DNA from: Candidatus Cloacimonadales bacterium
GTDB taxonomy: Bacteria > Cloacimonadota > Cloacimonadia > Cloacimonadales > JAIOQZ01
NCBI GenBank assembly: GCA_963662655.2
Contig: CAXXTU010000002.1
Coordinates: 832,001-896,000 of the forward strand
Direction: 5' to 3'
Length of the DNA: 64,000 nucleotides
The position numbers and the translations under genes were made by a program. Numbering within the stretch: the first letter of the stretch is position 1; every line of letters begins with the position of its first letter. The notes beneath the pieces were generated by a model. That model saw only the letters and a program-made list of their open reading frames with translations. It searched no databases and was not told where the DNA came from. Below, piece after piece: positions 1-64,000 of the stretch.

Positions 1-2
1 GC

Positions 3-149
3 GTGATCAATCCGCTTAGCAGGATGCATGACGAGAACGTGAAGGTGATCGAGGAAGAAATCGCTTACGAAGGCGTTTCCGTGATCATCCCTCGCAGACC
101 CTGTATCCATGTCTACAGCAAGAAAAAACGTTCCGGAGGTGAAGAATGA
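3..149 (+). CDS. iorA: indolepyruvate:ferredoxin oxidoreductase alpha subunit, C-terminal fragment (partial)
   Basis: Manual translation ...EEEIAYEGVSVIIPRRPCIH...GGEE*; its TGA overlaps the ATG of iorB (ATGA). Confidence 0.8.
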   Translation: MINPLSRMHDENVKVIEEEIAYEGVSVIIPRRPCIHVYSKKKRSGGEE

Positions 150-721
150 AAAAGGACATCATCCTCGCAGGAGTCGGTGGACAGGGGATCCTCTCCATCG
201 CGGCAATCATCGGATATGCTGCGGTTGAAAACGGATTGTACCTTAAGCAGGCAGAGGTTCACGGAATGAGTCAGCGCGGCGGCGACGTGCAATCACATCT
301 TCGCATCTCCAGCAAGCCGATCTACTCGGATCTGATTGCTGAAGGCAGTGCGGACATGATTCTCTCGGTTGAGCCACTCGAAGCACTCCGCTACGTTCCT
401 TACCTTTCGGAAGAAGGCTGGCTGATCACCAATTCGAATCCCTTCAAGAACATCCCGAACTACCCGGATGTCGATAAGGTACACGAAGAGGTGGGCAAGC
501 TCGGTAACAACATCATGATCGATTCAGAAGCGATCGCCAAGGAACTGGGCAACGTTCGCGCATCCAACATCGTTATGCTGGGCGCAGCGTCCGCTTTCCT
601 CGATATCCCTATGGAGAAACTGGAAGACGGCATCAAGTTCATCTTCGGTAAGAAGGGCGAAGAGGTCGTGAACCTCAACCTCGAAGCGCTCCGTGCCGGC
701 AGAAAGGCTTCCAACAAGTAA
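146..721 (+). CDS. iorB: indolepyruvate:ferredoxin oxidoreductase beta subunit
   Basis: AGVGGQG, AEVHGMSQRGG and NIVMLGA motifs. Confidence 0.93.
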   Translation: MKKDIILAGVGGQGILSIAAIIGYAAVENGLYLKQAEVHGMSQRGGDVQSHLRISSKPIYSDLIAEGSADMILSVEPLEALRYVPYLSEEGWLITNSNPFKNIPNYPDVDKVHEEVGKLGNNIMIDSEAIAKELGNVRASNIVMLGAASAFLDIPMEKLEDGIKFIFGKKGEEVVNLNLEALRAGRKASNK

Positions 722-743
722 GACCATCGAATCATCGATAAAT

Positions 744-778
744 AAACGGGCGAGTAGAAATACTCGCCTGTTTTGTTA
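744..778 (+). terminator. intrinsic terminator after iorB
   Basis: aaacgggcgagta-gaaa-tactcgcctgttt hairpin followed by T-rich tail. Confidence 0.8.
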
Positions 779-795
779 TAAGCTTAAGCTTGGCA

Positions 796-917
796 TCCGC
801 GGTCACCTTGGCCCGATCGCGCGATGCTCGCTCCCGGCGTATAACACCACAGCCTCCGCAACGCTCCGGCTGTGAATGAATACGCTCGAGAGCGGATCGA
901 ACCAATCTGAGCGCGGA
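796..917 (-). repeat. copy D of ~125-nt structured hairpin repeat family (divergent)
   Basis: tccgcg..ttgg-cc-cgatc..cgtat-aacac-cacagcc..ggctgtg-aatga-atacg..gatcg-aa-ccaa-tc..cgcgga; same architecture as the copies at 2890 and 20352. Confidence 0.7.
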
Positions 918-919
918 GA

Positions 920-1750
920 CTACAATTCTGTAATCGCCTTCCAGAGCGCAGGGAAGTCGGAGCCCAGGGCTGGATTTTCGGCGGTAAGCAACTGAATCAC
1001 CTTTTCCCCACCTTCGTAGAATGTGACGCGATCGATGGGCTGGCTGCGTTTGGAACTCGCCTCGTTCGCGCCGATTTCTCTGGCCAGGGTGTTTTGCAAC
1101 CAGCGTGCAGAGCCTTCTTTGAACTCCTGCCATGTGAGATACTCCCAGTCGTTAGCCGAAACCAGAGTGCGTATCTCGTTGCGCATTTGAGCGACCTTCT
1201 CGCGATTGCCCTGCTCGCATGCCTCGATCATTTGGATGTACAGGTTTCCCACGGCATCGTTCTCGTACGGGAAGGGGTATTGCAGCTCCCACATTCCGTT
1301 CGTGTGGGCGTACTCTTTCGCTATAAAGAGGCGCTCTTTGAGGTCGCTGTCGCAGGTTGCCGCCTGGTAGCAATGGACGAACTCGTGAAAGACGATGGTC
1401 ATGTCCTCTTTGGTGGAGAAGCTTCTGTCGTCGAGCACACAAGCCATCTCGTAGTTGTGGAAAGGCATGGGAAATGCGGCCATGATGCCATCGGGAAGCT
1501 GCATATTGACGTTTCCCGAATCGATTTTGCGCCAGGAATTGTCCGCTTCTGGTTTGTAGAGTGTGAAGCGCTCACAATTGATCAGACACACCGGATAGAG
1601 CTGCTGCCATGCGGGGTGCAACGTCCGGGCTGTCTGCCAGAGTTTGGTTACCTCATCGAGTTGGGATATGTATTTTTGCTCGTCGATTTTCTGATTCGTG
1701 CACGATGCCAGCAACATGATGATTACGGCTAAAGCTATGATATATTTCAC
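920..1750 (-). CDS. hypothetical lipoprotein with HExxH motif (possible zinc metallopeptidase)
   Basis: Lipobox LASC; FHEFVH motif and downstream KEGSARW. Confidence 0.65.
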   Translation of the reverse strand: MKYIIALAVIIMLLASCTNQKIDEQKYISQLDEVTKLWQTARTLHPAWQQLYPVCLINCERFTLYKPEADNSWRKIDSGNVNMQLPDGIMAAFPMPFHNYEMACVLDDRSFSTKEDMTIVFHEFVHCYQAATCDSDLKERLFIAKEYAHTNGMWELQYPFPYENDAVGNLYIQMIEACEQGNREKVAQMRNEIRTLVSANDWEYLTWQEFKEGSARWLQNTLAREIGANEASSKRSQPIDRVTFYEGGEKVIQLLTAENPALGSDFPALWKAITEL

Positions 1751-2232
1751 TTTATATCACCTCTTTTAATGTAATGATTTAACGTAACCATGCATGACTG
1801 GATGAACTCCGGATCGCCCCAAAGAATGAAGCGACCGCGGTTCGTTTCTTGATCGAAATGGTACTGTAAGCGCGCTTCCGCCTTTGCGTTATCCCGACTG
1901 TTGATAATGGCCAGCAGCGCCTGCGAGACTTCGGCTGCCTCGCCGGCATTCACGAAATCGCAATCCGTGATCGCGCATACGCGGAAGCGGCTGTCAATGG
2001 GCGACGGCGCTCCCTGAATGTGTTCCACCGCCTGCCTGCTCCACGATTCCTCTAGCTCGCCGCTTACGTCCGTGCGTCCGAGCATTCGCTGGATGTCCTC
2101 TTGCGAGATGTGCCATTTCCCGCCGATCTTCACGCCCTCGACAACGCCGTTCTTCAGGTAACGTCGTATCGTCCTGGGGTGCACGGAGAGCATGTTCGCT
2201 GTTTCTTCGATGCTAAGGTAGTTTTGCTTCAT
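1747..2232 (-). CDS. excisionase/MerR-like helix-turn-helix (HTH_17) DNA-binding protein
   Basis: YLSIEETANMLSVHPRTIRRYLKNG..GVKIGGKWHI; GGAGG RBS before the ATG at 2232. Confidence 0.85.
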   Translation of the reverse strand: MKQNYLSIEETANMLSVHPRTIRRYLKNGVVEGVKIGGKWHISQEDIQRMLGRTDVSGELEESWSRQAVEHIQGAPSPIDSRFRVCAITDCDFVNAGEAAEVSQALLAIINSRDNAKAEARLQYHFDQETNRGRFILWGDPEFIQSCMVTLNHYIKRGDIK

Positions 2233-2337
2233 CGGAACCTCCGTGGCCAATATGTCATATATTGTCATATAAAGTCAAGTAAAAGATGACGGAATGCAAA
2301 TGCTTTCAATATCGTTCCATATTTGTAACGATATTCC

Positions 2338-2365
2338 TTGACGTGCAATCCGCGCCTGGTAAGAT
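2338..2365 (+). promoter_or_regulatory. putative sigma70 promoter of umuD
   Basis: TTGACG-N16-TAAGAT; a 9-bp inverted repeat lies immediately upstream (2308-2335). Confidence 0.5.
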
Positions 2366-2381
2366 GGAAGCGGAGGTTGAA

Positions 2382-2870
2382 ATGAAATCACTCGACATTC
2401 AAGCATCTTTGGCTGGGAAGACATGCTGCATCCCGCAACCCGACAGCACGATCGTGTCCATGGGGCCGTGCATTGAAGGAGCGCGTTGGGATATCCCGCT
2501 GCTGGGCGCGTCCCTGCCCGCCGGTTTCCCCTCCCCGGCAGACGATTACATCGAGACCTCGCTGGACGTGAACGAGCTTCTGATCGCGCATCCATCCGCG
2601 ACCTTCTTCGTGCGGGTGGACGGCGACTCGATGATCAACGCAGGCATCAACTCGGGGGACATCCTGATCGTGGATCGCTCCCTCAGTCCGGCAAACAACC
2701 GCATCGTCGTGGCGGCCCTGGACGGCTACCTAACGGTGAAACGCCTGCGAATCGAGAATGGGAAATGGGTTCTCCAGCCGGAGAATCCCTCCTATCCGGT
2801 TATCGAGATCACTGAAGACAGCGACTTCTTCATTTGGGGCGTGGTCAGTTGGGTGCTGCACCGGACGTAG
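2382..2870 (+). CDS. umuD: DNA polymerase V subunit UmuD (S24 autopeptidase)
   Basis: AGFPSPADDY cleavage motif, GDSM catalytic Ser, TVKRL Lys; GGAGG RBS before the ATG at 2382. Confidence 0.93.
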   Translation: MKSLDIQASLAGKTCCIPQPDSTIVSMGPCIEGARWDIPLLGASLPAGFPSPADDYIETSLDVNELLIAHPSATFFVRVDGDSMINAGINSGDILIVDRSLSPANNRIVVAALDGYLTVKRLRIENGKWVLQPENPSYPVIEITEDSDFFIWGVVSWVLHRT

Positions 2871-2889
2871 GGATTGTTTCCCTTCGGCA

Positions 2890-3015
2890 GTGCGTGGCAT
2901 CTTCGCCCGATCTCCACTCCAACGTGGATATACCACATCATGGGACTATCGAACGCAATAATATGATGTGGAACACCACGTTTCCGTATGAGATCGAACG
3001 AATCTACTCGCGCAC
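2890..3015 (-). repeat. copy A of ~125-nt structured hairpin repeat family
   Basis: Aligns end to end with 20352-20476, with compensatory stem changes. Confidence 0.85.
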
Positions 3016-3135
3016 GTTTCGGGCGGGGACAATCGACAATGGCGAAGCGGCAGCATCCTCACTCCTCTTCGCGGGTGTTCCATGTTTGCAACAAATCCTT
3101 GACAACCTTGGCAAAGCTGGTTTCATTGATTCGGA

Positions 3136-4419
3136 GTGAGTATGGAACGCCGCATTTTCGCACTGGTGGATTGCAACAGCTTCTATGTCTCCTGCGAGCG
3201 CGTTTTCGCGCCCCAGTTGAGAAACAAGCCCGTGGTGGTGCTTTCGAACAACGACGGTTGCATTGTGGCACGTTCGCAGGAAGTGAAGGATATAGGGCTC
3301 CCTATGGCCTCCCCCGTGTTCAAGCTGCGGCACCTGATCCGCAAGCATAAAATCCACACCTTCTCGTCCAACTACACCCTCTACGCGGATATGTCGCGGC
3401 GCGTGATGGAAACGCTGGAGACCTTCTCTCCGGAGATCGAGGTCTATTCCATCGACGAAGCGTTCCTGACCTTCACCGGCATGGAGCACATCGATCTCGA
3501 CGAGTACGCCTGCACCATTCGCGATACTGTATTCCAGTGGACCGGCATTCCCGTCTCCGTGGGGATCGGCCCCTCCAAAACGCTGGCGAAGCTCGCCAAC
3601 CGCTATGCGAAGAAGAATCGGCAATGCCGCGGCGCGTTCAACATAACGGATCATCCCCACATCGATGATATCCTCGAGAGCGTGGATGTGGGATCCGTCT
3701 GGGGCGTCGGGAGGAAATACTGCAAGAAGCTCAACCAGGTGGGCGTATTCAACGCCCTTCAGTTGCGCGACCTCCCCGACAGGTGGGTTCGGAGCCAGAT
3801 GACCGTCGTGGGCCTGCGCATGGTGCATGAATTGCGCGGCATTCCCTGCTACGAGATGGAACCGGAGATCGACCCCAAGAAGGGGATCGTCACCTCGCGC
3901 TCGTTCGGAGGACCGCTCGAGGACGAGGAGGAAATCTGCGAGGCGGTCGCTGCGTACGCTGCCAGGGCCGCGGTCAAGCTGCGCAAGCAGGACAGCGTGG
4001 TCGGCTGCCTGACGGTGTTTATCATCACCAATCCCTTCCGGACGGATCAGCCCCAGTACGCGAATTCAGCCTCGTGGAGGATCGAACCGCCCACCGCCGA
4101 CACCCCACAGCTCATAGCCATCGCCAAGAAGCTCCTGCGGCACATCTACCGCCCGGGATTCAAATACAAGAAGGCCGGCGTGATGTTCACCGGAATCCGG
4201 TCCAGCGGAGAGTTCCAGCTCGACGCCTTCCAGACGGCCTTCACCGACGACCGTCGACAGGCGCTCATGCAGACCCTCGATCAGGTCAACCGCCGCTACG
4301 GACTCCACACGCTGTCGTTCGCCTCGGAAGGAATCCACAAACCGTGGGAGATGAAGCGGGAGCAGCTCTCGAAGAGATTTACCACCAACTGGAATGAAAT
4401 ACCGATAGTAAAAGCGTAA
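3136..4419 (+). CDS. umuC: Y-family DNA polymerase V catalytic subunit UmuC
   Basis: ALVDCNSFYVSCE, SNNDGC, YSIDEAF and the C-terminal WEMKRE..S.RFTTNW motif. Confidence 0.95.
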   Translation: MSMERRIFALVDCNSFYVSCERVFAPQLRNKPVVVLSNNDGCIVARSQEVKDIGLPMASPVFKLRHLIRKHKIHTFSSNYTLYADMSRRVMETLETFSPEIEVYSIDEAFLTFTGMEHIDLDEYACTIRDTVFQWTGIPVSVGIGPSKTLAKLANRYAKKNRQCRGAFNITDHPHIDDILESVDVGSVWGVGRKYCKKLNQVGVFNALQLRDLPDRWVRSQMTVVGLRMVHELRGIPCYEMEPEIDPKKGIVTSRSFGGPLEDEEEICEAVAAYAARAAVKLRKQDSVVGCLTVFIITNPFRTDQPQYANSASWRIEPPTADTPQLIAIAKKLLRHIYRPGFKYKKAGVMFTGIRSSGEFQLDAFQTAFTDDRRQALMQTLDQVNRRYGLHTLSFASEGIHKPWEMKREQLSKRFTTNWNEIPIVKA

Positions 4420-4425
4420 GGCCGA

Positions 4426-4510
4426 GTTCGCGAGGATATTCGTTCGCCTGAAGACCGAAGATGTGTTATATCCACGTTGGAGGGATTCACCGGACGAAGA
4501 TGCCGCGAAC
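4426..4510 (+). repeat. copy C (inverted, internally deleted) of the hairpin repeat family
   Basis: Reverse complement of 4460-4482 matches 2917-2939 at 22/23 nt; termini resemble those of copies A and B. Confidence 0.8.
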
Positions 4511-4522
4511 GTCCCGAGCTAA

Positions 4523-4552
4523 TAAAAAAAGCCCATCCGCTTGGGATGGGCT
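4523..4552 (-). terminator. intrinsic terminator downstream of tRNA-Asn
   Basis: agcccatcc/ggatgggct stem with an A-run on + (U-run on -). Confidence 0.8.
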
Positions 4553-4587
4553 CAATTTATTCACTGCACTTGGTGCAGATTTTTGTC

Positions 4588-4662
4588 TGGCTCCTGAGGA
4601 GGGATTTGAACCCCCGACCTGGTGGTTAACAGCCACTCGCTCTACCACTGAGCTACTCAGGA
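4588..4662 (-). tRNA. tRNA-Asn(GTT)
   Basis: TCCTGAGTAGCTCAGTGGTAGAGCGAGTGGCT-GTT-AACCAC...GGTTCAAATCC..CAGGAGCCA cloverleaf. Confidence 0.97.
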
Positions 4663-4747
4663 ACGCCGCTAAGGACTTCGCTAAGAAATTAAATCCGTGA
4701 TTCTCTGTCAATCAATTTTTCGTGTTTTTTTTGATCATTCCGGGGCA

Positions 4748-5698
4748 TCATTGCGTATCTTCTAGTGACGATTGAAAATGCTCCGGCGATTTAGTGAACC
4801 GATCGACGAAATCATTGCTCATCTGATACAGCGTGGAGGTGTCGTCGTTAAGCTTGAGAATCAGATTACTGTTCTCCTCGCTCTTGATCTGAGCGACCTG
4901 GAACCGGGTTTTAGCGCCCGTTTTCTGTGTGACGGTCACATCGAGAACCGGATCGTCGAACGCAGACTGCCAATCGTCCCACTCGTTGTCCCGGAAGCGT
5001 CCGGAACGGCCTTTCTCCAGTACGTTGAGGATTTTCAGCAATTGCCGGTTCGTCCGGGTAACTGCGAAATCGTTGTTGGCATCGTGGAATACCCAGGACG
5101 TGTCCGTCGCTGTGATCGAGTAAGCGTTCCTCGAATACTTCACGTCAATCGCCTCTATGGTTTCGGGAACAATCTCCAGAATCTCTTTCTTCCGCCATGT
5201 TGCAAGCCTCGGATCGATCTTGTAGAGGACATTCTCTTCAAACTGGTACACGATGGGGCTGTCGGTCTTGCGGACGTTGCTGTAGCTCGGGTTGTCGCTG
5301 GAGCCGATCACGATGCTGGAAAGCAGGTTTCCGGCATTGTCGTACAATTCGAGCGATTTACCCTTCGCAGCCGACACATTGAAAGCATCGTGGGACGATT
5401 CGTTCTCCGCCAGCGGAATGCTGGAGGCCCGGCCCTTGATCACATAACTGAAGAGGTCGCCTACTTTTCGAGCACCAGCCGGGAATTCCATCGGCTGCGT
5501 GATCATCCATGTTCCCTGGCGGTTCTCGAGAACCAGCGTGTCGCCTTTATCGAACATCTTTACCTTCGCGATCTGCGTTGAATCCACATCGATGATACGG
5601 AAGAACGTCTCGCGCTCCTTCCCCGTCGTTTTCACGATGATGAAGATGGCAACCAGAGCGAGCAGGATTACTAGATAAATAACGTTTTTCTTATCCAT
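4748..5698 (-). CDS. DUF4340-like membrane-anchored protein of the Gld-type ABC operon
   Basis: N-terminal TM, WMITQPMEFPA and WRKKEI motifs; last gene of the gldAFG-like operon. Confidence 0.75.
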   Translation of the reverse strand: MDKKNVIYLVILLALVAIFIIVKTTGKERETFFRIIDVDSTQIAKVKMFDKGDTLVLENRQGTWMITQPMEFPAGARKVGDLFSYVIKGRASSIPLAENESSHDAFNVSAAKGKSLELYDNAGNLLSSIVIGSSDNPSYSNVRKTDSPIVYQFEENVLYKIDPRLATWRKKEILEIVPETIEAIDVKYSRNAYSITATDTSWVFHDANNDFAVTRTNRQLLKILNVLEKGRSGRFRDNEWDDWQSAFDDPVLDVTVTQKTGAKTRFQVAQIKSEENSNLILKLNDDTSTLYQMSNDFVDRFTKSPEHFQSSLEDTQ

Positions 5699-7421
5699 AA
5701 TACTCCCCTAACTTCTTACGTTTCTTCCTCTCGACGCTGTACTGGATCAGGCCCAGCAGCAGTAGCAACACGGAAGGAAGCACATAGTTGATCCACTTGA
5801 CCACGAGCTTCAGATCGTTCTCACGCTGACGCATCAGCTTGGATTCCTCCAGAAGACGGCTCGCGCCCTCCGGGGTTTTGGCGTCCACGCCGCGCGTATC
5901 GGACGATTTGACGAAGCGGCTGATGTCCAACGGGCTGAACTCGACTTCGCGGGAACGAAGACGAATGAGGTCTTCATTCTGCGTCATGCCGTCCAATGCG
6001 TTAATCACGAAAATCTGATTGGGAGACACGCCGCGCTGACCTGAATTCTTGAGGAACTCGGCGTCGGAAACGAGGAGAATCTGGCCCTTGTCGGTGTGGT
6101 TGAGCGAATCCGCGAATGCGGGGGATTCCGCATCCGAGTAGTAGCTATCGAACGGGCCGTGGAAGAGCGCTGCGACGAGCTGCTTGCCAACGTACCCTTT
6201 GTTGCCTTGATTGAATTTCTCGATATCCTGCTCGAACATATAGTACGAGGAGGTCGCGGTCTGCTCGGACGACCACAGCAGCGGATCGAAGGTTTGACCC
6301 GGCTTTACGAGCGATGTGTCGATCGGCGAGGTGAAATACATGATCAGCCGGCTCAGGTTCGAAACGATGGGATTATCCTTGTTCACTTCGTTGATGATCG
6401 GAACATACGGGTAATCTGTCACGGCCCCGAAGGGACTCTTTGCTTGCGCGCTGATGCGATCGAGGATGATCTCGTCCTTCATTCCCACACCCCAGTGCTT
6501 CATCGCGTCCAAAAGGTTGGATTTGATCGGGGAAACAGCCTGGTCGACCTGCAACTGGTCCTGGAAAAGCAGGACGTTGCCGCCGGTCATGAGGTATTGA
6601 TCGATGTTGAACAACTGGTTCATGGCCAGCGAGTCGGTCGTGCCGGTGAAGATCAGCGCGGTGATGTCTTCGTCCAGTGGCATGTTCAGGTCGGTCGAGC
6701 GCACCTCGTAGTTGTCCTGAATCATCTGCTTGACTTCATACATCTCGTCAGCCTTCTGCATGACCTGTTCCTTGAGATTCGTGTCGTACTGCATGCGCTG
6801 CAATATCTGCGGAATCTGGTTTTCGCGTACGAACGGCAACGCCTTGTGGATCATCATCGCCATGTCGATGTTTTCGTAGATCGCTACGACCGGAAGCTTG
6901 TTCGCGGTGAGGCGTTTGATTTTGGATGTAATCTCGTATTCGAGGCCGCGTGTGTTCTGAACCACGGGGATCACTTCGCTCTTGCCGTGGTAAAGCGCTA
7001 CGAGGCCCAGGAACGCGTCGCGAGCGACTCGCTTGTCATTTTCCCAGTAATTGACTTGAACAGGCGAGATACCCTGCTTCTTGGCCTCTTCCGTGAATTC
7101 CACCTCGTTGGTGGGATCGATGAACTCGAAGTAGAGTCGTCCACCCGAGGCCGAACGGTATTCGGAGAGCAAATCCTTCGTATATTGGCGCACATCGGAA
7201 AGCTCCGGTGGGAGATCCTTGGTGAAGTACGCCTTGACCACCAGGCGGTCTTCCAGCGAATTCATCAGGTCGTCGCTGACTTTCGAGAGCGTGTAAACCT
7301 GGCCGCGCGTGAGGTCGATCCTCGTATAGATGTTCAGCGACAACAGGTTGATGAAAACGATGATGCCGACGAACAGCAGAAGGTTGATCCATAACGATTT
7401 GGTGTTTCTAATCTTTACCAT
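5691..7421 (-). CDS. GldG-family ABC transporter auxiliary component
   Basis: RIDLTRGQVYTLS, FEFIDP and LEYEITSKI motifs; N- and C-terminal TMs. Confidence 0.88.
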   Translation of the reverse strand: MVKIRNTKSLWINLLLFVGIIVFINLLSLNIYTRIDLTRGQVYTLSKVSDDLMNSLEDRLVVKAYFTKDLPPELSDVRQYTKDLLSEYRSASGGRLYFEFIDPTNEVEFTEEAKKQGISPVQVNYWENDKRVARDAFLGLVALYHGKSEVIPVVQNTRGLEYEITSKIKRLTANKLPVVAIYENIDMAMMIHKALPFVRENQIPQILQRMQYDTNLKEQVMQKADEMYEVKQMIQDNYEVRSTDLNMPLDEDITALIFTGTTDSLAMNQLFNIDQYLMTGGNVLLFQDQLQVDQAVSPIKSNLLDAMKHWGVGMKDEIILDRISAQAKSPFGAVTDYPYVPIINEVNKDNPIVSNLSRLIMYFTSPIDTSLVKPGQTFDPLLWSSEQTATSSYYMFEQDIEKFNQGNKGYVGKQLVAALFHGPFDSYYSDAESPAFADSLNHTDKGQILLVSDAEFLKNSGQRGVSPNQIFVINALDGMTQNEDLIRLRSREVEFSPLDISRFVKSSDTRGVDAKTPEGASRLLEESKLMRQRENDLKLVVKWINYVLPSVLLLLLGLIQYSVERKKRKKLGEYYG

Positions 7422-7430
7422 GTCCCGCTC

Positions 7431-8144
7431 CTATTTCCATTTTCTCGTTTCCATCACCACGACGGCAAGTCGCAGGAACAGAACGGTTAGCGTGATAAAG
7501 AATATGAGGTCTCTTGTATCGAGAACGCCTCGTGCCATCTTGTTATAATGATACAGCACGCTCACGTACTGAAAGAATCCCGCCAGATAGCTGGGCATGT
7601 AGCTCAGCATGTATTGCAGCAGGAAGAAGAAGAACGCGATCGCGAAGCTGATGATGAACGCGATGATCTGGTTGTCCGTGAGGCTGGAAGCGAAAATGCC
7701 GATCGCGCAGTAGACCGCTCCGAGGAGGAGAAGTCCGACATACCCGCAGATGATCGGACCGAAATCGATGTTCTTGCCCAGAACCATGATGGTAATCAGA
7801 TGCACGAATGTGAAGATCAGCCCCAGGCCGATGATCCTGAGCGCCGCGACGAATTTACCGATCACGATGTCGCTGTCGTTCAACGGTAGGGTTGTCAGGA
7901 TTTCCAGCGTTCCGTTGCTCTTCTCGCGTGCGATGGTTCCCATGGCAATCGCGGGGATGATGAACATGAAGATCGTCGGAACAATGTTGAAAAGCAGCAT
8001 CAGGGATGCCTGATTGTATTTGAACAGCTCGTTCGAGAACGTCACACCCGCGAACAGAAGGAAAACGATCAGTACGATGTACGCCGCGGGGGACTTTATA
8101 TATCCGTTGAATTCCTTTCGGTTGATGATTGAAGCGTAACTCAT
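7431..8144 (-). CDS. GldF-like ABC-2 permease
   Basis: EKSNGTLEILTTLP, IGIFASSLTDNQI and RGVLDTRD motifs. Confidence 0.9.
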   Translation of the reverse strand: MSYASIINRKEFNGYIKSPAAYIVLIVFLLFAGVTFSNELFKYNQASLMLLFNIVPTIFMFIIPAIAMGTIAREKSNGTLEILTTLPLNDSDIVIGKFVAALRIIGLGLIFTFVHLITIMVLGKNIDFGPIICGYVGLLLLGAVYCAIGIFASSLTDNQIIAFIISFAIAFFFFLLQYMLSYMPSYLAGFFQYVSVLYHYNKMARGVLDTRDLIFFITLTVLFLRLAVVVMETRKWK

Positions 8145-9121
8145 CCCTCAACCTCCTCTTTCTTCGTTTGACGCGCCTGCGCCACGCCTTCTTCCTCGAC
8201 GGTCAGGTTGCGGAACACGTCCTCCAGACTCGCGAGCTCACGATACATTTCCAGAAGCGCCCAGTTGCGCGTCTTGATGAAGTTGTAGATCGATTCGCGC
8301 CTGTCTTCGCCGCTGGGGTACTCGAGGGTAACGTGATGGATACCGTCGTCATCGGTCGTGTACTTGAATGTCTGGATGCCCGGAATCGCCTCGGTGATCT
8401 CCGATATCTCGTTTTCGTCTGCCTTCAGCGTCAGCATGAGCTTGGTTTGTCCCTGGAAGCTCGCCTTGAGTTCCTCCGTGCTGCCGTCGGCAACGATCCT
8501 GCCTTTGTTGATGATCACAATGCGATCGCAAACCGCCTGCACTTCCTGCAGGATGTGGCTGGAGATGATGAGGGTCTTGTTCTTGCCGAGTTCCTTGATC
8601 AAGGAGCGGATTTCAAGAATCTGATTCGGGTCCAGACCGGTGGTCGGTTCGTCGAGGATCAGAATCTTGGGATCGTGGATGATCGCCTGAGCCAGGCCGA
8701 CGCGCTGGCGGTAACCCTTCGACAGTGTGCGAATCTGGCGATTGACCACACCGTCCAGGCCGCATTTGGCAACGACGCGACGCAGCGTCTTCTCGAAGTC
8801 TTCCGGCTTGATGTTGCGCGCTTCGGCGATGAATTTCAGATAGTCGTAAACGATCATGTCTGTGTAAAGGGGGTTGCTTTCGGGAAGATATCCGCAAAGC
8901 TGTCGAATCTCACGGGAGTTGTCCAGAATGTTGAGGTTGCCCACCTGGATGTTCCCCTGCGTGGGGGAAAGATATCCGGTCAGGATTCTCAGCGTGGTGG
9001 ATTTGCCTGCGCCGTTTGGCCCAAGGAATCCAAGAATTTCGTTATCCCGGACCTCGAAATTGATGTGATCGACAGCCCGAACATCCCCGTAATTCTTTAC
9101 CAGATTTTGGATTTGAATCAT
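8141..9121 (-). CDS. GldA-like ABC transporter ATP-binding protein
   Basis: Walker A GPNGAGKST, signature LSKGYRQR, Walker B ILDEPT. Confidence 0.93.
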   Translation of the reverse strand: MIQIQNLVKNYGDVRAVDHINFEVRDNEILGFLGPNGAGKSTTLRILTGYLSPTQGNIQVGNLNILDNSREIRQLCGYLPESNPLYTDMIVYDYLKFIAEARNIKPEDFEKTLRRVVAKCGLDGVVNRQIRTLSKGYRQRVGLAQAIIHDPKILILDEPTTGLDPNQILEIRSLIKELGKNKTLIISSHILQEVQAVCDRIVIINKGRIVADGSTEELKASFQGQTKLMLTLKADENEISEITEAIPGIQTFKYTTDDDGIHHVTLEYPSGEDRRESIYNFIKTRNWALLEMYRELASLEDVFRNLTVEEEGVAQARQTKKEEVEG

Positions 9122-9287
9122 CGGGTCTCTCCTTTCTATCGGGCGTATTTTTTTGATTGTAAAAGCCCTTTTTCTTTATATACCGATTCAACGGCAATGG
9201 AAGCCGAGTGTTTCACTTTTTTCGGGCAAAAAGGAACATTTTGCGGGAAGAGAACCGTGATTGGCGAAACGGCTGTTTCGGAGACGC

Positions 9288-10409
9288 TTAATCGATGTTG
9301 ATGTTCAGCTCGTCCTCTCCGTTTGTCGGCGGCGCCGAGAGAGAAATCTGATCCCCTTCCTCGAGCCCCGAGATGATCTCCACTTTCTGGAAATCGTTGA
9401 TGCCGGTTTTCACCATGACATTGGCGGAAATGGTGTCATTCTCCACCTTGTAAACGATATCGTTCCCGTCCTCATCGTTGAAGATAGCACGGATGGGAAT
9501 TGTCAGGATGTCGGAGCGGGTCTCGCCGATGATGGTAATGTTCGCCGTCATGCCCGGCTTGAGGTGCTCGTCAGAGTTCAGAATGCTGATCTCGATGTCG
9601 AAAACTTTCACGTTGTTGCTCTCGACAGCGGTCGCAGCGATCTTGGTGATTTTGCCCTCGTAGCTCTTGTACGGGAAGGCGTCGACCTGGATGGTTACGT
9701 CCTGATCCTTGTGAATCTTGGAGATATCCACCTCGTTGATGGACGAGCTCACGATCATGTTCGTCAGATCCGCAAGCTTGACCACGACGGTCCCCTCGGA
9801 GTACGACCCGATATCGGAGCGGACCATCTCCCCTTCTTCCACCATCTTCTGGATGACCGTTCCCGATGCGGTCGCAACCACTTTCGCGATGGTTCCTTCC
9901 GTCTCGATGTCTTCGATCAACTGATTCTGCTCGACCCACTTGTCGTAATCGAGCTTGGCGGTGGTGTATTCGTCTTCCGCCTGGTCGAGTTCGTACTGTG
10001 AGATGTAGTTCTTGCCGAACAGCTCGCGGCTGTTGTTCACATCCTCTTCCGCGCGCCTGAGACGTATCTCGGCGGAGCGAAGGTTATTCTTGATGTTGGT
10101 TATCTGCGCGGATTGCTCGTAGGTCGGCTCGATGTAGGCAATCACATCGCCTGCGTGCACGTAGTCGTTTTCATCGACGAAGAACTTGGTTACCTTGCCG
10201 CCGATCTTGGTCTTGATATCGATCTCGCGGATCGGCTGAATCTCGCCCGTTTCCTCGAGCTTGATAACGATCTCGCCTTTCTCCACCTTAATCGATTTCA
10301 CCGTCTTCGAGATCGGAGCAATGTTCCCTTTTTTCTTCTTGAGCAAAACTCCGGCCGTTACGAGCACGGCGATCACGATAATCCAGATAATCCATTTCTT
10401 CATATACAC
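9288..10409 (-). CDS. MacA/RND-type efflux periplasmic adaptor subunit
   Basis: N-terminal TM, lipoyl-like halves, helical hairpin, LKPGMTA motif. Confidence 0.9.
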   Translation of the reverse strand: MYMKKWIIWIIVIAVLVTAGVLLKKKKGNIAPISKTVKSIKVEKGEIVIKLEETGEIQPIREIDIKTKIGGKVTKFFVDENDYVHAGDVIAYIEPTYEQSAQITNIKNNLRSAEIRLRRAEEDVNNSRELFGKNYISQYELDQAEDEYTTAKLDYDKWVEQNQLIEDIETEGTIAKVVATASGTVIQKMVEEGEMVRSDIGSYSEGTVVVKLADLTNMIVSSSINEVDISKIHKDQDVTIQVDAFPYKSYEGKITKIAATAVESNNVKVFDIEISILNSDEHLKPGMTANITIIGETRSDILTIPIRAIFNDEDGNDIVYKVENDTISANVMVKTGINDFQKVEIISGLEEGDQISLSAPPTNGEDELNINID

Positions 10410-10524
10410 CTCAGCTACTTCTTAAACAGTGGTAGTTATATTTTGTTACTGCTGAGATGCGTCAAGTCATAATTTAAATTTACAGCACCATGTACAGCTT
10501 TCATCCCCGTCCATTTGGGCAGGA

Positions 10525-11043
10525 TCAATAATCGATTTGCTTATCGAGTTGTAATCCATACTTTTTATACAATTCGCTATGCAAACCCCACCCTCTAAGC
10601 TTTCCATCGATATAAATCAATAGATATGGTTCATATTCAGGCGTTTTATCATAATTATTCATTTGGGTAACTGGATCCATTGCCATTCCGGGTTGTGTTG
10701 TGCTTGCCCCCGGAACTGGAGTCAAATGAATTGCCACCGTATAATTATAGCGTTGAAATTCGATCCGTACAGTAGTTGAATCTGAATCCACTTTTTCCAG
10801 AAAATCCGGATGGATGGTGATGTCGTATTTATCGTCCAGAGTATAACGCTTGGCTTCCCGCTTAGGGCCTTTGTATTTCAATGACTTTGAGCTGATTGGT
10901 TCCACTTTGATTGTATTGAATACCTGCTCTTTCGTAAGCCCATTCCCCAGCCAATTAATATTTGAATCAGAGATTACGCTCATTGAACATGAGCCGAGAA
11001 TCAATCCACCGAACAAGATCACAATAATTCGCCACAGCTTCAT
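10525..11043 (-). CDS. hypothetical lipoprotein
   Basis: Lipobox LGSC; AT-richer sequence; distant paralog of 11405-11881. Confidence 0.7.
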   Translation of the reverse strand: MKLWRIIVILFGGLILGSCSMSVISDSNINWLGNGLTKEQVFNTIKVEPISSKSLKYKGPKREAKRYTLDDKYDITIHPDFLEKVDSDSTTVRIEFQRYNYTVAIHLTPVPGASTTQPGMAMDPVTQMNNYDKTPEYEPYLLIYIDGKLRGWGLHSELYKKYGLQLDKQIDY

Positions 11044-11136
11044 AAGTTACTCCTTTATCTTTCCTTTTTTATCGTCTGCCTCTGCGATGGTTTATCTTAT
11101 ATCTTGTTATAACCTGCTTTCGCTTTTGTTCCCGTA

Positions 11137-11229
11137 TCATCTTACCGAGGCGATGTTGTCGAAATTGATTTGACCGGTAGCGCAGGAACAAAGCACCAAA
11201 ACAATGGTACACAAATACAGAAATCTCAT
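11137..11229 (-). pseudogene. truncated lipoprotein gene (30 aa)
   Basis: GGGAGG RBS, then MRFLYLCTIVLVLCSCATGQINFDNIASVR*; lipobox matches the neighbouring genes. Confidence 0.5.
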
Positions 11230-11404
11230 AGCCAACGTCCTCCCACTAAATATGTCCAACGAAAAACGGATACGAGTTTCGACTTGTCAAGATGAAAAAT
11301 GGTAAACAATTCATCATGGATGCTCATGCAACCACAACTGCGAAGAAAAGGTCTCGATAACAAAGACCGGGATCTGAAGATTACATCCTTCATCGAATAC
11401 GGCG

Positions 11405-11881
11405 CTACTCCCAGAACTTCTTCTTCGCGATCCTCACACCATTGTTCTTGTGAACGTCGGGCAATTCTCCGTAAAACTTGAGCGAATCGTCGATGAGTAT
11501 GAAAGCATACGGCTTCGTTATTTTCTCTTCGATGTATGCGCCGGTCAAAGGATCGGTACGCGACTTCGTATCCTTGACAAAATCGTACATGAGGATGTTC
11601 ACAGCAAGCGAGCCGGATTGATACGCAGCGGACTCGACGAACGTGGAGTCGAAAACGACGTTGTAGTTTTTATCGCCTGGAAGCTTTTTATCCAGCATGT
11701 CTTCACCCGTGAAAACAACGGTGAATTCCCTGACGGGATCAGAATGCAGCACATGAACTAACTGCTCCCTGTTCTGGCCGGACTCGATCAATCGGATATG
11801 GTCGCGATCGATGATCCCGAGTGAGCATGAACATAAAACGATCGCCATCAGTAGAATAGAAATGGACGAAAGTATTTTCAT
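11405..11881 (-). CDS. hypothetical lipoprotein
   Basis: Lipobox LCSC; AAGGAG RBS; C-terminal PYAFILIDDSLKFYG resembles PYLLIYIDGKLRGWG of the paralog. Confidence 0.7.
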   Translation of the reverse strand: MKILSSISILLMAIVLCSCSLGIIDRDHIRLIESGQNREQLVHVLHSDPVREFTVVFTGEDMLDKKLPGDKNYNVVFDSTFVESAAYQSGSLAVNILMYDFVKDTKSRTDPLTGAYIEEKITKPYAFILIDDSLKFYGELPDVHKNNGVRIAKKKFWE

Positions 11882-12013
11882 ATAATCTCCTTGCGCAATT
11901 TTCATGAACGAAGAAGATTCATGAACAGAATTCAATCAATGTCAAGATAATTAAAAAAACTTGGGATACCCCCATTTTACTGTGGAATCTTGGTTCGATG
12001 AATATTGATCGAT

Positions 12014-12133
12014 GTTATCCACAGTGTCCTTCGACTCCGCTCAGGATGACACACTGTGGATAACTGCTTACATTTCTGACTGTTGCAAAATAATTGTGTC
12101 ATCCTGAGCGGAGTCGAAGGACAACAATTATTT
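12014..12133. repeat. inverted pair of REP-like palindromes (GTCCTTCGACTCCGCTCAGGATGACA)
   Basis: Copies at 12026-12051 and 12097-12123; the first is flanked by two perfect TTATCCACA boxes. Confidence 0.9.
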
Positions 12134-12256
12134 CGCATACTCATATCAGTCCTTTTTTACGTATTTTTGAAGCGGTAGGCATAGGTATTTCGTTGCAAAG
12201 CAATGCCATAGGCTTTCATGACATGATAATTATGGAGTATTCCTAAATTGGAGAAA

Positions 12257-12277
12257 CGCCCGGATTTGCTCCGGGCG
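12257..12277 (-). terminator. putative terminator
   Basis: cgcccgga/tccgggcg hairpin just after the stop of 12297-14774. Confidence 0.55.
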
Positions 12278-12296
12278 CTGAAAATGCCGATGCGGT

Positions 12297-14774
12297 CTAT
12301 TTCAGGAGCATCATTTTACCCATGAAAGATTGCCCGTTGAATTCGACCCGATAGTAGTAATTTCCCGTTGGAAGCGTTTCACCTTTTGGATTTCTGCCAC
12401 TCCACACGATCGAATGATCGCCTTCTCCGACGACATTATCCCAGATATTGCACAGTTTGCGACCACGCACGTCAAAGAGAGTGATCGTCATGCGTCCCCC
12501 CTTCTCCGTGTAGACGCGAATGGATGTCGACGGATTGAATGGGTTGGGATAATTACCAAGCAGACTCGTTTTCCGGGGCGCTTGACCCTCGGTACAACCG
12601 GTGAAATAGATATCGACCGACACGGGATCCGACTCCACACCTCCCGGGTATAAAGCCGTCACATCAACATAGTAGGTGTGTTGATTCTCGGGATCGAGGA
12701 TGTCGTAGGTAAGTTCGGTGGTGCTTCCGACAAGCTCGGAATCGACATATATCCGGTACGATTCCAGATCGTACGTACCTTCCCACGGCTCTTCCCAATT
12801 CAGACGGATGTATTCGTTGCTAACGTCGTAGGTCAGGTTGTTCGGCGGGAAATAGAGCGCGTACAGGAATTCGATCTGGACGGGCGCTGATTCCTCGGCT
12901 TCGTAGAGGGCTGTTACCGCGACGTTGTAGGTTTCACCCTGCGCAAGCTCGAAGAACGCCCAGCTCAAGTTCGGAGTCTGGCCGTCGAGCTCTCCGTCGA
13001 GGTAAACCTTGTACCCGACCAGTGGAGAGGTGCTGCCTTCTTGCGGCTCCTGCCAGTAGCAAACGACGTCCGGACCGATGTTGGCGTACAGACCGCGCGG
13101 CGGATTGAGGACATGACCGTCGATCTCCAGATTGCGATAATAGCTGAACGTTCCGTCATAGCAGCCTACAACTATATCCAGATCGCCGTCGGCATCAATA
13201 TCCACCAGAGCCGGCGTTGCGTTTTGGTCTGCCTCCATCTCGCTGAAAAGCATGCTGTTCTCCTGCCAACCCATGTTGTTCGCGAAGTAAGTAACCTCTC
13301 CGAACAGGTTCCCTGCGGCGAAATCGTAGTCTCCGTCCCCATCGAAATCGGCGAAGGCCGGAACGCAGTTCGAGCCGATGTCGATCGTGCCGAAATATCC
13401 GCTGATATCCACCCAGTTCGGTTCCGAAGCGGTTCCCTGATTTTCAAGGTAGCGCATTTCGCCATCTTCCCCACCCACTGCGAGATCGAGGTCGCCGTCG
13501 AAATCCATGTCCAGGAGTCTCGGTGAGGACCACCCAGAATTGGAGTAGCCGGTAAAGGTGCACGGTACTTCAACGAGGTTCAATCCGCTGTTGTTCCGGT
13601 GGTAGTAGAGATTCCCCGATAGATCACCGATGATCGCGTCGGGATACCCGTCGTCGTTGACATCGCCAATAGCAACGGCTGCGTAGATCGAGTGATCGAT
13701 ACTGGCGAAGAGGCTGCTATCCTCCTGCCAGGCGGGGCAGTTCGCGTTGCCGATGTTCTCGTAGTATTTGATGCTCCCCAGGTTGCTTCCGCTGATCATA
13801 TCCAGGTCGCCGTCGTCGTCGAAATCGTAGAACACAGGATTGCTCGCTCCGCCGACATCGATCACCCCGCCAAACAGCGCGGTGTTCTCGCTCCAGTTGG
13901 GAGCCGTACCTGAGCCAGTGTTCTGCCAGTAACACAGAGGCCCGCCGGCGGTGCCGTAAATAAGATCGTACACACCGTCCCCATCCAGATCGACGAGGTC
14001 GGGAGAATTCCAGTATGTGTCGGTTCCGAGACCCGAGAATGCTGTGGCGTTCTCCTGCCAGTCGGGATTGGATGCGGATCCGTTATTCTCGTAATAGACA
14101 AAAAGGTGGCTGTCCCTTCCACACAGGATATCCTGATCCCCGTCGCCGTCGAAATCACGGAATACCGGGTAGGCGTACAGCCCAATATCTCCGACGAAAG
14201 TCATGTCCGATTGGTTGAATTGCGCGTTCTGAGCAGTGCCCGTGTTCTCGTAAACGAGCACGCCGCCGTCTTCGCTCATGCCGACAACCAGATCGAAGTC
14301 GTCGTCGTCATCGATGTCGGCCAGATCCGGGACGGGATTGCTGCCGACTGCAAGACTACTGAACACGCCGGGAACGATCGAGAAATCCGGGGACGTAGCC
14401 GTTCCGTCGTTGCGGTAGAAGTTGATGCCGGTATATCCTCCGGTGATGAGATCGAGATCGCCATCCGCATCGATATCGACGCAAACGCCGACTTCCGCGT
14501 TGAGCGACGAGACGCCGGAGAATATGTCCGCTCCGCTCGAGAATGCGGGTGATGAAGCGCTTCCCGTGTTTTCGAAATACATGGGAGATTGTCCTGAGCT
14601 TCCCAGGATCAAATCCTGATCGCCGTCGCCGTCGAGATCGGCAAAACGCGGCTGCGAAAACGTCAGGCTCGGGATTCCGCTTGGATTGAATACGCCATCA
14701 TCCTGCTCCCAAGGCTGAGCCATTAGAAAAGACGATAGTAACAAAAAAACTGCAATAATGGTTGATTTCTTCAT
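12297..14774 (-). CDS. secreted FG-GAP/VCBS-repeat protein with FN3 domains and FlgD-like (T9SS-type) C-terminal domain
   Basis: Signal peptide, many DxDxDGDxDL repeats, NYPNPFNPST C-terminal domain. Confidence 0.88.
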   Translation of the reverse strand: MKKSTIIAVFLLLSSFLMAQPWEQDDGVFNPSGIPSLTFSQPRFADLDGDGDQDLILGSSGQSPMYFENTGSASSPAFSSGADIFSGVSSLNAEVGVCVDIDADGDLDLITGGYTGINFYRNDGTATSPDFSIVPGVFSSLAVGSNPVPDLADIDDDDDFDLVVGMSEDGGVLVYENTGTAQNAQFNQSDMTFVGDIGLYAYPVFRDFDGDGDQDILCGRDSHLFVYYENNGSASNPDWQENATAFSGLGTDTYWNSPDLVDLDGDGVYDLIYGTAGGPLCYWQNTGSGTAPNWSENTALFGGVIDVGGASNPVFYDFDDDGDLDMISGSNLGSIKYYENIGNANCPAWQEDSSLFASIDHSIYAAVAIGDVNDDGYPDAIIGDLSGNLYYHRNNSGLNLVEVPCTFTGYSNSGWSSPRLLDMDFDGDLDLAVGGEDGEMRYLENQGTASEPNWVDISGYFGTIDIGSNCVPAFADFDGDGDYDFAAGNLFGEVTYFANNMGWQENSMLFSEMEADQNATPALVDIDADGDLDIVVGCYDGTFSYYRNLEIDGHVLNPPRGLYANIGPDVVCYWQEPQEGSTSPLVGYKVYLDGELDGQTPNLSWAFFELAQGETYNVAVTALYEAEESAPVQIEFLYALYFPPNNLTYDVSNEYIRLNWEEPWEGTYDLESYRIYVDSELVGSTTELTYDILDPENQHTYYVDVTALYPGGVESDPVSVDIYFTGCTEGQAPRKTSLLGNYPNPFNPSTSIRVYTEKGGRMTITLFDVRGRKLCNIWDNVVGEGDHSIVWSGRNPKGETLPTGNYYYRVEFNGQSFMGKMMLLK

Positions 14775-14882
14775 TGTACCCCCTATGTAGCCGAATACAA
14801 CAATGCGTTCGAATCCTTCAACGTGTCAATCAGTTTGTGCGGGGAGTAGTTGCGAAGTATTGCATGGAATGAGGGGAAAAAC

Positions 14883-14911
14883 AATCCCCCTTGGCGACAC
14901 CGAGGGGGATT
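14883..14911 (-). terminator. intrinsic terminator
   Basis: aatccccct/agggggatt stem downstream of 14930-15883. Confidence 0.7.
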
Positions 14912-14929
14912 ATAATTAGCAAGCAGTCT

Positions 14930-15883
14930 TTACTTGATGATCTGAGCGCCTTTGATCAATGTTGTCGTGAATTGAGCGTTGAGCTTCTTTGCAATCTTCA
15001 TGTTGAGGATAACGTTACCTTCCTTGTTCTGAGCGAGTTCGATGTTGGAAGGTTTCGTGCCACCCAAGATTTTGATGGCCGCTTTTGCAGCCCAGCTTCC
15101 TTGCTCGTCGGCAACCTTGGTGAAGCCGATCAACGCATAGTTGGCCATCCAGTCGTAGATGGTACCGATAGGAATGGCCGCGTTCTCGAGGACGAATTTC
15201 TCCGCTTCAGCGTCGTTCCAGCCGCTGATCCCCGCGTTGTTTCCAACGATCAGCATGTCAACGCTCGATTGCAGAGCGGCAAATCCCTTCTTCCATTCTT
15301 CGAAGTTCTGAACATAGATTTCTTCCATCTGGAGCCCGAATTTCTTGGTGTAATTCTCGGCTTCCTTCTTCGCGGTGAAGTTGTCCGCTTCGATGTATCC
15401 GATTTTCTCCCCCTTGGCATATTTCTTCAGCATCTCGACAAGCTGTTTGATGGGTGCGACCTCGATCATGCCGGTTGTGTTCTTGTAGGGCATTCCATAC
15501 CCGGAAGCATCCCAGTTCACTCCACAGAAAACAAAGGGAATGTCGGAATCTTTGTAATACTGCATGATCACATACTTGGCTGCGTTGTCGTCGGCTGTAA
15601 TAACCACGTCGGGTTTCCAGGAATCGATGGTTTCCTTGACCATCTTTGCCGCTTTCTGCTTGAATTCTTCGGATGGATTGTTCTTCGTGTCCATGCGGAC
15701 GATCTTAAGCGTAGCTCCGCTTGGCTTGATGATGCTTTGGACTCCGTTGGTAACGCCGTCGCTCCACGCGTAACCTTCATGATAGGAATCGACAAAGAGC
15801 ACCTTCTTACCTGTGTAATCCTGGGCAATGAGTAATGATGCGGTGATTGAAAGCAAAATTGCGAGAACAAGAATTCTTTTCAT
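14930..15883 (-). CDS. ABC-type substrate-binding protein (ABC_sub_bind-like)
   Basis: Signal peptide; VDSYHEGYAWS, KPDVVITADDNA and VFCGVNWD motifs. Confidence 0.85.
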   Translation of the reverse strand: MKRILVLAILLSITASLLIAQDYTGKKVLFVDSYHEGYAWSDGVTNGVQSIIKPSGATLKIVRMDTKNNPSEEFKQKAAKMVKETIDSWKPDVVITADDNAAKYVIMQYYKDSDIPFVFCGVNWDASGYGMPYKNTTGMIEVAPIKQLVEMLKKYAKGEKIGYIEADNFTAKKEAENYTKKFGLQMEEIYVQNFEEWKKGFAALQSSVDMLIVGNNAGISGWNDAEAEKFVLENAAIPIGTIYDWMANYALIGFTKVADEQGSWAAKAAIKILGGTKPSNIELAQNKEGNVILNMKIAKKLNAQFTTTLIKGAQIIK

Positions 15884-15925
15884 AGGAACGCTCCTTTTGA
15901 GGAATTTTTTATGTAAGAATCGATT

Positions 15926-16882
15926 TTATTTAATGATTTTCGCACCTTTCAACTTCAGTGTGTCGAAATGAATCCCAAGTTTTGCGGCAATCGACATGTT
16001 CAAGCAGACAAAGCCCTGTTTGTTCTCTGTGATCGGGATGCTAGATGGAGGAGTACCGCGAAGGATCTCCAACGCGGTTTCTGCCGCCCAGCTTCCCTGC
16101 TCCGAGGCTTTTTTCGAGAAGCTGACCAATGCGTAGCTTTCCATCCACTCGAGATTTGTGCCGCTTGGTATTTCGGTGTTTTCGAGAACAAACGTCTTCG
16201 CTTCTTGATCGTCCCAACCGATCGTATTCACGCTGTTACCGATAATCAGTATATCCACGTTGGACTGAAGCGATTTGAAGTTGGTTTTCCACTGGTCGAA
16301 ATCCGTTACGAAAACCTCTTCAAGTTCGATCCCGAACTTCTTCTGCAGGTTTTCTACTTCCTTCCGCGCACTGTACGTATCGGACTCAAGGAATCCGATC
16401 CTGTCGCCTTTCGCGTATTTTTGTAGCATTTTAACCAGAAGCCCGATTGGGCTGACCTCCAGCATTCCCGTGGTGTTGTCGAAGGGCAGGCCATATACGG
16501 AAGCATCCCAGTTGATGCCACAGAAGACTACCGGTGTTTCCGAATCCTTGAAAAAGGGAACAATCAAATAATTCGCAGCATTGTCATCCGATGCGATGAC
16601 GACATCCGGCTTCCACGCATCGATTACCTTTTTCGCTTCGAGCGCTGCGTTGATTTTGAATTCTTCAGACGTATTGTTCTTTGTATCCATGCGGAAAATT
16701 TTCAGCTCTGCTCCGGAAGGATCGATTACGCCCCTTACTCCGGCAGTTATACTATCGCTCCAAGCATACCCGGCATGATACGAGTCAACATAGAGTATTC
16801 TTTTTCCGACAAAATCAAGTGTGTAACTCGCTTGAACGCAGATATATATAAAGAAAGTTATCCATATGAATCGCTTCATCAT
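15926..16882 (-). CDS. ABC-type substrate-binding protein, tandem paralog
   Basis: Collinear and highly similar to 14930-15883. Confidence 0.85.
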   Translation of the reverse strand: MMKRFIWITFFIYICVQASYTLDFVGKRILYVDSYHAGYAWSDSITAGVRGVIDPSGAELKIFRMDTKNNTSEEFKINAALEAKKVIDAWKPDVVIASDDNAANYLIVPFFKDSETPVVFCGINWDASVYGLPFDNTTGMLEVSPIGLLVKMLQKYAKGDRIGFLESDTYSARKEVENLQKKFGIELEEVFVTDFDQWKTNFKSLQSNVDILIIGNSVNTIGWDDQEAKTFVLENTEIPSGTNLEWMESYALVSFSKKASEQGSWAAETALEILRGTPPSSIPITENKQGFVCLNMSIAAKLGIHFDTLKLKGAKIIK

Positions 16883-16963
16883 ATTATCCTTGCATTTGCG
16901 TATGTAGATAGTTTATGATGAAATCGATAGGTGACAAATGAAAAGTATTGAGTGGAAAAAAAT

Positions 16964-17037
16964 TGGCTGGGATGGAAGGAGTCGAACCCTCACACACGGA
17001 GCCAGAATCCGCTGTCCTACCATTAGACTACATCCCA
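16964..17037 (-). tRNA. tRNA-Gln(CTG)
   Basis: Anticodon arm GCGGA-TT-CTG-GC-TCCGT; GGTTCGACTCC T-arm; CCA end. Confidence 0.95.
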
Positions 17038-17059
17038 GCACGAATATTTAATATATATA

Positions 17060-17134
17060 TGGCAAGGCCGGGAGGATTCGAACCCCCGAATGCCAGGACC
17101 AAAACCTGGTGCCTTACCGCTTGGCGACGGCCTT
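17060..17134 (-). tRNA. tRNA-Gln(TTG)
   Basis: Anticodon arm CCAGG-TT-TTG-GT-CCTGG; CCA end. Confidence 0.95.
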
Positions 17135-17140
17135 GCATAA

Positions 17141-17234
<94 letters not shown>

Positions 17235-17256
17235 AGCAGCATATAAAGATCTTAAG

Positions 17257-17342
17257 TGGCGGAGGATGAGGGACTCGAACCCCCAAGGGCAAAGCCCGGC
17301 GGTTTTCAAGACCGCTGTCTTACCAATTAGAACTAATCCTCC
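17257..17342 (-). tRNA. tRNA-Ser(TGA)
   Basis: Anticodon arm GCGGT-CT-TGA-AA-ACCGC; variable arm; G discriminator. Confidence 0.93.
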
Positions 17343-17666
17343 ACGTCTGTATCGAGTGATACAAAAAAAACTGACGGCTTCTGATGTCAACGATTTTTTT
17401 CACTTTTCCGCAATGAAATCCCCCGCCTGGGCCGGCAATCCCGCTGTGGAATTCGTGAACTCTTTACCATTGCTTTACATAGAGTCTATTCTGTGGCATG
17501 TCTCCCGTCAAATGAATATATCTTCATTATGTCTTTCCCAAGAAACTGTGATGTTGTCGGTGATCGTGAGTTAGGCTTCTCCACCTTCCAGCGATTGCCG
17601 TAATGCACGATATCGAGCATCCCTTGTACGGAAGCGCACAAAAGGCACCTTGAGCCGACGTCTATC

Positions 17667-17838
17667 TGTCATCCTTGAGCTGTGATTTTGTTCATAAAAT
17701 CGAGTCCATCAACAGAGTCGAAGGGGCATTCAATGATGATTTCATCCTTCGACTCCGCTCAGGATGACAGAGAAAGAAAACTCAGGATGACAGAGAAAGA
17801 ATACTCAAGATGACAGAGAAAGAAAACTCTGGATGAAA
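17667..17838. repeat. REP-like cluster with 23-bp tandem half-REP units
   Basis: Insertion-bearing copy at 17667-17724, intact copy from 17745, then ctcaggatgacagagaaagaaaa-type units at 17758, 17781, 17804 and a partial unit at 17827. Confidence 0.88.
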
Positions 17839-17956
17839 CGTTTCATTAGATGCTTATCCACTTAGTTTGTAAGTGATCCAAATTTTCTCATTGACATCCG
17901 GCATTTACGAATCAGATTATTAGAAAAACTTTTTACCACGCAGAAAGGGATTGTGG

Positions 17957-19750
17957 ATGGCAAAAACCGGGTTCTTCTACGGCATCTCTCAGGAGCTATC
18001 GAGAATACGCATCGCCAGCTTGCGTTGCGTTGACGACCAGCTATACATCGATCAACTTCTTGAAGAATCGCTACCCGTCGAAGAGCATCAAGAAGAGGAA
18101 GATTCCTTCTTCAACGATTACGACTTCGGAGCTCCAGCTCCATCCGGCGATTCTCCAGCCGAATTCGAGACCCTCGATGATGATCAACAGGCAGAGATTG
18201 CCGAAGAAACCATGACCAGCCAGCATATCCTGCGAAACCTGATCGACAGCCTTTCCATGCAAGATGCGAAGATCGCCTTGAATATGGATGTGTTCAATGT
18301 GGAATACAAGATCATTCGTACCGGCAATAAGAAGGGACGCAAGAAACTTCTGGAGCAGGTTCGCCGCGCTTTCGCCGATAAGGGCGCTCCGCAGAGAGCT
18401 TTCACCTATTTCGATCAGAATGACGAAGCGATTATCGGCGTAAAGAACTCCGGGCGGCTTGAACTCCTCGAGAGATTCATAGACGCGAGCCAGGTAACTC
18501 CCCGAAAGTTCCTCCAGTACCGAAGCCTGCAAACCAATGAAATGGCCCTCATCAACGCTTTGCGCTATCACTACACGTTGGGCGACGATGAAATCAGCGC
18601 GATCTTCTATATCGGAGAGGACTACAGCCGTGTCATCCTGATGCAGGGATTTCAGTTCATCAACGCCCTTCCGATCATCAACGAAGGCGCGGAATCGGAG
18701 AACGTGGTCGTTCGCGTCCACAGTCGTTTCCTTTTGGAGCGCCAACAGAGCGCTCTACCCCACCTGGATAGAATCTTCCTTGCCGGCAGTAAAATGAGCC
18801 GCAGCAAGCTGGATTATCTACGCGAGAGTGAATCGGATATCAAGGTTGAATATCTTCTGCCGCGGGCTTTTATGCATGACGATCTCGACTTTACCGAAGA
18901 AGAGCTTTCCTCATACATTATCCCTATATCGCTTGCGACGAATATCGCCAAACCAAAGCATCCTCTCCTGATTCACTCCGATTTCCTGCCGAAGTTCATT
19001 CTGGAGCAGCAAAACGTCCTTTCGATCAGCGTTCCGGGATTCATGGTGCTACTCATTTTATTGATGGTGTCGTACTTGTTTCTCGAGAGCACCTTCTCAT
19101 CTTTGAGCGCGAATTCGGCGGTAAATCTGGAGATTGAAATGATCGAGAATCAGGTCGATATCAATCATCAGGTTCTCGATTCCCTGGCGACGATCACCCG
19201 TCAGATCGAAAAGCATGAAGCGGACATGGGATATTACCGCAAGTATATTGGCAACAGCAATCTATGGCATTACATCATGGACCGTCTGGGCGATGAATTC
19301 CAAGTGAACTCTCTCACCTGGGCTTCGAACCTGATGAAGGAGGATGGCAGAATCCGCCTTCAGGGAAGCACGACCTCACGGAACAACATCGTTCGTTTCT
19401 CCCGCATCTTTCCGGGTAGCGAGGTGAAGAAGATCGAACAGCGAGAGATCGAGGATTACACCGTTTGGGACTTCGAGATTTATTTCGATATGCCCGATCC
19501 CCTGGAATCGCAGCGAGAAGATCAGGAACTGCGCAAGAAGGCCAAGGGCACGTCCACCCCATTTGCGGAGTACGACGAAGCGGATTCGAGCAAAATCTAC
19601 GTTGTCCAGAAGGGAGATAATCCCGCAACCATCGCCAGGAAGCTTGGCGTCAGCGTTGAGCGTATCGAGCAGATCAACAACCTGAAATCCAAAGAGACGA
19701 AAGGAAAGCGTATCCTGCTCGTGTTCCCGGGGCAAAAACTCCGCTACTGA
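17957..19750 (+). CDS. PilM/PilN-like membrane protein with C-terminal LysM domain
   Basis: Degenerate actin-like N-terminal region, single TM, coiled coil, PilN-like RIRLQG segment, LysM YVVQKGDNPATIARKLGVS. Confidence 0.6.
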   Translation: MAKTGFFYGISQELSRIRIASLRCVDDQLYIDQLLEESLPVEEHQEEEDSFFNDYDFGAPAPSGDSPAEFETLDDDQQAEIAEETMTSQHILRNLIDSLSMQDAKIALNMDVFNVEYKIIRTGNKKGRKKLLEQVRRAFADKGAPQRAFTYFDQNDEAIIGVKNSGRLELLERFIDASQVTPRKFLQYRSLQTNEMALINALRYHYTLGDDEISAIFYIGEDYSRVILMQGFQFINALPIINEGAESENVVVRVHSRFLLERQQSALPHLDRIFLAGSKMSRSKLDYLRESESDIKVEYLLPRAFMHDDLDFTEEELSSYIIPISLATNIAKPKHPLLIHSDFLPKFILEQQNVLSISVPGFMVLLILLMVSYLFLESTFSSLSANSAVNLEIEMIENQVDINHQVLDSLATITRQIEKHEADMGYYRKYIGNSNLWHYIMDRLGDEFQVNSLTWASNLMKEDGRIRLQGSTTSRNNIVRFSRIFPGSEVKKIEQREIEDYTVWDFEIYFDMPDPLESQREDQELRKKAKGTSTPFAEYDEADSSKIYVVQKGDNPATIARKLGVSVERIEQINNLKSKETKGKRILLVFPGQKLRY

Positions 19751-19751
19751 G

Positions 19752-20285
19752 CTATTTGATAATCACGCTCGTCTGCAATACCATATTCTCGATGAAGTCG
19801 CGAAACAGGTTGAAGCGGACTTTGTCATCCTTTACGAGGGCTGTTTCCTGCTGCAAGCTATCCGCATTGATCCTGAATGTTGCATCATCCGCAAACACAA
19901 TCTTCGTGTAGAGGTCCGTGTTGATCGGGAAGAATATCTTCACCCCGGCGTCTTTTGCGTCCCGTTCAATCGTCAGGCGTTCGCTTTCAATTGTCACAAT
20001 CTCGTCATCCAGGCCAATTACGAGCTCCATGGGTGGTTCGATTACCTTCAATCCAGTGACATCACAGACAATATACCACATCGAGCGCACTCCTTTTTTC
20101 TCGAACTGAAGGAAGAAGCTCGTGTTCGCGTCTGCGATCGTGGGTTTTCCCGTAAAAGCGGCGTCGTTGGAGTAGTAGATTTGCACACCTCGTTCAGAAT
20201 CTTCAACGTGATGGACATCGAATTGCGTGGTTGAGCATCCTGCCAATAGGAGGATACTTGCGAGTAAGATCAAGATTGTCTTCAT
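19752..20285 (-). CDS. hypothetical lipoprotein
   Basis: Lipobox LAGC; GAGGAGG RBS. Confidence 0.75.
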   Translation of the reverse strand: MKTILILLASILLLAGCSTTQFDVHHVEDSERGVQIYYSNDAAFTGKPTIADANTSFFLQFEKKGVRSMWYIVCDVTGLKVIEPPMELVIGLDDEIVTIESERLTIERDAKDAGVKIFFPINTDLYTKIVFADDATFRINADSLQQETALVKDDKVRFNLFRDFIENMVLQTSVIIK

Positions 20286-20351
20286 AATTGCCTCCTCGCG
20301 ATGAATTGGATGCATTTTTTATGCCTTTCATTCTGCTGAGCAATGTGCGAT

Positions 20352-20476
20352 GTTCGTGGAATCTTCGCCCAATCCCCTTACCGACGTATATATACCACAC
20401 CATAGGACTATCGAGCGCAATAAAATGGTGTGAAACAATACGTCGGTAAGGGGATTGAACGAATCTTCTCACGAAC
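20352..20476 (-). repeat. copy B of ~125-nt structured hairpin repeat family
   Basis: Perfect 20-bp IR at 20370-20389/20438-20457 plus inner and outer stems; aligns with 2890-3015. Confidence 0.88.
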
Positions 20477-20514
20477 CGAGAATATTTCGGGCTGGACGGG
20501 GTCGATGAAGTGAA

Positions 20515-21558
20515 TTAGAGAAGGATATTCAGTATTCCCGCGTTATCAGTCGTTTCGCCTATGATGGCGGCGACTTCGCAGGTATCCTGTAGGATTTGGA
20601 GTAGCTTGTCGGATTTTGCTTTCGGCACAGAAAGAAGCAGACCGCCCGAGGTTTGGGGATCGAAAAGGATATCGAGAATCCACTGCGGGATCGCATTGCC
20701 GTTTGTCATGTGATTCATCCGGTAGCTGATATTGCCTTTGGTTCCGCCGGGCACCAGCTTCATTTTAGCCATTTCGATCGTCTTCGGATACAGTGGAATC
20801 TCTTCGAAGAAAAGATCGATCCCGGTGCAGGTGTTCTGGATCATCTCGCAGATATGACCGGCCAGACCGAAGCCCGTGATATCGGTGCAAGCTGTGACGG
20901 GGAAGTTTGCGAGCGCTTCCGCGGCCGCTTTGTTCAGCGTGGCCATGGAATCGGTAACGATCCTGATTAAATCTTCCGATGCTTTCCCTTGCCGGATGGC
21001 GGTGTTCACGATTCCATTTCCGATAGGCTTGGTGAGAATCAGGTGCTCGCCCGGTGAAGGCGTGTTGTTGAGCAGTATCTTCTTCGGATCGATCAGGCCC
21101 GTCACCGCCAGGCCGTATTTGACGCTGTCGTCTTTGATGCTGTGACCGCCCAGCAGAGCGCACTTCGCTTCTCTCAGTTTGCTCATGCCGCCTTCGGCAA
21201 TCGATTTGAGAACGGAGACGTCGAGCTTGTGTAGCGGAAAGCAGACGATGCTGAGCGCGGTAATGGGCTTCCCTCCCATCGCGTAGACGTCGGAGAGAGA
21301 ATTTGCGGCAGCGATCTGCCCGAATGCGTATGGATCATCGACAACCGGCGGGAAGAAATCAACCGTCTGGACCAGCGCCTGGCGATCGGAGATTTTGAAC
21401 ACACCCGCGTCCTCGCTATGCCGATAATCGACAAGCAGTTCCGCGTATTGCGGCTGGGTCAGATCCCCCAGGGATTCGGTTAAGACACACGGTCCTAACT
21501 TGGCAGCGCAACCGGAATACTCGGAGTACTGCGTCAAACGGATTTTTTCTGCTTCCAT
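20515..21558 (-). CDS. selD: selenide, water dikinase (selenophosphate synthetase), Cys form
   Basis: RLTQYS..SGCAAKL, QTVDFFPPVVDDP, ANSLSDVYAMGG and DPQTSGGLL motifs. Confidence 0.95.
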   Translation of the reverse strand: MEAEKIRLTQYSEYSGCAAKLGPCVLTESLGDLTQPQYAELLVDYRHSEDAGVFKISDRQALVQTVDFFPPVVDDPYAFGQIAAANSLSDVYAMGGKPITALSIVCFPLHKLDVSVLKSIAEGGMSKLREAKCALLGGHSIKDDSVKYGLAVTGLIDPKKILLNNTPSPGEHLILTKPIGNGIVNTAIRQGKASEDLIRIVTDSMATLNKAAAEALANFPVTACTDITGFGLAGHICEMIQNTCTGIDLFFEEIPLYPKTIEMAKMKLVPGGTKGNISYRMNHMTNGNAIPQWILDILFDPQTSGGLLLSVPKAKSDKLLQILQDTCEVAAIIGETTDNAGILNILL

Positions 21559-21804
21559 AATTGCTGATTGCAATCAATTTCTTTCTTCCGGAGATTTCTT
21601 GTAAAGCTTTTTATATGTAAAACTCAAGCTTTCATTGCTGAACCAAGATCAAGCGATAATATAAATTACGAATAATATTCGGTGCGGTAAATCTCTTGAC
21701 AATATCCATTTTCAGTGCTAATATTTAAATTGTAGAAATTGCGTATGTCAAAATACATTCACAACCAGTATAAGAGATTGAAAACAATAAATAAGTGAGG
21801 CATT

Positions 21805-24800
21805 ATGAAGTATGTTCTATCCGTTTTACTTATTGCATTTGCGGTGGCTATTGCCGCCCAGACAGCGGATTTTTACGCTGATGTCACGACTGTTGGCGCG
21901 CGGGAATACGTTACGTTCATTTCCGTATGTGATCCGATTCCTTCGTTGTACCTATGGAATTTTGGAGACGGATACGGTGATGGACAAAGCAATCCGGCCC
22001 ATATTTACCAATCGGGCGGGCTTTACACCGTTACGCTGACGGCAGTGTGGTGGACGCATGGAAGTCAGACTGTCGAAAAGCAGAACTACATCAATGTTCT
22101 GGAAGCAGATTTCTCCGTCGCTCAGCAGTCAGGCAACGCACCATTCAGTGCATCGTTTTACGATAACTCGTTAGGTCGCTACAGCACCGCGATATGGGAT
22201 TTTGGCGACGAAACCGATCCTGTGGTCATCGGCCCCGCGACGCAGGTTTTTCATCGGTACGAAACCGGCGGAGATTACGATGTGACATTGACGATCTCCG
22301 ATAGCACCGGCGTGCAGCACTCCAAGACGATAACGGATGCCATCCACGTGAATGACGACCTATCCGTCGATTTCCAGGCAGATATTACGACCGGTCCCGC
22401 CCCGCTGAACGTTCATTTCTATTCTGAGGTGACGGGCAATATCCAGTCCTACGAGTGGGATTTCGGGGACGAGTCGGGACCGAGCTACGATGCAGACCCC
22501 TTCCACACGTACACGACGAATGGCATCTACACCGTCTCGCTGACGGTTTCCGACGGTTCGGACGAGGCAACGGCCACCCACCAGGACTACATCGTCGTCG
22601 GAACGGTGGTTGATACCTCACAGCCCATCGATAATGCCTTGTGGGACTTCCAGTCCAGCCCGTTCATTGTTAACGACAATTTACAGATTGGCCAGGGAGG
22701 GCAACTCGTGATCGAGCCAGACGTTGTCGTCTGCTTCCGTGAAGGCTTCGTTCTCCAGAACAATGGTAATCTTGAGGCGCAAGGCGCAACGTTTCGAGGG
22801 ATCGAATCCGGAAGCTGGGGTGGCCTCATCTATAGCTCGGGATCTGGCGGAACGCTGAGTTACAGCGAGATTCTCAACGCCACGAACGGTATATCGATCC
22901 TGCGAAGCGGCCGTGACAATCCGAGAACCCCTACGCTTTCAAACATCCGCATCAAGACGTCGGACTCCGCCACCAGACCTGCAGGAACCGGCCTCTCGGT
23001 GGAGGGCGATTTCTCAGGGACTCTCGATGGCATAACCATCGAGAACTACGCCTTCGGTATCGATATCGACAATACACAGGCAACCTCGACGCCCACGCTG
23101 AGCAACATCCGAGTGAAGCAGAGCGATTCGGCAACCAGGACTTACGAAGACGCGATCAACATCACGGGTAACTGCGATCCCGTTCTGCAGAACATCAATA
23201 TCGAGAATTACAACATCGGTATCGTGATCGACGACACGGGCAGCGATCCACTCTCGACGCCCACTCTTTCGAACATTCGCATCAAGACTTCCGACTCGGC
23301 GACGAGAAGCGTCACCCAGGCGATCCTGCTGATGAACGCGACGGATGTTCAGATCGGCGGTACGACCGCCAACGATTCCATCATCATCGAAGGCTATCCC
23401 ATGGGAATCGAAATCTATCAATCCTTTCTGCGGAGCAGATCGACCCCTACCCTATCCAATATCCGCATCAAGCAAAGCGATTCTGCGACACGAATCGACA
23501 CTTCAGCGATCCTGATTCACGGCCCGGTCGATGCGCATATCGAAGGCGTGATCATCGACGGTTTCATGACGGGTATCGATTATTATCAGACAGGTGATGT
23601 CCGGGATACGCCAACGCTATCCAATATCCGCATCAAGCAGAGCGATTCTGCGACCCGGTCGCAAAAAACAGGCATCAGGGTCGACAATATCGAATCCATC
23701 ATTATCGGTGGTGAAGCTGTTTCCGACTCGGTCATCATCGAGAACTGCGATATCGGAATATCGGTGTTCTCCAACCGTGGCAGAAGCAGGGCCACGCCGA
23801 CGTTGAGCAACATCCGTATAAAAACCAGCGACTCGGCCACGCGTGAATCGACAAGCGGATTCAATTTCAACGGATCCGTCGTCGCGAACCTGAAGAACGC
23901 GATCATCGAAGGTTGCCAGTACGGTATCTTCTACGATATGAGTCCAGCGCTGCGGGACCGCTCCACGCCGACTCTTTCCAACATCCGCATCAAGCAGAGC
24001 GATTCGGCGACAAGAGAGCTCAATACGGGTATCTTCCTTCAGAACGTAGACGCAATCATTGTGGGCGATTCCACGCATGCGGCGGATATCGTGATCGAAG
24101 GCTACCAGACCGGTGTTAGAGTAACTGCCCCTGATCGGGAAATCTCGACCCCCACGCTGTCCAACATCCGCATCAAGCAGAGCGACTCGGCCACACGGGG
24201 AATTGGCGATGGCGTACACTTCACCGACGGTGCGACCGGCGTGATCCGGAATTGCAAGATCGAAAACTTCGCTAACGCGATTCTCCTTGATAACTGCGGG
24301 GCTGTCTCCGCCTATGGAAACACACTCAACAACAACGATACGGGCTTGAGAGCGAATGTTTCAGCGAGTCCGTTGAAGATTCATCACAACACAATCTATC
24401 TCGATCCGGGATTCGCACATGACCTGAACGGCAACTCGGGTATCATGCTCGATACCGTTTCCGACGCGATGGTCAACAATAACACAATCTACGGATACGA
24501 CATCGGTACTTCGGCGAATTATTCGAATGCGATTTGGAGCATGAACATCGTATGGAGCGACGATCAATATGATCAGGCGATCAACAACATGGACGCCACC
24601 TCGACCGTGCAGGCTCGCTACAACAACATGCTCAATTACTCCGACGGCACAGGCAACATCGACCTGAATCCAAGATTCATCGACGCGCCGACGGGTAACT
24701 TCACTCTCAGGGCAAACAGCCCATGTATCAACGCCGGTGATCCCGACTTCAACAACAACGGCTCCGACTGGACCGTTGACCCGATGGATCAAGATCCCGA

Positions 24801-26295
24801 CGGCACGCAAATGGATATCGGAGCATTCTGCTACGACGCAAACAACGCGACCATTCCGGGCCAACCGGATAATGGACTGCCCACGGGCAACAACGTTTCC
24901 GTGAGCTTCCCTTCAGTCTTCTGGTCGGACGACATGGATGTGTTCCGGTGGTCGATCCATCTGGACATCACTCCTGACTATAGCTCTCCGGGAGCTATCG
25001 TCAATACAAACCTGATGGACAACCAGTATGATATTCCGACCGATTATCTGCTGTACGATACACAGTATTGGGTAACGATCAGCCCACGCAACATTCGCGA
25101 CGAAGTCGGTCCACCGCTCGAGTGGAGTTTCACGACCCAGCAGCCGGAAGGAAGCCCCAATCACGATAACGGTACTGGTCTCGCCGGAGAGGTGATTGAT
25201 TCGGGTGGATGGTCGGGCGGATTCTACGAGATGGACATACCACAGGTTGGCGATATCCAATTCCCGTCTGTGACGATGCAACCTAATGCAACCCCGTCCG
25301 GGCAAGTTGTGCTCATCATTGAGTTGGGCATCAAGGGCGGTGAAGAAGGAAGCGAACAGCGACTCGAATACGAGGCGTTCATCGGCAAGATGGCATCCGT
25401 GGAAACCCTGGACGATCTGGAAATGGCCTTGCGCATCAGCTGTACGGATCAAAGCGTCTATAACGGGAACATAACACTCACGCTGTCCGGCTACCCATAC
25501 GATATTCAGTACATCTACTACTCGCTGGGCGGAGGAACCTGGATTCCGATTCCCGCCTGGACAGATGGCGCTCCTACCCCGTACTTTATCTTCGACGGCA
25601 CGAACGTCGTGATCACCGGCTTGAATACAGGGCGTGCCGACGGAGACCTCGATCTGGGGTTCGGAAGCGAGGACTTCACCCTGCCCGTGACCCTCTCCTC
25701 GTTCACGGCCACGACAACATCGGCGGGATTCGTGCAGATCAACTGGATCACGCAATCCGAGGAAGATTTGCTCGGATACAACGTTTACCGCAACGAGGTA
25801 TCGCAATTGAACGACGCAACGCTCATTTCCATTCCGATGATCGACGCGACGAATACCGGGAACGAGAGCATCTACGAATATCCGGACTACGATGTTGAAG
25901 TGGAGCACACCTACTTCTACTGGCTTCAAATCATGGAACTCACTGGACATAGCCAGTTCTGCGGTCCGGTCTCGGTTACCGTTACCGATCCCGGAGACGA
26001 ACCTCCAGCGCCGGTCTTCATCACTGAACTTTCTGGAAACTACCCGAATCCGTTCAATCCGACAACCTTGATCAAGTACTCCGTCGCGGAGCAGTGCGAT
26101 GTGGAAATCGCGATCTACAACATCAAGGGCCAGAAGGTGCGGACGTATAAAAACGATGGCTGCCCCGAAGGCGAACATTCGATCGAATGGCACGGAGACG
26201 ACGATACAGGTAAGTCGGTGGCTTCCGGTATCTATTTCATCAAGATGGAAACGGAGAACTACAAGAAGATCGTTAAAGCGATGATGATCAAGTAG
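21805..26295 (+). CDS. large secreted protein: 3 PKD domains, beta-helix-like region with 8 near-invariant 17-aa repeats, FlgD-like C-terminal domain
   Basis: Signal peptide, W(N/D)FGD PKD motifs, SPCINAGDP..DIGA cap, LPVTLSSF, NYPNPFNPTT. Confidence 0.85.
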   Translation: MKYVLSVLLIAFAVAIAAQTADFYADVTTVGAREYVTFISVCDPIPSLYLWNFGDGYGDGQSNPAHIYQSGGLYTVTLTAVWWTHGSQTVEKQNYINVLEADFSVAQQSGNAPFSASFYDNSLGRYSTAIWDFGDETDPVVIGPATQVFHRYETGGDYDVTLTISDSTGVQHSKTITDAIHVNDDLSVDFQADITTGPAPLNVHFYSEVTGNIQSYEWDFGDESGPSYDADPFHTYTTNGIYTVSLTVSDGSDEATATHQDYIVVGTVVDTSQPIDNALWDFQSSPFIVNDNLQIGQGGQLVIEPDVVVCFREGFVLQNNGNLEAQGATFRGIESGSWGGLIYSSGSGGTLSYSEILNATNGISILRSGRDNPRTPTLSNIRIKTSDSATRPAGTGLSVEGDFSGTLDGITIENYAFGIDIDNTQATSTPTLSNIRVKQSDSATRTYEDAINITGNCDPVLQNINIENYNIGIVIDDTGSDPLSTPTLSNIRIKTSDSATRSVTQAILLMNATDVQIGGTTANDSIIIEGYPMGIEIYQSFLRSRSTPTLSNIRIKQSDSATRIDTSAILIHGPVDAHIEGVIIDGFMTGIDYYQTGDVRDTPTLSNIRIKQSDSATRSQKTGIRVDNIESIIIGGEAVSDSVIIENCDIGISVFSNRGRSRATPTLSNIRIKTSDSATRESTSGFNFNGSVVANLKNAIIEGCQYGIFYDMSPALRDRSTPTLSNIRIKQSDSATRELNTGIFLQNVDAIIVGDSTHAADIVIEGYQTGVRVTAPDREISTPTLSNIRIKQSDSATRGIGDGVHFTDGATGVIRNCKIENFANAILLDNCGAVSAYGNTLNNNDTGLRANVSASPLKIHHNTIYLDPGFAHDLNGNSGIMLDTVSDAMVNNNTIYGYDIGTSANYSNAIWSMNIVWSDDQYDQAINNMDATSTVQARYNNMLNYSDGTGNIDLNPRFIDAPTGNFTLRANSPCINAGDPDFNNNGSDWTVDPMDQDPDGTQMDIGAFCYDANNATIPGQPDNGLPTGNNVSVSFPSVFWSDDMDVFRWSIHLDITPDYSSPGAIVNTNLMDNQYDIPTDYLLYDTQYWVTISPRNIRDEVGPPLEWSFTTQQPEGSPNHDNGTGLAGEVIDSGGWSGGFYEMDIPQVGDIQFPSVTMQPNATPSGQVVLIIELGIKGGEEGSEQRLEYEAFIGKMASVETLDDLEMALRISCTDQSVYNGNITLTLSGYPYDIQYIYYSLGGGTWIPIPAWTDGAPTPYFIFDGTNVVITGLNTGRADGDLDLGFGSEDFTLPVTLSSFTATTTSAGFVQINWITQSEEDLLGYNVYRNEVSQLNDATLISIPMIDATNTGNESIYEYPDYDVEVEHTYFYWLQIMELTGHSQFCGPVSVTVTDPGDEPPAPVFITELSGNYPNPFNPTTLIKYSVAEQCDVEIAIYNIKGQKVRTYKNDGCPEGEHSIEWHGDDDTGKSVASGIYFIKMETENYKKIVKAMMIK
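22927..24198 (+). repeat. intragenic peptide repeat array TPTLSNIR(I/V)K(Q/T)SDSATR x8
   Basis: Eight copies roughly 54-66 codons apart; heavy synonymous divergence. Confidence 0.95.
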
Positions 26296-26315
26296 ATAGC
26301 CGATGTGTAACAATG

Positions 26316-26350
26316 AAGCGATCATTTTTGTCAAAAATGATCGCTTTTTT
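26316..26350 (+). terminator. intrinsic terminator
   Basis: aagcgatcattttt/aaaaatgatcgctt hairpin plus T-run. Confidence 0.85.
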
Positions 26351-26507
26351 ACTTTGCATTGAGCTTTATTTGTATATATTATTATTAATCATGTGAGTGC
26401 AACACTACCGGGCCAGAATCAGATATCCATCTAACTTGTTATGTACCGTTCGTTGATATCGGGTATAATATTTCTGGATAATATAGAATATTGTAATAGG
26501 GAAAAAA

Positions 26508-27524
26508 ATGAAACTTGTAAACAGTGATTCCACGATGTCCGATCAAAGTGTGACTAATGATTATTCTCAGGAACTGCAAGAATTTGTACTGAAACAGAAG
26601 AAAAAAGCCTACACGAAAGTATCCATGACGAAAGCGAGGATGGTCAAGAAAGTTCCCCTGTACTATCGAATCAGCGATACCGAATGGGAGATATACAAAC
26701 AACCCGAAATATCCATCAGTGAAATGCGAGTGGATCAGAATCGGCTCCCCGAACTTTACATTCTTACGCGCGATAAAGCCGAAGCAGCGCAGGAAGCCCA
26801 GGCAATCGTTAATCAACACATTCAGGCGAAACTCAAGGAAGGCGATGTCGAATCCGTTCGGGAAGGATTGGTCGTTATTGCGGACGAGCTTCTCGATGAA
26901 CCTCGAAGCGGCACATACAAGGAGGCTGAGAAGTCGGTAATCCTGGTAATGCGTGCCTTTTCGAGAAAGCAAGATATCCTCGGGCAGATCATATCCATCA
27001 GTTGCAAAGACTATACGACAGCGCTTCACTCCGTAAATGTAATGGCCCTGATGCTGGGATTCTGTAACTTCGTCGGGTACAACTGGCAGAAAACGATCCA
27101 ATTCTCGATGGCCGCCTTGCTGCATGATGTCGGAAAGACGTTGATCCCCAAGAAGATTCTTGCCGCGCCGCGGAAACTCACCAATGAGGAATTCAATGCG
27201 ATCAAGCGGCACCCGTGCCTCGGGGCGCAAATCCTGATGAACAATGGTATAACGGATCAGCGAGTAGTTCAGGCGGCAACCGAGCATCATGAGAAGGTCA
27301 ACGGCACGGGATACCCCAAGAGCATCAAAGACGTTTCACTTGTAGGACAGCTCGTAGGTATTATCGACATATACGAAGCGCTAACCAACAACGACCGGCC
27401 CTATCGCAGAGCGATGCCGCCCAAGGATGCATTGAGAATTCTGGTTGAAGAAAGCAATAAGGGGGCATTTGTTTACGGGCTTGTCGATCGATTCATCGAG
27501 AGTTTGTGCGATCCGAGAATGTGA
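26508..27524 (+). CDS. HD-GYP domain cyclic-dinucleotide phosphodiesterase
   Basis: HSVNV, LLHDVGK, HHEKVNGTGYP and RPYR motifs. Confidence 0.92.
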   Translation: MKLVNSDSTMSDQSVTNDYSQELQEFVLKQKKKAYTKVSMTKARMVKKVPLYYRISDTEWEIYKQPEISISEMRVDQNRLPELYILTRDKAEAAQEAQAIVNQHIQAKLKEGDVESVREGLVVIADELLDEPRSGTYKEAEKSVILVMRAFSRKQDILGQIISISCKDYTTALHSVNVMALMLGFCNFVGYNWQKTIQFSMAALLHDVGKTLIPKKILAAPRKLTNEEFNAIKRHPCLGAQILMNNGITDQRVVQAATEHHEKVNGTGYPKSIKDVSLVGQLVGIIDIYEALTNNDRPYRRAMPPKDALRILVEESNKGAFVYGLVDRFIESLCDPRM

Positions 27525-27528
27525 TCCG

Positions 27529-27894
27529 CTACTCGATCGGCAGTTCATCCTCGCTTCGCCAGGGTGGAGATACGACGCAGTAGAATGAAAGCGTCTCCCC
27601 GGAGGTGTTCTCGATCCACTGCTTCTCACCTGCGGGAATAAAGACGATATGCCCTTTCCCCACTTCCCGAGATTCATCTCCCACGTGCACGGTTCCATGT
27701 CCCTGCATGATCAGATACAATTCCGACGACGTCCTGAGCGCATGCGGTTCGGAGGCCTTCCCTGGCTCGAGCGAAGCCAGCGCGATGCTATAGCTTGTAT
27801 CCAGACCGGTGTGATTCGGATGAAAGACTTCCCGAATCAGGGTTTGATCGAATGCGACATAGGCCTTGGGGTCGTCGATATGGAATACCTTCAC
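27529..27894 (-). CDS. cupin domain protein
   Basis: PHALRTSSELYLIMQGHG..VFIPAGE cupin pattern. Confidence 0.85.
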   Translation of the reverse strand: MKVFHIDDPKAYVAFDQTLIREVFHPNHTGLDTSYSIALASLEPGKASEPHALRTSSELYLIMQGHGTVHVGDESREVGKGHIVFIPAGEKQWIENTSGETLSFYCVVSPPWRSEDELPIE

Positions 27895-29333
27895 GAATCA
27901 TTCTCCGGCGAATCGATGCACGCCGCCGCATCCCTCATGCTCAAGGGATCGACGTACAGCGTTTTCTGATTGGTATAGGTCACGAATCCGGGTGCGCTTC
28001 CACGGGGTTTGCGGATGTAACGGATTTGCGTCATATCGACCGGCACGTTGCTCGATTTCTTCGCCTTGCTGTAGTAAGCAGCCAGCCTCGCGGCAAGCAT
28101 CGTGTGCTCGGGGGACGGTTCCTTTTTCTTGTAATTGCGTAGCACAACGTGTGATCCCTTGAAAATCCTGCTGTGGAACCACCAGTCCCAGGGTTTGGCA
28201 AAACGCGTGGTAAGTTGATCGTTCTCCGTTGAGGTCCTTCCGATGAATATCTCCCAGCCGTCGTCGATCATCAACCTTCGATAGGGAGCCTTGCGCGCTG
28301 TCTCGCCCTTCTTGGCGATTCCGGCTTTCGAAAACTCCTTCAGCGCGAGGTAATCACTTTCGTCCTCCAGGTCGAAAAGCCAGCGGTGAAGCTCATCGAT
28401 CTCTGCTTCCGTGTTGGCAATCTGCTCTTCGATCATCTTTGCACCGTTCTTGGCCTTGCGGTACTTCTTCAGGTATCGCTCGATGTTCTTCTGGGGCGTC
28501 AGCTCAGGCAACAGGGTGATATCCACCTCATCCTGCCCGGGCTTGTAATAATCCACCACCGTTACGGAATCCTGGCCTTTCTTCAAGAGATGATAATGCG
28601 CCTTCAAGAGCTCCGCTGCCTGAAGCCAGTCGGTTTCCTTCTCTGCCTGGCTTCTTTCCTGCAGCTGTTTTTCGAGCTTCTTGACCTTCTTTTTCATATC
28701 GCGCTTGATCGATTTCACGATGTCGTTGCGGATATGATCCGCTTTGTCCCCGAGCTGCTTTACGTAATAAAAATCATGCAGATAATCGTTGATGGAATCG
28801 TAGTTCCTAGCGTTTAACTGGGGGATATCGGTTGTCGCATCGTGTTGTTGGAAGCCTGCCGGAGGTGGAAGATACTCCACGCCGGGTAAAATCTGGCGAT
28901 GCTGGTTCTCCGCGAAGCTGAAACGTCGCAGTGAATCGAAGATAATGCCGTCTTGCACTAAAATGAGATTGGTGAAACGCGGTATCAATTCCGCGACGAG
29001 TATGAGCTCTTCCTGCTTTCCGTCCAAGGCGGTGCGGAAGAAGTGAAATCGAATGATCCGGTCATGCTCGCTGATGGATACATCCCCCAGGCGAGTGTGT
29101 TGCAACCGGTGTATGATGGGACTGATCTCGTTCGCCGGGACGAACGGGAGTTTCGTCTTCTTTACGGTGAAACAGAACGGATTACCTGAGAAGAGCGAGA
29201 TTTGAAGATCCTCTTTCGCCTTCGGGAAGGTGAGCAGGTACTGATCCTCGAATCGAAGAATTTCCCCCAGCAGCGGCCTCTTCCCGGCAAGTTCCTGCCC
29301 GTGTAACCATTGATTCAGATATACGTATTCCAT
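27891..29333 (-). CDS. rqcH: NFACT/Rqc2-family ribosome quality-control protein (FbpA-like)
   Basis: HDRII, LVAELIPRFTNLILV, IGRTSTENDQLT and WFHSRIFKGSHV motifs. Confidence 0.85.
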   Translation of the reverse strand: MEYVYLNQWLHGQELAGKRPLLGEILRFEDQYLLTFPKAKEDLQISLFSGNPFCFTVKKTKLPFVPANEISPIIHRLQHTRLGDVSISEHDRIIRFHFFRTALDGKQEELILVAELIPRFTNLILVQDGIIFDSLRRFSFAENQHRQILPGVEYLPPPAGFQQHDATTDIPQLNARNYDSINDYLHDFYYVKQLGDKADHIRNDIVKSIKRDMKKKVKKLEKQLQERSQAEKETDWLQAAELLKAHYHLLKKGQDSVTVVDYYKPGQDEVDITLLPELTPQKNIERYLKKYRKAKNGAKMIEEQIANTEAEIDELHRWLFDLEDESDYLALKEFSKAGIAKKGETARKAPYRRLMIDDGWEIFIGRTSTENDQLTTRFAKPWDWWFHSRIFKGSHVVLRNYKKKEPSPEHTMLAARLAAYYSKAKKSSNVPVDMTQIRYIRKPRGSAPGFVTYTNQKTLYVDPLSMRDAAACIDSPENDS

Positions 29334-29373
29334 GTCGAAGCCACCGCGAAAATTCTATAGGAGAGCAGTTCTC

Positions 29374-29706
29374 CTAAAATTCGTAGGCGTAACCGTCCTT
29401 TACGATTCTCTGGACAACGAAACGGTCTTCATCGTAGAAACCTGTCATTTCCATGAAATCGAATTTCACCAGCTTCAACCCGAGCTCTTCTTCCAGGAAC
29501 TCTTCCTCAGGCAACGCAAGCTTCAAGCGTTCCTTGTTGGGAAGCTGAAGAAACCAGGTTTCGTCTTCGTACAGCAATTTCCCTTTAAAGGTGTACAGTT
29601 TACCGACGTCTTCCTCGCCCTTGGGGCTCGTTGCCGCAACAGCAGCCAACATCCCGAGCTGAAGAAGCATCGCTGCCAGCAATGCAACCATGATGAGCTT
29701 TTTCAT
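29374..29706 (-). CDS. hypothetical exported protein (possibly OB-fold-like)
   Basis: Signal peptide MKKLIMVALLAAMLL; GAGGA RBS. Confidence 0.6.
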   Translation of the reverse strand: MKKLIMVALLAAMLLQLGMLAAVAATSPKGEEDVGKLYTFKGKLLYEDETWFLQLPNKERLKLALPEEEFLEEELGLKLVKFDFMEMTGFYDEDRFVVQRIVKDGYAYEF

Positions 29707-29720
29707 AGGATCCTCGCTCG

Positions 29721-29909
29721 TTATTTCTTCTTTTTCAGTGAGATCACCAGTTCGTATTCGTTGGGTGGGCAATCCCATATCTGCTTGTTGAGGAACTCGA
29801 TCGGGTTCTCCATCAGTTCCTTTTCACTGACTTCCCTGAACCGGTTCTCTTCCTCGATGACCCAGTACATCTTCTCTTTCTTCGTAGAGACGACCTTTTT
29901 TGTCGGCAT
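29721..29909 (-). CDS. small hypothetical protein (62 aa)
   Basis: AGGAGA RBS; MPTKKVVS...YELVISLKKKK; TTGACT upstream. Confidence 0.55.
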   Translation of the reverse strand: MPTKKVVSTKKEKMYWVIEEENRFREVSEKELMENPIEFLNKQIWDCPPNEYELVISLKKKK

Positions 29910-30011
29910 AATTTCTCCTACAATTACATATTCAGGATGGTTTTGCACAAAGTCAAGTAAAGCTTTGATCGTAATGTTGGATTTATACTTTTGACATTTC
30001 TTCCGACAATT

Positions 30012-30096
30012 GACGGCGCAGACGTAAATGCTCTCGAACCTTCTGGATCGGGGGCATATAATGCTCGTATTATCCTTGCGGAAACGTCTGGCCACC
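30012..30096. ncRNA. candidate four-way-junction structured RNA
   Basis: cagacgt/acgtctg helix closing three hairpins. Confidence 0.35.
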
Positions 30097-30106
30097 TAAC
30101 ACCTTC

Positions 30107-30982
30107 CTATATTATCTGATACGATTTCAGTACATTCTCGAGTTTCTTGCGATTCACTTCCGAAAGATTCACGAGTGGAAGCCTAATCTCGTCTTCGATC
30201 ATACCCATCATGGCGAGAGCGGACTTCACCGGAATGGGATTGGTTTCGTAGAACATCGCGGCGTTGATCTCGATCAGCTCCTGATGAATCTCAAGCGCGC
30301 GCTTGTAGTCGCCTTTCAGGCAGCTTTCGGCCAATTGACTCACCTTTCCCGGCATCACGTTCGCGGTCACGGAAATAACGCCTTTCGCGCCGCAGGCCAT
30401 GAGAGGCATGTTCAGCGCGTCCTCGCCGGACATCACGGAGAAATCATCGCGCGTGTCCCGGGCAACGATGGACGCCTTCACCAGATCGCCGCTGGCGGCT
30501 TTGAGCCCGACAATGCGCGGGCATTCTTCGGCAAGGCGAAGGATGGTCTCCGTGGCGATATTCACGCTCGTGCGCCCCGGAACGTTGTAAATGACGATGG
30601 GGATGTCGGTTTGGTCGTGGACCCTCTTGAAGAACTGGTAGAGCCCTTCCTGCGTGGGTTTGTTGTAGTACGGGGTGATGACGAGGGCGTAATCGATTCC
30701 GTATTCCTTCGCGCCGGCTGTCGCCGAGACTGTTTTACCCAGGTTGTTCGTGCCGGTTCCCAGCATGATGGGAAGCTTCCCGTTGATGCGCTGTACGCAG
30801 AAGCGTATCATCCGGTCTTTCTCGTCGCCGGCAAGCGTTGGAGATTCGCCGGTCGTGCCGTTCAGAAGGATTCCATGCGTTCCTTCCTTCATGTGAAAAT
30901 CGAGCAGTTTTTCCAGCGCGTTATAATCGATCTCGTTTTTCTTGAACGGTGTAACGAGCGCAACGTAAGAACCTTGAAGCAT
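30107..30982 (-). CDS. dapA: 4-hydroxy-tetrahydrodipicolinate synthase
   Basis: ALVTPF, GTTGES, PYYNKP, YNVPGRT and ETNPIPVK motifs; AGGAGG RBS. Confidence 0.96.
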   Translation of the reverse strand: MLQGSYVALVTPFKKNEIDYNALEKLLDFHMKEGTHGILLNGTTGESPTLAGDEKDRMIRFCVQRINGKLPIMLGTGTNNLGKTVSATAGAKEYGIDYALVITPYYNKPTQEGLYQFFKRVHDQTDIPIVIYNVPGRTSVNIATETILRLAEECPRIVGLKAASGDLVKASIVARDTRDDFSVMSGEDALNMPLMACGAKGVISVTANVMPGKVSQLAESCLKGDYKRALEIHQELIEINAAMFYETNPIPVKSALAMMGMIEDEIRLPLVNLSEVNRKKLENVLKSYQII

Positions 30983-30995
30983 GTTTCCTCCTATT

Positions 30996-31147
30996 TTCTT
31001 TTCGGCTTTGACGAAGTCAAAACGAAAACTTCGAACGTAAGCCTTTCGCAAAGCGAAATGCGAAAGTGGAAAATTATCTTCCTTATTCTTTTCGGCTTTG
31101 ACGAAGTCAAAACGAAGACTTCGAACCTAAGCCTTTCGCAAAGCGAA
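30996..31147. repeat. 62-bp direct repeat x2 (90-bp period) with internal hairpins
   Basis: 30996-31057 versus 31086-31147, 2 mismatches. Confidence 0.9.
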
Positions 31148-31189
31148 GTCATTAAATCCTTATTTTGTCCCAGTGATCACCCTAATCCC

Positions 31190-31234
31190 TGTCATCCTGA
31201 GTGATCCCGATTTATCGGGATTGTGTCGAAGGAC
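31190..31234. repeat. REP-like copy with internal ATCCCGAT/ATCGGGAT hairpin insertion
   Basis: tgtcatcctgagtg-atcccgatttatcgggat-tgtgtcgaaggac. Confidence 0.8.
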
Positions 31235-31247
31235 GGCATTATCTATT

Positions 31248-31745
31248 TCATTCCTGAGGAAATCCACCTGCAAAGCCAATCTGGCGCCAGGCCTCGTACA
31301 GGATAACCGCGACGCTGTTGGACAGATTGATGGATCGAATGTCATCGGTCATCGGGATGCGGATGTTCCTTTCCCGATGCTCTGCAAGAATATCTTCCGG
31401 AATGCCGGAGGTCTCCGGTCCAAATACGAATACGTCACCCTGCCGGTAGTCAAAGCTGGTATAGGCTTTCGTTGATTTTGTCGTACACAGGAAAATTCTG
31501 TCAACAGGAAATTTGGACAAAAAGTCCTCGAAACTCTCGTGGAAAAGGGGATTCAGCTTTTCCCAGTAGTCAAGCCCCGCACGTTTGAGATACTTGTCCG
31601 TGATTAGAAAACGCATTGGCTTGATAATGTGGAGGTTAGCCCCCATCCCAACGCAAAGCCTGCCGATGTTCCCCGTATTGGAGGGTATCTCCGGTCGGAA
31701 AAGCACAACATGGAAGCTGGGGAGATTATTCTCGCCTACTCCCAT
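31248..31745 (-). CDS. trmL: tRNA (cytidine/uridine-2'-O)-methyltransferase, SpoU family
   Basis: PEIPSNTGNIGR, KRAGLDYW, FGPETSG and RSINLSNS motifs. Confidence 0.93.
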   Translation of the reverse strand: MGVGENNLPSFHVVLFRPEIPSNTGNIGRLCVGMGANLHIIKPMRFLITDKYLKRAGLDYWEKLNPLFHESFEDFLSKFPVDRIFLCTTKSTKAYTSFDYRQGDVFVFGPETSGIPEDILAEHRERNIRIPMTDDIRSINLSNSVAVILYEAWRQIGFAGGFPQE

Positions 31746-32758
31746 TCTTTTTCCCACTTGCGCTTCAGGTAGCTCTCGTTGCAGTTCTCTTTCTTGCCCC
31801 ACTTGCTGGAAAACTCTTTGACCGGTACTTCGATCGCGTCGAAAGACTCGGGCAGTTCGACACCCTCGTTCACCGGGTACATCCACGAAATCTCCGGGAT
31901 TTTCTCCTGTAAATCTTTGGAAAGCAGGTACTCGATGTACTTCTGCGCGAGCGCGCGGTTCCGGGTCCCTTTTACGATCCCGGCACAATCGTAGTACTTG
32001 TATCCGCCTTCCTGAAGCATGTAAATTTGATAGCGAGCGTCGTCGCCATCCTTGCGCAGCCGCTCCAGGCGTGTCATTTTCACCATCGCGATATCCGCTT
32101 CCCCGGCCATGAACCTGTTGAACGAGTCCTCTTCCGTATTCGTCAGCATGATCACGTTTGGCTTGATACTGCGCCAGACCTTGGGGAAACCGAACGGACC
32201 TGCGAAAGTCGCGGTAAAGCGGTAAAAGGCTTTTCCAAGATTCGTCTTGAAAGGATCGGGAAGAAGGATTGCATCCTTCCAGGCGTGATCTGTCAACGCA
32301 CCGAAGGTACGCGGTGGATTTTTCACCAGAACCGTGTCGCAGATGAATCCGACATAGGTAAACTGGTACGGCGTCAGGAAACCTCTCTTGCTCACACGGT
32401 GGCGCACAGGAACTCGGTACTCATGCTCGGGGATAAACGGAGCCAGAACGCTATCCTGGCGAATCGTATCGAGGAACACGCCTCCCAGCCCGATGACCAT
32501 GTCGATGCCGGGTCGATTTTTATATTTCCGCAAGGTATCGATGATCGCTCCCGCGTTTTCCATCTCGACAAACCTGAGTGAGCAATTCTGCTTCTCTTCG
32601 AACGTTCTCCGGGTCGATTCTCCCAGAGTCTCGATGAAATCCTTCGTCGCGAGGATGTTCAAGCTCTTCCGGGCGGATTCTTGCTGTGCCTGCTTGCTGC
32701 AGGATAGAAGCGTCACAATCGTCAGGATCATTAAAAAACACGAGAAAAATCGATTCAC
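31736..32758 (-). CDS. thiamine-type ABC substrate-binding lipoprotein (TbpA/ThiB-like)
   Basis: Lipobox LLSC; SWMYPVN C-terminal motif. Confidence 0.7.
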   Translation of the reverse strand: MNRFFSCFLMILTIVTLLSCSKQAQQESARKSLNILATKDFIETLGESTRRTFEEKQNCSLRFVEMENAGAIIDTLRKYKNRPGIDMVIGLGGVFLDTIRQDSVLAPFIPEHEYRVPVRHRVSKRGFLTPYQFTYVGFICDTVLVKNPPRTFGALTDHAWKDAILLPDPFKTNLGKAFYRFTATFAGPFGFPKVWRSIKPNVIMLTNTEEDSFNRFMAGEADIAMVKMTRLERLRKDGDDARYQIYMLQEGGYKYYDCAGIVKGTRNRALAQKYIEYLLSKDLQEKIPEISWMYPVNEGVELPESFDAIEVPVKEFSSKWGKKENCNESYLKRKWEKEWE

Positions 32759-33507
32759 TACATTCCTCCGAATAAAATGGAAGCGACAATGAAGTCCATG
32801 AGTAGAATGAAAATGGATGCGTAGACCACCGTCAGCGTCGACGCCCTGCCCACGCCTTCAGCGCCGTTGCGTGCGCGGGAACCGATGAAGCATGCCAGCG
32901 TCGTGATGATCAGCCCGAAAACCACCGACTTGATCAATCCACCCCACAGATCGGGGGCGTCGAACATCTTGCGCATATTGTGGAAGAATTCGAATCCGCT
33001 CACGCCATACTTGAATCTCGCGACGAAGAATCCGGACATGATCCCCACGAAATTGGCGTAGACCGTAAGCATCGGCAGCACGATGAAGCCGCCCACCACG
33101 CGCGGAAGATAGAGAAAGTCAACCGGATCGATTGCGAGAATCTCCAGCGCGTCGAGCTGCTCGCTGACCTTCATTGTTCCGATTTCCGCCGCGATAGACG
33201 CGCCCACCCTTCCGGCCAGCACGAGCGCTGTAAGTACGGGAGCCAGCTCGATCATCATCGATTTCCCCACCATCACTCCGATGAGTTCCTCGGGAATGTA
33301 ACCGCTTGTCTGGTAAGTAGCTTGCAAAGAGGTGACCATTCCAGTGAAGCCGGAAGTAACCGTGATCAGCAGGATGGAATCGAATCCCATGCGCTTGATT
33401 TGAACGATGATTTGGTAAAAGCGTTTGGGCAACTTCGGGATGTGGAATATCAGCGATTCGATGAAAAGGACAAATGCTCCGATGTGGCTGAAGAACGACT
33501 GGACCAT
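32758..33507 (-). CDS. mlaE: MlaE-family ABC permease
   Basis: ELAPVLTALVLAGRVGASIAAEIGTMKVSEQLDAL and GAEGVGRA motifs. Confidence 0.9.
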   Translation of the reverse strand: MVQSFFSHIGAFVLFIESLIFHIPKLPKRFYQIIVQIKRMGFDSILLITVTSGFTGMVTSLQATYQTSGYIPEELIGVMVGKSMMIELAPVLTALVLAGRVGASIAAEIGTMKVSEQLDALEILAIDPVDFLYLPRVVGGFIVLPMLTVYANFVGIMSGFFVARFKYGVSGFEFFHNMRKMFDAPDLWGGLIKSVVFGLIITTLACFIGSRARNGAEGVGRASTLTVVYASIFILLMDFIVASILFGGM

Positions 33508-33511
33508 CAGG

Positions 33512-34882
33512 CTATCTGAGGGGATCGTAATTGCGGAAACTGACAATCTCGCCCACGAACTCGAGCTCGACCGATCCCACCGCGCCGTGTCGGTTCTTGC
33601 CGATGATCACTTCGGCGATACCGGGCTTCTCGGTTTCCTTGTTGTAGTATTCGTCGCGATAGATGAACATCACGATATCGGCGTCCTGCTCGATCGCTCC
33701 CGATTCACGGAGGTCGGCGAGGCGCGGACGCTTGTCGTCACGGTTCTCCAATCCGCGGTTAAGCTGCGAGAGAGCGATAACCGGCAACCCGAGTTCCTTC
33801 GCGAGAACCTTGAGCGCGCGGGAAATCTCGGAGATTTCCTGCTGGCGGTTGTCGCGGTTGCGCTTGGACGACATGAGCTGAAGGTAGTCGATGATGATCA
33901 GATCGAGACCGCCAAGTTCGGCCTTCAGGCGACGTGATTTGGCCCGGATATCCAGTGCGGTGTTCGTGCCGGTGTCGTCGATGTAGATATCCTTGGTGTG
34001 GAAGGCGTCGGCGACGCGCGTGATCTCGCGCAGCTTGTCCTGCGTCATGCCGAAACCCTTGAGCATCGAGTCCATCTGGACTTCCGAATTGGACGAGAGC
34101 ATACGCATGAGGATTTCGTCGCTGGCCATCTCCATGGTGAATATCGCCACCTTGAGATTGTGATGCACCGCCGCGTTGAATCCGATGTTGAGCGCGAAAG
34201 CCGTCTTTCCCATGGCGGGACGCGCAGCCAGAACGATGAACTGCCCCTTGCGGAATCCGCCGGTCTTCTTGTCGAGATCGTAGAAACCGGTGGGGACTCC
34301 CAGGACGTTCGTCTTGTTCGCGGCCACATCCTCGATATTCTGAAGCGTCTCGGGGATGATATCCGTAACGCGAACAAAGGATTTCATGTTGGAGCGCTCG
34401 GCGATGCTGAAGATCAACTGCTCGGCCTCATCGATGATGTCGTCGACCGGCATGTCCTGGCGGTAGGCTCCCTCGATGATCTCCGAACTCTTCTGGATCA
34501 GCATGCGAAGCAGCGCTTTTTCCAGAACGATGTTCGCGTGGTAATCGACGTTCGCGCCGCTGAGCACGACGTCCGAAAGTTCAATGATGTACTGCTTTCC
34601 GCCGGCCTTTTCCAGCATATTGATGGAGTCGGCCCCGCTACGGGTCTTCACTTCCGCTTTCTCCAGGCGGTTCATGAGGGTGATAACGTCGATCTCCGTG
34701 TTCTCCTCGAAGAGCTCGCAAATCGCGCGGAAAACAAATTTATGCGGTGTATGATAAAAGTGTTCTTCGGTTAGCTTCTCGATCGCCTTCGCCACGGCGG
34801 CCGGATCGATCAGCATGGCTGAAAGCACGGCAGCTTCGGCGTTGAGGTCTTTTGGAAGCGTACGTTCGACTTTACGGGTCAC
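33512..34882 (-). CDS. dnaB: replicative DNA helicase
   Basis: AARPAMGKT, IIDYLQL, LSQLNR, LRESGAIEQDAD and KNRHG motifs. Confidence 0.98.
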   Translation of the reverse strand: MTRKVERTLPKDLNAEAAVLSAMLIDPAAVAKAIEKLTEEHFYHTPHKFVFRAICELFEENTEIDVITLMNRLEKAEVKTRSGADSINMLEKAGGKQYIIELSDVVLSGANVDYHANIVLEKALLRMLIQKSSEIIEGAYRQDMPVDDIIDEAEQLIFSIAERSNMKSFVRVTDIIPETLQNIEDVAANKTNVLGVPTGFYDLDKKTGGFRKGQFIVLAARPAMGKTAFALNIGFNAAVHHNLKVAIFTMEMASDEILMRMLSSNSEVQMDSMLKGFGMTQDKLREITRVADAFHTKDIYIDDTGTNTALDIRAKSRRLKAELGGLDLIIIDYLQLMSSKRNRDNRQQEISEISRALKVLAKELGLPVIALSQLNRGLENRDDKRPRLADLRESGAIEQDADIVMFIYRDEYYNKETEKPGIAEVIIGKNRHGAVGSVELEFVGEIVSFRNYDPLR

Positions 34883-34898
34883 AAATGCTCCTGTTCAG

Positions 34899-35579
34899 TT
34901 ATAGGGAATTATAGACGTCCCGAATGCGTTGCAGATCGATCCACGCGGCCTTTTTCAGCCCCTCGTTTCGCAAAAGCGCTGCGGGGTGATACGTCGCGAA
35001 AGTGCGGATTCCTCGATACTCGTGCTCTCCTGCACGCATGGAACCGAGCGAGGCCGTTGTTTCGAGCAACGCTTGAGCGGCCACGCGACCCAGCAGGACG
35101 ATGATCTTCGGCTTGATGATATCGATCTGCTGGTCGAGCAAAGGACGGCACGCGGCAACCTCTTCCGGATTGGGATCGCGGTTCCCCGGAGGGCGACACT
35201 TCACCATGTTGCCGATGAATATCTCTTCGCGGGTGATGTTGATCGCCTTGAGCATCTTGTCGAGAAGCTGCCCCGCGCGACCCACGAATGGTTTGCCGGA
35301 TAAATCTTCGTCCCTTCCAGGGCCTTCTCCGATGAGCATCATCTTTGCCTGGGGGTTTCCTGCGCCGTAAACGAACTTGGTTCGTTGTTCCGCCAAAACG
35401 CATTTCCGGCAGTTCTGGTTTTCCCGTTCGAAACGGGCAAGCAGCTCTGCCGGATTTCCAGACGGAGTCGTATTTACCTGTTGGAGCGCTTGTTCCAGAA
35501 CGCTCTTATCGATAAATATCTCATCGATTCCCGAAACCTTGAGATAGTCCAGGTAGTTCCGGATCGATTTTCGAATCAT
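34899..35579 (-). CDS. udg: uracil-DNA glycosylase family 4 (4Fe-4S)
   Basis: CRKC, GEGPG, PFVGRAG, KCRPPGNR and YHPAA motifs. Confidence 0.93.
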   Translation of the reverse strand: MIRKSIRNYLDYLKVSGIDEIFIDKSVLEQALQQVNTTPSGNPAELLARFERENQNCRKCVLAEQRTKFVYGAGNPQAKMMLIGEGPGRDEDLSGKPFVGRAGQLLDKMLKAINITREEIFIGNMVKCRPPGNRDPNPEEVAACRPLLDQQIDIIKPKIIVLLGRVAAQALLETTASLGSMRAGEHEYRGIRTFATYHPAALLRNEGLKKAAWIDLQRIRDVYNSL

Positions 35580-35589
35580 TCTTTATGTA

Positions 35590-35814
35590 CTATTCTTCTT
35601 CGAAATCCGGATCGATGGGTATGTCCGCGATGTAATCGGGAATTTCGTTATCCGCAACATGCTCCAGCGCGGTGATGGTGAGTTTTTCTTCGAACTTGTC
35701 CTTCACCGTGGACGGAAGGTCGCTGAGGCGTCTCACTTCCAGGTTAGCAAGCTGCAGAAAGAGATAATTCATGTTGTGCTTTTCGAGAAAGGTATCAATT
35801 TTAGGATTGTTCAT
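35590..35814 (-). CDS. probable divergent RNA polymerase omega subunit
   Basis: Overlaps the 3' end of gmk; NYLFLQLANLEVRRL and KLTITALEHVADNEI resemble the omega conserved regions. Confidence 0.55.
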   Translation of the reverse strand: MNNPKIDTFLEKHNMNYLFLQLANLEVRRLSDLPSTVKDKFEEKLTITALEHVADNEIPDYIADIPIDPDFEEE

Positions 35815-36445
35815 CCATACCTCCATAGAATATTTCATTTACTTTGCGATACCGGCTCACCCGGTTCTCCTCAGATCGGATGATCGATTCGACCGCTTTC
35901 ACGGCGTCTTCGAGTTCATCGTTGACCACGAGATAATCGAAGTAATTGAGAAATCCGAGTTCCTTACGAGCGTTTTCGAGTCGCAGATCGATCGTCTCCT
36001 GCGAATCGGTACCGCGCTTTTTCAGGCGGTCCTCGAGCGTTTTCAGATCGGGCGGGATCATGAAGATCGTCACCATGGGGAGTCCGCTTCGCATCACCGA
36101 AAGCGCGCCCTGTACGTCGATATCCAGTATTACGTGCCGCCCTTCCATGAGCTGGCCGGTAACGTACTCGCGAGAAGTTCCGTACCAGTTTCCGTGCACG
36201 AGGGCGTGTTCCAGAAACATCTTCTCATCCAGCAACTTCTCGAATTCGTCTTTGCCGACAAAGAAATAGTCTTCCTTATCCTTCTCCGCTCCCCGAGGCT
36301 GGCGCGTCGTGTAGGATATCGAGTAAACGATCGGGATATCCTTCTTAGAGCGGTCTTGCATCACGCGACGCAAAACGGTCGATTTGCCGCCACCGGACGG
36401 CGCGATGAGAATGATGAGAAAGCTGCTTCTGGAATACTCTGTCAT
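35801..36445 (-). CDS. gmk: guanylate kinase
   Basis: APSGGGKST, SYTTRQPR, GNWYGT and LDIDVQG motifs. Confidence 0.97.
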   Translation of the reverse strand: MTEYSRSSFLIILIAPSGGGKSTVLRRVMQDRSKKDIPIVYSISYTTRQPRGAEKDKEDYFFVGKDEFEKLLDEKMFLEHALVHGNWYGTSREYVTGQLMEGRHVILDIDVQGALSVMRSGLPMVTIFMIPPDLKTLEDRLKKRGTDSQETIDLRLENARKELGFLNYFDYLVVNDELEDAVKAVESIIRSEENRVSRYRKVNEIFYGGMDEQS

Positions 36446-36454
36446 CTTATTGAT

Positions 36455-36832
36455 TTATTCTTCAATCATTTCCTGATATGCTTCGGCATCCATCAGTTCT
36501 TCGAGTTCTTCCGGATCGGACATCTTCACTTTGATGATCCAGCCGTTGCCGAACGCTGATTTGTTGATGAGTTCCGGCTCGTCTTCCAGAGCTTCGTTTA
36601 CGGCAATCACTTCACCCGACACCGGGCTTACCAGGTCTTCGACCGCTTTTACGGCTTCGACGGAACCAAACGCATCTCCAGCTTCCACTTCGTCGCCGAC
36701 TTCAGGAAGTTCCACATAAACGATATCACCAAGTTCGTGTTGCGCAAAATCGGTAATTCCGATAACGGCATTCTTGCCGTCTTTTTTTACCCACTCGTGG
36801 GATTCCGTGTAAAACAAACCCTTCTTGACCAT
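36455..36832 (-). CDS. gcvH: glycine cleavage system H protein
   Basis: HEWV, GITDFAQHELGDIVYVELP, lipoyl motif VEAVKA. Confidence 0.97.
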   Translation of the reverse strand: MVKKGLFYTESHEWVKKDGKNAVIGITDFAQHELGDIVYVELPEVGDEVEAGDAFGSVEAVKAVEDLVSPVSGEVIAVNEALEDEPELINKSAFGNGWIIKVKMSDPEELEELMDAEAYQEMIEE

Positions 36833-36935
36833 ACGTTCCTCCAGAACATCTTTATTTTATAGAAATCAGATACTTATCGTATCGTATCAATCAAACAAAC
36901 GTTGCCGCTGTGTCAAGAAATTATTCGAGGAGATT

Positions 36936-37225
36936 TTATGATTGCTTGTCCTTGCGCGGACCGCCGAACACCAAAGAAGCGATGTCCAGCATCTGCTGTT
37001 TCCAGTCCGATATCTGGTTGGGATGTACGTCGAATTGTACTGCAAGTTCGGCAAGCGTCCGGTCGACCTTGAGCGCGGCCAGAGCCACCTTCACCTTGAA
37101 TGTCGCCGAGTGATTACGTCGTGGTCTTCTCATTCTCTTACTCTTTAAATACTCTCTCTTTCTCTCTGATCAATCGGAGCAAGATTTCCACTTATACGCA
37201 AGTCCTAATTCCCGTGACCACTTCT
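36936..37225 (-). mobile_element. IS3-family remnant (left end and truncated OrfA)
   Basis: RRNHSATFKVKVALAAL..TLAELAVQFDVHPNQISDWK HTH; IRL-like AGTGGTC..GGAC..ATAAGTGGAAA; no OrfB. Confidence 0.8.
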
Positions 37226-37404
37226 GTTTACCCCGAGCTCATATTTGGTTGTGGATTGAGTGTGTAAGAAAATGACCCTGATAATCAATATCAAAAAAGA
37301 TTTGCCAGGATTTCAAATATAAAGATTTTTGAGATGAATAGACTGAATGCAGAAAAAAAGGCTATCGTATAAAGGACTCACTGACCAAGGAACGATAATA
37401 AACT

Positions 37405-38490
37405 ATGCAAAAATACAGGTTCGTGGATTTAAATAATGCTCATTATGACATGTTGCTGGTTTTCATGCGGAAAGTTCATCCCCGCCGCAAACGAATAGAA
37501 GCCTACATTCAACATTTCATCATGGACAATCCTTACCGTTCATCTTCAATGCCTGCTTTGAGGGGGCTGTTATTACTGTGTGATGAGGAGATCGTCGGAA
37601 GCTTTCTATTTCTTCCCTTCATGGCACATACAGAAGGCAAGGAATACGCTGGGGCATTCGGGTATGATTTAATCATTGATGAGCAACATCGAAGAAGGGA
37701 ATTGGGGATTAAGCTTTTTATGTCTGGATTGGCGAAGTTCGAGTGCTTCGCAGCGATCGGTTCATCTCCTTCAGCGCAAAAAGGATACAGAGCTATGAAA
37801 TATATAGAATTACCGCCAGGGTGGTTATTCACTCTCTACCGCACAAAGCTTCTTCATTTTCTGTTCACGACAAAACGAGTTTTTCGCTTCACCTTATTAA
37901 ACAAGCTACGTAACAGGTGCAGAAAACTTTTCTTGGCGATGAAGTACGGAAACCAGTCAAGCGCTCTTCACAAGGATCGGTCATTCCCAGATATAATCTC
38001 AGGAGGAATGTTCTATAAGGTGGAACGTCCAGATAAGTTACGTATACCAAATCCTTTGCCGGATTTGTTATCATTTATTCGCACCAAAGACTTTGCGGAA
38101 TGGGCTTACTTCTCCGACGAACTACCTTGTACTGTTTACCAGAGAAGAGATAGCAACGACTACTTCGTTGCCAGGCTCAGCTATTATAACGACTTACCTT
38201 GCCTAATGTTAATGGACTATCAGGTGTCGGATGTTCAGGATATCCGTGATGTTGTTAGCTCATTTAAAAACCTGATGACCCGGATGTTGATCGATTCAGC
38301 AATATCGATCAGTTCTTTTAAAAATAGCGACGAAGCATTTATTGCCAGTGGTTTCGAAAAAGAACCGTTAAGGACAATCTCCTTTCAAGTGAATTTTGGA
38401 GAACACCCAGGGAAAATTTGTTCCGACAATAGAGAAGCTGCCTTCTTCAACATTATCGATAGCGATATGAGTGGATGCTTCGGCTGGTAA
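37405..38490 (+). CDS. GNAT-fold hypothetical protein
   Basis: DLIIDEQHRRRELGIKL resembles acetyl-CoA-binding motif A; AT-rich. Confidence 0.6.
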   Translation: MQKYRFVDLNNAHYDMLLVFMRKVHPRRKRIEAYIQHFIMDNPYRSSSMPALRGLLLLCDEEIVGSFLFLPFMAHTEGKEYAGAFGYDLIIDEQHRRRELGIKLFMSGLAKFECFAAIGSSPSAQKGYRAMKYIELPPGWLFTLYRTKLLHFLFTTKRVFRFTLLNKLRNRCRKLFLAMKYGNQSSALHKDRSFPDIISGGMFYKVERPDKLRIPNPLPDLLSFIRTKDFAEWAYFSDELPCTVYQRRDSNDYFVARLSYYNDLPCLMLMDYQVSDVQDIRDVVSSFKNLMTRMLIDSAISISSFKNSDEAFIASGFEKEPLRTISFQVNFGEHPGKICSDNREAAFFNIIDSDMSGCFGW

Positions 38491-38501
38491 GAGGATAAAC
38501 A

Positions 38502-39497
38502 ATGAAGAAGATGAAAAGATTTGTGAAAGGAAAAGCTTTGGGGCTTGCCCAAAGAATCGATCAAAAAGCAGGACAAGCAGCCCACGACAACAGGAAACCA
38601 CCTAAAGGACTCATATCGTTGTTGTTTCATTCCATTTACAAGGATCGCTCTGAAACATCCATTCCGTTACTTGCAAAGAATCAATACATAACCGTTCAGG
38701 ATTTGCAGTATATACTTGAGTGGTTGCTAGAGGCTGGCTGTTCATTTATCTCGCTTGCCGATATCGTCGCCGGAAATCTTAGAAGCGATAGGACTTACGT
38801 CGCTCTAACATTTGACGACGGGTATTTCAATAATACAAGGGCAATACCTGTTATCCAGGAATTTCAAATACCGATGGCGGTCTTCCTTGCTCCGTACTTT
38901 TCATCAAACCAGAGTCTATACTGGTGGGATGCGATTTCTTCTGAATTGGGCTTTGAAACCTACACATCGATGCGTCCCGAAATTCTTCGTAGTCGTTGGA
39001 GCGATATCAAGAAGCAACTGGAGTCGATTAAGACTGATATATTAATGCCGAAGTCTGATTTGCATCGGCCACTCACCGAGGATGAAATAACCGATCTCTC
39101 ACAAAATCCATTGATAACCTTCCACAATCACACGATGCATCATATAACGATGACAGACGCTTATTCTGATGACGAGATTCTTGAGGATATCCGAATCGGT
39201 GAAGAAGAGATTGTTCGCCTGTCAGGGACACCTTCTTCTGCTTTTGCATATCCGGTTAATATTCATGATAATCGAGTGATTGATATCATGGCGAAAACAA
39301 GCCATCATGCCGCTTTTACTGTATCCCCCGGTATTCAGCATTATCCGTTTCCGATAAAATCGCCATCAGCCTTTCATTACCCAAGATATCTGGTTTTTTC
39401 AAATGGAGACAACAAACATCTGGAAAAACAATTAGCCGCAATTCTATCTCCCATATCCGTTCGAGAAAAGCTAGTTAGCTTGATGCGAAAATTTTGA
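38502..39497 (+). CDS. polysaccharide deacetylase family protein
   Basis: LLFHSI, TFDDGY, HTMHH and FAYP motifs. Confidence 0.88.
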   Translation: MKKMKRFVKGKALGLAQRIDQKAGQAAHDNRKPPKGLISLLFHSIYKDRSETSIPLLAKNQYITVQDLQYILEWLLEAGCSFISLADIVAGNLRSDRTYVALTFDDGYFNNTRAIPVIQEFQIPMAVFLAPYFSSNQSLYWWDAISSELGFETYTSMRPEILRSRWSDIKKQLESIKTDILMPKSDLHRPLTEDEITDLSQNPLITFHNHTMHHITMTDAYSDDEILEDIRIGEEEIVRLSGTPSSAFAYPVNIHDNRVIDIMAKTSHHAAFTVSPGIQHYPFPIKSPSAFHYPRYLVFSNGDNKHLEKQLAAILSPISVREKLVSLMRKF

Positions 39498-39550
39498 TGT
39501 AAGAAACCCGGTAGAAATGTTCTGGATGTTCACGGCTTTGCGTTGCAAAG

Positions 39551-39579
39551 AAAAAGCCGCATCGTGATGATACGGCTTT
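39551..39579. terminator. terminator between convergent genes
   Basis: aaagccg/cggcttt stem. Confidence 0.7.
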
Positions 39580-39599
39580 CCATAATATAATTTACATTC

Positions 39600-42500
39600 T
39601 TATTTTAGCATGATCATCTTGCGGATATCCTGAATCGTCTCCTCGGATGAAACAGCCCTGAACTTACAGAAGTAGATTCCCGAAGAAACCGGCTTGGTCG
39701 CTTCGTCTTTTCCATCCCATTTGATGGAGTGGAATCCGGCTTTCAGATCATCGTCATAGAGAACCTTCACAAGCTGACCGCGTGTGTTGTAGATAAGGAT
39801 TTCCACCGATGAATCGTGTTTCAGGCCGAACTTCACCTTGGTCTCGGGATTGAACGGATTCGGGTAGTTCTGATACATGACAGTCTTCTGTGGTTCCACG
39901 CTGCCGATGGTCTGGGATTGGCCCAGCGTGAAGCTGAAGTCCGCAGGATCGGAATCGACATCGATGGACGCTTCAACGCTCTCGTAGCCGTCCTTCTCGA
40001 TGGTTACGCGGTAAAGCTCCATATAGATGCCGGAAATCGTCACAACGCCTTCCTCGTCCGTGTAGAGATTGAACTCCATGTTGTACAGACCGTCTTCGCC
40101 AAACACGCCGATATAAGCGTTGTCGATCGGCGTTTCACCATCGCTTTCGTAAACCGTTATCGTGGCTTCGGCAAAACGTTTGATCGGGATATCGTCCGAA
40201 TAGAGCTGCTCGCTCTCTCCCGACGTATACACGGCGGCAAGGCTGTAGCGATACGTTCCGTCCGGTTCGTCCAGAAGGTCGTCAACGTAGTCGTGAGTTG
40301 TTGTTTGTGCGATTTCCTTCCAGTTACCGTCGTTCAGGCGACGCTTCACCGAGTAATAGGTGAGCTCGCGAGCGCCCTTCATTTGCACGTCCTTTCTTCT
40401 TGAGGACATGAGGTCGCGCCTTGTGACGCTCGGTGTGTATTCTTCCCAGTTCAGGTGTACGCGATAAACCGCATCCAACATCCAGGTGAATTCGAGCGGC
40501 TGGACCGGTGAATGGAGCGCAAGCGGTATCTGCTGGCGCATCATGTTGCCGGCTTTATCGGTCGCGACAAGGTGAATGGAATACTGTCCGTCGTCGCTTC
40601 CGTCGTTCGCGAGCGGTGTTCTGAGTGTCCAGATGACCAGAGAATCCGCATCCACAAAGGGTCCGTACGAATGAAATCCCGAAACGATTTCATCATTAGG
40701 ATCGAACAGGGCTACCTTCGTCAGGTTGGGGGTGTAGTACATCCCCGAGGTTAAGTCGGAGTACTTCACCTGAATCTGGGTAATTCCGGTACTCGATTCC
40801 GTGCTGTCTCCGGTCACTTCACGATAGATGCCGTTCAGGTCGCGGTAGAGGACTTCTATCGGTTCGGGAACGACGGTATCGTACATCATGTATTGATACT
40901 CGTGATAGACCGCGCCCAATTCGTTCTCGGCACGAATGCTGACGGTGTAAAGGCCATCGTCTTCCCCATCCGTGTGAAGCTCGCCGTCCAGCTCGAGCCG
41001 GACGACCATGCTGGAATCCGTGGGTTCGTAATAAAGATCGCCGCCGTGCGGAGAATAAACGGAATCCCCGCTCGGGAAGTACATGCGAATGTAGGTCTTG
41101 TCCCAGTCCTCGACAATCCCGAAGTAATCCTTGAATTCACCTTCCAGCTCCGGAGGATTGAATTCATGCGTATTCACGTAGGTGTAGTCCATTCCCCAAG
41201 GCATCCAGTCAATGAGCTCCGGTGTCGGATCGGATACAAACAGGAATTCATAGGTATAGGTTCTCGAGTTCCCCGCCATATCCGTGGCTTTCAGCGCGAT
41301 CTTGTAGTTCGCCGAGCTATCTTCGCCGGGCACGATCGGATCGTTGAGAATCCAGCGATACTGTCCGCTGACCACTCGTTTGATGCCGGATACGAGGTTG
41401 TCGTCGGAATCCTGGAGCACGAGATAGGTCAGGTTCGGAGCCGGATTCAGCCCGGAGGTCGCATCGTAGAAATTTACCATGATCGAATCGATGCGCCCCG
41501 AGTAATAATCGCTGCGCAGGAAGCCGCGGAGTGGGTTATCCTTGTTCTGGAAATCCACCTTGTTTCGATTGATGCTAACGCTGAATGGTGCCGGCTGTTC
41601 TTCCTTCTCATCCTTTCCTCTCGCGGCGACAGGATAGGAATTCACCTGAAGATTGCTGTAGACCGGCTTGGTGCTGTCGTAAACAAACGAGTACGACATG
41701 GGAATTTCTTCCCCTTCATCGAGCGCTAGATAGACATTCACCTGAAAATTCCCGTCATCGACCCCCGTCAATGAGAGCGGTTCCTGGAATTGAAGATTGA
41801 TCACGGTCGTCGAATCGGTAAACGAGAAGCTGAGCGTTGCGCCGGATCCCTCGCTCGGAGAAGAAGGATCGCCGATGATGTTTCCATCGGGATGCAGCAC
41901 CTCGAGGTAGCTGAGGTTGGCGTTTATGTCTTCCTCGACCAGCTCGTAAACTTCCACGGAAGCATGGTTCACGTTTCCGTTCTGATACGAGAGGTCTGCC
42001 GGGTAGAAATCCGCCTGCACGGTGTTCAGAAGGAACCTAACGCTATCGACGTAGGTGTTACCCGCCAGATCCATCACAGTCGCTTTGATGTAGAATTCCT
42101 TGTTGATCGCTTTGAGCGGCGAATTCATGATGTATCGAACCATATTGGATGATGGCTGGCTGCTTGCTCCGGCGATCAGTTCGTCTTGATCGTTAAAGAT
42201 ACGAACCATACAGGAATCGATGATGATTCCGTAATTGTCGGAAACAGAAGCATCGATCAAAAGAATCGGCTGATTGATTTCTTCTCCGCCATCGATGTAC
42301 TGATAGGTGTTGTCCTCGAGAGACAGACCGATGTTATCGACTTCGGGAAGAATGTTGTCGTAAGAAAATTCGTAGGTTTCGCCGAACGCGACGCCATCTG
42401 TGTTTTCCAGACGATACTCGACGTTGTACTCGCCAATCTGCGCGAGCGGCGAATCGAGGGTCAGGTTCAGCGTGTAGAGCGGATTCTGGCTCGAATCCAG

Positions 42501-45500
42501 ACTCAGGCTCGCGCCTTCCCCATCCTGAACAACGCCACCCGTAGGCGTATGCAGGATGATATACGTATTGTCCGAGTCGTCGTCCACGCCGATCGCTTCG
42601 GTGAAGACAATGCTGATTGTGTTGTCAACAAGCGCGTTGATTACCGAATCCGGCACGGGGACTCGCTGGCTGACCTGCGGTGCGTTCGAGGCCGTCAGAA
42701 GGAAATCGATGCGGCCCATCAGCGCGTTGCCGGCGATGTCCGCTGCCTTGTAGCGCAGTGAATACCCTCCGGAATTATTCTCGTTGACTTCGATCGGATG
42801 GGTTAGAATCCAGACTGCTGTATCGCCTTCGTAGTGAAGCGTGCCGTCTATCTGGTTCCCCGCTCCGTCATGCAGATGAACATACGACTCAGTGGTGTCG
42901 ATCGTCGATGTGACGTCTTGCATATCGATCCTTACCCACTCGACAGAATGGTTGATGATCATGTTGTCGAAAACCGGCGTCTCCGAATCCTGATTGCAAA
43001 TGGTTGCGTTGGAGACAGTGGGCAATCCGCTGTCGAACACGAAATACGTGGTGTCGCGCGTTACGGAACCGCCGCTTTCGCCCTGGAAATTGTCCTGCAC
43101 CGTCCAGCGCACCTCGTATTCTCCATCGCCGAGCGCACTGTTCGGTGTGAAATCGAAGGAATAATCGTCCTCACCGAGACTGGTGAAGGCTCGCGTCCCG
43201 GCCACATAGGTTCCCGAACTATTCAGCACGAGAATCTGGCTGCCGTTGAAGTGGAGCCCCGCTCCCTCGTAATCGTGGACGATCGCCGAGACGTGGTTGT
43301 CGATCAACTCGTTGACCACCGCGCCGTCCGCGGGACTGAAGCTCATGATATCCGGCGGAATAATCGCACGATACTCGAAGTGAACCGAGTCGGTCGTTGT
43401 GGCGCTGTTGCCGAGGAGGTCCGCGCCTTTCACCCACATATCGATATCGAGCTGCTCGATGTCATCGTTGACGATGTAGTCGTAATAATAGGTACTGGAG
43501 GTAGGATTCTGGCGCGTAGCCACATGCCAGCTAACGGTGTTTCCGTAGAGCGAGAAGCCGAACTTCACCGTGTTCTGATCGACGCCAATCCCGTTGTTGT
43601 CGTTCACGTAAGCTCGCACACGGATCGAGTCCTGGCGGAAAAGCGTGTCCGGCGGCGGGAATAGCGGATCGATGAACGGCGGCGAGGAATCAAGATGCAC
43701 CGTCACCGAGTTGGACGCCTCGCCAAGATTGTAGGCCACGTCCCGCAGTTTTACAAAGATGTGATTCTCACCTTCCTCGAGGTTGACCGGGAACTCGAAG
43801 TACCCGGGATAGTCCGGCGTAGTCTGCACGACACCCTGGTAGACGTCGTTGAGGTAAAGCAGCACTTCCGAGGTGATATCGTTGCTGATGCCGCCCATGG
43901 TGATTGCAGGTGTGTTGACGTATGTTTCACCGCCCAGCAGGAAGATGTCCGCGGGTTCCGGGCCAACGTTGTCCACCACGAGCGGAATATGCATGCTGAC
44001 CACGTCCTCGCTGATGGAGACATCCTGGGCCGTCACTTCGACCTGGTATTCGAGCTGATCGTTGGTGGCAACGGGATCCCCCATATAGTTGAGACCGTTC
44101 CAAAGCGTATAGTTCGATGTGGGCGTGTCCACGGCATCGACCAGGGTCGCCACGACCGTATCGGCCATCACATCCCAGACCTTCACGGTTACGTACCCCC
44201 GCTCGGAAACCTGATACTGGATCACCGCCTGATCGAAGTAGCCGTCCAGGTTTTGCGGCGATATCGTTGCCGGATTGACGGTCGATGTTACCTCGATCGG
44301 ATAGTTGTTCACGAGAAGCTCGCCCGATTCCTCCTGGGCGTGCATCGCCTGGTCGGTTACGATCGCGCGGTAGATGTAACGCCCGTCCGGCATGATATCG
44401 TCATCGATGTCGATGTTTCCCGGAATGGTTACGTTGTACATGAAATTCGGCGAGATCATCGTACCCGGATAAAGCGGGTGTTCCACGTTCTGGAAATCGC
44501 CGTAGTATATGTCGTAAAGGCTGTTCAGGCTGTAAGGACTTCCGCCGCCGTTGAAGATATTGAACGTACAGTTACCTTCCACGATGAAGAGCCGGAGGTA
44601 ATCGTAACCGGTGTAGTTGTCTTCGTTGTCGGATTCATGGTCGTCCGAGCCGACCCCCGAGACGGTTAAATACGGGTAGTTGATGGTCCCGATCTTGAAC
44701 ATCGTCGTTCCGGTCTCGATTTCCACACGGTTGTGCACGCTGGTGCCGTTACCGCCGATGATCAGGTCGTATTTCGCCCCGGGAGATAGCGTTACCATAT
44801 GATTCGGTTCACCGCTGTTGACCCGGACCACGAAGACGTACCCGCCATCGGAGAGTTCATTGAAAACCGAGAGATCTGGCTGAGTAATCGTCAGACCGTC
44901 GCCTTCCTCAACGAAATTGGTTGCGACGTCGTTGGGATACATCGGATCGTTCAGCTCGCGCCACAGGTTTACCCGGATCAGGCCAATGTAACTGACGATC
45001 ACATCATCCACCTGAAAACGGACCTGATGGAAGTCGTTGTAGCCGTCTTCATTCGGAGAGAAGGGATTGGGATAACTTGCGAGAATGTCGATAACTGGAG
45101 GCGCGGTATCCACCTTGATATTGAAATCGCAGATGTATTCCGCGGAGCCGATCAGGATCCCCAGCCCGTAGCTTCCATCCGGAACGATTCCGGGATATGC
45201 GCCGTTGTTCGAGCTACCGTCCCAGTCGAATTCGTTCCAGCCTGCGATTGCCTGGACTTGCGTCTCGAATACGGTTACGTTGCTTTCGTTGAAAATATAA
45301 ATGGTGGTTAGCCCATTACCGCTGACGTAATAGTTAATTGTCGTCTCGTCTTTCTGGCCGTCTCCGTCAGGCGAGAAAGGGTTCGGGATCACTGAAACGT
45401 TGGCGACAGCCGGTGACGGAACGAGGATTTCGACCTCGTGCTCGATCGAAAGGCCGCCGCTGTCTTCCGCGGTGAATGTTATCGTCGCGGTGCCGGCCCA

Positions 45501-46046
45501 GTTTCCTGCCGGAGTAAGTGTCACGACGCCACTAATGATCTCGACATCGATAAAGTTGTCACCGTAATAATCGAAGGTGAGAAAATCTCCATATACAATA
45601 TCATAGTCGTCGAAAACGTAGTTCAGGTTCAGACTCGCGTCCACCGAGTTGTACGCCACCGAGTGGTTGTTCACCGGGTTTTCTACGAACGGTGGATCGT
45701 TCACACCGGAAACCGTTATCGTTACCTGATCCGAAACCGTTTCGCCGTACAAATCCTCGGCGATAAAGGTGATTGTTTCAGAGCCGTTCCAGTTCATTTC
45801 GGGGGTCAGTGCCACCAATCCGTTGGTGATTACGATGGCAATCCTCTGGTTTCCATGATAGGAAAAATCCAGCGGGTCGTTGTTCGCATCGTAGAAAACC
45901 TCGTTGAGATTGATGCTAAGGTCGACGGTATCTTCCTCGAAGCTGAAATCGTCGATTGGATTCGCAACGACCGGCGCTACGTTCTGGGCAAACAGGATTG
46001 TGATGCCGGCCAACGTAAAAAACAGGATGAATAATATACGCTTCAT
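39600..46046 (-). CDS. 2148-aa secreted multi-Ig-domain protein with FlgD-like domains
   Basis: Signal peptide, cadherin-like tandem domains, PNPFSP(D/N)xDG motifs, many DxAGN Ig-like repeats, QNYPNPFNPET C-terminal domain. Confidence 0.85.
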   Translation of the reverse strand: MKRILFILFFTLAGITILFAQNVAPVVANPIDDFSFEEDTVDLSINLNEVFYDANNDPLDFSYHGNQRIAIVITNGLVALTPEMNWNGSETITFIAEDLYGETVSDQVTITVSGVNDPPFVENPVNNHSVAYNSVDASLNLNYVFDDYDIVYGDFLTFDYYGDNFIDVEIISGVVTLTPAGNWAGTATITFTAEDSGGLSIEHEVEILVPSPAVANVSVIPNPFSPDGDGQKDETTINYYVSGNGLTTIYIFNESNVTVFETQVQAIAGWNEFDWDGSSNNGAYPGIVPDGSYGLGILIGSAEYICDFNIKVDTAPPVIDILASYPNPFSPNEDGYNDFHQVRFQVDDVIVSYIGLIRVNLWRELNDPMYPNDVATNFVEEGDGLTITQPDLSVFNELSDGGYVFVVRVNSGEPNHMVTLSPGAKYDLIIGGNGTSVHNRVEIETGTTMFKIGTINYPYLTVSGVGSDDHESDNEDNYTGYDYLRLFIVEGNCTFNIFNGGGSPYSLNSLYDIYYGDFQNVEHPLYPGTMISPNFMYNVTIPGNIDIDDDIMPDGRYIYRAIVTDQAMHAQEESGELLVNNYPIEVTSTVNPATISPQNLDGYFDQAVIQYQVSERGYVTVKVWDVMADTVVATLVDAVDTPTSNYTLWNGLNYMGDPVATNDQLEYQVEVTAQDVSISEDVVSMHIPLVVDNVGPEPADIFLLGGETYVNTPAITMGGISNDITSEVLLYLNDVYQGVVQTTPDYPGYFEFPVNLEEGENHIFVKLRDVAYNLGEASNSVTVHLDSSPPFIDPLFPPPDTLFRQDSIRVRAYVNDNNGIGVDQNTVKFGFSLYGNTVSWHVATRQNPTSSTYYYDYIVNDDIEQLDIDMWVKGADLLGNSATTTDSVHFEYRAIIPPDIMSFSPADGAVVNELIDNHVSAIVHDYEGAGLHFNGSQILVLNSSGTYVAGTRAFTSLGEDDYSFDFTPNSALGDGEYEVRWTVQDNFQGESGGSVTRDTTYFVFDSGLPTVSNATICNQDSETPVFDNMIINHSVEWVRIDMQDVTSTIDTTESYVHLHDGAGNQIDGTLHYEGDTAVWILTHPIEVNENNSGGYSLRYKAADIAGNALMGRIDFLLTASNAPQVSQRVPVPDSVINALVDNTISIVFTEAIGVDDDSDNTYIILHTPTGGVVQDGEGASLSLDSSQNPLYTLNLTLDSPLAQIGEYNVEYRLENTDGVAFGETYEFSYDNILPEVDNIGLSLEDNTYQYIDGGEEINQPILLIDASVSDNYGIIIDSCMVRIFNDQDELIAGASSQPSSNMVRYIMNSPLKAINKEFYIKATVMDLAGNTYVDSVRFLLNTVQADFYPADLSYQNGNVNHASVEVYELVEEDINANLSYLEVLHPDGNIIGDPSSPSEGSGATLSFSFTDSTTVINLQFQEPLSLTGVDDGNFQVNVYLALDEGEEIPMSYSFVYDSTKPVYSNLQVNSYPVAARGKDEKEEQPAPFSVSINRNKVDFQNKDNPLRGFLRSDYYSGRIDSIMVNFYDATSGLNPAPNLTYLVLQDSDDNLVSGIKRVVSGQYRWILNDPIVPGEDSSANYKIALKATDMAGNSRTYTYEFLFVSDPTPELIDWMPWGMDYTYVNTHEFNPPELEGEFKDYFGIVEDWDKTYIRMYFPSGDSVYSPHGGDLYYEPTDSSMVVRLELDGELHTDGEDDGLYTVSIRAENELGAVYHEYQYMMYDTVVPEPIEVLYRDLNGIYREVTGDSTESSTGITQIQVKYSDLTSGMYYTPNLTKVALFDPNDEIVSGFHSYGPFVDADSLVIWTLRTPLANDGSDDGQYSIHLVATDKAGNMMRQQIPLALHSPVQPLEFTWMLDAVYRVHLNWEEYTPSVTRRDLMSSRRKDVQMKGARELTYYSVKRRLNDGNWKEIAQTTTHDYVDDLLDEPDGTYRYSLAAVYTSGESEQLYSDDIPIKRFAEATITVYESDGETPIDNAYIGVFGEDGLYNMEFNLYTDEEGVVTISGIYMELYRVTIEKDGYESVEASIDVDSDPADFSFTLGQSQTIGSVEPQKTVMYQNYPNPFNPETKVKFGLKHDSSVEILIYNTRGQLVKVLYDDDLKAGFHSIKWDGKDEATKPVSSGIYFCKFRAVSSEETIQDIRKMIMLK

Positions 46047-46076
46047 AGCTTAACTCCCATGTAACATAGGCTCTTA

Positions 46077-47870
46077 TCAGGGGCGAACCTGAATGATTTC
46101 AAGGCTTTCGTTATTAACAAGATAGGCAAAGTTATTGGCGATGGTTACCGCTTTCGCGAGGGTGTCCGTTTCGATGGTCGCGATAATATAGGTTCCCGAC
46201 GGTTCTGTGACATCCACGATGATCATACCGTTCGCGCCGTCGGCGATGTAGGCATAGCCCTGGCTGTAAGCCACGGACATAGCGAAACCGCCCGTATCCA
46301 CGCGATTCCACTGAGCAAGGCTGTTTCTGGAGAGCTCTGTCAAGCCGTTCTGGCCGGAGGCGACAAGCAAGCGATCGTTATACATCGCGAGCGAGCGAGC
46401 TTCACCGATCCCGGTCGCCGTTTCGACAATCTCGGGATTGAACGGATCGGATATATCGATCTTTTTCACACCTTCAGCGCCATCGGCAAGGTAAAGGTAG
46501 TTCTGATAAATCTTCAAGCCGTAGCTGATTCCCAGCGTGTTGAGCTGGCTGATAACCCTTGGGTTGGAAGGTTCGTCGTCGTCGAGGGCGATGACAACGA
46601 GGTTGGCCTGTCCGTCCGCGACAAAGGCGTAGGGTTTGTCGTCGATTGTCGTCATCTCCACGTCGTAGGGGATGTCGATGGTTTCGCAGTAACTCAGGAA
46701 AACAGGGCTGGTGATGGAGCTGATGTCGAAGGTGTTCAGACCTCCGTTGTGATTCGTGGCGTACAGGATATCGTTCTTCGCGAAGACGCTCATGCACCTT
46801 CCCGCGAGGTTAATGGTTCCGACGAGAACAGGATTGGACTCGTTCTGAACGTTGACGATCTGAATGCCGTTATACTCGCTGGCGATGAACGCGTACCCTT
46901 CGTAAACGCAGATGTCGCGCCCACCGATCGCCGTAAGGAGCGATCCCTCTTCGCCGATGTTGAACAGCAGGGAAACTTCATCCGAATACGCGGAAAACAA
47001 TGGTTCCCCACCAACAGAATCGGCGTATGCGCGCACACGATACTCGAGTCTCGCAGCGGGAACGCCCACAAAATCAACGTAGGTGGAATCGGCGGTGGAA
47101 GCGATGAGTTCGTATTCGTCGGTTCCCAGCTTGCGCTCCACGAGGAAACCGGTTTGCTGTTCGCTGTTGACGTTCCACATCAGGCCAACCTGCTCCTGCG
47201 AGTACTGTGTTGCGACAAGGTTCGTCGGCGCCGGGAAGGATGGCAGGACGCTATCGTACAGATACTCGGTGCGGGAAAGACCGGAATACGCATAAATTCG
47301 GTACTCCACCTGGGAAGCGAGTTCGACCGAATCGATATAGGTCGTCGAGTTCTCGGCGAGATGAACGTATTCGACCTTCCAGTAGCCGTCGATTTTCTTG
47401 TCGATCTTGTAACCGGCTTCACCGATGGCGTTGTCTTCCCAGGTAAGTTTGAGCGTTTCCTCACTCGCCTGGGTGATGGAGAGGTCCGTAGGAACCGTTG
47501 CTGGAGAGAACCACGCGATCTGCTGAGAGAATTCCGAATAATTGCTGTCTTCGGTATAGTAGGCTCGAACCTTGTAGCTATAGACTACGTTGGAATTGGT
47601 TTCGATTTCATCGATGAATTCTTCGTCGTTGTCTTCCGTAACGGCGTAGGTCGTGTTCCATTCCGCATCGCCTTCCTTACGGGCAATGATGAACAGAAGA
47701 TCGTCGAAGTTCGAACCATAATCCCATTCCAGACGTATCTTACCTTCGGTAACCTTCTCGATCGAAAGGTCGTCAGGCGCGTCGAGATCGTCTTTGTTCA
47801 CTGTTTCACAGCCTGCGATCATCAAGATGACGGCGAGGCCGATAATCAGCAGAAATGCATGTCCCTTCAT
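46077..47870 (-). CDS. lipoprotein with FN3 domains and LVIVD-repeat beta-propeller
   Basis: Lipobox IAGC; three FN3-like units; YAYIADGANGMIIVDV-type repeats. Confidence 0.85.
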   Translation of the reverse strand: MKGHAFLLIIGLAVILMIAGCETVNKDDLDAPDDLSIEKVTEGKIRLEWDYGSNFDDLLFIIARKEGDAEWNTTYAVTEDNDEEFIDEIETNSNVVYSYKVRAYYTEDSNYSEFSQQIAWFSPATVPTDLSITQASEETLKLTWEDNAIGEAGYKIDKKIDGYWKVEYVHLAENSTTYIDSVELASQVEYRIYAYSGLSRTEYLYDSVLPSFPAPTNLVATQYSQEQVGLMWNVNSEQQTGFLVERKLGTDEYELIASTADSTYVDFVGVPAARLEYRVRAYADSVGGEPLFSAYSDEVSLLFNIGEEGSLLTAIGGRDICVYEGYAFIASEYNGIQIVNVQNESNPVLVGTINLAGRCMSVFAKNDILYATNHNGGLNTFDISSITSPVFLSYCETIDIPYDVEMTTIDDKPYAFVADGQANLVVIALDDDEPSNPRVISQLNTLGISYGLKIYQNYLYLADGAEGVKKIDISDPFNPEIVETATGIGEARSLAMYNDRLLVASGQNGLTELSRNSLAQWNRVDTGGFAMSVAYSQGYAYIADGANGMIIVDVTEPSGTYIIATIETDTLAKAVTIANNFAYLVNNESLEIIQVRP

Positions 47871-48571
47871 TTTTCCTTCCCTTTTTTCATAGGAATTCGC
47901 AGTTCATATACAACGCCCGATTCGACGTTGTTCACGTCGAGCCGGGCGTTGATTTTCTTCGTATAGTATTTCGCCAGTCTCAGAGAATTGACCGGGTCTT
48001 TTTCGCTGTATTCTTCCGGAATCTCGTCAAGTGTCAGCAACGCCGCTACGGGAATCTGCTTCCCATCGTGGCTGATGCGGACAAGTGCGTCTCGTCCGTC
48101 CAATCCGGATTCGATGTTAATTGTTTTGTCATCGTCACACAAATCCAGTGCGTTTTCGAGAATCTCCACGACCGCATTCTGCAAATAGCATGGAATGGTA
48201 TCGATAATGATGGATTCCTGGAGGTTCAGGACGACATCGAGCCGATGCTTGTATTTCATGTTGGCCCGCATGAAGCTGTTGATCTTATCCAGAAGCTCTT
48301 TCAAGTCCATAACAAGCGGCTCGACGTTGGTATCCTTATCCACCATGAACGCTATGGAGGAGAGGATGTCATTGATGCTGTCGAGCTGTTTCGTGATTTG
48401 ATCAAGGCCCTTCAGGTCAGGCATTTTAAACGAAATCAGTTCAATCCTTCCCGTGATTCCCATGAGAGGGGTGTTCAGATTATGAATCACACCGGAAAGG
48501 ATTTTTCCGTACTTCGCCCATTTCCGTAAGTCTTCCAGTATGGCGCTGGCATCGGCTGTAATTTTGTCCAT
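47867..48571 (-). CDS. sensor-less histidine kinase-like protein with degenerate HATPase
   Basis: H-box IHNLNTPL; N-box EILENALD; G1 altered, G2 absent. Confidence 0.7.
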   Translation of the reverse strand: MDKITADASAILEDLRKWAKYGKILSGVIHNLNTPLMGITGRIELISFKMPDLKGLDQITKQLDSINDILSSIAFMVDKDTNVEPLVMDLKELLDKINSFMRANMKYKHRLDVVLNLQESIIIDTIPCYLQNAVVEILENALDLCDDDKTINIESGLDGRDALVRISHDGKQIPVAALLTLDEIPEEYSEKDPVNSLRLAKYYTKKINARLDVNNVESGVVYELRIPMKKGKEK

Positions 48572-48584
48572 TCAAACTCCGATA

Positions 48585-49805
48585 TTATTTTCCGTGACTT
48601 TCCATCTCTTCTCGAATTGCTTCAGCAAGGCGCTTGACGCCTTCGATATTCTTTTCGATCGACATGAACGAGAAGTTGATTCTCATGGTGTTCTTGCCTG
48701 ATCCATCGCAGTAGAAGTTCGATCCGACCACGAACGCGACTTTCTTCTTGATCGCTCTCATGAAGAGCTTCTCGGAATCCATCCATTCGGGGAGGGTCAT
48801 AAACAGGAACAGTCCACCTTCGGGACGTGTCCAAGTAACACCTTCGGGCATGTGTTTATCAAACTCTGCTAACATGATATCGCGTTTTTCACGATACATC
48901 TTAATAATTTTCTGGATACGCGGTCCTAAAAGGCCCTTTTCGATATAGCGAGCAGCAACGCGCTGCGTGAATGGCGTGGTGCAGAGGTCAACCGCCTGCT
49001 TGGCCACGATGAACTTGTCCAGTATCTTTTTGTCGGCGATGGTCCAGCCAATGCGAAATCCCGGGCAGAAAATCTTGGAGAAAGTACCGAGGTTGATCAC
49101 CTGACCTTTGTTGTCGAGCGCGTAGAAGGTTTTCAGGTGCTCGCCTTCAAAACGGAGCTCGTGGTATGGGCTGTCTTCGACGATCAGAATATCGTGTTCG
49201 TAAGCCAGTTCCAGGATTTTAATACGGCGGTCTTCCGGCATGGTGACGCCGGCAGGGTTCTGGAAATCCGGAATGGTGTAAATGAACTTCGCGCGTTCGC
49301 CGTTGGCGCGCAGCTCTTCAAGCGCTTCTTTCAGTTTGTCGAAGCGCATTCCGAATTCGTCGTGCTCCACACCCACGAATTTCGCGCCGTAGCTGTTGAA
49401 AGCGCTGAGTCCACCGAGATACGACGGCTTGCCGACGATAACCTTGTCGCCGCGATTGATGAAGATTTTGGCGAGAAGGTCGAGACCCTGCTGAGAAGCA
49501 GTGGTGATCAGAACGTTATCGATATCGATATCGAAACCTTCCGCGCGGTAGTTCTTCACGATCTGTTCGCGAAGAAGCTTGTCGCCTTCGGTTGCGCCGT
49601 ATTGCAGGGCAACCTGAGGTTCGTTCTCCATCACCTCGATCATCACGTCCTTCAATTCGCTGATCGGAAATGACTCTGGGGCGGGTAAACCGCCGGCGAA
49701 CGAGATAATCTCCGGGTCCGTTGCGAGCTTAAGAAGTTCGCGAATAGCCGAACGTTTCATTCCACGTGCATTTTCCGATATAACTGCCTCAAAATTCTTG
49801 ATCAT
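48585..49805 (-). CDS. PLP-dependent class I aminotransferase (LysN/2-aminoadipate transaminase-like)
   Basis: SAIRELLK, ISFAGGLP, FQNPAG, EDSPY, GTFSKIFCPGFRIGW. Confidence 0.9.
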   Translation of the reverse strand: MIKNFEAVISENARGMKRSAIRELLKLATDPEIISFAGGLPAPESFPISELKDVMIEVMENEPQVALQYGATEGDKLLREQIVKNYRAEGFDIDIDNVLITTASQQGLDLLAKIFINRGDKVIVGKPSYLGGLSAFNSYGAKFVGVEHDEFGMRFDKLKEALEELRANGERAKFIYTIPDFQNPAGVTMPEDRRIKILELAYEHDILIVEDSPYHELRFEGEHLKTFYALDNKGQVINLGTFSKIFCPGFRIGWTIADKKILDKFIVAKQAVDLCTTPFTQRVAARYIEKGLLGPRIQKIIKMYREKRDIMLAEFDKHMPEGVTWTRPEGGLFLFMTLPEWMDSEKLFMRAIKKKVAFVVGSNFYCDGSGKNTMRINFSFMSIEKNIEGVKRLAEAIREEMESHGK

Positions 49806-49857
49806 GATTCCTCCTTTTCGACCATGTCTATGTATTTTGTCATTATAATGCTCTCAT

Positions 49858-51165
49858 TTACAAGTGATCGACGCGATACGCCTCAATCTGCCTCTCGATG
49901 CTGGGAATGAATTCCCGCGGAACCGTGGCCACGATGCGAAAGACGCCTTTTTCCTCGTCGTACGCCTTCTCGTGAACCGTCGCGTTGTCGTACAGGAACG
50001 AAATGATGTTCTGCAACGCCACCGGGACTTCCAGTGTGATCTTTTTCTTTTGCTTTTCGATGAAGTAAAGGATTCGCTCCGTGAGCTCGTCCAGGTTTTC
50101 GTCGAACGCAGCCGAGATGAATACCGCATGCGGATAGATGCCCAGAAGCTTCTTCTTCAGGAAGGCTAGCTGAACCGTCTTGAGCCTGTCCGTTTTGTTG
50201 AACACCATCAGGATATTCTTGCCGTCGACCTTGAGTTCCTTAAGGACGTTCTCCACCGAATGGATGTAATCCATGATCACCGGATTGGAGATATCCACCA
50301 CGTGCATCAGCAAATCGGCTTCGTCAACTTCGATCAGCGTCGAGTGGAACGCTGAAACAAGTGTGTGGGGAAGCTTGTCGATGAAACCGATCGTGTCGGT
50401 CACAATTACGTTTTCGCGCCCTTCCATGAAAAGCGCTCTGGAGGTGGCATCCAGCGTGGCGAAAAGCTTATCCGCCGTGTAGATATCCTCCTTCGTCAAT
50501 CGATTGAACAGCGTGGATTTCCCCGCGTTCGTGTAGCCCACCAGCGATATCGAGAGGTAATCGCTGCGCTTGCTTCGCTTGACGAGCGTCTCCTTCTCGA
50601 TGACCTTGAGCTGGTCCTTCAAGATCGTGATCTTCTTTTTGATTTCCCGGCGGTCGACCTCGATCTGCTTTTCGCCGGGGCCGCGTGTTCCGATACCGCC
50701 CTGAATGCGGGAAAGGTGCTGCCAGAGGTTCCGCAGCTTCGAGTAGTTGTATTCGAGCTGCGCAAGCTCAACCTGGCATTTCGCTTGCTTGGTTCGTGCG
50801 TGGAGCGCGAAGATATCGAGGATCAGCTCAGTGCGGTCCACTACGTTGCAATGCGTCATCTTGGCGATGTTCCTTGCCTGAGCCGGTGTCAGATTGTCGT
50901 TGAAAACCAGCGTTCCCACGCTCTGGCGATCCGCTTCTGCCTTGATCTCCTCGACCTTGCCTTTTCCAATGAAGGTGGCGGGAACCGGTCTGCTCCGACC
51001 CTGAACAAAGGTGTCGACAACTTCCGCTTCGGCCGTGTCGGCAAGCCGGGCCAGCTCCTCCATGGAAAGCGCGTAGGCTTCCTTCGTAGTGGAAGAGGAT
51101 TGCACGCCAATCAGAAAGACGCGCTCTTTTTTCTTTTCAGTATCTAAAAAGTTCGATTCTTTTAT
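49858..51165 (-). CDS. hflX: ribosome-splitting GTPase HflX (probable ATA start at 51165)
   Basis: ILDIFALHART, RGPGEKQIEVDRR, GYTNAGKS, LFATLD, DTIGF, NKTD; the frame extends upstream through ERVFLIGV. Confidence 0.93.
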   Translation of the reverse strand: MKESNFLDTEKKKERVFLIGVQSSSTTKEAYALSMEELARLADTAEAEVVDTFVQGRSRPVPATFIGKGKVEEIKAEADRQSVGTLVFNDNLTPAQARNIAKMTHCNVVDRTELILDIFALHARTKQAKCQVELAQLEYNYSKLRNLWQHLSRIQGGIGTRGPGEKQIEVDRREIKKKITILKDQLKVIEKETLVKRSKRSDYLSISLVGYTNAGKSTLFNRLTKEDIYTADKLFATLDATSRALFMEGRENVIVTDTIGFIDKLPHTLVSAFHSTLIEVDEADLLMHVVDISNPVIMDYIHSVENVLKELKVDGKNILMVFNKTDRLKTVQLAFLKKKLLGIYPHAVFISAAFDENLDELTERILYFIEKQKKKITLEVPVALQNIISFLYDNATVHEKAYDEEKGVFRIVATVPREFIPSIERQIEAYRVDHL

Positions 51166-51461
51166 TCTTCCTCCGAACTGCTGTAAACCAGCACCTTCTT
51201 GTTTTTCTTTCGCCAGTCGAGATAGGCCTGGCGGATTTCGAGCAACCAGAGCGTCTCCCTGTTTTCATTCTCGAAAGTAACGATATCGAGATGATGGAAC
51301 TTGCCTACCTTCCCCTTGAAGCTTTTCTGAGGGAGCTCGACAACGACCTGGCCGTTTTTGCGTAAAATTGTTATTTCATTGAGAAATACGCCCGGGGCGA
51401 TTTCAACGATTGCCCGAGCTTCAACAGAACCCGAGCTAACATCTCTGAATTTTATATCCAT
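51162..51461 (-). CDS. hypothetical protein, SpoVG-like
   Basis: FLNEITILRKNGQVVVELPQK..HLDIV resembles the SpoVG strand pattern. Confidence 0.5.
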   Translation of the reverse strand: MDIKFRDVSSGSVEARAIVEIAPGVFLNEITILRKNGQVVVELPQKSFKGKVGKFHHLDIVTFENENRETLWLLEIRQAYLDWRKKNKKVLVYSSSEEE

Positions 51462-51750
51462 AAAACCTCTCACTTCTTCACGGTTACATGTTCAACACTG
51501 GATTTCACTTTTGTCAAAGGAAATCTGCACAAATGGGATTGACGGTAGTTATTTTAGTAAGTTACGAGCATATTCGGCAGATTTCACAATTGTGTATTCG
51601 CATAGCTATTTTATTTATTCATAATATATTACAAGTATAAGCAAATTTCGTGGATTGCGTTTCTCGATTCAGGATTTTTTTTCTGAAGTTTTATGCAAAT
51701 CGATTTCCATTGCTTCCTGTAATAAATAATGAATATTTCAACGAATAATC

Positions 51751-52716
51751 TCAGCCAACCACTCCCGCCTGAATCAGATCGTGCATGTGCAGCATGCCGA
51801 CCTGCCTTCCATCGTCGTCGACAACGGGGAGCATGGTGATCTTGTTGTCTTCCATCATATTCAGGGCATCCACAGCGAACGTCGCGGGATGGAGGCGCTT
51901 CGGTCGGGCTGTCATGCACTCGACCGCCTTGAATTGCAGGACGTTGCCGCCCTTCTGCATGATCCTGCGAAGGTCGCCGTCGGTGATGATCCCAAGGAGT
52001 TTGTCGTCTTCATCGACGATTCCCGTACATCCCAAGCCTTTAGCGGTCATTTCGACGATCACCTCCTGCATGGAGACGCCGGAATCCACTTTTGGGTTGC
52101 GCTCGCCGGTGTGCATGAGGTCCTCCACGCGCAGCAGCAGCTTTTTCCCGATGGTTCCGCCCGGGTGGAATCTCGCGTAATCCTCCTCGGAGAAATCGCG
52201 CTTTCGCAGCAGCGCAATCGCGATGGCGTCGCCCATCGCCAGGGCAACGGTCGTGCTGGAGGTCGGGACGAGTCCCAGCGGCTCATATTCCTTGGGAACG
52301 CCGCAGTCGATGACCACGTCGGAGGCTTCCGCGAGCCGTGACTCGAGATTGCCGGTGAAGGCGATGATGGGAACCTTGAGGAACTTCATGTATGGCAAAA
52401 TGGAAACCAGTTCCTGCGTGTTGCCGGTGTTCGAAATGGCGATGACCACGTCGTCGCGACTCAGCATTCCCAGATCGCCATGCAAGCCTTCGGCAGCGTG
52501 CAGGAAGATGGCTGTCGAGCCGGTGCTGGCGAGTGTCGCCGCTACTTTCCGGGCGATGATACCCGTCTTCCCCATGCCGGTGACAACGATTTTTCCCCGG
52601 CAGTTCTGGAGGAGCTTTACGGCCTTTTCGACGTTTTCGCCAAGTCGCTCGGAAGCCATGCGGATCGCTTCGGCCTCGAGGTTCAGTTCCTTGCGGATGG
52701 TTTCCAGTATGTTCAT
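51751..52716 (-). CDS. kdsD: arabinose-5-phosphate isomerase (KpsF/GutQ; SIS + 2 CBS)
   Basis: TGMGKTG, HGDLG, PTSST, FHPGG and TDGDLRR motifs. Confidence 0.93.
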   Translation of the reverse strand: MNILETIRKELNLEAEAIRMASERLGENVEKAVKLLQNCRGKIVVTGMGKTGIIARKVAATLASTGSTAIFLHAAEGLHGDLGMLSRDDVVIAISNTGNTQELVSILPYMKFLKVPIIAFTGNLESRLAEASDVVIDCGVPKEYEPLGLVPTSSTTVALAMGDAIAIALLRKRDFSEEDYARFHPGGTIGKKLLLRVEDLMHTGERNPKVDSGVSMQEVIVEMTAKGLGCTGIVDEDDKLLGIITDGDLRRIMQKGGNVLQFKAVECMTARPKRLHPATFAVDALNMMEDNKITMLPVVDDDGRQVGMLHMHDLIQAGVVG

Positions 52717-52759
52717 GTAATCTCCGTTATGCCTAATTATTCAATCACTTACACTGCTT

Positions 52760-53021
52760 GTCCTTCGACTCTGTGCAGGATGATACAATGCAACCGATTC
52801 CATTCCATTCGACTCCGCTCAGGATGACAGGGAAGGAATGTGAGATTCCCTCATGGTGACATGGAAGAAATGCTCGACTCCCTCGGGGTGATAAATATTA
52901 GGAAATCCCTCACGGAATTGAAGGGATTTCTTCTTACTGCCATCCTGTTATCTTCTTGCTGTCATCCTGTTTTCTTCTTGCTGTCATCCTGAGCGGAGTC
53001 GAAGGACAAGCAAGAAGAAAA
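52760..53021. repeat. REP-like cluster downstream of the GIY-YIG gene
   Basis: Copies at 52760, 52808 and 52982, degenerate copies between them, and 22-bp tandem half-units from ~52927. Confidence 0.88.
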
Positions 53022-53022
53022 T

Positions 53023-53345
53023 TCATTCTGCTCCAACTTTCCCAAAATTCCTCGCGTTTGTCTCATTCTTGCATTCAGCCAAATCTTTGAGGAGATCGAA
53101 ATCGTTTGCGATCAACGCCTCTTTCTTCCTCCGAGTCCACCCCTTCACTTGCCCTTCAGCCGAGATCGCATCCCAAACATGCTGAAAATCCTGAGAGAAA
53201 ACAAGTTCGACAGGCTTCCGCTTACTTGTGTAGCCGCCTACAATACCAAGATTATGTTGGGAAATCCTTTCTCCAAATCACTTGTCGTGCCCGTGTAGTA
53301 CGATCCATCAGAGCATCTAACAATATACATCCAATAGCTTTTCAT
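53023..53345 (-). pseudogene. GIY-YIG nuclease (YhbQ/UPF0213-like), single frameshift near 53268
   Basis: MKSYWMYIVRCSDGSYYTGTTSDLEK / RISQHNLGIVGGYTSKRKPVELVFSQDFQHVWDAISAEGQVKGWTRRKKEALI...*; one added A restores a 107-aa ORF. Confidence 0.9.
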
Positions 53346-53397
53346 ACTTTGATCCTGGTATGTAGTACTTCTGCTTTCCTTGAACAAGAAGAAGAGA

Positions 53398-53561
53398 GTC
53401 CTTCGACTACGCTCAGGATGACAGGGGAGAAATGCACGACTCTCTCATGGTGAGTCCTTCGACTACGCTCAGGATGAAGAGAAACACTCTCGACTTCCTC
53501 ATAAAATAACAGAAAACACTCCCATCGCCCTTCGACTCCGTCCAAGGTGGCAATGGGAGTG
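53398..53561. repeat. REP-like cluster upstream of the GIY-YIG gene, including a REP-containing hairpin after thrS
   Basis: gtccttcgactacgctcaggatga at 53398 and 53454; acactcccat..cttcgactccg..atgggagtgt at ~53516-53562. Confidence 0.85.
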
Positions 53562-53575
53562 TATAGCGTCGTATG

Positions 53576-55519
53576 TTAACCCTTCAGGCTCTTGATGTCT
53601 GCTTCGATCTTCTCGATCGCCTTGTCTATCTCGAACGATCCGACATCGCCTTCACCGTGGCGCCGGACGGATACGGTGCTCGTATCCTCTTCCCGCTGCC
53701 CCATGATGAACATGTAGGGTATCTTCTTCAGTTCCGCGTCGCGAATCTTGTAGCCGATCTTCTCGTTGCGGAGATCGATCTGTGCGCGAATTCCGGCTTT
53801 CTTCAGCTTCTTCAGCACCAGATCGCCGTAATGCTCGAAGTTCTCCGAGATCGGAATCACCATCACCTGAACCGGGCAAAGCCAGGTCGGGAAATTCCCC
53901 GCGTGGTACTCGATCAGCGTTCCGAAGAACCTTTCGAGCGATCCGAGCAGCGCGCGGTGTATCATGAACGGTCGGTGCGACTGGTTGTCCGCGCCGATGT
54001 ATTCCATGTCGAAACGCTGCGGCAGATTGAAATCGAACTGGATGGTGCTGAGCTGCCACAGGCGTCCGAGCGAGTCCTTGATCTTGATGTCGATCTTCGG
54101 GCCGTAGAACGCTCCACCGCCTTCATCGACATCGTAATCGATCTTCGCTTCCTCGAGCGCGAGCTTGAGAGCGTCCTGCGCCTTGATCCAGTCGGATTCC
54201 TCGCCCACCGATTTCTCCGGTTTCGTGGAGAGGTATATCTTGAATTCCTCGAATCCGAACGCCCTGAGCATCGAAAGCGAGAAATCCAGGAGCTTCACGA
54301 CTTCTTCGTTCATCTGCCCTTCCGTGCAGATGATGTGCGCGTCGTCCTGGGTAAATCCGCGAACGCGCAGCAATCCGTGAAGTGTCCCGGAGCGTTCGTA
54401 GCGATAGACGGTTCCCATCTCCGCATAGCGAACCGGGAGCTCGCGGTAGCTGCGAAGGCTCGATTTATAGATCATGATGTGGAAGGGGCAGTTCATCGGT
54501 TTGAGATAGTAGTCCTGACCTTCCACCTCGATCGGCGCGTACATCGATTCCGAGTAGAAACCGAGGTGGCCGCTGGTCTTCCATAGGTCGCTGCGCCCGA
54601 TGTGAGGCGTATTCACGAGCTGGTAGTCCGCATCGAAGTGGCGATCTTTCCAGTATTGCTCGATGATGGCACGCATCATGGCTCCATTCGGATGCCAGAG
54701 CACGAGTCCCGCTCCAATCTCGTCCGAGATGGAGAAGAGATCGAGCTCTTTGCCGATCTTGCGATGATCGCGTTTCTTTGCCTCTTCCAGATCCGAGAGG
54801 TACTGCTTCAGCTCTTTCTTAGTGGGGAACGCGATGCCGTAGATGCGCTTGAGCATCTTGTTGCGCTCATCGCCGTGCCAGTATGCGCCCGATGTTTTCA
54901 GAAGCTTGATCGCCTTTATCTTGCCTGTGTGAAGAACGTGCGGGCCGCGGCACAGGTCGGTGAAATCTCCCTGCGAGTAGACCGATATCGTTTCGCCTTC
55001 GGGAAGGGCCTGGATCAATTCGACCTTGTATGGCTCGTCCATCTTCTTGAAGAGGTCGAGCGCTTCTTCGCGACTCACGACCTTACGCTGGTAAGGGAAT
55101 TTCTCCTTGGCGAGTTCTTTCATGCGCTCTTCGATCTGTTCCAGTTCCTCGTCGGTAAAAGCCTGTTCGCGATCGAAATCGTAATAAAACCCGTTCTCGA
55201 TGGACGGTCCGATACCGACTTTCACGTCCGGGAACAACTGTTTCACGGCCTGGGCCATGAGGTGTGAAGCACTGTGCCAGTAAATATCTTTACCCTTATC
55301 GCTTTCGAAGGTGTAGAAAAGGATTACCGCATCATCTACGATGGGTTGCATCATATCGACAAGCTTGTTATTCGCTTCGGCCGCAATTGCCCGAAGCGCG
55401 AAATTCTCGTTGATTCCTTCCGCGATTTCCAGAGGCGTTACTCCGGAATCGAATTCCTTTATGTTTCCATCAGGGAAAGTGATCTTTATCTTCTTTGGTT
55501 CTTCATTAGCCTTTGTCAT
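53576..55519 (-). CDS. thrS: threonine--tRNA ligase
   Basis: TGS domain, DLCRGPH, RDHRKIG, KPMNCP, RVRGFTQDDAH, AFYGPK. Confidence 0.99.
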   Translation of the reverse strand: MTKANEEPKKIKITFPDGNIKEFDSGVTPLEIAEGINENFALRAIAAEANNKLVDMMQPIVDDAVILFYTFESDKGKDIYWHSASHLMAQAVKQLFPDVKVGIGPSIENGFYYDFDREQAFTDEELEQIEERMKELAKEKFPYQRKVVSREEALDLFKKMDEPYKVELIQALPEGETISVYSQGDFTDLCRGPHVLHTGKIKAIKLLKTSGAYWHGDERNKMLKRIYGIAFPTKKELKQYLSDLEEAKKRDHRKIGKELDLFSISDEIGAGLVLWHPNGAMMRAIIEQYWKDRHFDADYQLVNTPHIGRSDLWKTSGHLGFYSESMYAPIEVEGQDYYLKPMNCPFHIMIYKSSLRSYRELPVRYAEMGTVYRYERSGTLHGLLRVRGFTQDDAHIICTEGQMNEEVVKLLDFSLSMLRAFGFEEFKIYLSTKPEKSVGEESDWIKAQDALKLALEEAKIDYDVDEGGGAFYGPKIDIKIKDSLGRLWQLSTIQFDFNLPQRFDMEYIGADNQSHRPFMIHRALLGSLERFFGTLIEYHAGNFPTWLCPVQVMVIPISENFEHYGDLVLKKLKKAGIRAQIDLRNEKIGYKIRDAELKKIPYMFIMGQREEDTSTVSVRRHGEGDVGSFEIDKAIEKIEADIKSLKG

Positions 55520-55565
55520 GGTGTCCTCTTTCTATTCTTTTTCAATACAATCTAATCGGGATTTC

Positions 55566-57011
55566 CTAAAACACTTCCGCCCGTTTCCGAATCCAGGAAA
55601 TCAGCCAGACGATGCCGATGATCAACAGAACCATGCCCAAAATCACCAGCAATTCGAGACGGTAACTATGTTCCTGAACCTTTTTGTGGCTGGAACCGCT
55701 GCTTCCTGATTGCTTTCCGCTCTCGCGCAAATCCTGAGCGATCCTGTCCGCGGCTTTGTCCAGTGCATCCTGCGGACTAAGCACGCCGCGCAGAACCTTT
55801 TCAATTACGTTCTCTTCCAGATGCTTCCGGGCAGAATACCATTCCGCGATCGGTGGCTCGAACGTCGAGTAATTCAACTGATCGTACACCGCCGCGATCT
55901 CGGGATATGTCTCCATTCTTTCTTTCAGAACCGGCTCTTCGAATGCGCTCTTGCGCACCGGCATGTAGTAGGTCATATCCGACCATCTGGCCGTCTGTGG
56001 TGCGTCGGTAAACCATTTCACGAATTCCCATGCCGCTTTTTCCACTTCTGGATCCGGACCCTTGAAAATCACAACGTTCGTTCCGCTGATGATGTTCCGC
56101 TTCGTTTCGCGAACCGGAATTGGGCCGATACCCATGTAGAAGTTAATGCCCGTCAACTGGAGGTACGCCATCGACACGCTGGAGCCTTCCACCATCGCCA
56201 CCTTGCCGGCCAGGAAATCGTTCTGGCCTTCGTAACCGGTGGAGAGGTATGCTGAATGGTCCTCATTGAGCAGCGCGGACAGGAAATTTAGCGCTTCCAC
56301 GCCAGGTTCCTGATTGAACAGAGGGGTCATGCTGTCGGGACTCATGACTTCCCCGCCTGCCTGCAGTAGCAAGTTTTCGAACTGCCACGCACTCACGGGG
56401 AACGTAGTCCCATAGACCTCCGGAACGCCATCGTTGTCTTCGTCAACCGTCAGTTTCCGGCAGTACTCTCTGAACTCATCCCACGTCTGCGGACACGAGT
56501 ACGGATCAAGTCCATGCTGGAAAAAGGCGTCACGGTTGTAGTACATTACACGTACACTTTTATTGAACGGGAAAGCCCACAGCCTCCCGTCGAATGTGTT
56601 GCTCTTGATGAATACGGGATAAATGTCATCCAGCGTCGCCCGGAAAGCGGGATCGTTCTCAATGAACGAATCCATGGCTACAAGCTTGTCAGCTTCCATG
56701 AAATTGGCAATCCACGATTCGAACGCTTGCGCGATATCCGGCTGTTCATCCGCCTGGATACTCGCCATCAACTTTGTCGAAAGCGCCGAGTAGTTACCCA
56801 TGTTGATCGCCTTGATGTGGATATTCGGATGCGTGCTGTTGAAATCCTCAACCAGCTCGATCAGCGCGTCGCCCAGAGGACCGCCCATCGCATGCCAGAA
56901 AACCACCTCTGTCTGCTTCTTCGGCTGCGCACAGATAAACACCGTCAGCGACACGATGGTGAGAGACAGTAAAACCTTCTTCCATTGGATGCCAATATTC
57001 ATTCTTTGCAT
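55566..57011 (-). CDS. carbohydrate/glycerol-3-phosphate-type ABC substrate-binding protein with extra C-terminal TM
   Basis: FWHAMGG, PFNKS, PQTWDE and YMPVRKSA motifs (UgpB-like); C-terminal hydrophobic helix. Confidence 0.85.
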   Translation of the reverse strand: MQRMNIGIQWKKVLLSLTIVSLTVFICAQPKKQTEVVFWHAMGGPLGDALIELVEDFNSTHPNIHIKAINMGNYSALSTKLMASIQADEQPDIAQAFESWIANFMEADKLVAMDSFIENDPAFRATLDDIYPVFIKSNTFDGRLWAFPFNKSVRVMYYNRDAFFQHGLDPYSCPQTWDEFREYCRKLTVDEDNDGVPEVYGTTFPVSAWQFENLLLQAGGEVMSPDSMTPLFNQEPGVEALNFLSALLNEDHSAYLSTGYEGQNDFLAGKVAMVEGSSVSMAYLQLTGINFYMGIGPIPVRETKRNIISGTNVVIFKGPDPEVEKAAWEFVKWFTDAPQTARWSDMTYYMPVRKSAFEEPVLKERMETYPEIAAVYDQLNYSTFEPPIAEWYSARKHLEENVIEKVLRGVLSPQDALDKAADRIAQDLRESGKQSGSSGSSHKKVQEHSYRLELLVILGMVLLIIGIVWLISWIRKRAEVF

Positions 57012-57133
57012 GAGATTTCTCCCAATATAACGTTTGCGCGTAAAGTAGAATCGGCTCCAGCGGCGTCAATGAATTTTTCGGTTAGGATTTTATCGGAAGA
57101 AACGGTAAAATTCGAATTCGTACGCCCGATTCA

Positions 57134-57318
57134 GCGGCGGGGCGGCGCGTGGGCGTTCGCCCACAGAACGTTTTGCAGGCATATCGATGGTAAATTGCCG
57201 CCTGCAAAACGTTCCCGGAAGCCTCACAGACAATCGGCTGTGCCAACCGGACAACGTCCCGAAAACCATTGCAAGTCTCACATACAGTGAACGACGGCTT
57301 CCGGCGCCGCCCCGCCGC
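57134..57318. ncRNA. candidate ~185-nt structured ncRNA or palindromic element
   Basis: 15-bp GC closing helix enclosing 7-, 15- and 9-bp perfect helices. Confidence 0.5.
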
Positions 57319-57352
57319 GGGAGCTAGGCTGATTCCGGATTGTGCGCGGAGT

Positions 57353-57382
57353 AAAAAAAAGGACGATCATCCGATCGTCCTT
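57353..57382 (-). terminator. intrinsic terminator of rocD
   Basis: aaggacgatc/gatcgtcctt stem plus U8 on the minus strand. Confidence 0.88.
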
Positions 57383-57403
57383 CAAAATTAATACAGTATA
57401 CGC

Positions 57404-58645
57404 TTACTTGAGCTCGTCAAAAACGCTGCGAATGATCTCAACGCATTCCTTGAGTTGATCTCTCGTAATGACCAACGGCGGTGCAAGACGAATGATGTGG
57501 CGGTGCGTAGGTTTGCAGAGCAGACCTTTGTCCTTGAGGCGCAAGCACACGTCCCAGGCTTCCACATCGTCCTTCGGCTTGACGATGATCGCGTTCAGCA
57601 ATCCTTTTCCACGGACAAGCTCGATCATCGGGGTATCGATTTTCCTCAGTTCATCACGGAGATACTCTCCAAGCTCCTCTGCCTTTTCGGTGAGCTTTTC
57701 GTCACGCACGACTTCCAGCGCAGCCTTGGCAACGACGCATGCGAGCGGAAATCCGCCGTAGGTCGAGCCATGCTCACCCGGCTTGATCACCAGCATGATG
57801 TCGCGGTTCGCGAGTACTGCGGAAACCGGAAGAACACCGCCGGATATGGCCTTTCCAAGGATGAGAATGTCTGGCTTGACCTCTTCCCAATCGCTGGCAA
57901 GGAGCCGCCCGGTACGGGCGATACCCGTCTGGACTTCGTCGGACACGAAGAGCACGTTGTGCGCTTTACATACATCGTATGCCTTCTTAAGATAACCGGC
58001 ATCCGGTACGTTCACACCGGCTTCACCCTGGATCGGTTCCACGATAAATGAACAAACTTCGTCGCCGATTTCGTTCAAGGTTCTTTCGAGGGCTGCAACA
58101 TCATTGTAAGGTATCTTCACGATGCCGGGAAGGTACGGCCCGAATCCGCCGAACGCGTCGGGATCGGTTGAAGCAGAGATAACGCCGAGCGTTCTTCCGT
58201 GAAAATTGTTCTCGCAGAAGATGATCTTCGCTTTGTTCTCAGCGATGCCCTTCTTCTCATAGCCCCACTTACGGCTGAGTTTCATCGCGGTTTCAACGGC
58301 TTCGACACCGGTGTTCATCGGAAGAACCATATCGTATCCGAAGTATTCGGTGATGAATTTTTCGTATTCGCCAAGCTTGTTGTTGAAAAACGCTCTCGAT
58401 GTGAGCGTCAGTTCTTTCGCTTGATCAATCAAAGCTTCGATAATCTTTGGATGGCAATGCCCCTGATTGACGGCCGAGTATGCCGAGAGAAAATCATAAT
58501 ACTTGTTTCCCTCCGGATCCCATACGCAAGCGCCGTCACCTTTAGCGATCACCACGGGCAGTGGATGATAATTGTGTGCACCGTAACGTTCTTCCATTTC
58601 TATAGCTTCAGCGCTTGACACATTTCCGAATTTGAGTTCAGCCAT
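57404..58645 (-). CDS. rocD: ornithine--oxo-acid aminotransferase
   Basis: [52 protein letters not shown]. Confidence 0.96.
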
Positions 58646-58918
58646 GATTCCTCCAAATTTTTTTCTGATTACCTAGCGCAAAATGCGAAATTGGTTTTTA
58701 TGTCAATGAATTTACCTCTCTTTTTTTCTTTACAACGCGGGGAATTTTGCTAAACGAGGATTCGGAACTAGATTATATCAGAATTTAGAATATCTTATGG
58801 TGCGTTTCACAGACAACCATATTTCTTCACCGTTAACATTGCTATGAGATACTGAATTCTTTGCCCAGAGAATATTAAATTATTCTGGACTATTTTTTGT
58901 TGGAGGCCCGGGAGTTAT

Positions 58919-60484
58919 ATGAATCACAATGATTCGAAATCAATTTCATTCAATGTAGGTAAAATAGATATTGAAATCCAAGAACTCGTGAAATCCGGAT
59001 TGGAAAATAAAACCGAAAATCCGGAACATGCGATCGAATTATATGAAAAAGCATGGCAGCTTTCTCTGCAATACGAATTGGAAAAATATCAATTAGAAAT
59101 CATTCCTCACTTGGGAGGTCTCTATTATAGTTATCAACAAGATAAAAAGAAAATGCTTGATTTGAACATGAGCGCTCTTGCATTGGGCGAGAAAATGGGT
59201 GATGATGATCTGATCGCGAAGTCCATACTGGCTATAACATGGTCTTACCTCAGAACACAAGATTATGTTGAAGCAATTAAGATATTTTTTAAGGGATTTG
59301 ATGCGGTTCAGCGATCAAAAAATGAAAGTCTTAAAGCCAGCCTATACATTAATCTGGCAACCTGCTATATAAAAATCGGCAGCCATGACAAGGCATTGGA
59401 AACGTTATTCATATTACTGAATCTTGGCGAGGAGCTAAATGATCTTCGCATCATTCGTACAGCTTACTGGAATGTACAGCAAATATATTTACAAATCAAT
59501 GATACTGCGAAAGCTGAAGAATTTACATTGAAAGCGATCCAGATTTCGAAGAAGATCGGTGATGACGAGGCTATTGGGGCTCTGAAGATCAATTTAAGCG
59601 TTATCATGGAGAAAAGGGGCAATATGGGAGAAGCTCGGGAGCTGCTCGATCAGAGCATTTCCTGTCTTAAAAATGTGAAAACAAGAGAATCTGATTATCT
59701 GATTGCCATCATCAATCGTGGAATTTTACATAGACAATTTCGTAAGTACGATGACTCTGAGAAAGATTTACTCTTAGGAATTCAAATCGCAGAGAGAATT
59801 GGGAACCGCGAATTGCTTTGTAAAGCATACAATGGTTTGGGACACCTTTATATTGAGATTTCGAAATATGAAGATGCTGAATATTATCTTAAAAAGTCAG
59901 CCTCTCTTTCAACGGAATTGGGAGATCATGAGTTTGACACCGTTGTGAACAAGAGTTTGAGGAAACTTTATGAGAAGCAGGGACGATATAAAGACGCGAT
60001 GAAAGCGATGGATCAAGTGATCAACTTCTCGGAGAAAATTTTCGCCGAAAAACTTGCTTCCCATCTTGCTCAAAACCATGCACTGTTTGAAGTTGAAAGA
60101 ATTGCGAGCGAAAAGAAATACTACCAAAGCCGTTCCGAGGAACTGGAGAAAATGAACCGCGAACTCCAGGATGCCTACAACAAGCTGAAACTCACGCAAG
60201 ATACCGTCCGGGATCTCGAACGCAAGAGCTCGGTCATGGCTATGGCCGTTACTGCGAATCATGAGTTGAATCAACCGCTGATGGTGATCTATGGAAATCT
60301 CGAACTTCTCAAAGGACGCCTTAATCAGGATGATGAGACAAAGATGAAGTACTTCTCGCGGATTGAAAATGCGGTACAGCGTATCGAAAACATCTTGCAG
60401 AAGTATAGAGAAGAGGGCGAATGCCAGCTTACGGAGTACTCTGGATCCACCCTCATGTTTGAATTTGTCAAAACGTCAGATTGA
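58919..60484 (+). CDS. TPR-repeat protein with C-terminal HisKA domain lacking HATPase
   Basis: MalT-like TPRs, coiled coil, ANHELNQPL; the protein ends shortly after. Confidence 0.8.
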   Translation: MNHNDSKSISFNVGKIDIEIQELVKSGLENKTENPEHAIELYEKAWQLSLQYELEKYQLEIIPHLGGLYYSYQQDKKKMLDLNMSALALGEKMGDDDLIAKSILAITWSYLRTQDYVEAIKIFFKGFDAVQRSKNESLKASLYINLATCYIKIGSHDKALETLFILLNLGEELNDLRIIRTAYWNVQQIYLQINDTAKAEEFTLKAIQISKKIGDDEAIGALKINLSVIMEKRGNMGEARELLDQSISCLKNVKTRESDYLIAIINRGILHRQFRKYDDSEKDLLLGIQIAERIGNRELLCKAYNGLGHLYIEISKYEDAEYYLKKSASLSTELGDHEFDTVVNKSLRKLYEKQGRYKDAMKAMDQVINFSEKIFAEKLASHLAQNHALFEVERIASEKKYYQSRSEELEKMNRELQDAYNKLKLTQDTVRDLERKSSVMAMAVTANHELNQPLMVIYGNLELLKGRLNQDDETKMKYFSRIENAVQRIENILQKYREEGECQLTEYSGSTLMFEFVKTSD

Positions 60485-60490
60485 CACGTT

Positions 60491-61567
60491 CTATTTCAGC
60501 AACAATGCCTTCTGAATCGATGTCGATTCCTCCGTGCTCATCCGAATCAGGTAAACGCCTGAGCCAACACCCTTTTCATCATCAGTAGCGCCGTCCCAGA
60601 CGATTCTGTGTGCTCCCTGCCCCATTCTTTCGTTTGACAGGCTCTTGACCTTGCGACCGCGAACATCGAAAATGTCGATCTTCACCTGTTGAGCCTTCGA
60701 AAGATCGAACGCAATGGTTGTTTGGGGATTGAATGGATTGGGCATGACCGTGAATACTGTCGGTGGCGCAGAAATCTCTTCGTCGCCGGTTCCCGTGGAT
60801 TCAATCTCGACCTCCCATACGGTGTCAACCGCATACCTCCCGTCCGATACGGTACAAACAACTTCGTAGTCCCCAGGATCGCTGAAGGTGTAGTTCATGT
60901 TGATGCCGTCACCGGCGTCTTCCCCATTCACCTTCCAGGCGAAGATCGGTTCGATGTCGTTGCCGGCTGCCAGCACCATAAAGAAAAGCATAGTACCTTC
61001 CGGATAGGTCAGTTCCGTTTCCTCGGGGTAAATTCCGTTGATCTGGAAATCGAAGATGCGAATGCTGTCGATCACAACCGGCTCGATCGGCCTGTCATTG
61101 CTGTCTGTTGCAACCGCGCCAATCGCAAAAACGGTATCCATGCCCGAAATGACATTCCCGAAGATCGCGTGATGATCGTCCAGCCAGCTCGTTGCAACAA
61201 GCGTGATGAAATACTGCGAACCGCCCGTGTTGGGACCGGCATTAGCCATAGATAGCACACCGGGGCCATCGTGACGAAGCTCGGGAGTGAATTCGTCGGG
61301 AATCGTGTAGCCCGGGCCACCGGTTCCGTTGCCGTTGGGGCATCCGTCTTGAATCATGAAATCGTCGATGACTCGGTGGAATATCAGTCCATCGTAGAAA
61401 TGATCCCTGGCAAGATCGATAAAGTTGTTGGCGGTTATCGGGACCAGGTCTTCGTGCAGGATGCACCGGAAACTGCCCATGTTCGTTTGCCACTCGGCAT
61501 AGCTCTTTGCCATGACAGGCGCGATCAGAATCGAGATAAGAATCAATAGAATAAAACGCTTATACAT
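60491..61567 (-). CDS. secreted cyclophilin-type PPIase with PKD-like and FlgD-like C-terminal domains
   Basis: FYDGLIFHRVIDDFMIQDG, SMANAGPNTGGSQYFIT, PNPFNPQT; GGAGG RBS. Confidence 0.9.
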   Translation of the reverse strand: MYKRFILLILISILIAPVMAKSYAEWQTNMGSFRCILHEDLVPITANNFIDLARDHFYDGLIFHRVIDDFMIQDGCPNGNGTGGPGYTIPDEFTPELRHDGPGVLSMANAGPNTGGSQYFITLVATSWLDDHHAIFGNVISGMDTVFAIGAVATDSNDRPIEPVVIDSIRIFDFQINGIYPEETELTYPEGTMLFFMVLAAGNDIEPIFAWKVNGEDAGDGINMNYTFSDPGDYEVVCTVSDGRYAVDTVWEVEIESTGTGDEEISAPPTVFTVMPNPFNPQTTIAFDLSKAQQVKIDIFDVRGRKVKSLSNERMGQGAHRIVWDGATDDEKGVGSGVYLIRMSTEESTSIQKALLLK

Positions 61568-61734
61568 TGGAACCTCCAGTTTTTTTTCATCGTTACGATT
61601 GCTAACAGCCATGATTGTCATCGTCAAGGAAAATTCATTTCACAAAAAAGTAATTGACAGGCGCAAAGCTTCATCCGCCATTATGAAAAAGTAATAATCC
61701 ACTCTCAATCCATTTCATCGACAAGGAGAAACAG

Positions 61735-62271
61735 ATGAAGTACGTCCTATCATTGCTTGTAATTTCGATATTCCTTTTCGCCTGCACACAGCAAGCTGAA
61801 AAACAAGAAAGCACACCTCAAACTCCTGCGCAAGAAACCGAGATAGCCACTCCCGATACACTATCGACTAAAGATACAGCCGTGATGGCGCTCGTCGAAA
61901 AAGCTGTAGCCCTCGTTCTGGAGGAAGGGACGACCGACGATGGTTTGCGGAAAGTGTTCGATCGCTTCGAGGACCCGCAGGGAGATTTCGTCGATGGCGA
62001 CCTGTATCTTTTCGTGTATAATCTGGAAGGCACTGTAATCGCGCACGAGGCGCAGCCACAGTTGATTGGTAAAAACCTTATCGAAAAAGTCGACGCGAAC
62101 GGCGTGAAAATGATTGCGGAGATGGTGCAGATCGCGAAGGAAGAGGGCAGCGGCTGGATCAGCTACCTCTGGCCATACCCGGGAACAGGTGAAATCAAAC
62201 CCAAACGGGCATACATCGCACGGCCGGGCAGCATGGAGATGTTTATCGGCTGCGGTTACTACGCAGAATAG
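61735..62271 (+). CDS. stand-alone single-Cache domain lipoprotein
   Basis: Lipobox LFAC; FVDGDLYLFV, GSGWISYLWPYP and IGCGYY motifs. Confidence 0.85.
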   Translation: MKYVLSLLVISIFLFACTQQAEKQESTPQTPAQETEIATPDTLSTKDTAVMALVEKAVALVLEEGTTDDGLRKVFDRFEDPQGDFVDGDLYLFVYNLEGTVIAHEAQPQLIGKNLIEKVDANGVKMIAEMVQIAKEEGSGWISYLWPYPGTGEIKPKRAYIARPGSMEMFIGCGYYAE

Positions 62272-62289
62272 TTTTTCATTCACGTTTAC

Positions 62290-62321
62290 AAGGGTATTCT
62301 CTCCGGGAGGATACCCTTTTT
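62290..62321. terminator. terminator between convergent genes
   Basis: aagggtattct/ggataccctt stem plus T-run. Confidence 0.7.
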
Positions 62322-62339
62322 CATTTATATAGTATACGA

Positions 62340-63092
62340 TCAACCCGGAAAAGGAACCAGGCCGAGCGCACCTTTGAAGACATACATGTCCAGAATGAAG
62401 AGAATCGCGAATGGAATGAAGAACAGGATCGCGGTTATCCCACTCGCGAGAAGCGATTTAACGACAGTGGTCACGCGCTTCTTCACCGTGATGCTGATGA
62501 AGAAATAAGCCGGAACCACGATGGTCGTAACGAACGTGGAGTAGTACAGCGCTTCGCTCCAGAAGAGAGTTACCATGAAGATGGAATTGATCAGATTCGC
62601 GTGGCCGATCGAATACATGTTAACGATCAGGTGCTCGGAGAAATTGAACTTCCACTCACGGAAAAACAGCTTCGTCATGAATGCGTACAAAGGCAGCGAG
62701 ATGAGAAACATCGCCGTCATATTGCTGGTCGTCCACAGGTTGACCTCGCTCGCGACGCCGTCCACTTCGACCTTCGCCATGTAGATGTTCTTGGGGTCGA
62801 TCATCATGTTGAGAACCGTCATGAGGGCTGTCGTCCAGAAGAGGTAGCGCAGAGGATCGTAGATCGGCTTGCGCTTCCCGTTGAGGTAATGGCGAATCAC
62901 TCTGCCGGGATTGATCGTTAACTGCGTGATGATAAACAGCATCCCTTTTTCGAAGTCGAACGCGGCAAGTGTTTTTTTCATCATCGAGGTAAAGGTGAAG
63001 CGCTTTGTCGATGCTTCCTGCCCGCAAACAGGGCAGTAATTCCCTTCAAAGTGGTTACCGCAATTGAGGCATGTCACGATTTCATTATCCAT
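62340..63092 (-). CDS. DUF3667 domain membrane protein
   Basis: CLNCG..GNYCPVCGQ zinc ribbon, NPGRVIRHYLNGKRK, several TMs. Confidence 0.85.
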   Translation of the reverse strand: MDNEIVTCLNCGNHFEGNYCPVCGQEASTKRFTFTSMMKKTLAAFDFEKGMLFIITQLTINPGRVIRHYLNGKRKPIYDPLRYLFWTTALMTVLNMMIDPKNIYMAKVEVDGVASEVNLWTTSNMTAMFLISLPLYAFMTKLFFREWKFNFSEHLIVNMYSIGHANLINSIFMVTLFWSEALYYSTFVTTIVVPAYFFISITVKKRVTTVVKSLLASGITAILFFIPFAILFILDMYVFKGALGLVPFPG

Positions 63093-63259
63093 TGTAGACA
63101 CCCAAAGTTTTTTTTCTGTAAATACTTTTTTTGGGATGTGTCAAGACGATTTTTATGATAAACGCATTTTTATTACCTAAAATAATTGACAATTCCGGGA
63201 AAAATGATAGTGTAAATCATATTGAAACAGAAATTTATTATACACATAATGGAGGAATC

Positions 63260-64000
63260 ATGAAAACAAGCAGAGGGGCTTTACATTTATTGTTTGTTTT
63301 AATCCTGGCTGGCTTGGCATTTGCGAGTCATGCCGCCGACCCACTTTTCTTTGTAACAACCGCGGAAGGAGATACCGTTTTTGCAGTTTATCCTTCCGGT
63401 ATCAAGGTGCGCAACGCCTCAGGCGAAGATATCTTCATCGCCGATCGCGACAGCGTTCGCATCTACGTCGATGAAGACGCGATGCGAACGAGCCGTGGCA
63501 GTTTCGCCATCGGTGGAATTGGAAGCGCGACGCGCGAGCCGGCGACGGAGTACTTCCGCGTGACGCCAGATAGCGTCCGCGTTTATCTGAAGGAGAACAA
63601 CACCCGGACGAGCCGGGGAGGGTTCGCCATCGGTGGCGTTGCCAGCGCGACACGCCCCATGGGAAACCACTTCTTCAATCTCGAGAATTCTCACAGCCCT
63701 GAAATCATCGACCCCAGCGAAGCGCGTATGCTTTGGTATCCCTACAAGGAAGCCTTCCGGGTCGGCCATGTCCTGATCGATTCCCCCGATAGCGTTGGCA
63801 CAAACTCCATCGCAACGGGATACGAGTCGAAAGCGATCGGCGATTACTCCCAGGCGTTGGGATATCAGGCCAGAGCTTACGCGGATTATTCCACAGCGAT
63901 CGGTCTTCATGCCAACGCCCTTGGTGAGAGCTCATTTGCGTACGGCGATCTCGCCGAGGCCAACGGAATCGGATCTTTCGCTTTCGGTTCAGTTGCTCGC
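63260..64000 (+). CDS. secreted protein with YadA-head-like repeats (partial; runs off the window; missing from the ORF track)
   Basis: GGAGG RBS; MKTSRGALHLLFVLILAGLAFASHA signal; open to the window end; 14-aa S-x-A-x-G repeats. Confidence 0.85.
   Translation, partial: MKTSRGALHLLFVLILAGLAFASHAADPLFFVTTAEGDTVFAVYPSGIKVRNASGEDIFIADRDSVRIYVDEDAMRTSRGSFAIGGIGSATREPATEYFRVTPDSVRVYLKENNTRTSRGGFAIGGVASATRPMGNHFFNLENSHSPEIIDPSEARMLWYPYKEAFRVGHVLIDSPDSVGTNSIATGYESKAIGDYSQALGYQARAYADYSTAIGLHANALGESSFAYGDLAEANGIGSFAFGSVAR

Follow-up and report, generated by a model that had tools for sequence, protein, structure and literature searches.

The window analysed here, a stretch of 64,000 nucleotides from a Candidatus Cloacimonadales genome, holds four related hairpins between its genes and raises the question of what kind of element they are. 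A preliminary description of the sequence took them for a selected single-strand structure, which could be a 3'-UTR RNA element, a small non-autonomous mobile element or a single-stranded DNA recombination site. The question is wider than this locus: for dispersed hairpin repeats of the ERIC, bcr1 or attC kind, it is an open question how the fold survives sequence turnover and what moves the transposase-less ones. The source genome (G000) was compared with three other genomes of its genus (G001, G002 and G003); gene positions are those of our own hexamer gene caller (2848 genes), with no curated annotation. The hairpins and their neighbours are listed below, the strand of a hairpin being that of its better-folding strand (F) and CM its covariance model score.

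146..721, + strand: iorB (indolepyruvate/pyruvate oxidoreductase beta-type subunit), PF01558
796..917, - strand: copy D, divergent subtype (inner loop halves swapped between the arms), CM 36.1 bits
920..1750, - strand: lipoprotein-like gene without a Pfam family, stop 3 nt from copy D
2364..2870, + strand: umuD-like peptidase S24, PF00717
2890..3015, - strand: copy A, 126 nt and of standard type, in the umuD-umuC junction with F antisense to the two genes, CM 121 bits
3142..4419, + strand: umuC-like polymerase, PF00817, PF11799, PF13438
4426..4510, + strand: copy C, 85 nt, inverted, without inner-left box and apex, CM 36.6 bits
4591..4662, - strand: tRNA (Rfam), neighbour of copy C
20352..20476, - strand: copy B, standard 125-nt type, 38 nt past the selD stop, CM 127 bits
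20515..21558, - strand: selD-like selenophosphate synthetase, so named on the strength of its AIRS domains and sequence, PF00586, PF02769

The fold and the extent of the family

The four copies, the complementary stem words quoted for them in the preliminary description and the apical word common to A and B are all present in the sequence. The family, however, has 144 copies genome-wide and not four; 123 of these have both arms, as paired up from 148 hits to the left arm and 150 to the right, and the other 21 are divergent or partial. From the outside inwards, a copy is composed of a terminal stem of 6 bp, a conserved outer box (a tandem GA/GA and a tandem T.G), a variable middle stem of 10-13 bp, a conserved inner loop and a free apex of 0-290 nt. 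The inner loop is pseudo-symmetric, with GTG-N-loop-N-CAC on both arms, and it is invariant in 109 of the 111 parsed copies, a count that parsing itself favours. SECIS and kink-turn were rejected as identities, because the loop geometry differs from their consensus and the copies are not bound to sense strands.

With RNA energies the better-folding strand is the one that had been predicted, - for D, A and B and + for C, and the values for the better and the other strand are -69.7/-56.6 kcal/mol in D, -63.9/-46.5 in A, -75.0/-62.0 in B and -36.4/-23.5 in C. With DNA energies each of the four F strands beats 200/200 shuffles (z -3.2 to -11.6), and the gap between strands is small in these copies and reversed for D (-35.5 vs -35.9). 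That the gap is bigger with RNA than with DNA energies is an observation against a DNA reading. Across the family F folds better in 122/123 copies with RNA energies and in 117/123 with DNA energies, and the mismatches of the middle stem (912 positions) favour F: G.T outnumbers A.C by 41 to 9, G.A outnumbers C.T by 88 to 7, and G.G outnumbers C.C by 26 to 3. Covariation was read from an alignment of 42 copies, two from the window and 40 standard-length copies hand-picked out of the 123, in which 41 of 48 pairs show both-sided changes; at the terminal pairs all four pair types occur and replace one another. The paired fraction of cells in this alignment is 92.3%, compared with 75.9% for shuffles (reached by 0/500) and 31-45% for slid controls, figures that are not to be read as probabilities since the structure was read off the same alignment and the copies are related. 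Both the covariation and the F-favouring mismatches support a selected single-strand structure.

The family is confined to the genus, in whose four genomes one 12-letter family word occurs 86, 32, 32 and 48 times. A covariance model, with which 23 candidates per genome were scored under stricter filters, was applied to 141 phylum genomes and matched only G000, G001 and G003 and none of the 138 others; a BLAST search of 41 relatives had matches in no genomes but the four of the genus, the family is in 0/4 same-family genomes of other genera, and BLAST on plasmids and phages gave no match. Pattern scans returned 0 and 1 loci in viral contigs and 0 and 43 in metagenomes, and the covariance model scored none of these 44; 4 of 34 genome-scan loci outside the genus gave no covariance-model score either. 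At the gathering threshold Rfam finds only five tRNAs and no hairpin family in the window, and at E<=1 it gives 12 weak matches to 11 other copies, all far below gathering scores and mostly to miRNA hairpins, which supports the family's absence from Rfam. A literature search that covered few subscription papers returned no description of the repeats either, and the family is apparently undescribed so far.

Replication polarity, turnover and exchange of inner parts

Copies are spread evenly along the chromosome (5-13 per 200 kb) and their strand follows replication. With ori and ter placed by skew and by the parS cluster, F belongs to the leading-strand template in 103 of 139 copies of G000, and in 95 of 123 unpaired copies (p=1e-9); the same replichore polarity is found in G001 (14/14, over 800 kb), G002 (9/9) and G003 (16/19). 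Strand bias alone is not special, because another repeat family of G000 is also strand-biased (30 vs 14).

Several sites have been gained or lost within the genus. The umuD-umuC junction of G002 holds no copy at the site of copy A, all three relatives are without a copy after umuC, where copy C lies, and in all three the junction syntenic to that of copy B is likewise empty. At collinear sites of G002 and G003 copies have been gained and lost, and they come and go within larger mosaic repeat arrays. The check for empty sites gave filled and empty orthologous sites, but no clean empty site and none resolved to the base; the contigs compared with the window offered no informative joint at the copies. 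The site of copy D is different: after iorB all three relatives hold a copy, with F antisense to iorB, and the occupied site carries four different subtypes in the four genomes. Occupation in 4/4 genomes would fit a host function too.

The terminal stem, the middle stem and the apex are nested shells, each of which varies across copies without regard to the others, and the two arms of one stem go together. In the 111 parsed copies of the 123, the arm-to-arm similarity correlation is 0.74 for the terminal and 0.51 for the middle stem, between shells it is 0.04-0.08, discordant arms are rare (2/59 and 2/66 pairs), and middle and apex share their nearest neighbour in only 20/111 copies. At one G002/G003 site the flanks and terminal stem are the same and the middle and apical stems are new, and another opposes a long to a short subtype. 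Shells are thus swapped with both arms together, so that old sites stay while their interior is replaced. Identity between nearest neighbours has a median of 85% and a maximum of 96%, and no two copies are identical, so there is no sign of a current burst.

About 140 intergenic copies, oriented by replication and with their inner parts exchanged, make small mobile DNA the most likely explanation, and the gain and loss at syntenic junctions makes the non-autonomous mobile element the best supported of the three initial readings. We give a probability of about 0.5 to the view that these are genus-specific non-autonomous mobile DNA repeats, recognised as a folded single strand, which belong to the class of ERIC, bcr1 and REP and have an attC-like strand logic.

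The nearest relatives by description are the bacterial MITEs, such as ERIC/IRU (about 127 bp), Correia, RUP and Nezha, reviewed in PMC3184786 and PMC2267715. In the portions of these reviews that concern them, ERIC and other MITEs share with our family the size, a fold into one long stem-loop, a large number of intergenic copies close to the 3' ends of genes and a patchy presence at orthologous sites; unlike them, our family has a terminal stem that covaries in place of a fixed terminal inverted repeat, lacks a target duplication, folds strictly on one strand, has replichore polarity and swaps its shells independently. It is these descriptions that set the family apart from ERIC and other MITEs, sequence similarity having been compared with Rfam only. 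Terminal inverted repeats matching an IS were not found, and the IS110 loci that were inspected have no copy at their ends. The bcr1 repeats of the Bacillus cereus group, as PMC3184786 outlines them, are likewise lineage-restricted and dispersed, with compensatory changes and non-conserved positions, but they form a cruciform of two stem-loops with 5-bp direct repeats, whereas our family is a single rod without direct repeats. With REP/REPIN/BIME, as far as the excerpted account in PMC3733652 goes, it shares mismatch-conserving hairpins, a preference for junctions that are convergent or tandem, doublets arranged tail to tail (8/8 close pairs of copies) and, in the relatives, membership of mosaic arrays; it is 4-5 times longer than REP and has no GTAG or CGTC tag (at most 6/123 in any end position).

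The preliminary description had suggested looking for a co-occurring recombinase or HUH transposase, and within the scope of our search no partner emerged. This scope comprised Y1/RAYT, tyrosine recombinases, RT, IS110, IS91-type Y2, GIY-YIG, DUF559 and PDDEXK_3, the HUH motif, the multi-copy proteins of G000 and, by eye, the neighbours (<=300 aa) of all 144 copies. RAYT (PF01797) has no match in G000, and no copy lies within about 1.5 kb of eight RAYT loci, taken from the 17 matches that five relatives have; at these loci the RAYT genes stand between short repeats of their own. The same distance is free of copies at 17/17 IS110 loci of G002 (8 checked with the covariance model and 9 with a motif search), at 3 RT loci and 16 tyrosine recombinase loci of relatives, and at 11/11 GIY-YIG and 8/8 DUF559 loci; weak scores of 21-22 bits fall on DUF559 repeats, which are without the family's words. 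The search for IS91-type Y2 gave no partner, but its controls gave no signal either, so that this negative is uninformative. ISL3 ends adjoin some copies and do not lie inside them. Hairpin repeats of other families are present in the genus, and genes for RAYT, GIY-YIG and DUF559 proteins lie between their copies; G000 has no RAYT or DUF559 match, and its GIY-YIG gene for other repeat families is broken. Direct-repeat lengths at copies equal those of shuffled pairs, and TA..TA flanks occur in 0/123; the lack of a target duplication, like that of a clean empty site and of a partner gene near the enzyme loci examined, speaks against a mobile element.

A rival possibility, which we consider unlikely, is that the copies are dispersed attC-like sites at which a tyrosine recombinase (XerC/XerD, or an integrase since lost) acts on the folded F strands, two-arm exchange swapping the hairpin heads and one-arm exchange rearranging blocks of the chromosome. 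The anatomy lends itself to this, with an unpaired inner loop between pseudo-symmetric half-sites, a free apex and nested shells. The sections of PMC5371416 and PMC5027507 that deal with attC describe structure over sequence, an unpaired central loop, a variable terminal structure and, in chromosomal integrons, a purine-rich folding strand that belongs to the leading-strand template, and our family shows the same purine richness and placement of the folding strand, an unpaired spacer and a variable terminal structure. The core RYYYAAC/GTTRRRY is found at the hairpin foot in 0/123 copies, however, and unlike attC the family forms no arrays of cassettes, has an additional mismatch box and folds into a longer rod: copies are dispersed, mostly several housekeeping genes apart, in either orientation to the upstream gene. 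PF00589 has six matches in G000 (XerC-, XerD- and prophage-type by reading) and three in G001; judged by eye from sequence none of the tyrosine recombinases looks like an integron integrase, and only XerC and XerD are common to the four genomes. A copy adjoins xerD in G000 alone, for which reason this clue was dropped, and no convincing dif-like site was seen near ter. As to rearrangement, synteny breaks show a moderate excess of copies. Relative to G001, synteny is broken at 33 of 39 element junctions, with a Mantel-Haenszel odds ratio of 4.2 (p=0.0008) stratified by net gap, which drops to 2.5 (p=0.076) if total gap is the stratum; wide tandem junctions without a copy also often break (60/95), and most copies of G002 and G003 lie where these two genomes are largely collinear. 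Copy C shares its deletion with two other copies of the genome, and this common loss between the two inner half-sites would suit recombination, but only 3-4 letters are shared there and slippage is possible. In sum, anatomy and orientation are like those of attC, but the attC core and integron integrase are missing. It is unlikely that these are chromosome-wide single-strand recombination sites without an integrase gene, with heads swapped at the mismatch boxes and multi-gene blocks shuffled by occasional one-arm events.

Relation to genes and transcripts

Quite unlikely, in our judgement, is an RNA element at the 3' ends of transcripts (a stabiliser, an RNase site or a terminator substitute) or a family of small RNAs. 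The tandem GA/GA and the G.U pairs suit an RNA helix, the strand gap reaches 13-17 kcal/mol with RNA energies, and transcription of ERIC and bcr1 repeats is reported in the relevant passage of PMC3184786. Copies lie a median of about 30 nt past stop codons on either strand and avoid start codons, and where F is sense (71 copies) the median distance from the stop is 27 nt. The rule drawn from the window, that F is the sense strand directly past a stop, holds for D, C and B, but copy A is antisense between umuD and umuC, and the rule fails over the whole genome, where F is the sense strand of the upstream gene in 71/123 copies, antisense to both neighbours in 42/123, and sense in only 19/61 tandem junctions (p=0.004). 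In convergent junctions, where either strand is available, F still follows replication (35 vs 15); F thus tracks replication and not transcription, against a 3'-UTR element. Moreover, the conserved iorB site is antisense and lies behind a terminator-like hairpin (about 745-778, read from sequence), and no Rfam family matches.

Convergent junctions hold 52/123 copies, against 148 of 1015 wide junctions, and divergent ones 10/123, against 271/1015. Terminators are equally frequent in convergent junctions with a copy (26/57) and without (56/140), which does not favour a terminator substitute. A terminator-like hairpin of the tRNA (about 4520-4555, again by inspection) adjoins copy C. As a siting rule, terminator seeking was dropped, because terminators are rarer beside copies (13/123 and 8/123 by side) than after ordinary stops (145/811), and insertion into a pre-existing palindrome was rejected, empty palindromes not being in excess.

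It is very unlikely that the copies are domesticated chromosome sites, polar protein-binding hairpins for replication or nucleoid organisation that are host-selected and homogenised by gene conversion: even spread, replichore polarity in 4/4 genomes, intact structure without identical copies and the iorB site kept throughout would fit, but the family is absent from the 138 other phylum genomes and from the four genomes sampled in other genera of its family, the genomes of the genus differ in copy number, copies are gained and lost, and the inner-left box matches a parS half-site, yet this look-alike is not kept in relatives.

Proposed mechanism and significance

For the mobile repeats that we prefer, a trans-acting, structure-specific nuclease or recombinase would read the two mismatch boxes on the folded F, by analogy with RAYT on REPs and IntI on attC. 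New copies would enter at the replication fork, and their orientation could arise either because F is laid in as nascent lagging strand or because copies with F exposed on the lagging-strand template are lost. Shells would be exchanged by recombination, or by gene conversion, between endpoints that fall in the conserved boxes, and any unpaired products would be repaired or purged. The acting enzyme may have been lost from G000.

The family offers more than 100 natural variants in one genome; their shells can be told apart, their two mismatch boxes are near-invariant, and it is clear which strand is the functional one. These variants are an unusually precise description of an enzyme's substrate, one that is testable with oligonucleotides. 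If the shuffling reading were true, the family would represent a new route to genome rearrangement, with the logic of attC and without an integron.

Fold, anatomy and range of the hairpin family

The four copies of the hairpin in the window are listed below, F being the better-folding strand of a copy.

796-917, F on the - strand: copy D, beside iorB
2890-3015, F on the - strand: copy A, beside umuD/umuC
4426-4510, F on the + strand: copy C, beside umuD/umuC
20352-20476, F on the - strand: copy B, beside selD

The coordinates and stems of these copies, and a rod fold favouring one strand, had been proposed in the preliminary description and were borne out on the sequence. With DNA folding energies, F of each copy is better than 200 of 200 shuffles; it leads the other strand by only about 1 kcal/mol in A and B, and in D the other strand folds better. 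The hairpin is built of nested shells (terminal stem, middle stem and apex) and conserved mismatch boxes, which read on F as follows.

Terminal stem: foot of the hairpin, 6 bp, closed by a purine mismatch
Outer box: bulged A, three pairs, tandem GA/GA, then a stem with two conserved T.G pairs
Middle stem: 10-13 bp, free in sequence
Inner box: GTG-N-loop-N-CAC on both arms, around a 4x5 loop
Apex: 0-290 nt

Of the 111 parsed copies, 109 have TGTT facing TATAT in the inner loop, a count favoured by parsing on the same anchors. In D-type and short subtypes the halves of this loop are swapped between the arms, which would fit a candidate two-fold symmetric binding site. Copy C and two others have a common deletion, which begins at the left inner GTG and ends at the right one. 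The apex of a 180-184-nt subtype holds another repeat, which also exists alone. This module of about 72 nt stands by itself in the window (about 31,000 and 31,090) and elsewhere on contig C2 of the source genome, G000 (772.3k, 2446.3k, 2512.1k and 3135.5k); one 396-nt copy contains it as a tandem repeat, and in G003, a genome of the same genus, it makes up long arrays.

The stems do covary, as had been claimed: both sides have changed in 41 of 48 pairs, and 92.3% of pairing cells are paired in the alignment; shuffles reach 75.9% and slid controls 31-45%. Moreover, the mismatches at 912 middle-stem positions are of the kinds that a folded F tolerates (G.T 41 vs A.C 9; G.A 88 vs C.T 7; G.G 26 vs C.C 3).

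In the source genome (3.81 Mb, 98.95% complete), of which the window is C2 832001-896000, an arm-profile search gave 148 left-arm and 150 right-arm matches, 133 of them paired; the 123 above the score cut-off were retained, and with extra profiles 21 more of divergent or partial form, among them D and C, brought the total to 144. A covariance model built from 42 copies matched G000, G001 and G003 in a sample of the phylum, with no match in the remaining 138 genomes; BLAST added G002, also of this genus, and none of 37 further relatives. Since matches are confined to these four among the genomes searched, the family is found in one genus only. Searches of viral, metagenome, plasmid and phage sequences returned no true copy. 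The expectation that this is no known family held against Rfam for the window, where only tRNAs were matched, and for 11 copies outside those in the window, which gave only sub-threshold hairpin matches; the literature searched contained no description of the family. It is real, structured and genus-specific, and apparently as yet undescribed.

Orientation and gene context

Cumulative skew places the origin of G000 at about 2768 kb and the terminus at about 808 kb; parS-like sites are concentrated at 2.66-3.02 Mb, and the one at 2,772,744 is perfect. On C2, F serves as the leading-strand template, and so has the sequence of the lagging strand, in 103 of 139 copies; without the close pairs the count is 95 of 123 (p=1e-9). 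Stretches of the relatives have the same bias (G001 14/14, G002 9/9, G003 16/19). Another G000 repeat, used as a control, is also skewed (30 vs 14), so the strand bias is less unique to the hairpin family.

By our own gene calls, 71 of the 123 copies have F as the sense strand of the upstream gene and 42 have it antisense to both neighbours; at tandem junctions F is sense in 19 of 61, and at convergent junctions it is still lagging-biased (35 vs 15). The orientation of F tracks replication, not transcription. The median distance to a stop codon is 27-32 nt, for stops on either strand, and no copy is closer than 27 nt to a start codon. Convergent junctions are enriched (52/123 copies vs 148/1015) and divergent ones depleted (10/123 vs 271/1015), and pairs less than 60 nt apart are tail to tail in 8 of 8 cases.

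Exchange of shells and turnover of copies

Arm-to-arm similarity in the 111 parsed copies is correlated within the terminal stem (0.74) and the middle stem (0.51), and correlation between terminal stem, middle stem and apex is only 0.04-0.08; a finer permutation test left a weak residual middle-apex linkage (0.09-0.19). Pairs with near-identical middle arms had unrelated apices in 15 of 27 cases, pairs with near-identical apices had unrelated middles in 14 of 43, and arms were discordant in just 2/59 and 2/66 pairs; one apex was found with four different middles. At one orthologous site of G002 and G003 the flanks and terminal stem are common, and the middle and apical stems differ on both arms; a second has a long and a short subtype in the same place, and at the iorB site no two of the genomes have the same subtype. 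This pattern would follow from ordinary gene conversion whose endpoints lie in the conserved boxes, combined with selection for pairing, and equally from exchange between folded hairpins. One case looks like simple conversion by a donor copy 3.7 kb distant, flank included.

Whole copies also come and go. The umuD-umuC junction of G002 (the A site) is without one, none of the three relatives is positive after umuC (C), and all three have a syntenic junction after selD (B) that holds no copy. Copies were gained or lost between G002 and G003, which are 75-95% identical and mostly collinear in the compared stretches; since turnover takes place inside larger mosaics of other repeats, the sites are not placed to the base. 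No target duplication was found at the copies, and none are identical (nearest-neighbour identity median 85%, maximum 96%). Two copies of the G000 subtype lie in direct orientation, 10 kb apart, at 13-27k of a small contig, G002:C10, whose genes are equally distant from G003 and G001; this is either a transferred block or a mis-binned contig.

The genus is strongly rearranged: over 800 kb, synteny between G000 and G001 is broken at 139 of 547 junctions, although most proteins are 60-95% identical. Synteny with these 800 kb of G001 breaks at 33 of the 39 G000 junctions that hold a copy. Stratification by orientation and by the gap net of the copy gives an odds ratio for a break of 4.2 (p=0.0008); with the total gap in place of the net gap it is 2.5 (p=0.076), and breaks are also frequent at wide junctions that lack a copy. 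The association of copies with rearrangement is suggestive only.

Search for an enzyme and nature of the family

No Y1/RAYT, IS110 or DUF559 match was obtained in G000, which holds one reverse transcriptase (RT) with a stop and a GIY-YIG gene that is broken. Its six tyrosine recombinases were classed, by reading, as XerC, XerD and prophage types; the genes adjoining copies are ordinary genes. The examined RAYT, GIY-YIG and DUF559 genes of the relatives are flanked by repeats of their own, in which the IS110 copies are also located, and none of the fetched enzyme loci (8 of 17 matches for RAYT) carries the hairpin element. Neither G000 nor the examined loci of relatives gave a cognate enzyme.

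Several mobile elements were recorded in passing. The GIY-YIG nuclease gene at about 52,800-53,480 of the window, interrupted by an internal stop, is flanked by inverted 24-nt hairpin repeats, which occur 44 times on C2, also in the window at about 12,050-12,100 and 17,770; G001 and G002 have intact genes with the same repeat type. In G003 a short GIY-YIG open frame lies within what we take to be 23S rRNA-like sequence, possibly as an intervening sequence. The single RT (G000:C2 981.0-982.4k; one internal stop, AT-rich island) is probably of defence type. A frameshifted small tyrosine recombinase of about 188 aa (G000:C2 701.8-702.4k) has intact relatives in G002 and G003. G002 has 17 IS110-family copies of two types, one inside a short GC-rich hairpin repeat, the other adjoining a GIY-YIG-type repeat in one examined copy. 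RAYT and DUF559 genes of G001-G003 each have their own tandem hairpin repeats alongside, and one RAYT adjoins xerC in G001 and G003. In G000, related Mu-like transposable prophages occupy four to five regions (C2 1-10k, 477-510k, 2729-2758k, 3290-3322k and 1615-1619k; C1 11.5-20.6k), and there are 12 ISL3-like and 8 IS3-like copies, the family names being assigned by reading. The secreted protein encoded at 21,805-26,295 of the window (1496 aa) has PKD-like repeats and a short motif repeated many times.

The family behaves like the dispersed hairpin repeats of the ERIC/bcr1/REP class described in PMC3184786, PMC3733652 and PMC2267715. It resembles chromosomal attC sites (PMC5371416, PMC5027507) in its purine-rich folding strand on the leading-strand template, unpaired spacer and variable terminal structure. 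It is a member of none of these classes: it is without fixed terminal repeats, duplication and tetranucleotide tag, the attC core is present in 0 of 123 copies, and no cognate gene was found. A dispersed attC-like shuffling system, to which this resemblance points and the missing core does not, is an unlikely reading. An RNA 3'-end element is slightly less likely still: the proposal that F is the sense strand just 3' of a stop codon held in the three copies from which it was drawn and failed for A, and at the D site F is antisense to iorB, the neighbour kept in all four genomes. A domesticated chromosome site is improbable. We give a probability of about one half to the family being a non-autonomous single-strand DNA repeat that would be recognised by its structure.
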